From: Curvularia clavata
Lineage: Eukaryota
Reading direction: 5' to 3'
Assembly: GCA_023920165.1 (NCBI GenBank)
Contig: CP089275.1
Location: forward strand, 1,116,001 to 1,180,000
Length of the DNA stretch: 64,000 nucleotides
The notes below the pieces were generated by a model. The model saw nothing but the letters and a program-made list of their open reading frames with translations. It did not search any database and was not told where the DNA came from. The first letter of the stretch is position 1. Every line of letters begins with the position of its first letter. Made by a program: the position numbers and the translations under genes. Below, piece after piece: positions 1 to 64,000 of this stretch.

Positions 1-910
1 CACAACGATCCACCAAGAGCTTGAGGAATGGAAATGTTTCATGCCTACAGAGATCCAGACTAGCTCGAGAGCGTACGGGGCGCCGCGCCTTGAGATGCCT
101 GTCGCTATATTGCACTACACTTACCTCAGTTGCATTAGCAAGATCAGTATGACAGAGGCGGTCTTATTGGATCTGGCAAAATGCAATCCGGATATGCAAG
201 AAGTACAGCCTCCAGCATCAAACAAAACCTTTAGTACCAGCAGAATGGCTAGAGCTAGGTGCGCTATGGCGGCCCGTGGAACACTTGATGTGCTGCTCCG
301 CTTGCAACCCCAACCCTTCACACACCTCTGGTAGATTTGCCATAAGTCATGTTTAGCGACCAATCTCTTGATACTAACAACCTAGAAAGGCAAACACTGT
401 GCTTCCCACTCTCCGCAATCCTCGTTTTACTGTCAGAAACCCTTGCATATCCAGCATCGGCCCACGCTGAAACCGATGTCGAACTCATTCACGACTTCGT
501 CCGATATTTAGAGCGGCTGAAATCAGAGGGATGCGAAGTACACCGGCTTATCAACAGCTGTAGGAGTTTCTGGAGCATTGCAACTTGTGCGCTGATTGCT
601 TCACAAACTGACCAAGAGGTGACGATTTTTGAACAAACAAGGGAGGTAAGCAAGCAAGCTGGGTTCCCTGCCGATTCTGCAACGGCAAGCTGACATATGG
701 GGAATCCAGTCAATATGTGCAAAGTTCGCGCAAGTCGTGGACTGGCTACAGCTTGCAGAAGGACTATTAAGCAATGTGCCAATGTTGAGTGGCAAGGCGC
801 GTAAACTCTTTTGTGACATTCTCGAACTGGGCGGACCGGATGAACAGTACGGTGACTTTGTCCCAGAACTTATGAAACCTAGCAACTATAATTTCTCGCA
901 CAGCAATTAA
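1..910 (+). CDS. 3' part of a fungal-specific (probably Zn2Cys6-type) transcription factor, truncated by the window edge
   Basis: Frame from nt 2 reads TTIHQELEEWKCFMPTEIQ...LHYTYLSC, like the fungal TF middle-homology region. Introns at about 331-389 and 646-709; last exon ends at TAA 908-910. Confidence 0.6.
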
Positions 911-1672
911 AAGAGGCGCTATTAGTTGGGGATGATTCAATTGAGATGGTTGCTGGAAGAAGATAGTATGTTTAGTCACTTTTTTTGTCCACATAATGTA
1001 TCACGCACGCCCCATCCATACGAATGTATGCGAGGCGGTGAACCACCTAGACCTACCAGTTTCCAGCTTCGACTGCCTGAAACATCGCAATGACAGTACC
1101 CGCACATTTTATCCTGTTAAAAAGCTAATGACACTGGAGCACATGAATCAGTGAGTGAAAACGCTTCAACAAGCAGTACGCATCGCTTGTGATAATATAA
1201 TACAAATCAGGTCGTCTCCAGAAGCTCACAGGGATTCACTCATCAGCCGTAGCAGACGTGGAAAACTGGAACGAGGCAGGGTTAGCAGGATATCTAGCCA
1301 TATCAAGTGTCACATCAAAGAGTAGCTCGGACTTATTTTGGTCCGCAGAAGATTCCAATGCAGGGTTAGCGTAACCAAAGCATCCTGCCAAGCTCTACTG
1401 GTTGAGCGAAAGATTCATCCCGCACCTTGAAATGCGGATGTACGTCAATTCGATCAGTCAGCAATTCAAAGAAGCTTGCGTCATGTTCATCACTCGACTG
1501 ATACTGACTCACCTCTGTCCAAAAGCTGCCGCACACAGATTACAAAGCATTCTTCCGCAGCGGAGGAACGGACCTTAAACTTGCTACTTAAACCACGAAC
1601 CGCAGTGCGCTTATTCTAACAAGCAGACCCTAGAGAATTTTGCATGCAACAATATCGTTTTCAGTCCTCATC

Positions 1673-2461
1673 ATGTCGTTCCACCTTACTGGCATTGCGC
1701 ACTCAATCTGCACACTCCGCCCGCTACTTGTCCTTGCTGAGAAAGGAGTCGAAGATTTCACGTTGCATGCTCCGAACATTGGTGCTGGCGAGCACAAGGT
1801 AAATAACTTCCCGTCTTAGTTGTGGATGAACTAATCACGAAATTTAGACTGAGCAGTACAAGAAGAAGCATCCTTTTGGTCAGATTCCAATCCTCGAAGA
1901 CAATGGCTTCGTTCTGTTTGGTCAGTTCGCTGGGAGCTCTCCTCTTCGTCACTGAACTAATGACCTGCAGAGTCACGCGCGATTTCGCGTTTCTTAGCCA
2001 CAAAGTTCGCTAACCAGGGCACGCCTCTTCTTCCTTCCTTCCAGGATGAGAAAGCATGGGCTCTCTTTGAACAGTGGGCTTCTGTCGAGCAAAACAATTT
2101 CGACCACTTCGCCCAGGAGATATTCACCCAAAAGATGATCCGCCCGTAAGTTGCATATACAAGCTCTGCATGAAAGTATTACTGAAATTTTTGAAGCATG
2201 TTTGGTCAGCCTGTTGACGAGGCAGCTCTCGAGAACGCAAAGAAAACTCTTGCTGAAAAACTTGATGTATTCAACGGTATCCTTGCTAAGCAGGATTACA
2301 TGGGCGGCACCAATTTCTCTTTGGTGGACATTTTTTACATGCCGTTAATGTCGAAGCTGTTCGAGGTCAACGAGGGTGATTTGGTTGGAACTCGTCCCAA
2401 TGTGCAGGCTTGGTGGGACAGAGTCTCTGCAAGGAACTCGTGGAAAAAATTAGCCCAGTGA
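1673..2461 (+). CDS. Glutathione S-transferase (Phi-like), 4 exons
   Basis: Spliced translation gives MSFHLTGIAHSICTLRPLLVLAEKGV...GEHK / KHPFGQIPILED..LFESRAISRFLA / EQWASVE / YMGGTNFSLVDIFYMP...RPNVQAWWDRV. Three GT-AG introns. Confidence 0.9.
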
Positions 2462-3120
2462 GCCGCCTGTTGACAGATATGGCATTGCTGCCTCATGGAC
2501 AGCCACCCGACCGCAATTAATTCATATTGAAACGCTGGTATCTCGTCTACACCGGAAGTCTCCAGTGTTCTAGTGTCTAATGACTTGGTGTGTTGGGGGG
2601 AAATTTTAGCGAACCCGTCACTCCACAAGGGGGCATAGCAAGCATGCGCAATATCAGCATTCTTTTCCGTGGTTGCGGTGTCTTCTTGTGATATTATTTA
2701 TTTCGTTCTATCTATGCTGTATATTGCACTGCATATCATATATTTAACCCTGCAACCTAGTCCATTTAAGATACGGCGTTGCTACAGCTGTGTGAAGCAT
2801 ATCATACTTAGTAAGGTTGTAGACCCATGTGCAAAGCGCAAGTGTCAGTTTCTTCTATGTTGTTCAAGTTTTCAATCTTCAAGTTCGACGATAGGTGACC
2901 TAAGTATGGAACATCTTGTGCGGGGCAGTAGCCAGCCTTCGACAAGATGCGCTACCCTTCTGCTGACAACATTGCAGCCTTCTCAATTCAATTTTGCTCC
3001 AACTCATTATATTTCTCTTTATAATGCTTTGAGGTTGGAGATGATACTGTGAATCCTCTGATCAACTACCTGTGTTTAAGCAATTCCAGTCAATCATTCC
3101 AATCTTCTGAAACAGTACTC

Positions 3121-3833
3121 TTAGACTTGCCCTGCTCTAGCTTTTCCCAGTACATGAATTAAATAGTCCGTGTCATAACCAGATCCAATTCGATAGCGTC
3201 CAGCAATAGTGATGTCGGGAACGACTCTGACTCCTCTCATAGTTGCCTTGCGAATCTTCTCGTCGACTTCAAGATCACCTGCCCGTGAATTTAACCAAGC
3301 CTTAGCTTCAGATCTCTCAATGCCTGATTCTACGGCTACTCTCTTGAGAAAGTCATGGGATGACAGGTCTCGACCATCCTCAAAATGACCTTTGAACAGC
3401 CTTTCTACAACAGCAAGCTGCACCGTGCTGGATTTCTCGCCAGCAAGATGTACCAAGCGATGACCATCGTATGTGCTGCCGATCTTGCGGCGATTGTTGA
3501 AATTAATGCCTTCGGCGCGACCAAGCGTCTGTTCCCGTTCTAATTTTGCGTCTCGCGCCTCTGGTCCGAACACTGAGGCAATGTAGGTAGAAATATCTAT
3601 GGAGACCTTGGGTGCTTTTGGTTGAAGAATCATCGGATACCACTGAACTATGATCGAATCGTCGGGAAATCTATCTTGGTGCGTCTGAATAGCTCTCGTG
3701 ATACGTTTCAAGGCTACGTAGCACTGTTTTCGGAATTAAAATAAGCTGTTGAACGCGATAGTTCTGTGATTTGCACCATACTTACGAAGGGACACCCTAG
3801 GTCCATGACGACGTCGATTGTAATCCTAGCCAT
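3121..3833 (-). CDS. DSBA-like thioredoxin-fold protein (FrnE-like)
   Basis: Exon 1 MARITIDVVMDLGCPF, intron about 3726-3785, then CYVALKRI, restoring a CPFC motif. Also STYDGHRLVHLA, VVERLFKGHFEDG and GVRVVP. Confidence 0.85.
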
Positions 3834-4019
3834 AACGGCGAAACTGTCAGGCCACACAAGAGGCCGGATCCCCGAGATATGTGGGAAATATGTGAAACTA
3901 CGCGAACTCTGCTTGAAATGTTGCTGTATCAAAAAGTCATCAATGTAGCGGCAATTTAATACGGAAGCGCCCTTGGACTTTAGCGAACTAAGGCTGGTCC
4001 TTGTACAAACGGAGCGGCC

Positions 4020-4150
4020 GATGTGATGCGGATGCAGATGCAGATGTGGATGTGATGCGGATGCGGATGTGATGCGGATGCGGATGTGATGCGGATGCGG
4101 ATGTGATGCGGATGCGGATGTGATGCGGATGCGGATGCGGATGCGGATGC
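4020..4150. repeat. Compound minisatellite of GATGT/GATGCG units (about 17-bp higher-order unit GATGTGATGCGGATGCG)
   Basis: Directly visible tandem array about 190 bp upstream of the DSBA start codon. Confidence 0.95.
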
Positions 4151-4345
4151 TTTGAATCGCGCAGCTTACTAAAGCTCCAGCTCTCCCATAACTCGCTGAG
4201 AACACAGACTCGATTGCGAGTCCTAAGCCGATCTCGTTCTAAAACTAAACCATACATCTGGTTAGAATAATCCTTATGCTTGACAGTTGCTGTTTCCACC
4301 AGTCAAGTTCGTTAAAATTGCTCAATTCAAGTTCAACGGGCCCTC

Positions 4346-4640
4346 TGTTACGGCTCGGTGAGTTCAGACTGAGCTAGCAACCCTTCTTTAGAATATCACA
4401 GGCGTACGCCGTGAGGGACCAGTGAACAAGCTAGATGTAGGAACCTGGATTTCTGAAGGAGCAGCTATGCAATTGAGAGGGAATGTTGACTTCGAGGGAA
4501 GCAGTTATCAATCATGGCCTTAGCGGAAGCCCGCGATGCCTTGACTTCTGCACGTCACTAAGACCTCATAGATACTCTAGCACTTTCGAGGGTTTACTCC
4601 TAGGTAGAAATAGCACACGGGCCGGCGTAAATACATGACA
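4346..4640. mobile_element. Possible solo LTR
   Basis: TGTTA...TGACA termini, 295 bp. Flanks CCCTC/GCTCG do not form a clean TSD. Confidence 0.3.
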
Positions 4641-4840
4641 GCTCGGATATTTCAGATCAGTTTTCTACGGACGATATCGTATTACGGAGATGAGTGGTGA
4701 GCTCGTGTCCGCCTTATATCGGCCGCACGCTTACTGCGTTAGTATGAATGTCGTGGAAGATCAAGACACTAATATTATCACGACTGTCAGACACTCAAGC
4801 ATTGCTTCGAAATTCCTACTAAAGCGAGCGCCCCCAATAC

Positions 4841-5600
4841 ATGACGATGCCTGCTTTGAGCTTCAGTCTCCTTTGCTTTGTTCTCACGACAATCTTGATC
4901 GCAGAATCTACTAAGGAGCCTATTTTTGCATATCGTTTTGATCTTACGGTTGCTAAATGCAGAAGCCCCTGCCTTTTCACTTGCAAGATAGACCCCACCG
5001 GTAATCAATCGATCGTCGGGATGTTCCTCCATCACCATCAACGCCGTCACTTTTCTGTCCAGCGTTACCTTCAATCTCTCTACACTTACCGATGCAACGT
5101 CTGTTAACTTCCAGGGGGACTAGACCTAGGACGTTCAAGAAAGATCTGGTGGCAAAAATATTCTCATCACCAGTGGGGCAGGCGCCATGCTCTTCGGCCA
5201 AGGAAAGAGTTACTGGGACAGGCGAGGCAGGAGTAAGACCGTCTCAGCTAATCCAAAATCCTTGGCTGCCCACAATCTCGTTGGCAAGTCATCGATCAGC
5301 TATCTCTACCTCAGAAACTCCCCCGGTCAAGCCGTAAGCATCAAAGGCTGCGAGCGTTTCACGGTTAGTTACATGATTATCCACAGCCCAGAGAGTGACA
5401 GTTTGCCTCTCGATCAGACCGCCCACAACACTGACGGCTTTGATATTCGTGCGACTTTTAACATTCTCATTGACAATGCCACCGTTCGTAACCAGGACAA
5501 TTTGCATAGCACTCAATTCCGGAACAACATATACGCTCTTGAAGTCGCCGTATTTCAATCGTACACAAAGCTCCATCGAAACGCTATCGGTATAGCGACG
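4841..5600 (+). pseudogene. Endopolygalacturonase (GH28) pseudogene
   Basis: Signal-like N-terminus, GQGKSYWD, NSPGQAVSI and HNTDGFDI. The NQDDC motif is altered to NQDN with a frameshift (CIALNSGT continues in another frame). GHG and RIK motifs not found. Confidence 0.8.
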
Positions 5601-6039
5601 CGAGAAGGCTGTACTGACTGTAACAAAGTCGAATTCTTAAATGAGCTACATCGCGTACGCTAACAAGCCTTCGAAAGATCGACGAGTCGTAGAGCCTGGG
5701 GGCTGTCAGGAATCTGGCTCTGGGATCTATCATTCCACAGCTTTTAGCGCCTCCGAAGGGAGCCCTTCGGTCACGACAGGTTCAGCCAACAGTCTGTAGA
5801 GCTTCTTTTGGTTGAGGCATCAAGCGCCTGATCCCATGAAGGATAAGTAGCAGCAGGAGTCACAGTCTCGCCGCATTTATCTCCGATGCCAGGGTCGTTA
5901 TCACACGGGATGGGGTAGGGTTGATGGTTGCATACGAACCACAGTACTTCTATGTAGACAACATCTGGGAAAAATACTCGCAGCTTGAGCACGAGCCATA
6001 CAAGTTGAGCAAGTCTTTAGATGGGTAACGTGATGATAC

Positions 6040-6364
6040 AGGTGAAATCAATCAGTCAAAACCATGATCGATATCTGTTATTCATCTATTAACAGCTACC
6101 TATCTATGACGCTTAAGATTATGCAATTTACTGCTCGAAAGACTCTTCTAGCTTCTATTCTAGCTAATATATATCGTAATAGAATAGCTAGTAGATAGAA
6201 ACAAGAGCCGATACAATTCAATCATAGAAGTACAAACAGACTAACCAAATTGACTTGTTTGACTGTTATATCTCTCTCCCCTAGCACATATATACTTGGC
6301 TAGAAGCTCTCGATTAGACTACCTCTGAGTCTATGCTAGAACAAGTAGCCACCACATTTCAACA
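6040..6364. mobile_element. Degenerate repeat, probably an LTR relic; similar to 26230-26540
   Basis: Shares long runs such as GCTAATATATAT..TAGAATAGCTAGTAGATAGAAAC and CTACCTCTGAGTCT..TAGAACAAGTAGC with the 26 kb copy; ends in CAACA. Confidence 0.6.
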
Positions 6365-6933
6365 TTATCCTCCCAAATTTCCCTTGCTTCACTGGCCTCT
6401 TAGGGGAACGGTCTTGGTGGGATCTTCGCCCCGTAAGAGTCATCATGCTGACAGTAAATCGAGTGAGCCTTTTGACCACTCGCGATCAGCAATCATGGAA
6501 AAATCATTCTACACGTTACTTGTAACGTAACCAAATATTTAGTTGGTAGCTTAGGTATTCTGCCACCGCCTAGGACCCAACATCGTCCTTTACTTTCTCT
6601 TTTTAAATTTCTTCGCAACAAATTGTTCCTTTCATATTTACAGTAACTAGCGATTGCGGCTTCACACTTGCAGGCAGCATCCAAAAAGTCTAATCATGAG
6701 ATCTAGGATTTGCCAGTCCTGTTGGCTGCTCTGCAGCTAATTGCTCACGCTAAGCTACATATGGAAGGTGGGGTTGTTCAAAATCGTTGCTCAGCTGCAC
6801 GTATTAAAGGTGAAGCCGCAACCATTCATCACTGTAGATTGTTATTCGCCTCGCTCCTGCGTAAAGTGCTCGCTGTACAGCCATCTTTATCATTGCCTTA
6901 GATTCAGTAAAGCAGACAAGTGCTGCTTCAGCA

Positions 6934-9900
6934 ATGCCATTTCTCGATCTTCCAAATGAGCTACTCCAAAATATAGCGGAATGTCTAGAATCCGAGAAAG
7001 ACATTAACGCAATTGCACAAGCCAACCACCGGCTCTACCGCCTGCTAGACAGCTACCTCTACCACTATAACGTGAAACATTGTGGAGGCTCAGCGCTATT
7101 GTGGAGTGCCCAACATGGCCAAGAGGGAACGGCGCGGAAGTCACTGAGAGAAAATGCCAACGTACAAGGCACAGATGGTTCTAAAGACAAGAAACCGCTA
7201 TTCTTAGCGGCAGAGAATGGACAAAAGAAGTTAGTGAAGCTTCTTCTCGAAAATGGTGCCAGCGTTACCGGGCATGGTCAGTGCGTGAGCATGGTCAGAC
7301 AATGAGCCACCCCACCAAAAGTAGCATAGTAATCCATTATCTTCAACACCACATAACTCCACCACCATGGATCCGATTTCAAAAGCGATTGCAGCAATCG
7401 ATTCGCAAGGCCTAGAAGGATAAATCTCGTACCGTGAAGCTGCAAAAATCTTTGGTGTTGACCGCAATACGTTGGCGCGGAGACACCAAAACAAAACTCA
7501 GTCGCGTGACGACGCGACACACCAACGCCAACTACTCAGTCTACTACAAGAATCCGAGCTTATAAAATATATACATGACTTAACTGAGCGTGCTCTTCCA
7601 CCCACTAGATCCATAATTAAAAACTACGTATCAGTCATTGCAGAATGGGAGCCTTCGGACAGCTGGATTTCCCGATTTCTTCGTCGACACCGCGATCATC
7701 TTACTACTAAATTTGTGACTGGGATTGATCAGGAGCGTTACTAAGCTGATAATATTGATAGTTACCGATCGTATTTCGAACTCCTTCGTGCTAAGATCGC
7801 TCAGTATAACGTAGAGCCACACAATATTTATAATATGGATGAGAAGGGGTTCCTTCTTGGGGTTGTAGAAAGGTCTAAAAGAGTGTTTTTAAAACAACTT
7901 TGGGACTAAAAGAAAGTTACAGCAGCCTTGCAAGATGGTAGCAGAGAGTGGATAACAGTTTTGGCTTGTATCTATACTGATGGGAGCTGGATTGATTCTA
8001 CGATTATCTTCGAAGGAAATGTCGGTCTTCGCGAGTGATGGATATAGGACTTAGAGGTGGATAAACATAAGGTTTTTTGCTCTACAACTGAGTCTGGCTG
8101 GAGTAACAATGAGCTGGGAAAGGCTTGGGTTGAACAGGTGTTTGACCGGAAGATAAAGGGGAAAGCAAAACGAGACTACAGACTTCTTCTGCTCGACGGC
8201 TATGGAAGCCACGTTACTCCATCCTTCATCGATTACTGCGACTCCCATCGAATCCTGATTGCAATCTTTCCCCCCCATGCGACTCACAGTCTTCAGCCAC
8301 TTGACGTGGTGTTATATTCTCCTCTGTCGACAGCTTACTCGAATGAACTATCCGACTTCCTCCGCCGCTGTTAGGGGTTACTGCGCGTGCAAAAAAGTGA
8401 CTTTATAAGCTTATTTTGGGCGGCATATACGTCGACTTTCACATTTGAGAATATTACAAGCAGCTTTGCGGCTACTGGAGTTCATCCACTCGATCCAGAA
8501 GTTATACTCCAACGCTTCAAAATCTCAACACCATAACAAGATATAGATACAGAAGTTAGAGAGCATGGAGACGGGGAAACTTGGAGACAGCTGTCTAAGT
8601 TGTACGACGCTGCTGTCCCAGATAAGTCAAAAGTTGAAGCCAAAGAGCTAAAATAGGCACTCTATTTATTTTAGGTCAGAAATGCGCTGCTCCACTATGA
8701 AAACGAGGAGTTACGCAGTGAAATAAACGCCAAAAAACAGAAGAAAAAGCACAATCTAGTTCTAGATCTTCAGCAGCACTAAGAGTATCAAAGTTTGGCG
8801 GTGGTGTGGAGTCCTTACTCAGTACAAGAAGCTCGGGCTCGTGAACACGCAAAACAACAAGAAGCTAAGGCAGAAAAACTCCGAAAATAAGAGCAAAAAA
8901 AGATTAAAGCTGCTGCTACTGCCTATAAAAAAAGGATTGCAGCAGAAGCAAAAGAAGCCCGACAGTTGGCACGGGAGGCACGAGTAAAGGAGCGGGAGGC
9001 GAAGGCTGCGCAACTCGCGGCTGCCCGGGCTCAAAAACAACAAGAACGCGTTGCTGCAACACCAAAAAAACTTCAAGATAGAGGGAATAAAGGCAAAAGA
9101 AAAGCTTCATCAAGTCAAATATCAAAAACAGCTAAGCGTCGTGGTGTTGCGGATGATCAGAGTGGTGGTGCGTCTGCACCGCAGCCATCCGAGCCCTCTA
9201 CCAAAACCACCACGCGCGGCCGCAAAATCAATCTTCCAAGTAAATATAAGTAGACAGCCATCAAATATATCATGATCTTACTACTCCACCAAAAAATCTC
9301 ACAATATTAGCTTTTGTATGGGGCTTAGAAGCTTCGTTTCTTGGTGGGCGCGCATTTTGGTGGGGTGGCTCATTGTCTGACCATGCTCACGCACTGACCA
9401 TGCCCGCTACCGCGCAGAGTGGATATCATGGCAACGCACTCCAAGCAGCTTCAATAGGAGGCCACGACCAAGTGGTCACAATACTACTTGACGCGGGCGC
9501 CGACATTACCGCGCAGATTAGATATTATGGCAACGCACTACAGGCAGCTTCAATAGGAGGTCACGATCAGGTGGTCAAAATACTACTTGACGCGGGCGCC
9601 GACGTTAACGCGCAGAGTGGATACTATGGCAACGCACTACAGGCGGCATCATCAAGAGGCCACGAGCAAGTAGTTAAGTTACTTCTTGACAAGAGTGCCA
9701 ACGTTGACGCGCTGAATGGAATTTATGACAGCGCACTACATGCAGCTTCATTAGGAGGCTATGAGCAGATAGTCAAGATACTGCTCGACAAGGGTGCTAG
9801 CATTAACCCACAGAGTTTAGATCACCACAATGCACTACAAGGAGCTTCAATGGGAGGCCATGGGAAAATAGTTAAGATACTGCTCGATAAGGGTGCCAAT

Positions 9901-10629
9901 ATCAACGCGGAGAGTAGAGAGTACAGCAACGCATTACAGGCAGCTTTAGAGGGAGGCCGCAAGCAGGTGGTCAGAATACTGCTTGACGAAGGCGTTGATA
10001 TCAACGCTCAGGGCGGGCACTATGGCAACGCACTGCAAGTAGCTTCTATCAGCGGCGATGAGCAGATGGTTAAGATGCTACTTGATAGGGGTGCTAACGT
10101 TAACGCCCGTGGTGGACGGTACGGCAACGCGTTACAGGCAGCTTCACGTAGAAGCCACCAGCGGGTAGTTAAGATGTTACTTGACGCGGGCGCTAATGTT
10201 AACGCCCAGGGTGGATGCTACAGCAACGCACTACAGGCAGCTTCACTCGGAGGCCATGTGCAGGTGGTCAAAATACTACTTAACGCGGGCGCCGACGTTA
10301 ACGCGCAGATTGGAGAGTTTAGCGGCGAGGAGTCTGAAGGGTACATCAATGCACTGCATGCAGCTTCAGGAAAAGGCTACGAGCAGGTGGTTGAAATGCT
10401 ACTTGACGCAGGTGCTGATGTTAATGCTGATAGTGTGTTGTCTGGCAACGCACTATACTCGGCTGCAGAGGGAGGCCATGAGCAGGTGGTCAAGATGTTA
10501 CTTGACGCGGGCGCTGACGTGAACGCCCAGGATGGATTTCATGGCAACGCGCTACAGGCAGCTTCACGTAGAGCCCACCAGCAGGTGGTTAAGATGCTGC
10601 TCGATGCAGGTGCCTATCAACCGGTTTAG
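6934..10629 (+). pseudogene. F-box-like plus ankyrin-repeat gene (517 aa when reconstructed), interrupted by a pogo/Fot1 transposon
   Basis: N-terminus MPFLDLPNELLQNIAECL is F-box-like. Joining 6934-7267 to 9410-10629 gives an open frame GASV-TAQSGYHGNALQAA followed by about 12 GNALQAAS-type ankyrin repeats. Confidence 0.9.
7268..9407 (+). mobile_element. Full-length pogo/Fot1-type DNA transposon with an inactivated DDE transposase
   Basis: About 53-bp TIRs (CCGGGCATGGTCAGTGCGTGAGCATGGTCAGACAATGAGCCACCCCACCAAAA and its reverse complement, one terminal mismatch) and TA duplication at 7266-7267/9408-9409. Motifs YNMDEKGF, LLLLDGYGSH, PPHATHSLQPLDV; multiple TAA/TAG stops. Confidence 0.95.
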
Positions 10630-10954
10630 TAGCTTTTCTCAGGCACCTGATAAGCATCTTAGGTTATCTGTCAGCATGTGCCATAACTGCATGTTGTCAA
10701 GGCTATACTAAGTAGGCAAAGCGCTATTTCCATTACCATAGGTAGAATACAAGCGATTTAAACACGCGCGCTAATACAGGTACATGCATGCTAAGACGCA
10801 ATAGCAGCGGACCCAGCTAACTTGGGCCTATGTGCAGAGATCATCTACTCCCCATTACGGAGGTTCTATGTAGCATATACACATCTATACTGAAGCAACG
10901 CCCAGAGCATAAAGATATAGCACTCCTAGAACACACTTCTATCTTAGCCTTCCC

Positions 10955-11370
10955 TGTTACGATCCGTCCGGAGAAATGCCCCGGTCCCGAGACAAGGGCT
11001 AGTCTCCAGACAGCTATCCGTCTCCCGACAAGGGACAGTACTCAGACAAGAAGTAGTCTTAGGACTGCATCTAGTCCCTAGACTACTACGTGTCTCCAGA
11101 CTAACATAAGTCCCCAGACTAAGCTACATCCCTAGACAAGGACTATTCTCTAGACCAAGGTTGTTCTCTAGATATGAAGTACTTCCAAGATACGAAGACA
11201 TCTCAGTCACACTAATATATATTCAGTTATACATATAAGAGCGAAAGAAATGCCGAAAATAGAAGCAGCACGTGACATGCTCTGTAATTTGTGATGCTTA
11301 GCGCTACAGAGCAATAGAGCACTCTGCATAATATGGTAATATATAGAGAAGGCACCGAACCCTCATAGCT
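10955..11370. mobile_element. Probable degenerate LTR with an internal array of about 18-20-bp GTCYCCAGAC-like units
   Basis: Starts TGTTAC; about 10 degenerate units at 10983-11175. Right end and TSD not resolved. Confidence 0.4.
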
Positions 11371-11782
11371 CCATATGTTTGAGTTAAGCTATAAGTATAA
11401 CTGTAATGGGCGGGCGACATACCGGCACACGACTACACAGTGCGCTCATTTAGCCAAAAAGGCAGGCACAAGACAACAAAGCTTGATGTTGTTTTGGTGT
11501 AGTCAGTCAGTGCTTATCGTCATCATCGTCGTGTTTTTTAAATCTCAGGGCGTAGCCCATCACACTAGCGAGGCATGAGCCGCTCGCTCATGAACCACAT
11601 TATTCGTCATTATGAACTCCCACTAAATGTTCTTCTCTTACAAAGATTGATACTGAGTTATTCTATTATACACAGAATTGATTGCTATTTTCTACCTTCC
11701 CATCCGAGCCTCTTCTATGCACGGTGAGCGGATAGCGATGAGGTTACTATCGACGGAGCAAAAAAAGTAAGAAAGAAAAATA

Positions 11783-11855
11783 CTCTCCAACAGGAAATTC
11801 AACCCCGGTCTCCCGTGTGCTGTCAATTGCTTGACAAGCGGAAATGCTGACCACT
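11783..11855 (-). pseudogene. 5'-truncated, degenerate tRNA-Asp(GTC) copy
   Basis: Reverse complement AGTGGTCAGCATTTCCGCTTGTCA-[14-nt intron]-CACGGGAGACCGGGGTTGAATTTCCTGTTGGAGAG, then T-runs. First 13 nt missing; T-loop TTC changed to TTG. Confidence 0.85.
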
Positions 11856-14584
11856 TTAATACTATGGTTATTACTATATTATCGATCATTGTATTTATTG
11901 AATTTTCTATTTTAGATTACTAATATCTGTTAATTTCTCTACATTTAGTAGAGTAGTATTTAACTTAGTCGGTATATTAGTAGATAAGGTGCCTGATAAC
12001 TCAGCTAATACCAGTGTAACTATTCAAAAATTCTAAAATCATTTAATAGTTGAATAGTAAAATTCTAAATTACTATGTAACATAATCATGTTTATCAAAA
12101 CCAGCTAAAGGATAAACTAAAATATATAGTAGCTAAAATGCTATGCTTGAAAGAATAAGGTATATACTGTCTATCCTTCCAAGTACGATACCTCTTCCAA
12201 TACATGCGTCGGGGTTTGAGTCCCAATTCGCACGCTGGCCTTGGCTTTCTTCAGAATCAGCGTAGCATTGTTGTTTCTGTGGAGCACTGTTTACTGCATG
12301 GTCTCAGCTCTAGTCACTGCGCACCTCACTCCTTGTGATGAACACGTGCTACAATTCGTCTCAATAGGACCTGTTATGTAGAAATAGGATATTCTTTCTT
12401 GTAGAAAGGACACGTCATTTGCGTGAGGTGCTAGTTTTGGCGCTTAGGGGCTTGAAATAAATCCTGGCTATGCCAATCGCATGTGGAGTATGTTTGGGCT
12501 GCAGTGCAGTATAAGAGGTGGAGGATAGGAAGCAGCTTGCTGGCGGCTTAGCGTAGTGATGGAGAGATCAACTAAACCGTTGCTATTCTTTCATGCTGCT
12601 AACAATAGCAGCTTGCTCAACCAAGAAAAAATGGCCCTAATATTGGTTGTCTTATCGAAGCGACTGAAGAAATTTGTTATGGATTTTTGGACGCGACGTT
12701 TGGGACCGTTGCCCGTTGCGCACGCACGCGCGCCGATAAGAGAGCCACAACGGCTAATATTGTCCTTGACAGCCGTCATCGAGCCCGCAGGCCAGGTATT
12801 TGGTAGGGTACTGGCTGCAATGCGGCTGCTGTCCAACAGTCATGGTCACACGGAACCCACGAGGATCTTCATGCGACGTGAAACATTGCGATGAAGGAAA
12901 ATTTTGCGTACGAAACAAAACAACCTGTTTGTGTTTTATTCGAGATGCATGTTTATAAGCCAAACACGACATGTTGGGCGTCGGACAGAATACCAAAGCA
13001 AAAAGCAGACGGTAAAAGTTAAAAATAAAAAGGCAAAAAATCGGGCTACATGCGCGTCTTGTGATTACACTGTTGCGAACAGCGTCATAACTGGGTTGCT
13101 CGCAAGTCGGGAATACGGCTGAATAACTTGGTCGAATCGTGGGTAGCCATGAGATGCGGATGGGGTGGGGGGTACAAAGCAGGGGCGTTTGGTGTACCCA
13201 TGTCCGCTTACCTGCAGTTCAAGTGGCACAAAAACAAGCCGTCTTGACCATGCAGCCCTGAGCGTAGCACCGCCGCAATGACGACGCTTTTGCTCCCACA
13301 TTCAAAGCCTGGTCAAGCTGCAATTGTGCAGATTGGGCAAACTACATGCTCACCGTTAGACTCAACGCCCAGGTAGTTAAGCAAAGTGTGCGCTGGCTGT
13401 TGATCCTCCTACCATAGCGCGTGGGGGGACCATAGGCACGTCTACTGAGGAAATTCTCCTGTCCAATGGGACCCGGCTAGCCGTCAGATGGACTCTGCTT
13501 TAATTCAGCGTTGTGATAAAAACAAAGGTGATGTGCCGAAGGCCCTCTCATGCCGCATAATGTCGGCGTCTACAGGCTGATGTGGCACCAATCCCTATGC
13601 CGCTCAACGCTGGATCAGGAACGGCAACAAGCGCAGGAATGGTGAAAACAAAGACGCTAGCGTTTTTGAAGCATTTTTAGCACGACGTGTTGGTTAAAGG
13701 GGTTTCGTCGGGAATGCTCAAACGTGGTTTTTCCCGTTCCAAGGCGCCCAGAGCAGGGCGGGACAGTTTATCTTAGGCTGAGTTTGTGGGAATGATGCCT
13801 CGCTGGTACCGTCACCGATAGGCCTACAACATGGATATTGTAGGTATTAGTATAAAAGGTGACTGGAGATGAGAAAACAAAAGGCGGCGGCGTCAGGGCA
13901 AAGCATACCAGAGCGCCACGCTAGCAAGCCAGTTCCCGCAACCATCTACGTGAGGGGTGGCACTTGTTCTCCCCCGGCAGGTCGGCACCCAAATCAACGT
14001 TGAAACAACAAAACATGTCGCAATGTGCCATTTTTTCAGACATTTTATGATTCTCAGGCCTGAAAGAATTCCCACTTTTGGATGCAGCCGGTAGGCGATC
14101 TCGGTGGCTCGATGCCGGAGTTGCCCTTGTACGAGTTTTGACACATTTCGGCAAAGCTCATGCATGCATGGAAACTATGGCGCTAGCAGTAGTATATGTG
14201 CTCTTATTGGTCAAAGCTCACCATATGGTTTGTTTGTTTTTTGTTTTTGTGTGACATTTCCAGCAGAACTGTTCAAGACTGCGAAATCGACTTTTGCCAA
14301 GATTGCACATGGTTCTCGTCAAGAGCTCGTAGTTTCGACATTGGTCATAGAATCATGGCTCCCCTTTTTTCCACACATTGTCGAACTTGTCATGTTGTTG
14401 CCTTTGGGCGACACAAAAGTTGCTCTATCCTTTGCTTTTCATGTTAAATATCCAGCCTCTTCCTCGAGTAACACGATTCTATATCATCCTCTCATCGTGT
14501 TGTTGCAAATACAACTGCATCGTCATTATTCTTGTGAAACCTGTCTTGGCAATCGTAGCTGCACCTCTCGACCGCGTGAACAAC

Positions 14585-15330
14585 ATGTTGGATGCATACC
14601 AGCAGCACGATGCCGAATCAATTCAAGAAGCCATCGAGTCTACTTTGCATCAAGTGTACAGTGGTTACGAAATCGAGGTGCAAGACCAGGCTATAAGCAC
14701 CATGTTGGAAGTGTCTGGCGGGGATGTTGATCTCCTTATTGCATGGATACGAAGCTTCACGGCTGCCCAGGATGCAGGACACAATCGTTGTCTCCATGCC
14801 ATATCCAGCATCCCAGAAGGGGACAGATTGAGAAGGATCAGGGCTGTGGGTAAGTGAGGACAGCTTTGACGGCGCACGCGCTACCCAAAGCTAATGTCAG
14901 TCAAGTAGCAGCGAACGTCCCAGCGTTGCCGGCAACAGTCGCGCGCGGGGTCGCCACGCGCGAGAAGCCCAGGCGCGGACCTCGCAGTGGCGAGTCTTGC
15001 TCCCCCCCAGCCAACAAGCGCGCACGCACGACTCGAGAAATCTATGGCTGTCCGGGTGAAGGAGGCAAATGTCCAAAACACAAATACGCGATGTGGAGAT
15101 CAAGAGCCAGCTTTCTCAAGCATTTTGTCCAAGACCACGTGCAAGAATACAAAGTAGGCCGATCCCTTCAGTGTCTCCAATGCAAAGGAACCGAATCAGC
15201 CCATTACAAGTATCCGGAACAAGGACAATCGCTTGCAATCCATATCTGGGAGAAACATTTGTCGGTTCAAACCGAATCTGAGGCGGAAATGACTGCGCTG
15301 GCATCGGAAGACGGAGACGAGACGACGTAG
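14585..15330 (+). CDS. Uncharacterised 228-aa protein: helical domain, basic NLS-like patch, double C2H2-like zinc finger (paralogue 1)
   Basis: Phase-1 intron 14850-14908 (GTAAGT..CTAAT..TAG) joins two ORFs in frame. Fingers YGCPG..C..W.S..SF..HF...H and C..C...LAIHIWEKH. Confidence 0.75.
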
Positions 15331-17841
15331 TCTCCAGGCACGCGAAGGGACCCATGGCGAATGGAACGGAGCGCATGCAGTGGCCGTTGTTAGCGAGACA
15401 TTGCCAGTCTTATCGAATTCTTGCTTATCGCATTGTTGAATCCGTAGCAGAGGGCGTCTTTCAAGTGAGGCAGGCTGTGATGTTGTGAAACTGGGATTAA
15501 TAGATGGCAGTGTAGTGTTTTGTATCAAGAGACTGGAACCCACTCATGACCTTTGACACTACAGTAAACCACAGCTATGTGCATAACCATGATCTTGCAG
15601 CATGCGGGCTTACCAGACGGGCCTGAAGATGAATGCATCTGGTCTGCAAGCAACAGTGCATGTAGCTGCATGCAAGCGGTTATGTATCAAGGGTCTGCAG
15701 CCATGCGCCGCCAACCAAGTCAACCCGGCACACTAGCCGAAGTGATGAGTATAGCGTTTGTTCGGATGCAGCGCCAAACTCGAGGCGTTGTATACGAGGC
15801 CTTGACAATGACACGGTTGCGGACATGTTTGTCGGACGATGGTGTTGTCGAGTCGTCGCTGCGGTTCTTGTCGTGGTGTTGTGGAGTACCGGCATGGCAC
15901 GTCCGCTCCTTGGTAGCTTTGCCTAAAATAGCTTAGCCCACGGGAGCGAGTGAACCTTCAACCAAGAATTGGCGGTTCGGGCTCACTTATCTTGTGCTCT
16001 TTACATGGTGCATTGTTGCAGTTCTCATCATTCTCATCAAGACAGCTTTGGCCAAACTGCTCTGGACACTTGAGGCATGTTCCATCGCATGCGTAGGGTC
16101 GGCGAGGCCGCTGGGACCATGTGCATCAATTGCATTTGGCTGTCGAAGCTTTGGCTCCCTGCTCCGCTCATGACGGGAGCCTGCCCATGCGCCTTCTAGA
16201 AGCCACGTACGTTGGGAGTTTGTTTTGCCATGTTCCGCTTTACCACCGCAGGTCCATCCGAGCATCCTCGTCGCCCACGCCACATGACGGACAGGAAAGA
16301 GCTACTGGCAATTGCGTAGACTGCAAACAACCGCTTGGGTGCCCGGGCTGAAGGTAGAGTGCAAGGCGAGATATCTTTTATTGGAACACTGGCTGGAGCA
16401 AAGCAAAAAGAGAGACGGGCGCCTGGGTGAGGCGAGCGAGTCGGAGTTTCCTAGTAGGCCAGTTGGAGTGGTGTGGAGGCGCATCTCTCTGCACCAAGCA
16501 ACAACAGCAACATCGCACAGCTAGCTGCAGCCATAACCGACGCCACGACAAAAGCTACAATTACCTTCGCAATCTACGTTGCTATCGACCTTTGCCCCAA
16601 AAGTGCGCGTGACAATGGATCGCGTCGGCAATCCGGTTTCCAAGCAAAAGTTGCAACACGGAAACGCTCAGCCCAAGCCCCAGCCCCCCGATAATAATGT
16701 TTGTAAACATATTTCCAGTGGGCCATGTACGTTCCGGTGCTAAGCCACACAAGGTGCAGCCGACCCCCACCCAGTGTAGCTTTGTTTCGCCCATATCAGA
16801 CAGGAAACATTGCCGAGTGGAGTAGAATTCATCTTCAGCAGAGAATACGAGAGACCAAAGAGAGAGGGAAAGAGAATGTCTGTGTGTGTTGCTTGAACGT
16901 CAACGCTGCTGATGCACACGACTGTCAATGTGACAATGGCCGCTTCGGCCAGACTTGGCAACATGTCAAGCACTCGATGCAATTGTGACAAGTTTGCAAT
17001 ATTCGCTCTCAACCACACACCTATCGCTCGCTCGCACGCACAGTCCAGTTGTTACAATGTTCAAACTCTGTGGGGTTGTTAAACGCGTCAGTGGATATAT
17101 TGGGCGGCTGGGGGCAAGGGGGGGAAGCCGCCGACTGTTTGAAACACGCTGCCCGTCTGGTCTGCACGTAGGGCTGGCTGCCTCTACCTCACACAGTTTT
17201 CACTCCATCGGCGAGCCCATCCACTCGACCTGTTACCTGTCAAATGACTCACCCAATCCCACCCACACCGTTCCTCGTCCCAATCCACCGTCGCAACTCG
17301 AGGGCGTCGCCTGCACCCTTGGCAATATCGTCCTGCCTGCAGCTTTCCAATCGTCAAGACCATGCCCAAACTCGGCCCACCCAGTTAACCCAAAGACGCC
17401 CTTGCGGGGCTCCACTCTGATCACAGTCATGGTAACAGTCCGTCACCGCCTTGCAGAAGGCAACCTCTGTGCTGTGTCGATGATTTGTTGTAACTAGTGC
17501 TGATCCTTTGTGCAGTTCGCCCGCCATGGGCATGCCTCTTATACACTCCTTCTACTGGTTCTTGGTTTCATGCTTGTCATCCCCATTTTCTGCTCGCTAT
17601 CTTTAACATCCACACCCCCACACGCTTCTTTTAGCACTCAGTCACTCTCTTTTATACCCCTTCCATCGCACGCTCGTCATCTCGATCCTTCACTCGCTCT
17701 CGTCAACAGTTACACCCGCTTTCGGTCTCGTTGGTATGTTTCGCACCAGCGTCACGGTCGTTCCCGTCCTTTGCTTGCAAGACCTACCACCCTATTTCCA
17801 GCAATATCGTCTTAATTACCATCCGGAAACCTTGCGCAGCC

Positions 17842-19202
17842 ATGAATCGTGCAAACCCATTTCCAACCAACGAACCTGCTACCGTCTATCCACAGACCGC
17901 CACAATGCTAGATTCCGAATTCACTCCTCCTGATCCGCTGCCTGCGGGGAATCCAGGCACTGCCGAGCAGAACGCGAGTGTACGCAGAATGCTGTCAGAC
18001 AACATGAGTCGAGAGTTGATTCACTCAATCATCCAGACACACAAGAAATCCGAGGAAGCTGGTAACCATCATATATACGATAATCTCTCAAAGTTAGCAA
18101 AGGAACAGTTGGACCAGGTCATCTCCGCCAATGTTCCACAGACCGCCCCAATGCTGGCCTGCGGGCCCATTCCTCATGATCCACAGCTAGGGGAGAATCC
18201 AGGCACTGCCGAGCAGAACGCGAATGTGTGCAGCATGCTGCTAGCTAACATGAGTCGAGAGTTGATTCATTCAATCATCCAGACACACAAGAAATCCGAG
18301 GAAGTTGGCGACCATGACGAACTCGATCATTTATCAAAGTTAACAAAGGAGCAGTTGGACCAAGTCATCTCCGCCAATGGTGAGTGAGCAAGCATGACTA
18401 CACCATCTTCACAAGCTGACCCAAGGTAGAACTTCCTCCATCACAACCGCTCGTGGAAGCGCACCTGGATCCCAAGCGGAAGATGTCCCAAGGCCCTGAC
18501 GAGGAGCCGGCTCCTTGCCCCCAAGACGCCAAACGCCCGCGCAAGGCACCAACTGGCAAAGGGCCGGTTCAAGAAAAGCTAGCCAAGGACACGTCGCGTG
18601 TGAAGCGATATGGATGTCCGGGAAATACCAAAACATGTCAAGCGTACATGAACAGACAATGGACGTCACAGCTCAGTTTCGTGCATCACTTTGAGGACAA
18701 TCATTCGGAAGAATTCAAAAGCGTCGACCACCTTAGTAACGGTACCAATTTTTTCATATGCTGCGACTGTGAGAGCAACCAGTCCCTGCCCACTGGCACT
18801 GAAGTGTGGAAATGGAGGCACTTACGACAGCTTGCAAAACACATATACAACAACCATTTGAGTCCGACCAAATCGACACACCATCATACCAACGCAATGG
18901 AAGCAAATGGCCAACCTGAACAGCCCGCCGACACTCCTCATACCAATCCCAGTAGCACCGAGCTTAAGCATCAGCTCCAGATCACTGCGAATCCAGGCAT
19001 GGATGGCGTAAAGCCTGGAGAGCCTTCGGGTACTCGATACGAGCATACCAGCCATGCTGAAACCGACAATTTCTCACATTCCGACACTGGTACCGGCCCC
19101 TTCATCCAGGACTTTCTCTACTCGAATGACTATCTTGGTGGCCCGGCATCTGGGTTTAACCTTGCTAATGGTCCCGTTACTGATCTATGGCATCGTCTTT
19201 AG
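17842..19202 (+). CDS. Uncharacterised 436-aa protein: duplicated helical domain, basic patch, double C2H2-like zinc finger (paralogue 2)
   Basis: Phase-1 intron 18380-18429 (GTGAGT..GCTGAC..TAG) joins two ORFs in frame. Fingers YGCPG..C..W.S..SF.HHF...H and C.DC...LAKHIYNNH. Confidence 0.8.
17890..18379 (+). repeat. Intragenic tandem duplication, 246-bp (82-aa) unit, two copies
   Basis: CCACAGACCGCC recurs at 17890 and 18136; NPGTAEQNA...NMSRELIHSIIQTHKKSEE...KEQLDQVISAN occurs twice. Confidence 0.95.
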
Positions 19203-20352
19203 TGCTCCGTCTCTTTTACCCTACTACCATAATCGTTATGTTCTCCCTCTTGTATGATGTTACGTCAATTGCTAGCGCCTTCTATCTAGACTTAGGCTTT
19301 ATGCCTCATGTATGATGATTTTGGGGGATATATTCTGTCTTTCTCCTTTTGTTCTTCTCTAAGCGTATTAGCCAGCCCTTACAGAGCTAGAGGCCTTTTT
19401 ATGATCGTCATACTAGTAGTCAGCGTCACCAACATCCATTCACTCAAGCAAGCAGAACCTTGTTCACGTGTTTTGCTCGTGTCAAAACAAGTTCAAATGC
19501 CGTTACCCATCACAACCGTAAAGGGACTGACAGCAAAGTGTGGGCCGTAGTAGCGACTACATGGAACACTCGTTACCATGTTGCACACCCCTGTCCGTGC
19601 CTCTAACGATCATCCATGCCCACCCACCCCCAGATTCCAGAAACCACACATGTCACCAAGAGAGAACTATCCATCCACCTCACAGCGACCCCAACCGTCC
19701 CCTCTCTTCTCTTCTCGCCGCGCGACACGCTTTCCATACACGGCTCACAGTTTTCATTACCTCCGAAAACCGTTGTCAAGATTAACGATCAGACCAGCGA
19801 CGGGTCGAGCGGGCCTAGTACAACCGTTTTTGGTAGGCTTACTTGCGTGTGGGCGGGACGTTGGGGTCCCGGCTGACGCTAATCCATTACCCTTTTTCAA
19901 GTACTGAACCATGCGCGACATGGTCATTGGCTACTGCGGAAGCCTCAAATGTCGCTCTAGTATGCAAGGGGTATCCACTGATTAGCTAAGAATGCGTTCG
20001 CTTGTTGGACCCGGTAATAATTGACGATCCACAGGCAGATCCCAGTACCATTATTTTCTCCAGTCAGATCATCTCCCGGCTATTGGTCGATAGGTGGTCG
20101 ATTGTATCCACACTACTGCAATTTTTGTTACGATAGCCGAACGGTTCACATGTCCGATGTACTGAAACCGTTGAGTGTCGGTGCTGCTAGACACACTGAG
20201 CTCAACGGGACGTGTTCTCTACTTCTACTTTGAACATTGCTACGTGCTCATTGGTTATTCAGCCTTGATTTCTACATTTTCATCCTTGTTCGTCGATACT
20301 TATGTCACGTTGTCTTACCGATACTTTCTCTAATCGTGGCGACGCTACTTCC

Positions 20353-21160
20353 ATGGCTCCCATGTGCGACGACGCGTTCTCAAAACTCTACATAGCCCTA
20401 GCATATCTGAACGCATTGAGCTGCACCTCAACGCCTCTCGCAACCACTTTGATGAATTTGGCTCTCACGTCCACATGGATTTGAGGCTCCTCTTTCTCGT
20501 CTTACTCGGCAGTTTGCAGGGGGGGAGAGAACATCAATTCAAGACCAACCCATACTGGCCATGCTGAAACGCGGCACAGACCCGGAGAACATCCCTTTGT
20601 ACGTGCGCCATCATAACATAGCGGGAGAGACAGACGATAATCAATATCTTGATGTCATAGCGGAAAGGGCAGCAACGGAGCTCCAAGTGAACACCGCCGT
20701 TGCCGGTAAGCGAAACTGGCTGATGAATTTGATAAAAGTGTCAAACCATACAGAAGAAAAAGCAAAATGGGCACAGAAATCCTGTGCCGGCTTGATGACT
20801 TCTCCAGATCAAGACCAAAGTGCGCGCATGACTCCCACGAGCACGCGATGCAAAACCAGCGCAATACGGTTGCCCAGGTGATCAATGCCGGTGCATCCGA
20901 GGATATGAATAGAGCCCTGGAGGTCATTTAAAGCCCTTCTTCGAGCATCCAACGAGCCAAGCATCTAGCAGAGTACCATAGTCATGGTTAGTCTCAAGTA
21001 TCTGCAATGCGCAATGCGAAACCAATTCCTCGGGTTTCCATTCATCCTACACCCATCACAAGGGAGAGAGCCGCTATCGCCCGTCTTGAGATTATTGTGC
21101 TAGTGGAAGCGCCCGCGACGGCCTTGCAACAAACATTTGCTAGCAGGCGCACAACTCAAT
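20353..21160 (+). pseudogene. Frameshifted third paralogue of the zinc-finger family
   Basis: IQDQPILAMLKRGTDPENI...AVA followed by a phase-1 GTAAGC donor at 20706. YGCPGDQCRC at 20865, then WRSFK, YLQCAM and GLATNIC in shifting frames with stops. Start position uncertain. Confidence 0.7.
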
Positions 21161-21991
21161 TTAGACTGACACAGGATGCTTAGCTTGGTGGTGATGACAG
21201 GTATAAGCGTCGACGCCAAAGCGGCCATGCCAATCTCTGATGTAGTCTTCAGTCCGCCTCGTGCTCCGCCTCTTTTACTATGACTGCTGCCACGTACTCT
21301 TCAAATAACATTTTGTATTCTATTTTACTATATACAGCTGAAGTAAACTTTTTTACGTTATCATATGATAGTTTTACCAATGCCTTGGCAAAAGTAGGCC
21401 GCTCAGATAAGCCGCTCACCCGTGAGCTATGTTACTTATCTAAACATTTCAATCAAATTTACGATTACTTCAACTACATAGCATCACTAGAGTTTTTTAG
21501 TTACACTTAGCAATCTATTCACGTGCTACTTCACCATAGTACTCTTTCAAGGACCATTTCAATCAATATTTTCTATATCGTCTATTCTGGTCTGCTTTTA
21601 AGGATGAAAGAATCGTCTCCCACTCCACATAGTCTTGAGCGCAAATATCGTAACCCGCCATCTCTCTCCCTCCCCGTCCCATCTCAACTCGCCCATGAAC
21701 CCCCGATTTCCCGCAAGAAATCAGATCCTTATTTAGGCTGTTGCTTTGGCCCTCATCAAGTGCTGGACCAGATATTTGTACGTACAGCTGTACCAAGCAG
21801 CAATACAGCTAGATAGATGCAAACGAACCAGAAGAATGTTTAAATCTGCGTTACAAGTTGATGTGTAATATAAGTCGACTTGACCATATATTTTAAAAAA
21901 GAGAGCTACTCGTTTAGAACATAAGTAAACCCCCAAAAGCGCATTATATCGCATGATTATCATCGAACGCCAAAAAAGCAAAAAGAATGAG

Positions 21992-22062
21992 CTCTCCAGC
22001 GGGGCAACGAACCCCGGTCTCCTGCGATTTGTCACATGACAAGCGGAAATACTGACCACTAT
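21992..22062 (-). pseudogene. 5'-truncated tRNA-Asp(GTC) copy
   Basis: Nearly identical to 43603-43684, including the intron (TGTGACAAAT versus TATGACAAAT). First 11 nt absent; T-loop TTCGTTG; downstream T-runs retained. Confidence 0.9.
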
Positions 22063-22206
22063 GTTACTATGCTGTCTGCCAAGATACCCGTTAAATTGGG
22101 TAGGGTTAGGGTTAGGGTAGGGTTATCTACTTATTATCTATATTTTAATTACTTACTAGATATTTTATATCTATTACTTACTTCTTAATAAGTTATTTTA
22201 GTCATG

Positions 22207-22694
22207 TGTTACAGGTAACAAAGAAGGATTCTCTCCTTGACGGGGATGACGAGGTTAAGGACCAACCACGTCCGCGTCAGAAGACAAAGGGCATCGCGGG
22301 GCTTGGAGTCACGTGATGTGCCATCCCGCCAAGGATGGGATGACAGTGGGCCGAGGGATGGCAGGCCATCCCCAACATCCCGCCAAGAAACAGAAAGACG
22401 GGATGGACGGGATGGCAGGACCAGAAGGCAATGGGTATAAGAATGTGTCGGATTTCATTATTACACTCGTTGTGGTCAACTCGGCAAAGTATCTTTCCAT
22501 AGTTCTTTCATACTCAGATTGATACTAGTTATTCTATCTTACAATAGAATTGGTTTTGTCTATCTTTGGTTACTCCTTACCTCCGAATCGCCAGACAACT
22601 ACCTCACGGTATACTTCGCAGAAACTGGCCTCGCCCTAACCCGGAACCTAGGCTAGGTAAGTATATTCCCACTAACGTAGGACCCCGTGTAACA
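22207..22694. mobile_element. Solo LTR (488 bp)
   Basis: TGTTACA...TGTAACA termini with a perfect 5-bp TSD TCATG; inserted in AT-rich RIP-like DNA. Confidence 0.9.
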
Positions 22695-22899
22695 TCATGT
22701 AGTATAAAAAACTTATATATATTTTTTAAATTACTATAATTTTATTATTTAAAATTTATAATAAATAGAAATAGATTTAATAAGTATATAAATATATATT
22801 TATATGTATTTAAAAATTTCTATAGTTGAGATATAAGATACTTAGAATAGTGTTAGTAGTTTGTTGTAGAGGGATGTTCGATCTATAGGGATTGACGTT

Positions 22900-23969
22900 A
22901 TACTTTTCGCTATTAGTAACTAACTACTCTATAGTTCTTGCGAATCACCTCCACAATAGCTAAGGCTTAACGCCAATTAAGAAAGGGGATTTTTTAGGAT
23001 CTTCTGGCAAGCCTGGAAGCAGACATTTACTGCGAAGCTTATTCTCCACTCATTTGAGGCAGTAGGGATCGCTCCGCTCAACCCCAACGTGATACTCGAC
23101 CGCTTCACCCCCAGCCAAGCGGAGGCAGCTGCAGCACAGGCCTTCAATGAAGCTAACGACTGGCGACACAATGACAGGATTTGGCGGCAATCTGTGCAGG
23201 ACCCGACTACGGACGAGGCAAAGGAGCTGCGGCAAACACTCCACCAGCTTACAACCCAAAATGAGCTGCTGAAGATGAAGAGGGACAACTTGCAAGATAC
23301 TCTAAGTCACGCAAAGAGCAAGTCTACAAAGAGCAAGCCTCTGCCGCTTATTCAGCGCAAAGAGACTCGCTCAAAGACACAATGGTACTCTCCCCGGGGA
23401 GTGAATGAGGCTCAACACCTTCAGGATGTATTTGAGCAGGAGGAGAGGGACATCGAGCTCCGCAAACACACTGAGCGAGAGCTCCATGAGTCTAACAGGA
23501 AGCTGAAGCAAAAGCTTGACGCTGAGAAGAAAGCTGCTGCTGCAACAAGGAGAAAGGAGGCTGCTGAGCGAGCACAGCTGAAGCGTGAGGAAGCAGCTCC
23601 ACGCAAAGCTGAACGAGAGCGTCAAAAGCAAGAGCGCGATGCTGTAGAAGCTATACAACTGACCCAAAGAGGCAAGCTGAAAGCTTCACAGTCTGAAGCA
23701 CCTAGAAAGAAGCAGAGTCGTGGTGCTGCAGCTGCCCGTAGTTGTTGTGTTGCTACGGCGCGTTCCCCAACCCCTCCACCTACATACAACAGCCGTGGCC
23801 GCAAAATCGCCCCACGCAAAAAGTTTGAGCTAGGGAATTAATTAGAATATTTAATAGAGAACTGCTCCGAGTTTTCTTGCGATAATAGCTAATGTGCGTG
23901 GCTCCACAGCTCTATCTGTCTATACTGCGTAAAGTGGTTGGGGTGGGCGGCACGCGCACAGACACTGTA
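22900..23969 (+). mobile_element. 3' half of a pogo/Fot1-type transposon
   Basis: FFRIFWQAWKQTF...ILHSFEAVGIAPLNPNVILDRF, a charged coiled-coil tail ending SRGRKIAPRKKF, and a TIR-like end GGTTGGGGTGGGCGGCACGCGCACAGACACTGTA. Confidence 0.8.
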
Positions 23970-24379
23970 ATCGCGCGGACAGGCATCGCGATTGCGCCGT
24001 TCCACTAGGAAAAGTCGGCTCCAATCTCAGATTTCCTCAGCGTGTACTGACGGCGGAATGATCAGCATAACACCTAATGGCCCTCTCACGACGGTATCTT
24101 TGTACTCGGCCTAATTTAAATTCAATATACTGTTACATGCCTTCGGGCCCCACCTCGTCGGACCGAACAATACTTATGCCTGCAACCACAGTACAGCAGT
24201 GCTTACGAGCTTCCGTCAACCTCCGGTGAGAGATTCATTAACGTCTGAGCCTTAGCCTCCTTACTAGAGATTTATAAAGTCTTCAACTTGTCCTCAAGGT
24301 TAGGAAGTACTATTCAATTTTCACGCTTTACAAGACTTCAGCCACTATTAGGGTAAATTCTGCACCACCAATAATCAAC

Positions 24380-24705
24380 ATGCGTATCTCATTTACTTAT
24401 ATCCTCGCTATTGCACTATCTCTAGTCCACGTTCATGGACAGTGCACACAATCTTCAGGCACCTACGAGGTACGTTTAAGTGTCTTGCTTACTACAAGAA
24501 TTTGTCACACTAATAAAAGGGTTAAGGCATGCAGCTCCGATGGAAACAAAGTCGTACGCAGACAATAACCTAGAATCTCCCCACCTCCTAGAACTAATTT
24601 GAAAAGCTTTGGTGCAGTGGATATCATGGTAGCTTGGTGGCGGATTGCGCTAAGGATTACGGTCTTAAATGCAGTTACCAATTAGGCGGCTATGGATGTT
24701 ACTAA
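24380..24705 (+). CDS. Small secreted cysteine-rich protein (71 aa, 6 Cys), candidate effector
   Basis: Exons 24380-24469, 24527-24553 and 24607-24705 give MRISFTYILAIALSLVHVHG-QCTQSSGTYEACSSDGNKVLWCSGYHGSLVADCAKDYGLKCSYQLGGYGCY. TATA-like TATAAA near 24273. Confidence 0.8.
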
Positions 24706-24722
24706 GATCCACGATGGGTTAA

Positions 24723-25140
24723 TGTCAGGAACAGCCTCCCGCTGTCCCTGTCAGGGGCTGTCAGCCCATATTAGTCAGCCTCACGTATATAAACCCCCAG
24801 ATCGGTAGAGTAGCTCTCTAGCGATCTGTCTCGTATCAATACAGACTATTTGCACACCCACCCTACTACTATTGCCTATTGTGTATCCAAACCGTACAGG
24901 TACTCTAACATTCAGATCGCTATCAACTCCAGCGAGGGGACATTCGAGGTTCCGGGAAAGGCCAAGAGAGTCAAAAGGGGCCCAACCTGGAGCAGACGAC
25001 GTCAGCAAGACGCGTAATGAGGACAAATGTCCTAGAGTGACTTGCTATAAATGCGGCAACCTGGCTACCTTAGCATATATTATACTAGGCTGAAATAAAG
25101 TACCCCTAAGCCTGACGAGGCGAAGGCGGGGAAAGATAGG
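24723..25140 (+). mobile_element. Truncated LTR retrotransposon relic (LTR 24723-24910 plus gag zinc-knuckle remnant)
   Basis: TGTCAG...CTAACA segment followed by VTCYKCGNL, a degenerate CX2CX4HX4C. Confidence 0.55.
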
Positions 25141-25174
25141 TGTCAAAGTATAGGGTAGCTACTTATTCTACTAG

Positions 25175-25428
25175 TGTAAGGGTGTAGTTGGTCGAGGCTA
25201 CGGTTTCTACTCAGTGAGCGGTAGAGTCGGTGTAGGAGTGAGTGGACAGGCAACTGAGGAGAGGAACAGGAGAGGAACAGGAGAGAAAGATTGGGGTTTT
25301 GAGTACTATTGTCTGTGGAGTGTCGGTCCCTCTCTAACTACTGAAAGGGGTGGGCTTATAACTACCAGCCCACGTGACTACAGATTACATAACCAATGTA
25401 GTGTAATGGTGCATTACGCACCGTTACA
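25175..25428. mobile_element. Solo LTR (254 bp)
   Basis: TGTAA...TTACA termini, flanked by CTAG on both sides. Confidence 0.75.
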
Positions 25429-25439
25429 CTAGTTACTTA

Positions 25440-25670
25440 AGTTTTAAGAGCTTTATAAAAAGAACAATATTTACAAGCTTTATACACCACCTTACTTATC
25501 TTATCTACTTCAGCCTCTCGATGTTGGCTACTTCTCGCTATTAAAGCGCGCATGTAGCTATAAGGTAGAGAGTTTAATATACTACCACATTAACTATATA
25601 TGTTAGTAAGCTTAAGTTTCTACCAGCATTCAAAATAGCCTCTAATCAATTAATTATATCAGCTAATATC
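25440..25670 (+). mobile_element. RIP-degraded pogo-type transposase fragment
   Basis: Reads PPYLSYLLQPLDVGYFSLLKRA, a degenerate PPHSSHLLQPLDVGCFSPLKRA. Confidence 0.7.
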
Positions 25671-25733
25671 TGTTGCAGACAAGCTACTCAGCTACTCTAC
25701 GACAGAATCCGGGTGCTTGGACACACACCTGGA

Positions 25734-26218
25734 TGTCACAAGTAACAGCCAAAAGGATTTTACCCCTTGAGCTAACGACGAGTGGAGGGATAACCACTCG
25801 GGGCGCCAGCGCACGAATGATCACTGCGGGGCGGAGATTACGTGACTTGGCATCTCGCCAAGATCCAATATCTCTAGATGCCAGATATCTCGAGATGCCG
25901 GATATCTCTAGATACTAGGCGGAGAAGAGATACTACAATAGATGGTAATAGGTATAAGAATAATATACATAGATTTCATTATTATACTCGTTATAGTTAA
26001 CTCAAACTATACTCTTTTATAAGTTACTTTACTTAATAAGAGTAATACTTTGTTATTCTATTCTAGTATAGAATGGATTATCTTTCTACTTTTAACCAAA
26101 ACCTCTATAACTCTTTTCCACCAGAATTACTCGGCAATCGCATGGCTTACTGCCATCTAGCTAACTCGCCCTAACCCGGATCGAGCCTTAGAGAAGTATA
26201 AGCTAACCCCGTGTAACA
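25734..26218. mobile_element. Solo LTR (485 bp), related to 22207-22694, nested in an older LTR-like repeat (about 25671-26540)
   Basis: TGTCACA...TGTAACA termini, perfect TSD CTGGA. Shares GTAACA..AAGGATT and CTCGCCCTAACCCGGA...CCCCGTGTAACA with the 22.2 kb LTR. Confidence 0.9.
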
Positions 26219-26540
26219 CTGGATTCTACAATCAACTAAATCTATAGTCCATCTATCAAGACTATAATCGATCTATAGACATCTTTCTATGACGCCAAAG
26301 ATTACGCAAGCTACTACTAAATAGATTCTTCTAGAATCTACTCCAGCTAATATATATAGTAGTAGAATAGCTAGTAGATAGAAACTAGAGCGGTACACTA
26401 CAATCAAAACAGACTGTCTAACTTGACTACTCTGACTACTTTGTCCCTCTCCCCTAACATATACTACTTACTTAAGTCTTTGGTCAAGCTACCTCTGAGT
26501 CTGCTACTAGTAGAACAAGTAGCTACCCTATACTTTGACA

Positions 26541-26985
26541 CTAGTGGAGCTTTAAGTATGGTATTCAACTGGCCGTCTGACACGACTGTTAGACGTCTAG
26601 AACCAGTACTTCTAGTAATGTCTTGCTTATAAGCTCGAAGTTTAGACTAGGAGTTAGCAAGGGCGCCATATTTGTCGCGGTCTCGAAGATATTTTTGGCC
26701 AGTCTTCTCGCTGATATTGAACTGTTGGTAGATACAGCTTAGGGGTGCTGCGCCGCGACGATCTATAGCTTTAAAAAACCGCGCCCGCTTTAGTGTATTA
26801 AGATGCGGCTTCACAGAACGATAGCTACGAGTCTTTAGAGTTATTAAATTAAAAAACTATTAAAAAATATTATATATTAATAGAGTTGTGGTAGTGTAAA
26901 GCTAGAGAAGAGAGTACGCTAGCTTAGTAGTGGTTGGGGCCCGTGCTCCGAACCGGTCATTTTTTTGTTATGGGATTGTTAGTCT
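26541..26985 (-). mobile_element. Possible 5' fragment of a RIP-degraded Tc1/mariner element
   Basis: Minus strand reads LNTLKRARFFKAID...LRDRDKYGA, resembling fungal Tc1-like transposase N-termini; TA-rich. Confidence 0.45.
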
Positions 26986-26989
26986 AAAA

Positions 26990-28790
26990 GTGCTGACTAA
27001 TTTCTATACAAAACACTAACTTTTATATTTTTAGCTATTCCATTAGCTGAGTTATAGTAATTCTAAAACTACTACTTTTTCGAGTTCTTTTTTTTATATC
27101 TACCCACTGTATAATTGATGATCGCTATAGGTATACCTAAAGGCCTATCACGCATCCACTCTTTTATATACTCAGCTTCAACAGCGATCTCATTTACGCT
27201 ATTATTGTACGAATCCTCATCGCTGCCCTAGAGAAGCTTTTAGCCAATAAGATTGAGCGTGTGGGGACCGCAGCGGAGACGACAATGGAGAGCGTTAAAG
27301 CCTATTGTCCGAGCTATTACGTCGACTGCTATATTGTTATTACTCGCGTTATCGAGTACAAAGTAGCCTATATTGCCAGAGTCGATCCCAAACTGCTTCA
27401 GCGTCTCTATAACTACTTAAGCAACTCTCTCGCCAGTATGGGCGCCTGTCAGCTGCGGCAGCGCGATGGGTAGGTCTATGATACTGCTCTGGCCGTCAAC
27501 GTAGTGCGCAACGACACCCAAGTAGCCTTGCTTGCCGCTCGTGGTTGTCCAGCCATCAAAACTGATATAGATCTTGCTTATGCCCGCGATAGCGCGCTGA
27601 CGACGTGAGGCCGGAGGTAGTCGAACAAACGCATAATATAACGTGAGACACTATTACAAGACGCCCAAAGCGCTACCTCCACTTGTGGATTAGCTAATAC
27701 GACGAGTGCCCGAAAAGCTAGCGACTCGAGCGTAGATAGAGGCTGATTAGTCTTAACAATCCACACAACAGCCGCAAGCCTAAAACGCTAGATATTAAAG
27801 CCAGAGAGCTCATTCGCGGCCCTTTCGCTAACCTGATCGCCAGTAAGCAGAGCCTAGATAGTATTCAAGCTTTTGTCAGGTTAGTTACAGTGGTGGCCGC
27901 GCTAGTTCTTCTTAAGGTGTCGCTGAGCTGCTGTTGTTGATCTCGTTGTTTCGTAAACTTAACTAACACCTACGTAAATATACTTATACTCATAGCAATA
28001 GCAGCATGTAAAGAAGAGGCGGGAAGAATCCGTGCGTAGCGCAACACGGTAGCCATATAGATATACCCAGCTCTTCCACCTAATCTAAGTCGCTATAGGC
28101 TTTATATACTCAAGAAAATCGTCCCAGTCGAGGCCGTCAAAGCTGTCCTCCATATGCTCGTCGAATCCCACATCCGCGGGCTCGTCCGCAGTTGCTATCG
28201 ACGCTGCGGTCGCCTGCTCGCTACTCTCGGCGGACTGTCGGTAGATATAGGCTGGCTAGGAGTACTGCGAGGCATGCCTCGGGGTCGCTTCGATGGAGTG
28301 CTAACAGCGGCTTGGATGCGTCTTTTTGGCGGCATAATTGCGACTAAGCGAGAGCTAGAGTTGCTAGAAGATAGATACAATGGACCGGCGCGTAGATTGA
28401 CGCGCGGATTGACATGGAGTATTGGGGATAGAGATGAGATTTAGAAGTTGTTTTTGTTTGATAGGAATAGTAATATAGTACTACTAGTTATATCGCTCTC
28501 CCCAAAACTATACCTATCTAGTCTACGTAATCGCACTTTTCTTTCTTAATCTATTCGAATTGCGCTCATATTGTCTAGAAATTGCTTTCTTTTTAGTATA
28601 TTTCTAACTATTTCAAGTTCTTCTATCATCTACCTGACAGCCTCACCCATGTTTTGCGCACGGACTATCAAGCTGATCAAGCCAGAGCCTCTGGCTTGAC
28701 TTGACCTGGTCGGATTCTTAAAAACTCCGGCTTGACTTGACTCCACCTAATATATGGGCCGGCTTGACTTGACAGCTTGATATCAGCTTG
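26990..28790 (-). mobile_element. Degenerate hAT-like DNA transposon (5' part)
   Basis: MPPKRRIQAAVSTPSKRPRG, WVYLYGYRV, WIVKTNQPLSTLESLAFRAL and FDGWTT, with many stops. The terminal region 28670-28790 has multiple CTTGA/TCAAG subterminal repeats. Confidence 0.7.
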
Positions 28791-28854
28791 CTTGTTGCCA
28801 AGTATGTATGCGGAAGATGCAATTATAAAGAAGTACGCTAGAATTATATAGAAA

Positions 28855-29784
28855 CTAAAACATAAATCGCTGAAGCTCAACATCTGTCCAACGACCAACC
28901 TTCTCCGCCAACCACATGTCCTTTGCTTGTTCAGTCGCTTTACCTGCAACACCAACAGGCTCGTAGTACTCGCCGCTCTTCACCTCCGATGACACTGACG
29001 CCCACAGCTGATTCCATGCGCCTTTCTCCACCGTCATCATAAGCGGCTTACCGACCTTCAACAGCACGCGAACAGGCAGCGACGCACCATCGGCGCCTGC
29101 TTGCAAGCCCGTGTTCACGACACCCGGGTGTATAGACGCCCACTTGATGTCCCGGTGCATTTGCGCCATGTGGCGCGTCCAGAGAATGCTGGCAGTTTTA
29201 CTCTGGCCATAGCGCTCCATGCCGCCCATCTGCTCCGCAGGCGTCTTGAGGGATTCAAAGACGACGCCTGCCTTAGGAGCACCGGAATGAGCGCCAGAAG
29301 ATACAACGACAACACGGACGTCGGCAAAAGGGTCACTGGCTGCAGTACTTTTCAAAATTGGAAGGAGCAGCTTCGCGAATAGAGCGTGGCCGAGATGGTT
29401 TGTACCGAACTGGACTTCGTAGCCGTCTTTTGTGACAGCAGGTGGGCATGCCATTATCCCAGCGTTGAGCATCAGGATGTCGAGACGTCGCGCCTCAGAT
29501 AAGAATCGACGTGCTGCTTGTTGGACAGAGTCTAGGGAGTTGAGGTCTAGTTGAAGGGGCTTGATGACGGGCAGAATGCTTCCGCCCACTTGGGCGTGGA
29601 TTTCTCGGATCGCTTCATTTGCTTTGTCGAGGTTTCGGGACGCCATCCATATTTCGGCAGGACCGTGGCGTGCATATTCGAGGATGGCTTGTTTGCCTAG
29701 ACCGTTGTTGCCTCCGGTCACGATGATCACTTTGCCTTGGAGGTGAGGAATTTCCGTTGCGGGTGAAAATGATCTAGAACACAT
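28855..29784 (-). CDS. Short-chain dehydrogenase/reductase (retinol dehydrogenase/WWOX-like)
   Basis: TGGNNGLG, LDILMLNAGIM, QFGTNHLGH and catalytic YGQSK; intact 309-aa ORF. Confidence 0.92.
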   Translation of the reverse strand: MCSRSFSPATEIPHLQGKVIIVTGGNNGLGKQAILEYARHGPAEIWMASRNLDKANEAIREIHAQVGGSILPVIKPLQLDLNSLDSVQQAARRFLSEARRLDILMLNAGIMACPPAVTKDGYEVQFGTNHLGHALFAKLLLPILKSTAASDPFADVRVVVVSSGAHSGAPKAGVVFESLKTPAEQMGGMERYGQSKTASILWTRHMAQMHRDIKWASIHPGVVNTGLQAGADGASLPVRVLLKVGKPLMMTVEKGAWNQLWASVSSEVKSGEYYEPVGVAGKATEQAKDMWLAEKVGRWTDVELQRFMF

Positions 29785-30802
29785 CGTGGTCGAGTTGTGG
29801 AATATGCGGATTGTAACTTTGGTATGATTGAGAGGCAGATTAGACTTTAGGGGAGGAGATATAGAGCAACGAAGAAGATAGACGTCGATATTATACTCTC
29901 AACGGGCATACAGCTTTCTATTTAAACAGCTCGGCTGACTGTATCTTTTATACGTTCCACAACCTTTGACCCTTGATAGACTGTGGTGTCTGTTACTATA
30001 ATCGGCAGCTGAACATGGTTGGTCCTCGGACATTACTTAACTCCACTAGTAAGATTGCACTTTCGTTGGCTCAGCCCTTATAGAGAACCACAATGTTATC
30101 CCAAACCGGACAAGCGCGATCCCATCAGGAGCTGCGCCTGTGCTAGCGTGGAGGGCCTGAAGTCACACTTACTTCGAAGACAAACCACGGACCGCATGTG
30201 AATGGGGCCAATCTTACAGTGTATCAGGGCTAATCGAAAACGCACAATTTTTATCTCCTTTTAGCAGCGGGTGACAAAGCGCAGACCGCTGCCCTGATTC
30301 GGCCTTTCGAGGAGATTTGTAGCGAGCGCCCATAGAGAAGTCTCACCTCTCATACGGGCCTGATATCCCACTAATTCATCTCGTTCAGAAGTTGGTCACC
30401 TAAGACATGCAATGAGATCTTTTCTGACTCGAACGGGCTGAACTCAGCATACAAGACTTTTCAAGCATTAATCAGCTTCTACAAGATGATGCCTTCTTGC
30501 TTCCGCAGGTCGCATTTCTCATCCAGCTGTTGTTCGTGTTGTAGAGTTCCCTATCAACATTGAGGTGGTAATCGGCGTTGAGCTGGGTAGGGCCTAGTTT
30601 GGAGAACTAGGCATGTGGGGCGGGTACGTACCTTTATAGTACAACATTCTATATATAGAGTAAGTAGTTAACGTTATCTTTCCATAACTTATCAAGAATA
30701 CTCGTTTTTTTAGTCGACAACTATACTTTAGTAATTAGATAAGTAGAAATAGTAGCATATAATCGGTTCTTACACTCTATTATAACTCCAATTCTTTCTT
30801 AG

Positions 30803-31059
30803 TGTGACGGGCTAGTGCCCTTTGGTATTACTCCTCGATGGGATCTCAGATCGTCTCATAGACTCCGGGTGCTCTGCAGCACCCGGATTCTGCTCACACT
30901 ATCCGAACGACGCTTAGACGCCGGTCCTGATCGGCCCGATCGTTGCTCAGGCAACTAGTATTGTATATAGATAGCTATGTAGCTTGGGAGCTTAGCTCCC
31001 TATCGAATACAATCCCTTGTATATCAAAGCGATTGCTCCACGGAGCGCAGCCCCTTACA
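30803..31059. mobile_element. Solo LTR (257 bp)
   Basis: TGTGA...TTACA termini, perfect TSD CTTAG. Confidence 0.85.
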
Positions 31060-31071
31060 CTTAGAACTTAT

Positions 31072-31269
31072 TGTTATGGGCGGAGAGGCATGACTAACGA
31101 GTAATGCATTCACCTATCGTACAGAAGAAAGATAAGAAAGGTAAGAGAAACTACGTATAAGACCTTCTTATGCTCCTCTTTACTTCGTCACTTGTCCGTA
31201 CGGAGGAAGGATCACGAGGTTTCCGGTCATGTGACCCTCTAGTAGGCTACTTAGGCGCAGCCCTTTACA
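31072..31269. mobile_element. Probable solo LTR (198 bp)
   Basis: TGTTA...TTACA termini, near-TSD CTTAT/CTGAT; shares the terminal GCGCAGCCC(C/T)TTACA with the neighbouring LTR. Confidence 0.65.
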
Positions 31270-31319
31270 CTGATCACTATATTTCTTTAAGTCTTTTACT
31301 TTAGCTTTAATCACCCCAC

Positions 31320-31829
31320 TGTGAGGGCGACTTCACGCAAGGCAAGAGACCGAACAGAGGAAGAAGAAAGAAGTAATGATCTATTGAGGTACAAAATAGC
31401 AGACACTGAGCTAGCTACAGGTGAGCACCAGATAATATACCTGGGAGCTAGAGCTAACTACAGCGTAAGGATAGCCAAGCTTAGCTAACAGCAGAAGCAG
31501 CTTGGCTGACAGCAACAGCTTGCTGAGCAGGCTGGTGCAGGCAGAGGCTGGAGCAGCAATCAGATTGCTGCTCAGCCGGATACACAAGCCTGCAGCTGGC
31601 AAGCAAATGGCGAAGTAACAACAAAGAAAAGCAGCTTGCTCAGGCAAGCTGGCGCAGGAGAGCTTGGGCAGCAATTGGATTGCTGCTCGATCGGCTAGAC
31701 AAGCCTACAGCCAGGCCGGCAGCAAGCTGGAAGAAAGCAAAGAGCAAAGAGCAAAGACCAACCGTAAGGAAGCAAGCCTACAGCTAGCGCCAGAGATATC
31801 CGAAGGCTGCCTAGGCTTGGGTCCCTACA
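31320..31829. mobile_element. Solo LTR (510 bp)
   Basis: TGTGA...CTACA termini, perfect TSD CCCAC. Confidence 0.85.
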
Positions 31830-32386
31830 CCCACTAATGCATAGCTATTAAGTAGGTCCTATTAAGCACGGCGTAGTAGACTGTAATAGGAGATTACTCG
31901 AAACAGATGACTAAGTTGTTCCTACACTAGATCTCTCACTTATCCGGCTCGCACTAGAACGAAGTGTCTGCTAAATATAACTAACTCTCAAACCGCCAAA
32001 TATTTGTAGTCGATAGAATAAAGTAACTATACGTACAGTTAAAGTCTCCGTTAACAATAATCTATAGCCAGCTATTCGCGAGCACGTAGAAACCTATAGG
32101 ATTATCGTATATAGCTATCGAGAATTGCATTAACTATCACTTGCTTAAGCAGTATACTTAGCGAAATAAGTTCTAGATGCGGGTCTGGAGGAGGACTCAA
32201 CGCTGGCCTTATATTATATCTATAGCTAACTAGAATAATCACAGGGGCTCTAGCTATCGTAAAAGGGATCAAGCCCAACGATAAAGACGGCGATAGTATA
32301 AGTGTCCAACACGGTCGAGATTAGTACGGTTCCGCATACTCCAAATCCCAGCGTAGCTCTCCAGGCATATGCTTGCGTATGTGTTC

Positions 32387-32878
32387 TTAAGTCTCGTTGC
32401 TAAGCAAGATCGCGAATTTAGGAGCCCAATGAGTGTCGGTGAGAGAGAAAGTGGGCTTGATGTGGTTATCTTGAAGAAAAGACTTCAGCATCTTCTTGCG
32501 CCTGCGTTCCACTAACAACGATAGTGGTTTCTGACCGTCCTTGTCAGCGGTATTTGGGTCGGCGCCTCTGTCAAGCAAGAGCTTTACTACTTCCTCGCTC
32601 CCTCGCTAAGCTGCCCATATCAGAGGCGTCCAACCGCGTTTATCCGCGATGTTTGGATCAGCGTCTTTATTAAGCAAAAGATTAGTCTCGCGCCAATGTC
32701 CATTCATAGCTGCCCACAATAGATGTGTCCGACCATTGTTATCCTTTGCGTTAAGATCCAAATCGCCTTTCTCAAGCAAAAGCTTCGCAGCCGCCTCGTC
32801 ACCCTTTTCCGCTGCCCACGATAGCGGTGTCCGACCATCTTTGTCTGCGGTACTTGGATCGGCACCTGTCATGTTCAC
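32387..32878 (-). pseudogene. Ankyrin-repeat gene fragment (probable NLR C-terminus)
   Basis: DKDGRTPLSWAAEKG-type repeats, in-frame TAG at 32606-32608, no upstream NTPase found. Confidence 0.8.
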
Positions 32879-33179
32879 GATGTGCTTAGTGGAAACTGTA
32901 GTGTTGTCGCTTTTTTAAAAGATGAAAATTTGGAAATCTTTCACAAAACGGGTGTTCAATACTCAGAATTCGACAACAGCGCTATGTTAGGTTAACGAGA
33001 AACTATGAATATGCCTTGCAGCCTTGCGTTAGTCGTGGATTTCGTTCTAGACGCCCGACCCCTCTTTTAAAAACAATCTCAGCTGACTTCTGCAGCTTAC
33101 CGGCTTCTACGCGCGCCACTTCGTGTATTTCTTGACATGTGCATTTCATCGATGGAGATGAGGTGTTCAGCTGGAATAT

Positions 33180-33295
33180 TATGTAGTTTGCAGGACTCAG
33201 CCCAGCTGGCGTCGGTGCTAGGACACAACACTATCAAGATCTAGGATGTGATGAGTTGCATGTATCTGCAGACCCCTGAGAGCCACAGAGCCATT
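33180..33295 (+). pseudogene. Single degenerate HET-E-like WD40 repeat
   Basis: QLASVLGHNTIKI*DVMSCMYLQTPESH resembles QLASASxDxTIKIWDxxSGxCLQTLEGH. Confidence 0.55.
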
Positions 33296-33380
33296 AGGTT
33301 AACTCAATCGCTGAATATGGCTCCAACAGAACTCGGATCAAAGTGGATAAGTGGCCAAAGCTTGCAACGGTTCACTAGTT

Positions 33381-33810
33381 GCAACACCCCACCAAAATTA
33401 AGGCTACAGAGCCTCATCAAAAAGATAAGATCGGGCAATTTTTTTAAGCAGAGCAGTATCATAAGAGTTTTTTACATTGTTACGCACTCAAATTCCTTAG
33501 GTAGTTATATATTGCGGCCGTGCATGGTGGTTTTGGTGGTGGGCTGGGCGGCCGGCGGTGTAGTTGTACCATTACTTTGGCGGCCCGCAATACCACCATG
33601 CTTTGATGTTCTTAACTTATTAGAAACAGGGACTTTCCGCGTAACTGTATTTCACGGATCGCCGGATTCTTTTTTCATAGTTATAGTAGCGCGTTGTTGT
33701 TCTGTTTTTGGCGCGCGCGGCAGCTAGTTCAGCAGCCCTTGCTTCATTCACCTTCTGCCACGCCATTCTGGCCAATTTACGCACTTCTCTAGCCTCTTTC
33801 ACCAGCTTCT
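33381..33810 (-). mobile_element. 3' fragment of a pogo element related to 7268-9407
   Basis: ARAAELAAARAK matches AKAAQLAAARAQK; partial TIR CACCCCACCAAAA near 33385. Confidence 0.75.
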
Positions 33811-34345
33811 TGGAAAAAAACAGCCGTGTAGATTTTCTTCACGTTAGCCACACTAGTAAGCAAATTGCACTAGCACATGTCAATTCACACACGATCTGTG
33901 CCGCGTCGACGAGGTATCCCGAGACCGGTCTTGTTTATCAAGAACCAGGGTAGCACTGTCAAGGCGCGTCAAGCCATGAAACTGAAAAGGAATACGATAC
34001 GGCTGATCGCGGCCACGAGTCGTTGATATGCCTGTGGGCGGTTTCTCACTTTAACATCCTAATCAGGAAGCCCCACTTCTTGCTCCTGCCACCTCCATGG
34101 CGCTAATGCGATACTAGTGCTACGCTAGAGGTCCTGGCAGTAGCTTCCTCGGATGGATGCCGCCAACCTGTGTTCTGCACTTGAACTATGCAATCTTTTC
34201 TGTTTACAACCGATAGCAGAATAGGCCCTGGAATCGTGCGCCGTTTAAGACTGATGGCCCTCGGCCGCTGTTGTGGTGCCGTCACCGCACCTTGTTCAAG
34301 TTTGACCGCCATCTTTGCTGCAGCTGAGCCATTTCCACTCTAGAC

Positions 34346-35882
34346 ATGACTTCTCGCGACGGCTACACATGGACTCCTGCATCCGGGCTCACAGCAGGCC
34401 TGCCAACCCTTGGAGCTATCAACCCAACCACCAATGTCTCAACTTCTGAGGTCGTTTACGATGTTATCGTTGTCGGCGCTGGGTATTGCGGTCTCACAGC
34501 TGCGCGTAATGCCTCGGCTGAGGGCTTGAAGGTGCTCTTGCTCGAGGGTCGCGACCGCATTGGTGGTCGATCATGGTCGTCCAACATCGACGGCTACCCA
34601 TTCGAGATGGGCGGCACGTGGGTGCATTGGGGACAGTCCAACACATGGCGCGAGATGTTGAGATACCAAATGATGAACGATGTTGAGAGGTCCTTTGACT
34701 TCTCGCATGGCGTGAATCACTACGAACTGAACATTGGACAGCAGGGATACACAATGACCCACGACAAGGAGGATGAGCTCCTTATTTCGGCCCTGAATAA
34801 GTTCACAAACATCGACGGAGCTTACGGAAGGAACATTATTCCTCTTCCGTACGACACGTTCCACATCCCGGCTGCAAAGGACCTCGACAAGCTGTCCGCT
34901 CAAGATCGTATCAACAAGATTGAATCAGAGCTCTCCCCACAAGAGCGCGCAGCACTCGAGTCGTTTGTTCTACTCTGCAGTGGTGCCACACTTACTACCA
35001 TGAGCTTCCACGAGTTCATGCACTGGCAAGTCTTTCAGTATAATCAAGTGTTTGCATGCACTGACGACTTCCAGGTGGGCCATGTGTGGCTATACCTACG
35101 CGGGCTGCATAGACATGCTCATCAGCTGGAAGTTCAAGAACGGCCAGTCGAGTTTCGCCATCAGGTTCTTCCAGGAAGCGCTTGCAACAAAACGCCTAGC
35201 ATACGCTTTCAACAGCCCCGTCAAACACGTCAAAGACACAGGCCGCACAGTCGAAGTGACAACACTTGATGGACGCCGCTACTCCGCTGCACGGCTCATC
35301 TCAGCTATGCCACTGAACGTCTTGGGAGAGGTCACATTCGATCCACCACTCAGTGCTGGCAAGAAGGCAGCGATTGCGACAGGTCACGTCAATCAATGTG
35401 TCAAGGTGCATGCCGAAATTTCGAACAAAGACCTTCGGTCGTGGACAGGCGTCACGTACCCACACAACGAACTCATGTACGCGATTGGTGACGGCACGAC
35501 ACCCGCAGGTAATACGCATGTCGTCTGCTTCGGCGGTAGCAATAAGCACATTGATCCCGAAGTCAACATCGATGCCACTAAGCGTGCTGTAACCAACATG
35601 TTCGCGCAACAAAAGACGGAGCCCCACATAAAGAGGCTGGTGTTCCACAACTGGTCAAAGGACGAGTTCGCAAAGGGCGCTTGGTTTTTCCCGCCACCTG
35701 GCCTGATCGCCAATCATCTCGACGATATGAGGCAGAGGCACGGAAATGTGCTGTTTGCAAACTCAGACTGGGCGTTAGGCTGGAGAAGCTTTATAGATGG
35801 AGCGATTGAGGAGGGGACACGAGCAGCTTTCGAGGTCAGGAAGGAGCTGGCCGAGCTCCAGCCTGTAAAGCCTACGTTGTAA
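34346..35882 (+). CDS. maoN: Flavin monoamine oxidase, MAO-N-like (495 aa)
   Basis: MTSRDGYTWTP, DVIVVGAGYCGLTA, EGRDRIGGRSWSSNIDGYPFEMGGTWVHW and WALGWRSFIDGAIEEG. A GC-AG intron at 35026-35074 restores HWWAM. Confidence 0.9.
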
Positions 35883-36425
35883 ACTATGTAGAATCAATAG
35901 CCCGTCCTCGAGACATAAACTCAAAACTGTCGGCATGTGTCCAAACAGTGTCACTTCTCAACCATCGTGTCAGAACGCGGGCTCAATCCGCTCCAATAGA
36001 AGTCGTGGCTGGGATTGAGTTGTGGCATTGATGCCGAAGGCCAGACCGCATTCCATACTATCGGCGCCGAAGGTATTCTTGCCGCGTATGCACTAAGTGC
36101 CTGACAGCATGTGATCAGCCCTAGTAGCACCAGCCCCGCGTTCGAGTAGCGTCCCACAGCCGTGGGCAGTGCGGGCTTGCCCGTTTAGGGCAATAAAGGG
36201 AGAACCCTAATGACGGCCATCTATCTTGTGGCTCGCGGTCCAGATAGATTGATAGGGGTGTCGATAGCAACGATACGCGATAGGCGATGCTTCGTCCCCG
36301 ATACATATCCTATCTCTTGAAAAGAAAAGGACTATGATAAGGCAAGCGCCCAGTCAGTACTTAATCCTTTCGCCACAAGTCTCTTTCATAGCAGAGCAGC
36401 TAACTATCATATTCGCCCCACCGAC

Positions 36426-38316
36426 ATGGACTTCACCGACACGAAGACGCAGTACGACTCAAAGGTTTCCGCGGATCTCGAGAAATGTGAGTGACGGAAA
36501 CGTCTACTGCCGCAAACGCTCAACTGACGGTAGGCGCAGTGCCATCTCAGCATCAAGGACAGATCCAACATGTGCGCCTTGAAGGTCTTGTGCTCCAGAA
36601 CGCGGATGCAAGGAACATGAGCGGCAAAGAGACAATCTCCGCAGGCTGGATCATATGCAACAGCTGGGCGGGCATTGCTGCCACCTTTGCCTTGGCCATT
36701 GCACAAGGCGGCCCAGTGACGTTGATCTATGGCCCCATCATCATGTGTGTTCTGGTTGGTGCGTGCGCTATCTCACTGGCGGAGCTGGCGAGCGTGTACC
36801 CTACTGTAAGTCTGAGTACACCATGGATGACCTGAGTACACTGACATGGTAGGCTGGCGGTCAATATCACTGGGTGTGCATTCTGGCTCCTGAGAGATGG
36901 AGTCGTGGGCTTGTATGTTGACTTGCACAGCATGACCTGAGTGACAAGAACACTGATGAACATTAGAGCTACTGCTGCGGAGCCACGAACGTGTTCTCCT
37001 GGATAGCGATCTGTGCAGGGATTGCCATCATCGTTCCCCAGTTGTGCCTCGGTATGGCGATCTTCTGGAACCCATCGTATGTTCCGCAGGCGTGGCACGC
37101 TTTCCTCGTATACCAAGCCATCAATGTGCTGGTTCTCATGTACAACATCTACCTACTTCGTCGCACTATGTGGATTCATGACCTCGCTTGTAAGTCAAGG
37201 ACCAAAATGTTACGGCTACCGTGGCGCTCTTACTAACGGAATGAATGTATAGTCTTCCTGTCGATCAGTAGTTTCTTTGTAATCGTTATCACTTGCCTCG
37301 CGCGGACTGCACCGCATTTTCAGCCCACCAAGTCTGTGTGGGCGACTTTCCTTAACGAGAGTGGCTGGTCCAACGGCGTCGCCTTTCTCACTGGTCTCGT
37401 TTCGCCAAACTATATGTATGCCGGTATTGATGGTGCGGTACATCTGGCAGAGGAGTGCAAGAACCCAGGAGTGGTCGTGCCTAGAGCGTTAATGAGCACG
37501 GTATCCATCGGCTTCGTCACATCCTTCATCTTCGCCATCATCATGATGTATTGCACCAGCGATCTAGAAGCTGTGGTCACGACGGCGACTGGGTATGTCT
37601 CCCCCTTCGGTGGCTATCCCCTTCCGTGCTGAGATTTCCGCTTAGTGTACCCATTTATGAAATCTGGCGTCAGGCAACTCGGTCAGATGTTGCTGCGACC
37701 GTTTTCCTGTTTCTTCTCCTGCTCGCAGCCTTCTTTGCTCTCAATGCAACCCACCAAACAGCGTCTCGGCTGACTTGGTCTTTTGCACGGGACGACGCTA
37801 TCTTCGGCAGCCGCTGGCTCGGTAAGATCAACGAGAAGCAGCAGATACCCATCGCTGCCTTAATCTTCAACTTCGCAATCATGTTCATCATTGGCTGCAT
37901 CTACTTGGGATCGACATCTGCTTTCAATGCCTTCATTGGCACTGGTTTGATCTTGCAGCACGTGACATACGCGTTCCCGGCAGTGTTGCTCATGATGCGC
38001 AAGCGCTCACCAAAGTGGCTGCCGAGTACACGCTCTTTCAAGGTGCCAGCGGTCTTGGGCTGGGCGGCGAACTTGATTACAGTGGGCTTCGCAATCCTGG
38101 TCTTGGTCTTCTACGACTTCCCAACAGTCATACCTGTAACGGGTACGAGCATGAGTAAGTGGCCCCCCAATACTGATCTGGTGTTGTTGTGACTGACTCC
38201 TCCCAGATTACGCGTCGGCAGTCATCGGCGTGATGGCTATCTTCACAGTCGCAAATTGGTTCGGACATGCGCGCAAGCACTTCCATGGCCCGCGCTTGCA
38301 AGTCCTGATGGAGTAG
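36426..38316 (+). CDS. Amino acid/choline/GABA (ACT family) permease, multi-exon
   Basis: ICNSWAG, GGPVTLIYG, SLAELASVYPT-AGGQYHW, GIDGAVHLAEEC, TASRLTWSFARD, YLGSTSAFNAF and C-terminal HFHGP. Confidence 0.9.
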
Positions 38317-38831
38317 ATAGACTTTTTCGTCTATGTAGTGTATGTGAGCGTTCAGTTTGATCGACTCTGGCTGTGACGTCACCACATTTTGTGTTTTTCC
38401 GTCCATGTGAATCGCTCCGTGATACATGCTTGAACCAGAGAGTTTGTCGCTGTAATTGAGATTGTCAGCATGCCGTCTTGTGTTGCATATCTACGCTATG
38501 TTGCGAGAACTTCGTCCGTTAACTTGCTAGGAAAGGACGAGACGCCAAGCAATCGTTCTTTCCGAATTCGGCCCGAACGCAAGCAGCACACCAACCGCGT
38601 TGCTTCCACTCCGCGATAGAGCACAATCGTACAGTACGCATTGCAATACTCCTCTGCAGATCTTGTCGCAACTTCATGGATACCAAGATCGAGATTCTAC
38701 TTGACTATTGTAACAGTTGAGGTAGCCCGGGCCTGCGTCGTTGTGAACGCCAGTTGCATGCAACTTGGTCCCCTTGATCGTGGTCCTCCAAGTTTCACCA
38801 GGCTCGTCAGATTCGGAGCAGGAGCATCAGC

Positions 38832-40383
38832 ATGCCTCCAGATGGTAATGTGAAGAAAGAGCGGGGCTGCTTCCAATGCTCGTGCCGCAGGATCGTCTGT
38901 GACAAGACCGAACCATCATGTCGCAAATGCGCGAAGAAGGGCATCGAATGCTCTGGGATGGGCAGGATTCGATTCGCTGAAGGAGTAGCCAGAAGAGGAC
39001 GTCTCAAGGATTGCAAAATCCCGAAGACTGGAGGCGATGATAGCTGCAAGGAGTTACCGAACACTATCGAGTTTCAATCATTGCGCTGGCCGGGGGAGGA
39101 ACGCGCTAGGAAGAAGAGGAAGAGTGATCTGAACGAGACTGCGCAAGGACCACCGACACCTCACACAATCAATTCAACAGGCATGCATGATGGTAGGAAA
39201 GCATTCCTGTTGTCGGCCCCTATAAACACGAATGCAGATTCCGAGGCTGATGTGGAAGACATCGGTCGAGGCTACAATTCGATTGTGGTTCGTTACTCCC
39301 AATCATACGAAATTGTGCCCTGGGTTGCGCCAATTGACCCAAAGTTGCGGATGCTCTTCTCATACTGTAAGTTGCAATCTAGAGTCGGCCATAGTTTGAC
39401 CATTTACTCACGATCTTACAGTCTCTCATGTCGTTGCCCCAGCTATGGTGGTGTTCGACGACGACAAAAATGGTTACAGATCATTAGTCCTACCAATGGC
39501 GCTCGAAGACGATCTGCTGCGCCAGGCAGTGGGTGTTGTGGCTGCACAACATCTTAGTCATCAGCGGCCCGAACTTCAAGGAGCAGCTGAGGCTGGACGC
39601 GCTGCTGTCATTTCACGCTTACGCAACGATTCCTTGCAGCAGTCTGCCGACAAGGTGTTTAACAAGTTCACCTGGGCAACTTTGGTTGTGCTTCTTGTGG
39701 GCGAGACAGTGACTGGAAGTGCTGACTATCGCTTCTTCGTTCAGATGTTGCTCAGCTTGTCCATGAGTAACCCAGGCAGAGATGCTGATCCCATCATCTC
39801 AAATTTCTTACAAGCACAAACCCATATGTAGGTAATGTTGGAGGGTACTTGCACAGCGATACTAACGAGCATCAGGTTCGAGCTGCTCGGCGTGCCACTG
39901 CTCGGCGAAGAGGTCGGCGTGCTCACCATGATGAAAGCCTCAGAGTCTCTGATGAGCTTCTTGTCCTATTCTCATCTCCCCGAAGACAGCGAAGACCGGC
40001 GCATTGCAGACCTGATACTACAGTGCTTCGTCTCCGCATGCAATATATATACCAGATGTGCAGCCGATGCCCATGCAGTCTCAAGATTTCACGACACTAT
40101 CCAGGAAGAGTCTATCCACCAACTTATTGGCATCATATCGCAAGTCTCATCAAATGATCGTGGCGCACATGCACTGGTCTGGGTGTGCTTTGTTGCTGGA
40201 GCAGCTTCGACAGATCAGAGCCAAAGAGACTTCTTCGTACATCGCATGGAACAGGTGTATGCACGTACGCGATTTCGCAATATTCCTACAGCGATACAGA
40301 GCTTGAAAAACATATGGGCTCGGAGACCTGGCGAACGGTGGACCGTATGTCTGCCCCAATTGTCAAACGTGCTTGTTATGTAA
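38832..40383 (+). CDS. Zn2Cys6 transcription factor with a Fungal_trans_2-like domain, 3 exons
   Basis: GCFQCSCRRIVCDKTEPSCRKCAKKGIEC; NGYRSLVLPMA; LVWVCFVAGA. Introns near 39367-39420 and 39828-39876. Confidence 0.88.
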
Positions 40384-40563
40384 AAAAAAAAAAGGCAAAG
40401 ATCGAAGATTTGTATTAGAATCTTGTATCACAGCCAACTGGTCATCAGGCAGCACGCTTGGTGCGTAGCGATCGATCTAGGTCAAGTGTGGACTCGAGTA
40501 GGCGAGGACACACTCTGCGTTCATTGAAACGTATCGTGGCTCAAACACCGCACACACACTAGC

Positions 40564-40690
40564 TGTTACAAGTAACAAGAAGGATTCTCTCCTTAACGAG
40601 GGATGTGAAGGCTAAGAGCCTATGGACGTCCACATTAGAAGGTGTAAGCCTAGAAGTACCATGTATAGTTACGTGGTTGGCCACTGACTA
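40564..40690. mobile_element. 5' fragment of an LTR of the 22207/25734 family
   Basis: TGTTACAAGTAACAAGAAGGATTCTCTCCTT matches the start of 22207-22694. Confidence 0.75.
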
Positions 40691-41652
40691 ACAAAGCTGT
40701 ATTTAAACTTGCTCTTATCATGATATATAGTTAACACGATACATAATACTTTGTACACCCTTCATATCTTATAGTTATGAGACTGGCCTAATGCACATAT
40801 TTTTTTAATTGATTAACTACCTACCTGTATACTGTCAGGCACTGCCGGGCATGCATCAGCTGTATGCAGTCCTGCAGTGCCACCTGCAGTATAGGGCGAA
40901 ATTTCGCGTTATAGCAGAAAGGATGTATGCTATGCGCGTGATACATCTGCTTATCTGATACCTTGTCAAGCTCGACAAAGCGGTCAGAGCGCACGAGACA
41001 GCGCCACAAGGCCTCCAAGAGCATGCTATGGGGCGAGTCGAGCACGGTGTAAGTTGACGCTGCGCCAGTCTATCTGTGCCATGACAGCGGCCGCTAAGTC
41101 ATCGTTGCCCTTGCTGAGATGCGCTCACTGGTAGATTGTAGCTTTTTCGTATTTTTGGCGCATCAAAGGTCTTTAAGAGAAGTCAAGTAGTCTAGGTAGA
41201 TGTTAAGATGAAGAGACTTTATTCCAAGCGTAGTTATGGATGTTTCCTAGATGACACCGGCTTTATTATGGCTGGGAGTACATACTGTCCTTCACCGCGC
41301 ATTGCTTTTCGCTATATATAGAGGAATAGTGGTCAATGACTGTTACTTTCCAGCTATAGAATTTTCTTAGTCCGCAATCATCTGGAGTCTCCCATTTATT
41401 TGATGGGGTGTGCCTTATCGTTAAGCGGGTCCAACTTTTATTGGTGGCGTACAGCCATCAGAACGTATGAGTCTGGAAGGACCAGTAAACTGCAGCAGTG
41501 GCTGAGCATGTATAAGTTCTGGCCTAGGTAAAGTCTCAGCTTTACAGAGCTGTACGACCTATTTGTAGGCTACAGATTTTGAGCTCCTTATTTATGATGC
41601 TGGCCTCTCTTGCAAGCCCTGCCATCTGTGCAGTACCTTTCGAGCTTCAGCC

Positions 41653-43300
41653 ATGTTCACTTTTAACTACAATGTTACTTGGCCATACCCCTTTCGATTC
41701 TTCACCGCCATAATCATCGTTTTGCTTTTGCTTGCAACAATATTTCTATCATTTGTTAACACCATTGTCACAGGCTACGATCTGTGGATAACATATTCCA
41801 CTAATCCAAACGCGACCATAGCAAAGAAGATGTGTTACGACAAACCAGTTTTTAAGGGCATACACAAATTGTCGCCCAGCTGCGAGCCCAAGGAAATCGG
41901 GGTACAACCAAAGTTCAATACTAGAAAGAACGGCTTCATATACTCCATAGATAACATCACGACTACGGATTAGGATGGCCTCCTCGTCCCTTCGCCATCT
42001 ATGAGCTATTTGAACAATACTCTCGAAAATTGTACGATCAATTACATCAAGATCAATTACATCAAGATCAAAATGGCCAAGGAGATGGGACGAACCGCAC
42101 AGCAAGTAGCTTGGTCCCGATGGGGACCGCCACTACTGGCAGCAATATCCTGCTTCATCACGAACGAGCAGGGACATACGCAATTCAATTTCACTACTGA
42201 TTACGATCTCATTCTTCCAAACGCGAACAAGCGGTATGAACTAACGGGTGGAGGCCATGACCAATGGGGATTTGCCGCACAACAAAAGCTGGATCAATTC
42301 GTTATTAGCAACAACACCAAAGACCCCGCCATGTGGTGGGCCGAGTCACTGACGTCCTACGGATGGCTCGATGCGTCCTCTAAGATAGAAGCAGCGAAAA
42401 GCGCGATAAAAGAAGACGGTAGATGGCAAAGCGGAAGCATAGGTCTGTACCCTTTGCTGCCCCGACGAAATCTCTTTGCCAGTCTAACCCATACACCTCA
42501 GACTTCCGCCCCAATCCAGACAAATCCTCGATTCTCTCTCCCGATTTCTTCAACATCACATGCTACACCCTGCAAGCTAACGGTGTCATATTCTGGAGCG
42601 GCACAGAAGTCCGCTTGGACCACTCTCCCTCCTATCCTCTTTACGCAATGCTCAATGCATGTGACTTGCTCACGAAATCGTTCTACAGCGCCGTAGCCAC
42701 CGATATAGGTCGCACCCATGGTCCCAATATTCTTACTGATAGATCCGTGCTGCAGACAGTAACAAGCAATTATAGAGAGATTGCGAAAACGTTTCGGCGC
42801 GTAGCCGCGGGCCCAGCCACAGATAGCTGCGATGCGCTCAAGTCGACAATCGGACAGCCGGAGGTTACGCCCTCGACGATTTTCACATTATATCTTTGTC
42901 AGATGCTAGAGAAAAAGTTGGTTTCGGCGTTGGCTGTGTCGGTGCTGCTTGCCAATTTAGTGTTGCTTAGAGCGCAGTGTAGTATAGTGACGATGGCCGC
43001 TACGTATGTGGTGAATCTAAGGGATCCGAAAGGTGAGTTTGTTGGAAGCTGCTCAGGTCATCTGTTGAAACTAACTCTTGCTTCACAGCTAATCATTGTA
43101 TCGGGTGTGGTGAGTATGATACCACCAGCTTGCTAGGGAGAAGTAGTGTCACAGCCAAGACGGCAGTAGCGTCGCATCAATTGCTAGATGATCAAGATCA
43201 TGAACGGTAGCCAGGGAAATGCGGCATGCTTTGACTACGATACAGGAACAGGCGTGAGAAACCTATGGGCGACCCGCAATCAGATGGTCGAGTATCAATC
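41653..43300 (+). pseudogene. Pseudogene of an uncharacterised fungal membrane protein (N- and C-terminal TM segments)
   Basis: FNYNVTWPYPFRFF plus a TM helix; in-frame TAG at 41971; 15-nt duplication ATCAATTACATCAAG; frameshift near 42450-42490; YLCQ plus a hydrophobic C-terminal helix. Confidence 0.7.
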
Positions 43301-43602
43301 GCTAGTAGCGAATTGCGTGAAGAAGGTGCCTATCTACTTGAAAAGAAGTCCTGGTGTGCTGACAGCCCAGTAATATGGTACTATACTGCAGTATTTACAG
43401 TACTGCCCAAGAATGCTAATGAACGAATGTAGCAGTCGAGCAGAATAAAGCATAGCTAGTGTAGATAGGCCCCACAAAAAAGCTAGCGCAGCACTGCGTC
43501 TGAGATTTTCGTTAGTACTAGTCCAACCGGGCCCGACCAGCCCCTCAGCTCCACCAACCCACTACGACGAAAAAACTTCACCAAAAATCATAAAAAAGAG
43601 AA

Positions 43603-43684
43603 CTCTCCAGCGGGGAATTGAACCCCGGTCTCCCGCGATTTGTCATATGACAAGCGGAAATACTGACCACTATACTACTGAAGA
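43603..43684 (-). tRNA. tRNA-Asp(GTC) with a 10-nt intron, apparently intact
   Basis: TCTTCAG TA GTATAGTGGTCAGTAT T TCCGC TTGTCA[TATGACAAAT]C GCGGG AGAC CGGGG TTCAATT CCCCG CTGGAGA G. All stems pair and a T6 terminator follows. Confidence 0.93.
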
Positions 43685-44253
43685 ATGTTATGCTGTTTGA
43701 TGAACGGAGGTACAATTTTAAAATACATATCCCATGGTAATTATATCGTAAGTTACATGCAGTCGCGCGCTCATCAAGACCAAACACAAGTCTATGCGGC
43801 AAAAGTCACACTCAAAGGCGGTAGTGGGCGCATGTAATCTGCCAGTCAGCTTTGAACCAATCACCTCTTGCCTCTCCCGCGTCGAAAGGCTATACGCCGG
43901 CAAACTCTTTTGCCGTCCTTCGTCGCACACCGATTCCTTAACACAAACAACGTCCGCCGTAACTCCGACTGCTAGGGTTGAGGCACAACTAGACGGCAAG
44001 ACTCCCGCTATCCTTCGTTGATTTGCACACATATATAGCTCGTTTAATTCATTGGTCTGGCGCTCCTACCATGCATTGAGGATAATATTGTAAGAGTACC
44101 ATGTTCTGCTAATTTAAGCCTAAGGTCACCCGGGATTACCGTTTTGGTGATCCACCATCGGCCCCGAGCGGCACTAAATTCCGTGCCACAGGGTACAAAG
44201 AATGCTGCCTAGCCTGTACACTTGACATCTCACGAGAAAGAAGTATAGCAATA

Positions 44254-45062
44254 ATGGCCACCAAAACCGAACCAGAAATCATCTTGTACGATTTGGGTTC
44301 CACCAAGAACGTTTGTTTCTCACCTGTCGTCTGGCGGATCCGTATGATGCTCAACTACAAGAAACTCCCTTATACAACAATCTTTCTAGAGTTTCCAGAC
44401 ATTGAGCCTACGCTAAAAGAGCTGTGAGTTCCCCGCCCCCATCCCTTTGTAGAGTTCTGGGCATGTGCTACTAGATAATAATAGCTGACCTCACTAGCGG
44501 CATAGTTCCCGGCCCCTCTGCCGCCGGACGATACACCGTTCCAGCCATCCATCATGTGCCTACCAACACGTACCTGATGGACTCTGTTCCCATTGCCAAT
44601 TTCCTTGAGACTACCTACCCAGAGCTCCCAGTGCCGCTTACCTCCGAGCTTGGCTGCGAAATTGAAGCCAAAGCGCGATCTGTTGTTGGTACCACGTTTC
44701 GTGCATCCGTCATGCCCCGCGAGATGTACATCCTGTCCCCCCGTGCGCAGGAATACTTCCGCCGCTCGCGCGAGGCCATGCTTGGGCATCCTCTCGAGGA
44801 CCTATTAGACCCGGAGAAAGAAGACCAGGCATGGAAGGCAGCTGATAGCGACACTCGCGCACTGGGTGAGCTGATGCTGACAAATAAAGCGGACGGCCCG
44901 TTTGTACTGGGTGCGAAGCCAAGCCTTACTGACTTCTTCGTTGCGGGGAATCTTCAGACGGCCAGGATAGTGGGTGAAGATGTGTTCCAGCGATTCATGG
45001 AGTATCCGGGCTATGGTGAGATTTACGAAGCTTGCCTTCCATTTATGCGGAAGAGGGATTGA
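44254..45062 (+). CDS. Fungal GST, etherase-like (GSTFuA/LigE-related), 2 exons
   Basis: IILYDL...CFSPVVWRIRMMLNYKKLPY...EFPDIEPTL; intron about 44424-44497; YTVPAI, MDSVPIANFLE, GPFVLGAKPSLTDF. Confidence 0.85.
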
Positions 45063-46438
45063 GACATGTCTGACGAGATTGGGAGTCTTCAGATCGTATG
45101 AATGTTCGTAGACGAAGACCAAAACAACATGATATAACGCATATGCCAGCATTGTCCTGGCGAATTGTTCAGCTCGCGAAATGCGCTATAGCTCCAAAAT
45201 GAAATGCCCACGTATGCTTCTCAGTTGTGGATACTATGATCCATCGTGTTCTTCTGTACTAGCAGATATTTTATTCTTCTGAGTGGCTACTTATTGTATG
45301 GTCTACTTGATCGCTTTTGTTTGCAAACCTCTCATTTAGATCAATAACTACGCGATTGCGATCTGTATTCCAGAACCGGTCACTAAAATAGGAAATTTAC
45401 CGTGGATTGGCAGGCTGTATTCCTAAAACTGGTTCACGTAGAGATGACAACCATCACAGTATTCACTATACTACTGAAGATGGTGTTCTGTGCTATTGAT
45501 GGTAAACGCTGTTTTTACAAACATTATATTATTATTACGACCATAACGACTGGTCTTGCAGAACGTGATATCTTCGGGCTCCACATGGACCCACTATCTC
45601 AAGAATCTTCTTGTCATGGCGCTAACTGGGATGGTTAGCGGGCTGTGTTCTGATTGGCTGCGTACAGAATCCACGTGCGTGCTCGCTATCACTGCCCTGT
45701 TCTAGGTCGCTCTTTGAGCTACGTCCTGCCGAACTACCCTGCGCTACTTGTAATGGAGTCTGTCCGATTAGCATCTAGCAATAATCGTGCATGTCACTTC
45801 TGTCAGTGAGCCCGTGCTGTGACATCCGGAGACATCCAAATCGCTACACATACGATGCGTGCAAGCTGGAAGGCAGTAAATATAGGTTCTGTAATGTTAT
45901 AGCGATTTTGTGAAGATAGACACTGTATTTATTGAACTTCAAAGCTTGATCCTCGCGCGATGCTGCACCTTTGAGAGAACTTAACAAGTATATTTGCATT
46001 CTAAGCGTGGTTGCACCATCTACGTGTGGAATCCAAACACCTTTTCTCCATAGTAGCACTAGTTATCGTTCAAATCTTTGATGAGTATTAACGGCTCTTC
46101 ATTTTGCGTAAGAGATAGTTAGATAGTACCGTTGGATACCACTGTCTTATCATTCTATGCGTCCTGCCTGCTCGAGTGGTTCGTATATGTCTTTACGGTC
46201 CTAGCATTGAATACCTTCTTATAAAGCGTGTTGTAAGCAGTCTAGACGATTACAGATTTATCAAGTCCTATAGTGGCCATACATCTGTGCTTGAATATGC
46301 AACCGTTAAACATTAGATGATTCAGCTTCTCGTGTGCGATTGTATGAGATTTAGACACCAACATCATATAACTCTACTAAAGGAGGATCTTTTGAAGAAA
46401 GTTGGAATCTATGTGAAAGGCGGTTGGGAGAGCGGCCC

Positions 46439-49400
46439 TTACCCTGCGTGAACAACGCCTTGATGCGCGAATGTCTGTAGCAACAGCTCGAACACTGCTG
46501 TATGTTCGTTTTGTGCCGCCAACAACAGCGGTGTCCATCCGTCCTTATCCTTAGCATCAGGGTCGACCTTGCCTGTATCTAGTAGCTGCTTAACTATTAC
46601 CTCTTGTCCATTTTGTGCCGCTAATAACAGCGGTGTCCATCCGTCTTTATCCTTAGCATCAGGGTCGACCATGCCTGTATCTAGTAGCTGCTTAACTATT
46701 GTCTCGTGTCTATTACGTACTGCCCACAATAGCGGTGTCCATCCGTCCTTATCCTTAGCATTAGGGTCGACCTTGCTTGTGTCTAGTAGCTGCTTGACTA
46801 TAGCTTCACGTCTGATGCGTGCTGCTAACAATAGCGGTGTCCATCCATACTTATCCTTAGCATTAGGGTCGACCTTGCTTGTGTTTAGTAGCTGCTCAAC
46901 TATTGTCTCGTGTCCGTTGCATACTGCCCACAATAGTGGTGTCCATCCGTCCTTATCCTTAGCATTAGGGTCGACCATGCTTGTGTCCAGTAGCTGCTTG
47001 ACCATTGCCTCGTGTCTATTGCGTACTGCCCACAATAGCGGTGTCCATCCGTCCTTATCCTTAGTATCAGGGTCGACCTTGCTTGTGTCCAGTAGCTGCT
47101 TAACCATTGTCTCGTGTCCGTTGCGTACTGCCCACAATAGCGGTGTCCATCCGTCCTTATCCTTAGCATTAGGGTCGACCATGCTTGTGTCCAGTAGCTG
47201 CTTGACCATTGCCTCGTGTCTATTGCGTACTGCCCACAATAGTGGTGTCCATCCGTCCTTATCCTTAGTATCAGGGTCGACCTTGCTTGTGTCCAGTAGA
47301 TGCTTAACCATTGTCTCGTGTCCGTTGCGTACTGCCCACAATAGCGGTGTCCATCCGTCCTTATCCTTAGCATCAGGGTCGACCATGCTTGTGTCCAGTA
47401 GCTGCTTGACCATTGCCTCGTGTCCGCCTTCTGCTGCATATAATAGAGGCGTGCATCCGTCCTTATCCTTAGCATCAGGGTCGACCTTGTCTGTATGCAG
47501 TAGCTGTTTGATAACAGCTTCATATCCGTTCCGTGCCCCCCACAACATTGGCGTTAATCCATGATGATCTTTAGTATCAGGGTCGACCTTGCCTGTGTCT
47601 AGTAGCTGCTTAACTATTACCTCGTATCCACGTTGTGCCGCCAATAACAGTGGTGTCCATCCGTCTTTATCCTTAGCATCAGGGTCGACCTTGCCTGTGT
47701 CTAGTAGCTGTTTGACAACAGCCTCATGTCCGTTCCGTGCCGCCCAAAACAGTGGTCTAGTTCCATAGTCGTCCTGCATGTCAGGATCTACAAGCTCACA
47801 TTGTAGGATGATTCCAGTGGCAATAGCCTCTCCGTTGCAGACAGACTGTATGAAGTAGCGTTCCAAGAATGGATTGGGAGTTGAGAATCTTCCTTCTCGG
47901 AGTAGAAGCTCTATGATCCCTAATTCATGATTCTGGATTGCTATACTCAAAGCTGTATGACCATCATCGTCTTCGATACCCACTGATGATGGCGCTTTCG
48001 AGAGCAACATCCTGACAACATCTACATGACCGTATTCTGTTGCAATCAACATAGGACATTTGCCTTGATCATTCCGTAAGGCTGCCGGCGCACCATGTTC
48101 CAAAAGCATCTCGACTACGTTAGTAAGACCTCTCCTAGATGCTACTGCCAATGCATCAGTATCAAAGCCGCCTTCAACTTGATCTTCTTCAACATCATCG
48201 TAGTCGTCTAGGTCGGGAACAGCGTTTAACTCTAACGATCTAGCTGTGTTAGCCCCGGCGCTAAGTAGCTGAAAGACAATGCTTTCTAAAACAGGATCGT
48301 GTGCGGCCACCAGGTCTTTAAGTGCGAAGAATACGGCGCCATCAAGCTTCAGTTTTCTTTCAATCAGTATCGAGAGGAGTTTTGTGTTCCTGGTGCTGAC
48401 AGCATGAGCCACTAATGCAGTCTTTCTCCCTAGGTATTTGAGGTTGGCACCTGCCTCGATGAGTTTGACAACGACCTCACGCATATTTTGCTCTAGAGCA
48501 AAATCGAGGGCTGTTTCATCGGCCTTGTTCTGCGCGTTGATGATTGTAGCACATGCCACTGAAAGGAGCGTGACCCCGCACTCTTCGTCGAGATCACGCT
48601 GTTCACGATGGCCTTCGCAGTCGGCTATTCGATCTAAAAGCACTAAAGCGATATCATGGTGGCCTTCTCTGATAGCAAGCATCAATGGTGTATTTCCGTC
48701 AATGTCCCTGCTCTTGATCTCTCCGCAACCTGACTTCAGCAGTGAATTGACCGCACTCAGAAATCCAAAGGCCACCAAGACATGCAAAGCCGTCGCCCCA
48801 ATGAATGGCCACCCCAGAGGCATGTGTGCGCTGTTTGGGTCGAGATTTCTCCATAGAGTGGCAAGCTTGCGCATGCTTTCAGAATTTGGCGTCCATTGCA
48901 TTACAGAAAGCAGATCAGATTGGGGGATTCCGTCTTGTTCAGCTTTCTTAATGTGTGCAAACAGAAACCGTACAGCGTATGGTGCTAGTGGGTACTTGGA
49001 CGAAATTGTGCCTCTTGGAAGAGTAGCATCCTCTAGTATATCTTCCAAAATCATGTATCGGAGACAAGACCTTGATATCTGTACTTGACTGGACCTTTCC
49101 AGAGATTGTGCTGCAGGTAAATGATTGCCGAAGAGAGTGGTGAATTCTTCCATCAGAAAATCGGCCACTGACTGGTGGATAAGTTGAGCTTCGCGGTCTG
49201 AGTCTGGTCCATCGAGCTCATATTGCTCCCATATTTCGCGGCTCTGAAAACAGATTAGACCTCTAGAGATGTGCTTGACGTATCTCTCGAAGTCGACCAG
49301 TGTGTCAGACCAACCTTCATAAGCTCGAAGGGCGTGAAAAGTCTTGTAACTCATGTCTTTGTCGGCAGCAAGCGCATCTCGAAGCTCTTGGGCAGACAAG

Positions 49401-52362
49401 GGTCTTTCGGCGAACAGTACCCATTGGAAGATCTTTATCATCTGATGTTGGTACGCTGCGGGAACTCCATTAAGGATAGATTCGTACATTTTGCTCAGTG
49501 TTTTGGGACAGTTAGCAAGTCCCTCAAGGAGCTTCTCTGCATTGATACCAATCAAATTCTTGTCAATGATTGTTTCGGTCACGAGAACCACCCATTGAAA
49601 TCCGCCATTGGATTTGGATAGAATCTCATCCTGGATCTGCTCACGCTTTGTCTCTGGCCTGATGTCTTTCAGTCGTTCCTTGACATACCATCGTATATCC
49701 CCATTATTCATCTTCTCCACTTGTACTGAGGGTATGGTATCGAGCGCAAGGATCGGGTAGTGTCTTGAGGACAGACATACTTTGAATTGCGCATGCTTGC
49801 TTTTCCCCTGATGTGTAAGGCCTTTGAAATATGCTAACAACCTCTTTGCGGGGTCTTCCCCACATTCGTCAAGTGCGTCAATAAAGATGACAACGCGCTG
49901 CTGTTGAGTACCCTCTGATAGCACGTATGACAAAGCTTCTTTGAGTTCGTTCTCGGTCCACTCCCATGCGTGCCCGCCAAAACCCCCGTACCGTTTCTCT
50001 TTTTCTGTAAATCTAGCAGCTAGCTGAGTGAGATGTTCTGGAAAATGTTCAAGCATTGAGCTCAATAGCGCACGGAACAACCCCAATAATGTCTTCTGCA
50101 AGGGCTTCCCTTGGCCATGAAAGAAGAAAGAAACAACAAGGTCGCCAGGACTGCACTCACGTATTCGCTTAACGCTATGTTTCATAAGTACGGACTTGCC
50201 CGCGCCAGGGTTTCCCTTAATCCAAAAGAGTCCTGAATGTCCTTTCATCCAGGTTTGGTACCCTTCATGTTCAAGAAGCCAATCGCAGGTATCTACGGCG
50301 GCATGAATGTCATCGAACCGATGTTCTTGCTCTGTGAAAGAGAGAGATCTAAGGCAATCTGAGCTAAATCAGTAATACATTAGATGGCAGACCAAAGTTT
50401 GCCTACCACGTTGCTGAGATGAGAGTTGTGCCGACGCTATAAAATCGTTAGCACGCTCGCATTCTACTGGTAACAACCTTAGTAACATTTCTTACTTCCA
50501 CTCGCTGGCTCTTCCCGTTTTTTGCTTGCTAGAGTGAATTTCTGTTGGCTTTACTAATTAGCAGAGTACCACATTAGAAGTAGCAAGATAACAAATTTAC
50601 TCACTTTGCGGTGTCAGTCTCTAAGTCTTCTATTCCCTCGATCTTCCTACGTTTGGTAATAGGACTAGGAGGGCGTTGAGAGTTGTGTTCTTCATGCGTA
50701 TAGATGTTAGCATTAGCTCCCAAGCAAATCAACAAGAAATCAATACTGACTGTATGTGAGTTGTGTAGCCTCTTTCATTGCACGCAGCTCTGCTACCTCT
50801 CGGCCTAAGATTACACTATCTCGTGGCAATGGTACCATGATTGACAGCTTGGGACTGTTCTGCGCTCGCGCTTGAAGTAGACATTGTTAGCTAGATGCAG
50901 ACGTAATAGCAGCTAGAGAGATATCAAGCCCGAACTTTGGCGGAATATGTATTAGAACTGCTACAGCTACGTACCAAAGCGATCGGCAACCACGCTCGGT
51001 GCATCTTGTGCAAACTGCATAAGCCTGGCTCGTGCGCTGCTGTATCCTTGAGCGTTCTTGCTGTCGAACTTGACCATCATTGAGTGGTCCGCGGCAAGCG
51101 GAATCTTCTCCTCTATTGAGTCTGGGAGCTGAAGCAGCGCCGAGTCGCTGTCTACCGCCGTGACGAAGTCGCCGGTTCTTGCCCACCGATTGCTCTCGCT
51201 GTCCTGTCATACGTGTTAGTGACTTAGTTATGTCTTCTTGCACCATGGCGTCATACAAATTGTAGCTGCCGCGTCTGCTCTGTCTCGTAGAAGCTCACCA
51301 CCTTGCGATCTTGGATAATGTTCCTGAAGCTGTCTAGTTGCGATGCTAGCTGATCGGACTTTTGCTTGATCTGCTCCAACAGCTCTCTGCGCGGGTGACC
51401 ACCCTTCTCAGAAACCATCTTCTGGATATCGTCCACTACGAGGCCTCTGTGCGGTATGCCAAACAAAAGCATTCCGTACGTAGCTTTGTGTAGAGACGCT
51501 ATCATTGGATCCATCGTTTGAACCACCTTAACAAGACACTGCGGACCTGTTTAGTTTCATGCATGCAAGTTCTTATACACAGAACCTACTTGTGCGAGTA
51601 TGATGCCGCCAAAGCTGTGCGCAACAAAGAAGAGCGGTCGGCGTTGTCGCTAGAGCATTGCCTCTGTCAGCCTTGGCCTCGTTCTTGCGCTTTCGCTCCC
51701 TACACCCATAACGACAGCCCGCACCTCTACTCACCTCTTTCGTGCTCCGCACCTTCCTCAGTTCCTCCAGCAGGCCACGCTCATAGTCCATGATCTTTTC
51801 CACCCCTCGGCTCGACAGCTTCGAGTTGTAGCCGTAGATCATCGTCCGGCAGTTTGGCAGATCTTTGCACAGGAAGTCGCGCAGCCACATGCGTCCAAGG
51901 CTGCCTTTACCACGCCATGAGCCATATGCGTGGCCGTCAAGGCCGGTAATGGCAATCACACTGTGCGTAGAGTCAACAGCTGAACATAGCTAACAGATAG
52001 TAAACGTACTCTGCAACCACGGGTGTGTCAGACGCCGGCGTGTACAACTGGGTGAAGCCAAAGAAGTGCTGGTCAAAGTCGATGCCTGTGTCGCCCATCT
52101 CTATCTGCCACTCGCGCAGCGGATTCACCGCGAGCGCTGACAGGAACGCAGGCAGCCCGCCGCAGCACTCCAACAGCGCGACCTTCTCTTCATCAACATA
52201 GCACGAGGGCACGATGTCCACTTTGATGTTTAATTTCGCCTTCTCTTCGTCCGTCAGTTCGTTCTTGATGGTCGCTTTTAGTGATGCAGCCAGCTCCTCG
52301 TCAGGCCGCGAGGCTGAAAGGCCGGTAACGCGCAGCACGGGGCCCTTCTTCGCAACGGCCAT
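46439..52362 (-). CDS. Fungal NLR-like protein: SesB/DUF676-like alpha/beta-hydrolase, NACHT, ankyrin repeats
   Basis: IAITGLDGHAYGSW, MWLRDFL, AHSFGG nucleophile elbow, FGIPHRG, SFYETE and DHSMMVKF; P-loop WIKGNPGAGKS; Walker B IFIDALDEC; ankyrin C-terminus. The small linker exons can be spliced in frame. Confidence 0.88.
46470..47788 (-). repeat. 13 highly conserved 102-bp (34-aa) ankyrin units
   Basis: Consensus DPDAKDKDGWTPLLWAVRNGHEAMVKQLLDTSKV; units 5-6 and 7-8 are nearly identical 204-bp pairs. Confidence 0.95.
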
Positions 52363-52879
52363 ACTGGCTCAATGGTGAACAATAGAGAAAGGGAAGGGCA
52401 TTGTCTACAGGCCAGGTCGCGACCGGCCTGGCAGAAGGCGCGTAGGTGGAGGTTGGTAGTATCGTGAGCAGGCGATCAGCGCTCATGGCTAGGCTGCCCT
52501 TGGCTATGCTGGGCTGCGCCGCATAGCTGGCTCGTGCAGGCAGGATGTTGTAGCCAGCGCGTGCAGATAGGATGGGTATGGGGAGACTGGCAATATCTGC
52601 CAATCAGCGTTGTCAACAGAAGGCGTTGTGGGGTGTTGTGGGGCGTCTGAACCCCTGTTCGTCTGAGCCGGGCGCAGTTGGGAAATACGTCCTCCCCGCA
52701 GCAGCGCTCAGAAGCGGCCCCGTTCTCACGGCAAGGCACATCTTTTCACCCTCATGTCTGGTCTGTGACAAGCCAGCTGAGACAAACTCAACACAGCTCT
52801 CCAATTCATGTAGGCTCTCCGCAGTTCTTCCAACCTAGAACCCAGAAGCGAACTCTACCTCCACCGTTGCAGCTGAGCG

Positions 52880-53938
52880 ATGTCGACACAGAACAACCAG
52901 CCGTCCCACTCAGACACTTTGCCAGCCATCGATCATCATCATCATCTACCTTATGCACAGCTGGGAGTAAGAAAGCATGGTCCGCCGATATCGAAGAGCA
53001 ACCCACGTCGAAGCTCGGCTGGATCTATAGCTCCATCTATCCCAGTCTTCCCTTCAATTATTTACCAGAGAAACCACTTTGTACGGCCGACCAAGTCTCC
53101 TGTCGAATTCTTATCTCTCGACCTGAGGACACCGAGACTGAACGCCATCCACCGTTATCTCTGGCTTGCTGGCTTGCCGAACGCTGCCAGGCCCCTGCAT
53201 AGACAAAAGCTTCTCGGCCGCAGCATACTCGTCACTGAAGATCCAAGCGAGCACCTGGTTTGGTTCGAGTCTCACATCTTCGTCAAGCCATTGCCAGACT
53301 ACTTGTTTGACTATGACTATTGGGACAAGCATCTGTGTTCTGACGAGGAGCTCCACCAGTCGGCGAGTGGGCTGCTGCTATCCTATACGTGGCTCGTGTG
53401 CCAGCAAAGCGATCTCGCAATTGCACAGGAGATTGGTCTCTTGTCGAAAGATATTGCGTGGCCAGCTTAGGTGGAGTTTTTGGATGCCTTTCTTGACAAT
53501 GTCGACTTAGTCACTCTAAGCGATGTCAACAAACGATATAAATATGGGGAGCTGCGATTGAGCCGACTCAACACCATCTACAGACTCAGGCCCCCGGCGC
53601 ACTCTCTAAACAACTTGATTCGGGGATACAGAGCAGGCTCCACTTGGTACAAGGCCTTTTTTGCGCGCCATTTTAAATGGATGCTAGCTGTGTTTGCTGT
53701 GCTGTCCGTTTTGCTCTCGGCTCTACAAGTTGGTCTGGCGACATCGGTGCTGCAAAACAATCATGACTTCCAAGATATTTCATACGGCTTGACTGTGGCA
53801 GCACTTGCTGCAGTTGCAGCAGGCGCGGTCATTATCCTAGTGTTTTGGGTTGTGCTATTCTGGTATCACATTCTGTCTTCTTGGCGGTACGATCGGGAGA
53901 TTGAAAACAAGAGACGCGGTGTTGTATGTCTACCTTGA
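52880..53938 (+). pseudogene. DUF6601-like membrane protein with a single premature stop
   Basis: DLRTPRLNAIHRYLWLAG..ARPLHRQ..VTEDPSEHLVW..IFVKPLPDYL and RYKYGELRLSRLN, two C-terminal TM helices. In-frame TAG at 53468-53470 lies between abutting ORFs. Confidence 0.75.
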
Positions 53939-54739
53939 ACGGGCTCGTGTGTACTGTTCGCTGGCGCACTTGGATTGCGCACGCGCAAGGCTGCTGATAG
54001 CGGCTCTGGCTTGTGTTAGGTTGCCTCCTGGTGATGAGCGCCTTGTGATGGTGCATAAGCTGGAAATATGCACTTTGAGAGCTGTTCTGACACCGCTCAT
54101 GCAAAAAATCGGTGCATTTGGCTGTGTTTGTGTAGGAGTATCGTTGTTGTGTGACGCGGTTCCCCAAGTCCAGAACCGGTTCCTATCCAAGATCAAAGGT
54201 GAGTTTAGCGTTCGTCTGTCGGTAATTAAAATCAACAATATTGGGAAAGGCCAAGGTGATGACCCAGGAGGCGCTCTAGGAAGCACGAACGAAGAGTGCC
54301 ACGAAAGAGGTATTAGCGGCTACTAAAAGGAGAAAACGGATTCGTAAGCGCAAGAAACCCGTTGGTAGAGTAAAAGTCGCATAGGTAGAGGCTAAGGACG
54401 CCAATCTCACAATATTTATATGTTGCACGCGCAAGTGCGGGGTTATGTATCCTGGAAGTTGAACATCTTGTCTCTGTTATCCAACATCCTTCTCAATTCA
54501 TGATACATAAACTTTTTTTTATTGAAATAGCGCATCCTTGTTGTGGCTACAGCAGCTTGTTGATTTAGCTCAGCTAAAATTATTGCTTCTGCGGCCTTGC
54601 TGGGCTGCGATAGTTTTCATCAATGCAATCTAAAAAATTTGCAGGAATGATTATAATTATAGGGTCAGCAATCTTGTTAAGATTTGCTATCCCTATTTAT
54701 ATAATTATACTCTTCAATACCAAGAAACAAAAACAACCC

Positions 54740-55800
54740 CTCTACATCTTTCCTGTTTATGTTCTTCCTTATACTCTCTCTTCTCCATCCTGTGCGCCAA
54801 TACCATTACACTACCGCTAGTGGTACAGCGCAAATCGTCACTAGTCTAAGACCCAGAAATGCAGTCCCAAGGCCTCTCGTCATAATCATCTTCTCCATGA
54901 ACGTGACACCTACTGCACCCACAGAGCATCTCACAACATTGTTGATCGCGGTACTCGAAGCCACTTTTCTAGGAAATAAATCAGATACCATTGTCTGATT
55001 GACAGCAAAAACTGCGTTAGAGGATGCTGCAATCAAAATTTGAATGGTCAGGGGAACTGCAATCCAGCCTGGTTTCGATACGAGGTTGGGCAAGGCTAGA
55101 GAGAAGCTGTAGAGACATACACTTAGGACGAATATAACAGTGATCCATTTGGTATGCCGTAGGCGTACATGTTCGATGGAAAAGCCAGCCAGAATAGCCT
55201 TCCTAGGTAGTCTGTAGTCAGCAGGTAGACCGTGAGTTTCCTTGTACTTTAAATCCATCTCTATGTAGGACTTGGTACAATCTTCGGATCCACGGTCGTT
55301 GGAAACTTAATGAACAAGGCCATTGGAAAGGAACACAAGGCCGAGAAGAAGTTCATTAAGACCGAAGACTTGTTTGAAGAGACCTGTAGTGCTAGATGTT
55401 ACTACACTCTATATAGCGTAAACCGTGCCGCCAAAGATAAGGCTGAGCAGGATGTCTTTCTCTTTGAGAAGTAGGAGGGGGCGAACAAAGGCCTTCAAAG
55501 TGATCTTTTTGAGTGTGTAGCTATCATCGCGATCGGCGACATAGGGCACCTCTTTTTGGATCTTGCGGATTAATGGTTGGTGAATGCCGGTGAGGCGGAG
55601 AGAGCCATTCCCGGCGATGCTGCGAAGGGTCTCAGGGGGAATATGACTATGGCGAGTAGAACACGTGAAGAGAGTATTAGGAGGAAAACTAAGATGGACC
55701 TGAAATTTCGATAAGTATAGTAAATACCCTAGCCAGATCTCAACGTACATAAATCCAGAAAAGTTCACCAAAATCCCACCAAGCAAGGGACAACTGCTAG
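54740..55800 (-). pseudogene. MFS (DHA1/QDR-like) drug transporter pseudogene, 5'-truncated
   Basis: PETLRSIAGNGS, IEHVRL and MVSDLFPRKVASSTAINNVVRCSVGA, split across frames. Confidence 0.8.
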
Positions 55801-56926
55801 ACTGAGGTTCCTTACTTTATGAAGTTAGTTTGATTTAGCAACTCGAGTACTACCCACTGTCATCTCTAAAAAGAATGCCTAATTTAAGAAAGCAGGTCAT
55901 GTGGGTAAATTGTGGTATTTTCATACTACATACAAAATGCCATTACGTTGTCTCTCTAATGGATATTTTCATCTTGTACTTGACAGTCAACTCTTACTGT
56001 TGCCTGCTTAGCACGATACATACTCAATGAACAACTCAATCATTCCAAAGCGTAATGAAAACCCCCTCTATTCGATACAGAACGTGTTTCTAGGTATTTT
56101 TGGAGCCCAAGATAGTTTGTGGCTGCAGGGTGAATCAGCCGATAGAGTACAGCTTTTCGACGTATTGGTAGCTTGTAATCAACCAACTGCCAATCCACTA
56201 GGCCTATAGAGATGACCCAGCTTATTTTCGACGCTGTTGGGCATATTGTGTGGCAGGCATGGTAGGTTCGATGGTGAGCCGCATTGCGGCCTTGTTGAGG
56301 TGAGTCACTGACAACCACACAGCAAACTATTATTGAAAAAGTATGATTATGGTATTTCATTAGACCCGTATGCAAACGCTATGAACCTTTCTTTCCCAGC
56401 ATTCGAATCAATGTGGCGGTGAATAATAGCTCAGCCACGATAGGCTGCAAGAGTTTTCTAGTCTCGGGGGTTTACACCAATCATAGGGCGCGGCGGTAGT
56501 GCTACAGGACGGAATTATTATATAGTTACAGTATTACTGAGGCATTAAAACTTGTCGTCGTCGTAAGCGCATGCGCGATTTTATCTCTTCCTTCATTCTC
56601 TCAGGTGCTTGATTCTTGTTCATCGTGATTGTATAAATCCGCCATGCTTCTCTCCACGAATTCCAAAAAGACTTTCTCAGTCACAACAGAAAACCAATCT
56701 GGTATCGCAAGGCTGCGATACGCAATCTCACAAAGCTGGCTACCTTTAACTCTACTCTATTCTCGATCGACCATAGCCTGTTTTCAGGCGAAGGTCCAAT
56801 CCTCACACATCCACCTTAGGACGCTAGGTAAATCTAATGATGGATCGCGGCGAAGTCTTTCTAATCCCTGCTTTAGATTGGTCATAAACTTTGTACTAGA
56901 GGTCTTATTGTACCATTTTGTCAAAA

Positions 56927-58465
56927 ATGTTCAGCCGAATTCTCTGTTGGCTCCAGAGCCCTGGCTCCCGTACTGAGCTTCAGTTCTCTGCCCCGAGTTT
57001 TATCGCGTGCGACGTTGGAGTAGAACTCGCGAACTCCGAAAAGAGTCACCATGTTTCTTTGAAAAACACCGATGAATTCACCTCTCCAGTAAAGCCCAGA
57101 CTTCTCGATCGCTGGTTGGACCGCATTGTTCAGCTCTCTGGGTCTGAGTACACCTACGCCACTATCCTTGTCGGGCTGCTTACTTGGGCATTCTTGGGTA
57201 TTCCCTATGGAACTGCTAATACGTACAAAATCATCATCTCCGATGCGCAGGCAATCATTAACCTCGTCTTTGACGCGTTTCTCATGCGGCAGCAATTTAA
57301 CCAACATGACAATCTACTCATGGTGGCTGGCTGCCTGCGATCTCGCATCAGCAGTCACAAACGTATGATCAACCACCTTATTGCCACCGGAAAGTTCACG
57401 AAGATTGACGCTGCCGAATTCCAAACGCTTCGACAGGATGATTTTACCGATCAGCTTCCAGAGGAAAACTGGCTAACAAAGATCTCGGGCGCCATATCAT
57501 CATTCCTCGGACACATCGGCACCGTCGCTGGCTTCTGGTGTTGCATATTCATATGGCTAGGCTTTGGGAAATACTGTGAATGGTCAAACACTTGGCAGCT
57601 GTATATCAACTCTGCGACTTCGGCTCTCATGGTGTTCTTGTTAGCATTCCTCGCCAATATTCGCGAGCGCCATAGTCGATACACTGTCGAATGTCTCAAA
57701 GCCATATGGAAGGCTGACTCCGCACTTGAGCTCAGACTCCGCAAATTGACCGGCGACCGAACCGAAAACCCCGTAATCGTCATGACGGAGCCTAAGCGAA
57801 GCAAAATCCAGCGCGCAATCGATTATTACGCAGACTTGGTCGGCACCCTTGCTGGCGTGGTAATTCTCATCATTATCATCCTCGTTTGGGTTGCGTGCGG
57901 TCCCGCATTGCATTTTGATTCTAACTGGTGGCTACTCATTGGTACATATGCTGGACTGGTGGGTTTAAATGACGGGTTCGTTCTGCGCAACATCTGCGAA
58001 GTATTGGGAAACTATCAAGACGATCAATTTGCTCAAGTTGATTACGCAGATCTTGAGATTCTTGGCGCAATAGGGGTCGAAACGCTTGATGAAAAAAGCG
58101 TCAAGGTTCGGTCGCTGTCGACCCGCATGTCCATACGCGTAGGCTACATCTGTTCCCACGAGCGGACAATTGTCTCAGGAGTGATATTGATCTTTGGACT
58201 TATCATCGGTGCTTCGGCAATGCGATGGAGTGTGACCGGACAACTCCTCTGCAACATCCCTCCCAGCATCATCGAGTCCTTCTTCACTCTGATCCTAATC
58301 ACTGGCCATAACATTGGCGAGGAAAAGAGGCGTGAAGATCTCTTCAACATTTACTTGCGCAGGCTGAGGATTTTTTCTTACGTGAGTTTGCAAAACTCTG
58401 CGGCTGGCGAGGAAGCGACTGCAGGCGATGAGATCAGCGGAGACATTGGTCTTACGACAACTTGA
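56927..58465 (+). CDS. fet4: Low-affinity iron/zinc permease (Fet4 family)
   Basis: IISDAQAII..FDAFLMRQQFN, WQLYINSATSALM, WWLLIGTYAGLVGLNDGFVLRN and GQLLCNIPPSIIESFF. Confidence 0.88.
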   Translation: MFSRILCWLQSPGSRTELQFSAPSFIACDVGVELANSEKSHHVSLKNTDEFTSPVKPRLLDRWLDRIVQLSGSEYTYATILVGLLTWAFLGIPYGTANTYKIIISDAQAIINLVFDAFLMRQQFNQHDNLLMVAGCLRSRISSHKRMINHLIATGKFTKIDAAEFQTLRQDDFTDQLPEENWLTKISGAISSFLGHIGTVAGFWCCIFIWLGFGKYCEWSNTWQLYINSATSALMVFLLAFLANIRERHSRYTVECLKAIWKADSALELRLRKLTGDRTENPVIVMTEPKRSKIQRAIDYYADLVGTLAGVVILIIIILVWVACGPALHFDSNWWLLIGTYAGLVGLNDGFVLRNICEVLGNYQDDQFAQVDYADLEILGAIGVETLDEKSVKVRSLSTRMSIRVGYICSHERTIVSGVILIFGLIIGASAMRWSVTGQLLCNIPPSIIESFFTLILITGHNIGEEKRREDLFNIYLRRLRIFSYVSLQNSAAGEEATAGDEISGDIGLTTT

Positions 58466-59866
58466 GATCCTTCGTCTATCCGTTGCAGAAGTTCTCAGTA
58501 CCTAATGCACAACGCTATCTCAATTATCATTGTCGAGCTTCTCCCTTGACATGACCAGCTTTACAGCATTAGTGTTGATCTGGCTTTCACAATGCGCTCC
58601 AGTGCCAATGCTAAATATGAAAATTGAACCCGATATCAAGTTGCGAATCAGTACGCATGAAGTATCTTTGTTTACAATTGGCTTTACTTTATATGGCTTA
58701 AACACAGAATCAAGCCACACCACAAATGATGGCTAGGCTACATGTTGTGCCGGGTCATTTCGTAGTGCTATAGCACGTGAATCTGGTTTTCAGACTTTTT
58801 TAGGGCTCGTAGGGTTTGAAGCAATAACGTGGAACACATTCGGGTGCAGCTTAGCAATGCCTATCTTTCCAGTGGCGTTAGTACACTCACTAAAGCGATT
58901 GATAATGTGCTGTTATCTGAATGGATTTGCAAGATAGAAATTGACGAGATATACGTGATCAAAACATGGCCTTGTTTTTCACAAAAGACTTTCTCAGATG
59001 CAGAGACCCTAGAACAATTTAACGAGATCAAAGGCATCTAGTAGTGGTTTGACCGAAAGCAGTTACCGAGGGAGTAAGCAAAGCGGAGAATAAGAGGGCG
59101 AGAGACGTGAATGCAAAATGTTACACATTTTATGTTTTTAGTAATGACCTGTATATCAGATATGCTATGGCCGCAGTAGAACGAGGCAAGGTAACTGAAT
59201 TGGGGGCAAAACAGTCGTGTACAGGTATGATGATTGCTACAAGAACTATGGAGCAGGTAAGTATCCCAGACTTGGGCCAAGGCGCTGATCCCAAAGGGGA
59301 GTAGTAGCCTAGCGGTACTGTTAAAGAGAAGCTCGCTTCTCCAAGACCGCAATGGTAAGGTGAGAGCTCGTCGGCTAGGAAAATCAATAATGCTGGGAGG
59401 GGATGGTTGTAACGGCACCTGATTGGCTCTATCTATGTCTAAATTACTGCGGGTTGTGGTATCATGCATTCAGAGAAGAGCGCCTGGCATGAAGGCTACA
59501 CACAAAGCCGTTAAAGACAGTAACTTTGTACCCCTGTTACAGAAACTCCAAGAAGCGCTAGCATATTTTGAGCAAAGCGTGGAATACAATACAGCGATAA
59601 GTTATAACTCACCATGGAACATGTAACGGAAGAGAGTTTACAAGCGTTCTAAACACTCATCCACGCTGAAGGAAAAAGGCCACATTCATTCAACAGAAAT
59701 TTATAACAATGTCTGACTACTTTATACATCTCGATCAGGCTGTTGCATTTCCATAATATTCCAAGTGTTTGCTTACTGCTGATCCACAATATACGATGTT
59801 CTCTATATAACCAGTTTCTATAGTTAAACGCTAATGAAGCATACAAAAAAGACAGAACAGATTCTT

Positions 59867-61207
59867 CTATTTAGCCAACTTGTGACCCTTCTCACTAAGC
59901 ACCTGTTCAAAAGCCTCTTCCAACAATCCCAGGCCTTCTTCAATTTCCGCCTCCGTCACTGTAACAGGGGGAGCGAGCCGGAAAACGCCTCCCATCCCCG
60001 GCAAATTGACCACGTTACAGGAGAGACCGAGCTGCAGAGCGCGATCCGAGACAGCTTGGCCAAGTTCAGGCCCAGGCGTCTTTGTTTCGGGATTCGATAT
60101 GATTTCAATTGCCTGGAAGAGGCCGCGACCACGAACATCGCCAATGCACCAAAACTTCTTTTGCAGCCTGACAAGTCCTTGTCGAAGCTGCTCTCCGCGT
60201 TCAGCAGCCCTCTGAGGTATGTTGTCACGTTCGACAATCTCGAGAACCTTGCAGCCGACTGCTGCGGTAAGGGGGTCATTCAAGTGGGTAGTCAACCACA
60301 GAAAACCTGAGTCGCGACACTTCGCTTCGATCTCAGGCGTGGTAGTGACAGAGGCTAGGGGCAGGCCGCAACCGAGAGTTTTGGAAAGACACAGAATGTC
60401 AGGGACGACGTTGTCGTCTTCGTAGGCGAACATCTGACCAGTGCGGCCAACGCCTGTTTGTGCTTCGTCCATGATTATGAGCATACCGCGCTTCCTGCAC
60501 TCTTGCTCCATGCGCTTGAGATATCCTTTGGGAGGGACCAGAATTCCTCCAGTAGAGAGGATGGGCTCCATGATAAAAGCAGCGAGGGAGCCCACGCTTT
60601 GACGGTCAATCATGGACCATCCATATTCAAGCTCCGTTTCCCAGTCATAAGATCCATCAGCCTTGCGGAATACTGAGCGGTATGGGTAAGGGGCAGGGAA
60701 GGCGAGCTGTCCAGGCATTGTAGGCCCACCATTTTTACGTCCAGCAGAGTACGTAGCTGACCCAGAGCCTTGAGTTAGGCCGTGATAGCTGGCTGAGAAA
60801 GCGACGATCTCGAATTTTCCTGTGGCGCACTTTGCGATTTTGAGAGCTGCCTCTGTGGTTTCAGAACCAGTGTTAAGGAGAAACGTCTTGCAAAGCTGGG
60901 GTGGCAAGAATGTGGACAGCCGGCGAGCCAGCTCAACAACAGGTGGGGTAACCATGTTGCTCAGCAAGTGATCCAGACTACCGACATACTTCCGCACCAC
61001 CTCTACGACCTCTGGGTGGGAGTGTCCCAGGAGAGAGCTCATTTGGCCAGATGTGAAATCAAGAATGGATCGGCCGGTGGAATCGTGCAGCCTTACCCCC
61101 TGGGCCTTGGTGATGATGGCCGGGGAGAATGGAACTCCAGTGTACATAAGGTAATTGTTGACATCTTCCCAGAACTGTGTTTGTTCATCAACGAATTCGC
61201 TACCCAT
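59867..61207 (-). CDS. dgdA: Class III PLP aminotransferase, 2,2-dialkylglycine decarboxylase-like
   Basis: ILDFTSGQMSSLLGHSHPE, EPILSTGG, DEAQTGVGRTG, LSKTLGCGLPL, TTHLNDPL and GDVRGRGL; intronless 446 aa. Confidence 0.85.
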   Translation of the reverse strand: MGSEFVDEQTQFWEDVNNYLMYTGVPFSPAIITKAQGVRLHDSTGRSILDFTSGQMSSLLGHSHPEVVEVVRKYVGSLDHLLSNMVTPPVVELARRLSTFLPPQLCKTFLLNTGSETTEAALKIAKCATGKFEIVAFSASYHGLTQGSGSATYSAGRKNGGPTMPGQLAFPAPYPYRSVFRKADGSYDWETELEYGWSMIDRQSVGSLAAFIMEPILSTGGILVPPKGYLKRMEQECRKRGMLIIMDEAQTGVGRTGQMFAYEDDNVVPDILCLSKTLGCGLPLASVTTTPEIEAKCRDSGFLWLTTHLNDPLTAAVGCKVLEIVERDNIPQRAAERGEQLRQGLVRLQKKFWCIGDVRGRGLFQAIEIISNPETKTPGPELGQAVSDRALQLGLSCNVVNLPGMGGVFRLAPPVTVTEAEIEEGLGLLEEAFEQVLSEKGHKLAK

Positions 61208-61909
61208 GTCGATGATATGATTGAATGGTTTCGAGGATTTCCGTGGCAGGTGAATTGAGAGGGATTTTGTAAGTCACAGACTTAGTATATAGCGTGTGTG
61301 GTATGAGAAGAGGACTTGTGCGGAAACTTAGTGAAGAAGTAAATATGATTCCTCTATCTTTCTTTTGGCACTTTCGTCTTATATACATCACTCAATTCAT
61401 GTATCGCCATATACGAATGACTAGATTAACATGTGGGTGCTGATGAAACTTGTCGCATGATTGGCTTACGGTGGGAATGTCGATCCCGCGGCCCCACTCG
61501 CGCGGAAGGCTGGGTATGCCGCGGGAATACCGTAACATCGACATCTGGAAATCAACGCTAGCGACGCCGGTCCCTCTGCCCTTTGTTGTAGAACTTCGGA
61601 GCGAATAAGAGCGGCCTGGGCCTCGGTTACCAACGTTCATGTTCCCAAGTTGTCTCAAGCACCCTAGCCAAAGCGCTGACAGCTAGCAGCATGGCAAGGT
61701 TTTGCGCAGTAAACTTCATGTTGCCGCTCACTCTTCCATTTTTGCCTTGACATGCCCCCGGCTGGCTTCCAGTGCTGAACCGCATCTTACATGTTGGGCA
61801 TGTGAGCCTTTGCTTCTCATAGAAATTTTTTTTCATTGAAACCACTTTTGTGACCGAAGCTATCAGGGAAGCAAGGAAAGTTTGTTCTAGTTTTGTTCAG
61901 TGGATCATG

Positions 61910-63799
61910 TTACTGCGTATTGACCTCCATTTGCTCTCCACGAAGCCCTTCGTTCCATACTAAAGGATCCCACTGGTCGGCAACAGTGGAATTGAAGAAA
62001 ACTGGATCAGAAATAAACGGCGCGGAATCAAGCCACGTCACGTTCAGCTCCGTAGGAGCGTGCTGGTCCCACAACCTATCAACAACGTCCGCGTGTTGAG
62101 TAAGACAAATATCGCCGAGTTCCCAGCCGTATAGCTCTTTGTGCGAGCGTAACGAGTTTATTAGATCGCGTGCAAGAGATAGTGAAAGACTCTGGGTGGG
62201 TGATTCGAGGACAGGAAACTCCGTCTGCACCGCTAGGCGGAGAAGGAACGTGGTTGTAGATGACAATACGAATGCGGCTGTTGGTAGCCAAAAGTCCCAT
62301 AGCTGTTTAGTGGACAGCTCGTTCACAAAGAAGACAATATCTTCCGCTGATCGACGTGCTTCAAGCAGTCGCTCGCTAGACACCTGACCTAGCGGAATGT
62401 CTGCTTCCTCGACACTCAGGTCAAGACGAAGATTAAAAAACTTTAGTGCCAGATAACACAACCTGAGATTGGCTGTACCAGGGACATTCAAGTCAGAGCC
62501 TCTGACGAGGATTCGCCTAATATCCCCGGGTAACATATCAGTCCACGTGTTTAGATCAAGCAAAAGGTTACGTGCCAAGGCAGCGATATTTGCGCCTTCA
62601 CTAATGGTATATAGCTGCTCCAAGTAAGTTCCGAGGACGGTGCTGAGGCTAGCCAGAACCTCGAAAATCCTGCCTTGTTCGTCGGGAGACGTCCTCTTAG
62701 GAAGGGGCACATCATAATGGGTGTGGCAAATGTGTGGCGGTGTCCCATGTGTAAGACTTGTCCATCGATCGTGAATGACAAGGCAGTACCATACATTGAT
62801 GCGAAAAGTCTTTTCCTGATCTGTGATGTTCCAGGATACAGGATTCCTATGCAAGCCGAGGCTTTTGGCCAAGGAGATGGCAGAACCCAAAAGCATTCCG
62901 TTGCCTACCATCGTCGTGGTTGGACGACCTCCAATATTCAGCAATATGGAAATGATTGATGGCATGCCAGGTGAAATATGAAGTTCAGAGTAGAGAGCAT
63001 CCAATGCCAAGTTCCAGATGAAACGGCTATCTGGGCGACGACAGCTGCTCAGTCGCTCATCGGAGGGCCAGTAGCACATGGCATTAGCATACACACAGGC
63101 AAGTACAGCTGGCGAGGTGCGAGAGTATATGCTGTGCTGGGCAAAGAAGTCTTCGTGGAGTATGGGAAAACACGCGTTTCCTTTGGTGCAATAGACCATG
63201 AGCAATGTGTCTTGGTGAGGCTCCAAAAGCTTGACAATCATCTGCAGCTTGGCTGAGGAAGGGTTCGGGTCTATGGTCAAACCCACAGGCCTCTTCTTCA
63301 CGCGCATGAAGACAACAGGCGCCGACGCAGTGCCAGGCAACGCGGGTCGGATAGCCCGCTCTCCATGTGTTGCATGAATGCTAGACAGATAGTCTTGGAG
63401 AAAATGACTATCCGCAGCGGTGGCTGGGGCCACAATATGTGGGTTGTCCTCATCGTTGGCGTCGAATGGTACCTCTGGAGCCGCACCGAGGCACAGACTA
63501 GGAGATGTTGAAATGGTGGTGGAGTTGGTATTGACGGTGGACGGCTGGTCACGTGTTCGCATCGAAGCCTGAGATAACGACTGGGGAGAGTAACGCGATC
63601 TCTGCTCAGTCTGTCGGTCCCTTGATGCAGTCTGTGCTGAACCAGTCCGCGGCGGTCGGACGCACTGCGTCTGATGCGCTTTGCACATGAGGCAGACGTG
63701 CTCCGCCGGTTCATACTTGCAACGAGACTTCCGCCTGCGGCAAGGGTTGCACGCTGGCTGGTTTCGGTCCTTCACAACGCGGTGTGCAGGGGATTGCAT
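61910..63799 (-). CDS. Zn2Cys6 transcription factor with a Fungal_trans domain
   Basis: ACNPCRRRKSRC..CLMCKAHQTQC; LAKSLGLHRNP; VWYCLVIHDRWTSLTHGTP. Start set at MQSPAH; the ORF extends further upstream. Confidence 0.88.
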   Translation of the reverse strand: MQSPAHRVVKDRNQPACNPCRRRKSRCKYEPAEHVCLMCKAHQTQCVRPPRTGSAQTASRDRQTEQRSRYSPQSLSQASMRTRDQPSTVNTNSTTISTSPSLCLGAAPEVPFDANDEDNPHIVAPATAADSHFLQDYLSSIHATHGERAIRPALPGTASAPVVFMRVKKRPVGLTIDPNPSSAKLQMIVKLLEPHQDTLLMVYCTKGNACFPILHEDFFAQHSIYSRTSPAVLACVYANAMCYWPSDERLSSCRRPDSRFIWNLALDALYSELHISPGMPSIISILLNIGGRPTTTMVGNGMLLGSAISLAKSLGLHRNPVSWNITDQEKTFRINVWYCLVIHDRWTSLTHGTPPHICHTHYDVPLPKRTSPDEQGRIFEVLASLSTVLGTYLEQLYTISEGANIAALARNLLLDLNTWTDMLPGDIRRILVRGSDLNVPGTANLRLCYLALKFFNLRLDLSVEEADIPLGQVSSERLLEARRSAEDIVFFVNELSTKQLWDFWLPTAAFVLSSTTTFLLRLAVQTEFPVLESPTQSLSLSLARDLINSLRSHKELYGWELGDICLTQHADVVDRLWDQHAPTELNVTWLDSAPFISDPVFFNSTVADQWDPLVWNEGLRGEQMEVNTQ

Positions 63800-64000
63800 A
63801 CTTTTGGAGAGCTGCACAGACAACCAACAATTGGCCAGGTGGAGGGAGCGCGGAGCAAAACCTAGAGGAGTTCGAGGTGAAGAGTGGGCGGTAGAACTCC
63901 GCTCCGCGGGATTTGGTTGTGCGCGGCCCACGGATGGATTCACGTGCCTATCCACCCACTTCCAACCACGTATCTGGCAGCCACCAGGATCTAGTAGCGT

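Follow-up and report, generated by a model that had tools for sequence, protein, structure and literature searches.

Why should a working tRNA-Asp gene be accompanied, on its own strand, by incomplete copies of itself with blocks of other genes between them, and did these blocks reach the gene by repeated insertion? A preliminary description of the window (the whole stretch of 64,000 nucleotides that was analysed) had proposed that two islands were integrated in succession at one tRNA-Asp gene by a tRNA-restoring mechanism, with bacterial tRNA-targeting elements and the recombinase-driven Starships of fungi as known parallels. In our analysis, the copies are consistent with successive insertion, the driver was probably not a recombinase encoded by the inserted elements and, tentatively, breakage and repair at the 5′ end of the gene is favoured.

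The copies of the tRNA-Asp gene and their limits

The intact gene, A, had been described as a minus-strand tRNA-Asp(GTC), and it scores accordingly 49.2 bits against Rfam RF00005 (gathering score, 29; model positions 1-71). Its anticodon is GTC, a short intron interrupts it after nt 37, and a T-run terminator follows closely on the 3′ side. Rfam reports A as the sole tRNA, B and C being absent even at E<=10. An nhmmer search with a profile made from 45 fungal tRNA-Asp genes, all distinct and unrelated, gave exactly four significant copies, namely A (E 8.7e-32) and three dead pieces, B, C and D, all on one strand and all sharing nt 6-17 of the tRNA (Table 1).

The two partial copies that had been recognised previously, B (nhmmer E 3.3e-22) and C (E 7.3e-22), are indeed homologous to A: BLASTN aligns A with B at 86% identity over 101 nt and with C at 76% over 105 nt, and a reading of the sequence confirms that both retain their 3′ ends and T-runs. 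Neither qualifies as a functional tRNA, for which passing the Rfam threshold and having a complete acceptor stem were required; the acceptor 5′ strand (nt 1-5) is missing from both. The earlier list of three copies was correct for A, B and C and lacked D, an exact 17-mer that stops at nt 17 (profile E 0.0034; chance expectation, 0.03 even tolerating up to three mismatches in an 18-nt pattern). D has a GST gene on one side and an NLR gene on the other, and an inverted snap-back copy forms a palindrome right after the fragment.

The alignments of B and C open at the identical node of the profile (node 18), corresponding to nt 6 of the tRNA, and in both the ungapped homology reaches this nucleotide, with two substitutions each within nt 10-13. 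Thus, the breaks do not lie 11 and 13 nt into the gene, as had been stated. The trinucleotide CAT immediately precedes nt 6 in both copies. The TACTATG sequence that had been reported to adjoin both breaks consists of this CAT and of nt 6-9 of the tRNA.

Table 1. Position, strand and basis of the features identified in the window
Feature	Position	Strand	Basis
C: dead copy, tRNA nt 6 to 3′ end plus T-run	11770..11863	-	nhmmer, intron comparison
AT-rich RIP-like relic adjoining C on its upstream side	11864..12170		composition
Block 2, 10.1 kb	11864..21975		ORFs without Pfam family
B: dead copy, tRNA nt 6 to 3′ end plus T-run	21976..22068	-	nhmmer, BLASTN, Rfam
Block 1, 21.5 kb	22069..43602		Pfam matches
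Telomere-like repeat, about four CCCTAA units	22100..22125	-	2 matches vs 0.12 expected
Solo LTR (TGTTAC...GTAACA), 5-bp target duplication CATGA	22207..22694	-	sequence read, depth
AT-rich RIP-like relic upstream of B (continues at 22126-22202 past the LTR)	22700..22950		composition
A: intact tRNA-Asp(GTC) gene, intron-bearing	43603..43684	-	Rfam RF00005, profile nhmmer, sequence read
D-A spacer, 1.78 kb	43685..45463		contains GST gene
GST gene	44113-45062	+	Pfam GST_N_2, GST_C_7
D: tRNA nt 1-17 preceded by the 5′ leader (45464-45485), then imperfect inverted self-copy (45444-45463)	45444..45485	-	exact 17-mer, profile, palindrome read

Relations among the copies

The introns of A and B are of the same short type, with one base different, while C has a longer intron, in which the first 12 nt match exactly those found in two of the 66 metagenome tRNA-Asp loci (L012 and L061). 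B carries six exon substitutions and C eight, of which four are C-to-T, and no derived exon change is common to both. As the intron types differ and no derived change is shared, neither of the two was copied from the other. Judging from these comparisons, they look like the products of two distinct events that hit one and the same nucleotide, C being the first, with an intact gene surviving each. On this point, the same nt 6 start after CAT, the intron types and the substitutions agree with the previous proposal of successive insertions at one persisting tRNA-Asp gene.

It could be argued that B and C arose by duplication of one pseudogene that was already truncated (e.g., as the terminal repeats of a segment that had been duplicated or inserted again) and that the interior of B was later gene-converted from A. 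Their common boundary between CAT and nt 6 would follow from such an origin, and their trailers are more alike than chance suggests, as only 5 of 300 shuffles reached the observed score. However, this explanation must accommodate both the unlike introns and the absence of common derived substitutions, block 2 shows no paralogy to the DNA on the far side of C, and gene conversion is an additional assumption. We regard it as very unlikely.

Similarity of the flanks is not statistically established. The upstream 45 nt gave p 0.07 for A-B, 0.31 for A-C and 0.14 for B-C. At the 3′ flanks, the observed score was reached by 73 of 300 shuffles for A-C, by 5 of 300 for B-C, as stated above, and by 1 of 300 for A-B, although the latter match involves an offset stretch ~87 nt downstream of B and not its own trailer. 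The metagenome loci indicate that an ATCAA leader motif and a terminator motif are generic in fungal tRNA-Asp genes, which would explain weak flank similarity without any duplication. This would suit a history of independent decay, where several complete tRNA-Asp paralogues lost two 5′ ends and one 3′ part to TEs, RIP and deletion, the common break being a coincidence or a weak spot. The different introns of B and C are as in separate paralogues, and there are RIP-like relics at both 5′ breaks, as well as a solo LTR and a pogo-like relic beside B. By contrast, under random truncation a shared start is expected in ~1/70 and a shared trinucleotide in 1/64 of cases, so that, by our own arithmetic, the probability of the same start nucleotide and the same trinucleotide occurring twice is ~2e-4. 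Additionally, three or four same-strand tRNA-Asp genes in 34 kb would be unusual; a second tRNA-Asp copy within 1.5 kb was found in none of the 66 metagenome loci, where the contig extends that far. Independent decay is, in our opinion, rather unlikely.

The fragment D allows for yet another origin, as it overlaps B and C by exactly nt 6-17 and on the same strand. D and either B or C could be the halves of one gene into which 23.4 or 33.6 kb of DNA was inserted in a single event, leaving a 12-nt direct repeat, with A as a separate gene, carried inside or resident. The length of the repeat falls within the 6-16 bp described for 5S-targeting Starships (PMC11162782), and the insertion would have a size near the lower limit for cargo-carrying elements. 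Nevertheless, there are two 3′ halves for one 5′ half, the ORFs scanned include no captain gene at either end, D is followed by its own inverted copy instead of an element terminus, and the near match of B to A, including the intron, would be left unexplained. All this makes a split gene quite improbable.

Junctions, gene blocks and other genomes

As had been noted before, AT-rich RIP-like DNA adjoins both breaks. The two parts of the relic upstream of B have a GC content of 0.20 and 0.16, TpA/ApT indices of 1.30 and 1.58, and (CpA+TpG)/(ApC+GpT) indices of 0.39 and 0.0, the respective values for the relic at C being 0.24, 1.27 and 0.75. Within the former, and 140 nt away from B, sits the solo LTR, which is multi-copy (its depth in run X2 is ~100 times that of single-copy DNA, with loose ends at 22202 and 22694). 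The telomere-like repeat is found ~30 nt upstream of B, is bridged by an X2 contig (18275-22249) and has the orientation of a chromosome end capping the lower-coordinate side. Both this repeat and the palindrome at D could be later than the events discussed here. A pogo-like relic also adjoins B.

Pfam matches in block 1 correspond to a short-chain dehydrogenase, ankyrin fragments, an amine oxidase, an amino-acid permease and a Zn2Cys6 regulator, which are accompanied by unknown ORFs; block 2 contains a paralogous ORF pair with a common Cys/His motif (14854-15330 and 18420-19202). A domain scan of 277 ORFs across the window (45 of the 51 with at least 130 aa and all 232 of 70-129 aa) found no recombinase, integrase, DUF3435 or reverse transcriptase domain, as anticipated by the preliminary description, which recognised neither recombinase nor captain. 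Specifically, the ORFs scanned include no match to a Starship captain (PF11917-type) and no tyrosine or serine recombinase, by which an island integrase would be recognised. A recombinase gene cannot be hidden in the RIP-like relics, as these have at most 400 bp and are too small for it.

In a second organism, contigs of run X3 cover positions 11840-16061 and 19213-22003 with ~91-92% identity, that is, block 2 and both its fragment edges are conserved. At this level of identity, the events are old. No empty site was seen among the contigs of four runs aligned to 9001-29000 (gaps in cover were not counted as evidence). Among the fungal metagenome tRNA-Asp loci, such a junction was present in none of the 65 that could be evaluated and a second partial copy in none of 66.

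These data bear on site-specific integration, according to which two elements (three with D) with tRNA-like attachment sites would have rebuilt the gene, B and C would be similar to attR, and a Starship-type or other tyrosine recombinase would have since been lost. The identical start of B and C after CAT speaks for it, the similarities follow the order that it predicts (C as the oldest copy, with a host-type intron, and B like the present gene), and the presence of nt 6-17 in all copies, with D ending at nt 17, fits a 12-nt common core. Moreover, Starships are reported to target a Pol III gene, the 5S rDNA, generating direct repeats in the above range (PMC11162782). On the other hand, the ORFs scanned provide no candidate enzyme, the upstream flanks of B and C, which would be the element ends, are unlike beyond CAT, and the block sizes (10 and 21.5 kb), the lack of an empty site in the contigs and the metagenome counts do not favour it either; additionally, the Starships described in that source disrupt their 5S target and do not restore it. 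Consequently, we consider this explanation unlikely, and rather improbable in its specific form of a fungal gene-preserving system with its core at nt 6-17 of tRNA-Asp, three events each rebuilding the tRNA and a recombinase encoded elsewhere possibly acting in trans. The att-type mechanism first proposed for the locus is further opposed by D, which a 3′-restoring model does not predict, by junctions that resemble TE insertion and break repair, and by the conservation of the edges of block 2 in the second organism.

Proposed break-and-repair insertion and its relation to known systems

The explanation that we prefer, although tentatively, is that a fragile Pol III gene, the tRNA-Asp gene, was broken at its 5′ end more than once and received insertions during repair. 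Foreign or translocated DNA would have been repeatedly inserted within the first 18 nt of the gene, and each event would have duplicated part of it, so that one complete copy survived. C would have been left behind first, keeping an older and longer intron; B would have been left behind later, with the intron form of the present gene; and D would have been displaced by a third event, as a 5′ piece on the upstream side. The driver would be the fragility of a heavily transcribed gene that breaks and is repaired, with TE insertion and RIP occurring afterwards. The analysis demonstrates the four copies with their limits and relative similarity, the contents of the junctions and, for the ORFs scanned, the lack of recognisable recombinase domains. 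An uninterrupted site was observed in none of the relatives, and we infer, rather than demonstrate, the insertion of the blocks (as opposed to movement of the gene copies), the order of events and the break-repair mechanism.

This break-and-repair model is consistent with the four copies, the start of B and C at nt 6 after CAT (improbable under random truncation, as calculated above) and the end of D at nt 17, with the differences between B and C in introns and derived changes, with the lack of recombinase, integrase and reverse transcriptase domains in the ORFs scanned, and also with the RIP-like relics, the solo LTR and its target duplication, the telomere-like repeat and the snap-back copy at D. 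By contrast, it offers no obvious reason for two cuts at exactly nt 5/6 with the same CAT, a regularity that a sequence-specific enzyme would produce, and nt 6-17 is common to all four copies as if it were a recombination core. The lack of statistically established similarity between the flanks also speaks against it.

In prokaryotic tRNA and tmRNA islands (Islander), one end of the island is marked by an intact gene and the opposite end by a displaced fragment on the same strand, and in tandem islands a single intact gene precedes two fragments, of which the older has diverged more (PMC4383910). The locus resembles these islands in architecture only, with A intact and B and C as displaced same-strand fragments from nt 6 to the 3′ end. 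However, it is eukaryotic and nuclear, without an integrase among the ORFs scanned or a documented empty site; its fragments B and C run from nt 6 through the intron to the 3′ end, and thus retain 93% of the gene and not a short 3′ part; and it has an extra 5′ fragment, D, as well as TE, RIP and telomere-like scars at the junctions.

The 5S-targeting Starships of Pezizomycotina share with this locus a fungal host, a Pol III target and kb-scale blocks of metabolic and regulatory genes (PMC11162782). Their insertion sites were annotated with tRNAscan, and no tRNA target is named in the part of that source used here. Unlike them, the locus has no DUF3435 captain, and reported Starships disrupt a 5S copy without rebuilding it (PMC11162782). 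The 12 nt (nt 6-17) shared by D and B or C would lie within the 2-16 bp of Starship direct repeats, if D were indeed the partner of either of them.

The presence of TE remains, including a solo LTR, just upstream of tRNA-derived sequence is also reminiscent of Pol III-targeted retrotransposons. Ty1, Ty3 and TRE insert upstream of a tRNA gene, which stays whole. Here, by contrast, the breaks fall within the mature tRNA, and the LTR lies 140 nt away, embedded in older RIP-like DNA. Such targeting to Pol III genes is documented for Ty1/Ty3 and for the TRE of Dictyostelium (PMC5911963, PMC5006619).

In yeasts, gene-gain sites and evolutionary breakpoints are found beside tRNA genes (Gordon, Byrne and Wolfe 2009, PMC2675101; review, PMC7990762). 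Fork stalling and DNA capture at breaks were proposed as possible mechanisms (PMC2675101), and ectopic recombination is also among the proposed causes (PMC2675101; PMC7990762). The present locus is similar in having TE remnants at the site, and the genes of its blocks, beside a tRNA gene, may be lineage-specific. However, the yeast work is statistical, at the level of gene order, and its account, as far as it is drawn on here, describes no nested, incomplete tRNA duplicates that share a boundary at one nucleotide (PMC2675101; PMC7990762); it also concerns Saccharomycetes, while the locus belongs to a RIP-active filamentous fungus.

Statistically, tRNA genes are known as places of gene gain and breakage in yeasts, but the molecular scars, rarely visible, are readable here, as the nested incomplete copies of the gene share a boundary at one nucleotide and can be placed in a datable order. 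Were this boundary enzymatic, the locus would represent the first case of tRNA-restoring integration seen in a eukaryote, a counterpart of bacterial tDNA islands, and the target range of fungal cargo elements would extend beyond 5S rDNA. If it reflects breakage, a fragile point would be located in the first 18 nt of a Pol III gene.

Copies of the tRNA-Asp gene

At the gathering threshold, Rfam reports a single RNA gene in the window, a tRNA (49.2 bits) whose anticodon is GTC and whose intron follows nt 37, here copy A. Because of this intron, A is missed by ARAGORN in bacterial mode, which found no tRNA in the window. When A and its flanks were compared with the window by BLASTN, two partial copies, B (86% over 101 nt) and C (76% over 105 nt), were recovered, together with an exact 17-nt match, D, 1.8 kb upstream of A. 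A tRNA-Asp profile gave exactly these four significant matches. To build it, public metagenome contigs were scanned with a 24-nt exon-1 pattern, which yielded 66 loci, each a fungal tRNA-Asp gene with an intron, and the 59 with sufficient flank provided the 45 distinct sequences used. B and C, which lack the 5′ acceptor strand, are dead, and they are still unreported by Rfam at E ≤ 10. The preliminary description had recognised these two further copies but overlooked the fourth piece.

Features of the window
Feature	Position	Strand	Remarks
Copy A, intact tRNA-Asp(GTC)	43603-43684	-	profile match full length, E 8.7e-32
Copy B, nt 6 to 3′ end	22068-21976	-	profile E 3.3e-22
Copy C, nt 6 to 3′ end	11863-11770	-	profile E 7.3e-22
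Copy D, 5′ piece	45485-45464	-	profile E 0.0034
Block 1, between A and B	22069-43602		
Block 2, between B and C	11864-21975		
Telomere-like run	22100-22125	-	about four CCCTAA units
Solo LTR	22207-22694	-	488 bp
Diverged LTR pieces	11629-11683, 25940-26092, 40564-40641		
Second multi-copy repeat	25676-27009		
F-box/ankyrin gene	6865-10629		hosts inserted Tc5/pogo element
Tc5/pogo (Fot1-like) element	7262-9413		outside blocks
NACHT/NPHP3_N-ankyrin NLR gene	46439-50368	-	
NLR ankyrin region	46503-47756		
Paralogous ORFs, block 2	14854-15330, 18420-19202	+	
Tandem duplication, block 2	17889-18379		246 bp
Amine oxidase, permease, regulator, block 1	34328-40383	+	

The profile matches of B and C start at one common node, corresponding to tRNA nt 6, and both copies are directly preceded by CAT. 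The breaks had been placed at nt 11 and 13, but these are actually substitution pairs in nt 10-13, and ungapped homology reaches nt 6; likewise, the heptamer noted beside the breaks is common to B and C, but it resolves into CAT plus tRNA nt 6-9. D consists of a few leader bases and an exact nt 1-17; for the 18-nt 5′ pattern, 0.03 matches are expected by chance even if three mismatches are tolerated. The four copies share one strand, and nt 6-17 are present in every one. It is very doubtful that D and either B or C are the parts of a single split gene with a 12-nt direct repeat. That the copies arose as a retroposed pre-tRNA was rejected, as they sit at a single locus and on one strand.

The introns of A and B are both short and differ by one base. 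The intron of C has four more bases and over its first 12 nt matches exactly the introns of two metagenome genes among the 66, L012 and L061; the intron of A was found in none of the 66. Compared with the profile consensus, six exon positions are substituted in B and eight in C, where four of the changes are C-to-T, and no substitution is common to both. Because of these introns and unshared substitutions, B is the copy nearest to the live gene, C is older than B or derives from an older form of the gene, and neither is a recent copy of the other. It is highly improbable that one truncated pseudogene was duplicated, with gene conversion afterwards. That a cluster of tRNA-Asp genes decayed independently is quite unlikely; by our own arithmetic, two random truncations would share both the cut nucleotide and the three preceding bases in about 2 of 10,000 cases.

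Leader and trailer likeness among the copies is weak and statistically unestablished, and generic leader and terminator motifs across the 66 loci are an alternative source for it. A further trailer resembling that of A, at 21877-21909 and about 87 nt downstream of B, was dropped, with E 3e-4 in a small search and E 29 window-wide, and an A-like 5′ flank kept in B (as a 10-nt deletion) is not claimed, given an nhmmer posterior of about 0.55 and a permutation p of 0.07.

Junctions and gene content

RIP-like relics lie at both 5′ breaks, as the preliminary description had noted. The DNA directly upstream of C is AT-rich for about 310 bp and shows a dinucleotide bias of the RIP type, with RIP index thresholds serving for comparison. 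Upstream of B follow, in order, about 30 nt, a telomere-like run, RIP-like DNA split by a solo LTR, and an ORF that shares a short stretch with the C-terminal region of a pogo/Fot1-like transposase located elsewhere in the window. The telomere-like run, oriented as if a former chromosome end had capped the side toward lower coordinates, could mark a healed break or such an end. The LTR is flanked by a 5-bp target duplication (CATGA) and is multi-copy, at about 100 times single-copy depth in one public sequencing run (X2); diverged pieces of it lie at three other places, and a second repeat reaches about 50 times single-copy depth in the same run. Immediately after the 17 nt of D there is an imperfect inverted copy of them, a scar of the type that snap-back synthesis leaves at a break.

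Domains were searched with Pfam in 45 of the 51 ORFs of 130 aa or more (the six omitted were antisense or overlapping frames) and in all 232 ORFs of 70-129 aa. These scanned ORFs gave no hit to DUF3435, to an integrase or other recombinase, or to a reverse transcriptase, and the RIP-like relics are too short to conceal a captain gene. The sole transposase is that of a decayed Tc5/pogo-type element within an F-box/ankyrin gene, with 59-bp inverted ends 96.6% identical and remnants of HTH_Tnp_Tc5 and DDE_1.

The window of this filamentous ascomycete contains a NACHT-ankyrin NLR gene, Zn2Cys6 regulators, a DUF6601 gene and RIP-like DNA. The ankyrin region of the NLR gene is made of near-identical tandem units of about 102 bp (80-87% identity), as in hypervariable fungal NLRs. 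Block 1 holds an amine oxidase, an amino-acid permease and a Zn2Cys6 regulator adjacent on one strand, which may be a small catabolic gene cluster. Block 2 has a tandem duplication and two paralogous ORFs (29% identity over 161 aa) with a Cys/His-rich motif and no Pfam family. For two unknown ORFs, the Protein Atlas gave nothing or sub-threshold leads (zinc-finger-like, DUF7896).

Relatives and metagenome loci

When the stretch 17001-27000 was used for a word search, 24 public runs were listed, only two of which had most of it, and contigs of four runs were compared with 9001-29000 at 80% likeness. A contig of X2 (possibly the source sample) matches the window without a difference over 18275-22249, spanning B and the telomere-like repeat. 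A different organism (run X3) has contigs over 11840-16061 and 19213-22003 at about 91-92% identity, each ending within a tRNA fragment; from this divergence and these ends, block 2 and both its fragment edges are older than the split of the two organisms. Among the matches listed for the four runs over 9001-29000, no contig joins across a block. Run X9 has no cover in any bin of 11669-21673, and run X7 has hardly any in block 2, only low-depth fragments in four bins and a single 712-nt piece of about 81% identity; in both, neighbouring DNA is about 98% matched, and missing cover does not count as absence. As a lead only, such a gap, if real, would have its left edge at or below 11668, outside fragment C.

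The 5′ end is complete in all 65 evaluable metagenome tRNA-Asp genes, and the retrieved flanks of the 66 loci contain no second partial copy, so this multi-fragment architecture is not commonplace. The flanks of the 66 loci have none in common with the window, and thus carry no synteny information.

Origin of the architecture

The preliminary description proposed that two cargo islands had been integrated at one tRNA-Asp gene by a mechanism that restores it. Site-specific integration by a sequence-specific enzyme is kept in view, as an unlikely reading, because of its main argument, the cut at exactly nt 5/6 in two copies and the common 12-nt core. Against it, the scanned ORFs hold no recombinase, the matches listed include no empty site, a model that restores the 3′ part leaves D unexplained, and the supposed element ends upstream of B and C are alike only in CAT, with no significant likeness between their AT-rich stretches. 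The layout works like the prokaryotic tDNA island arrays outlined in PMC4383910, but the integrase expected of such islands is absent from the scanned ORFs. Similarly, it resembles the 5S-targeting Starships, as presented in PMC11162782, in host, target class and repeat length, but the captain is absent from the scanned ORFs. According to the same account, these Starships do not rebuild their target, and no tRNA target for Starships was found there, within a literature search that was not exhaustive.

The proposed mechanism thus gains no support, whereas the proposed architecture survives the test and is sharpened: successive events at a single tRNA-Asp gene, C before B, with a displaced copy left behind each time and a working gene retained. 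The events are old. We tentatively favour repeated break-and-repair insertion, in which a fragile Pol III gene would have been hit at its 5′ end; this reading is consistent with the junction scars.
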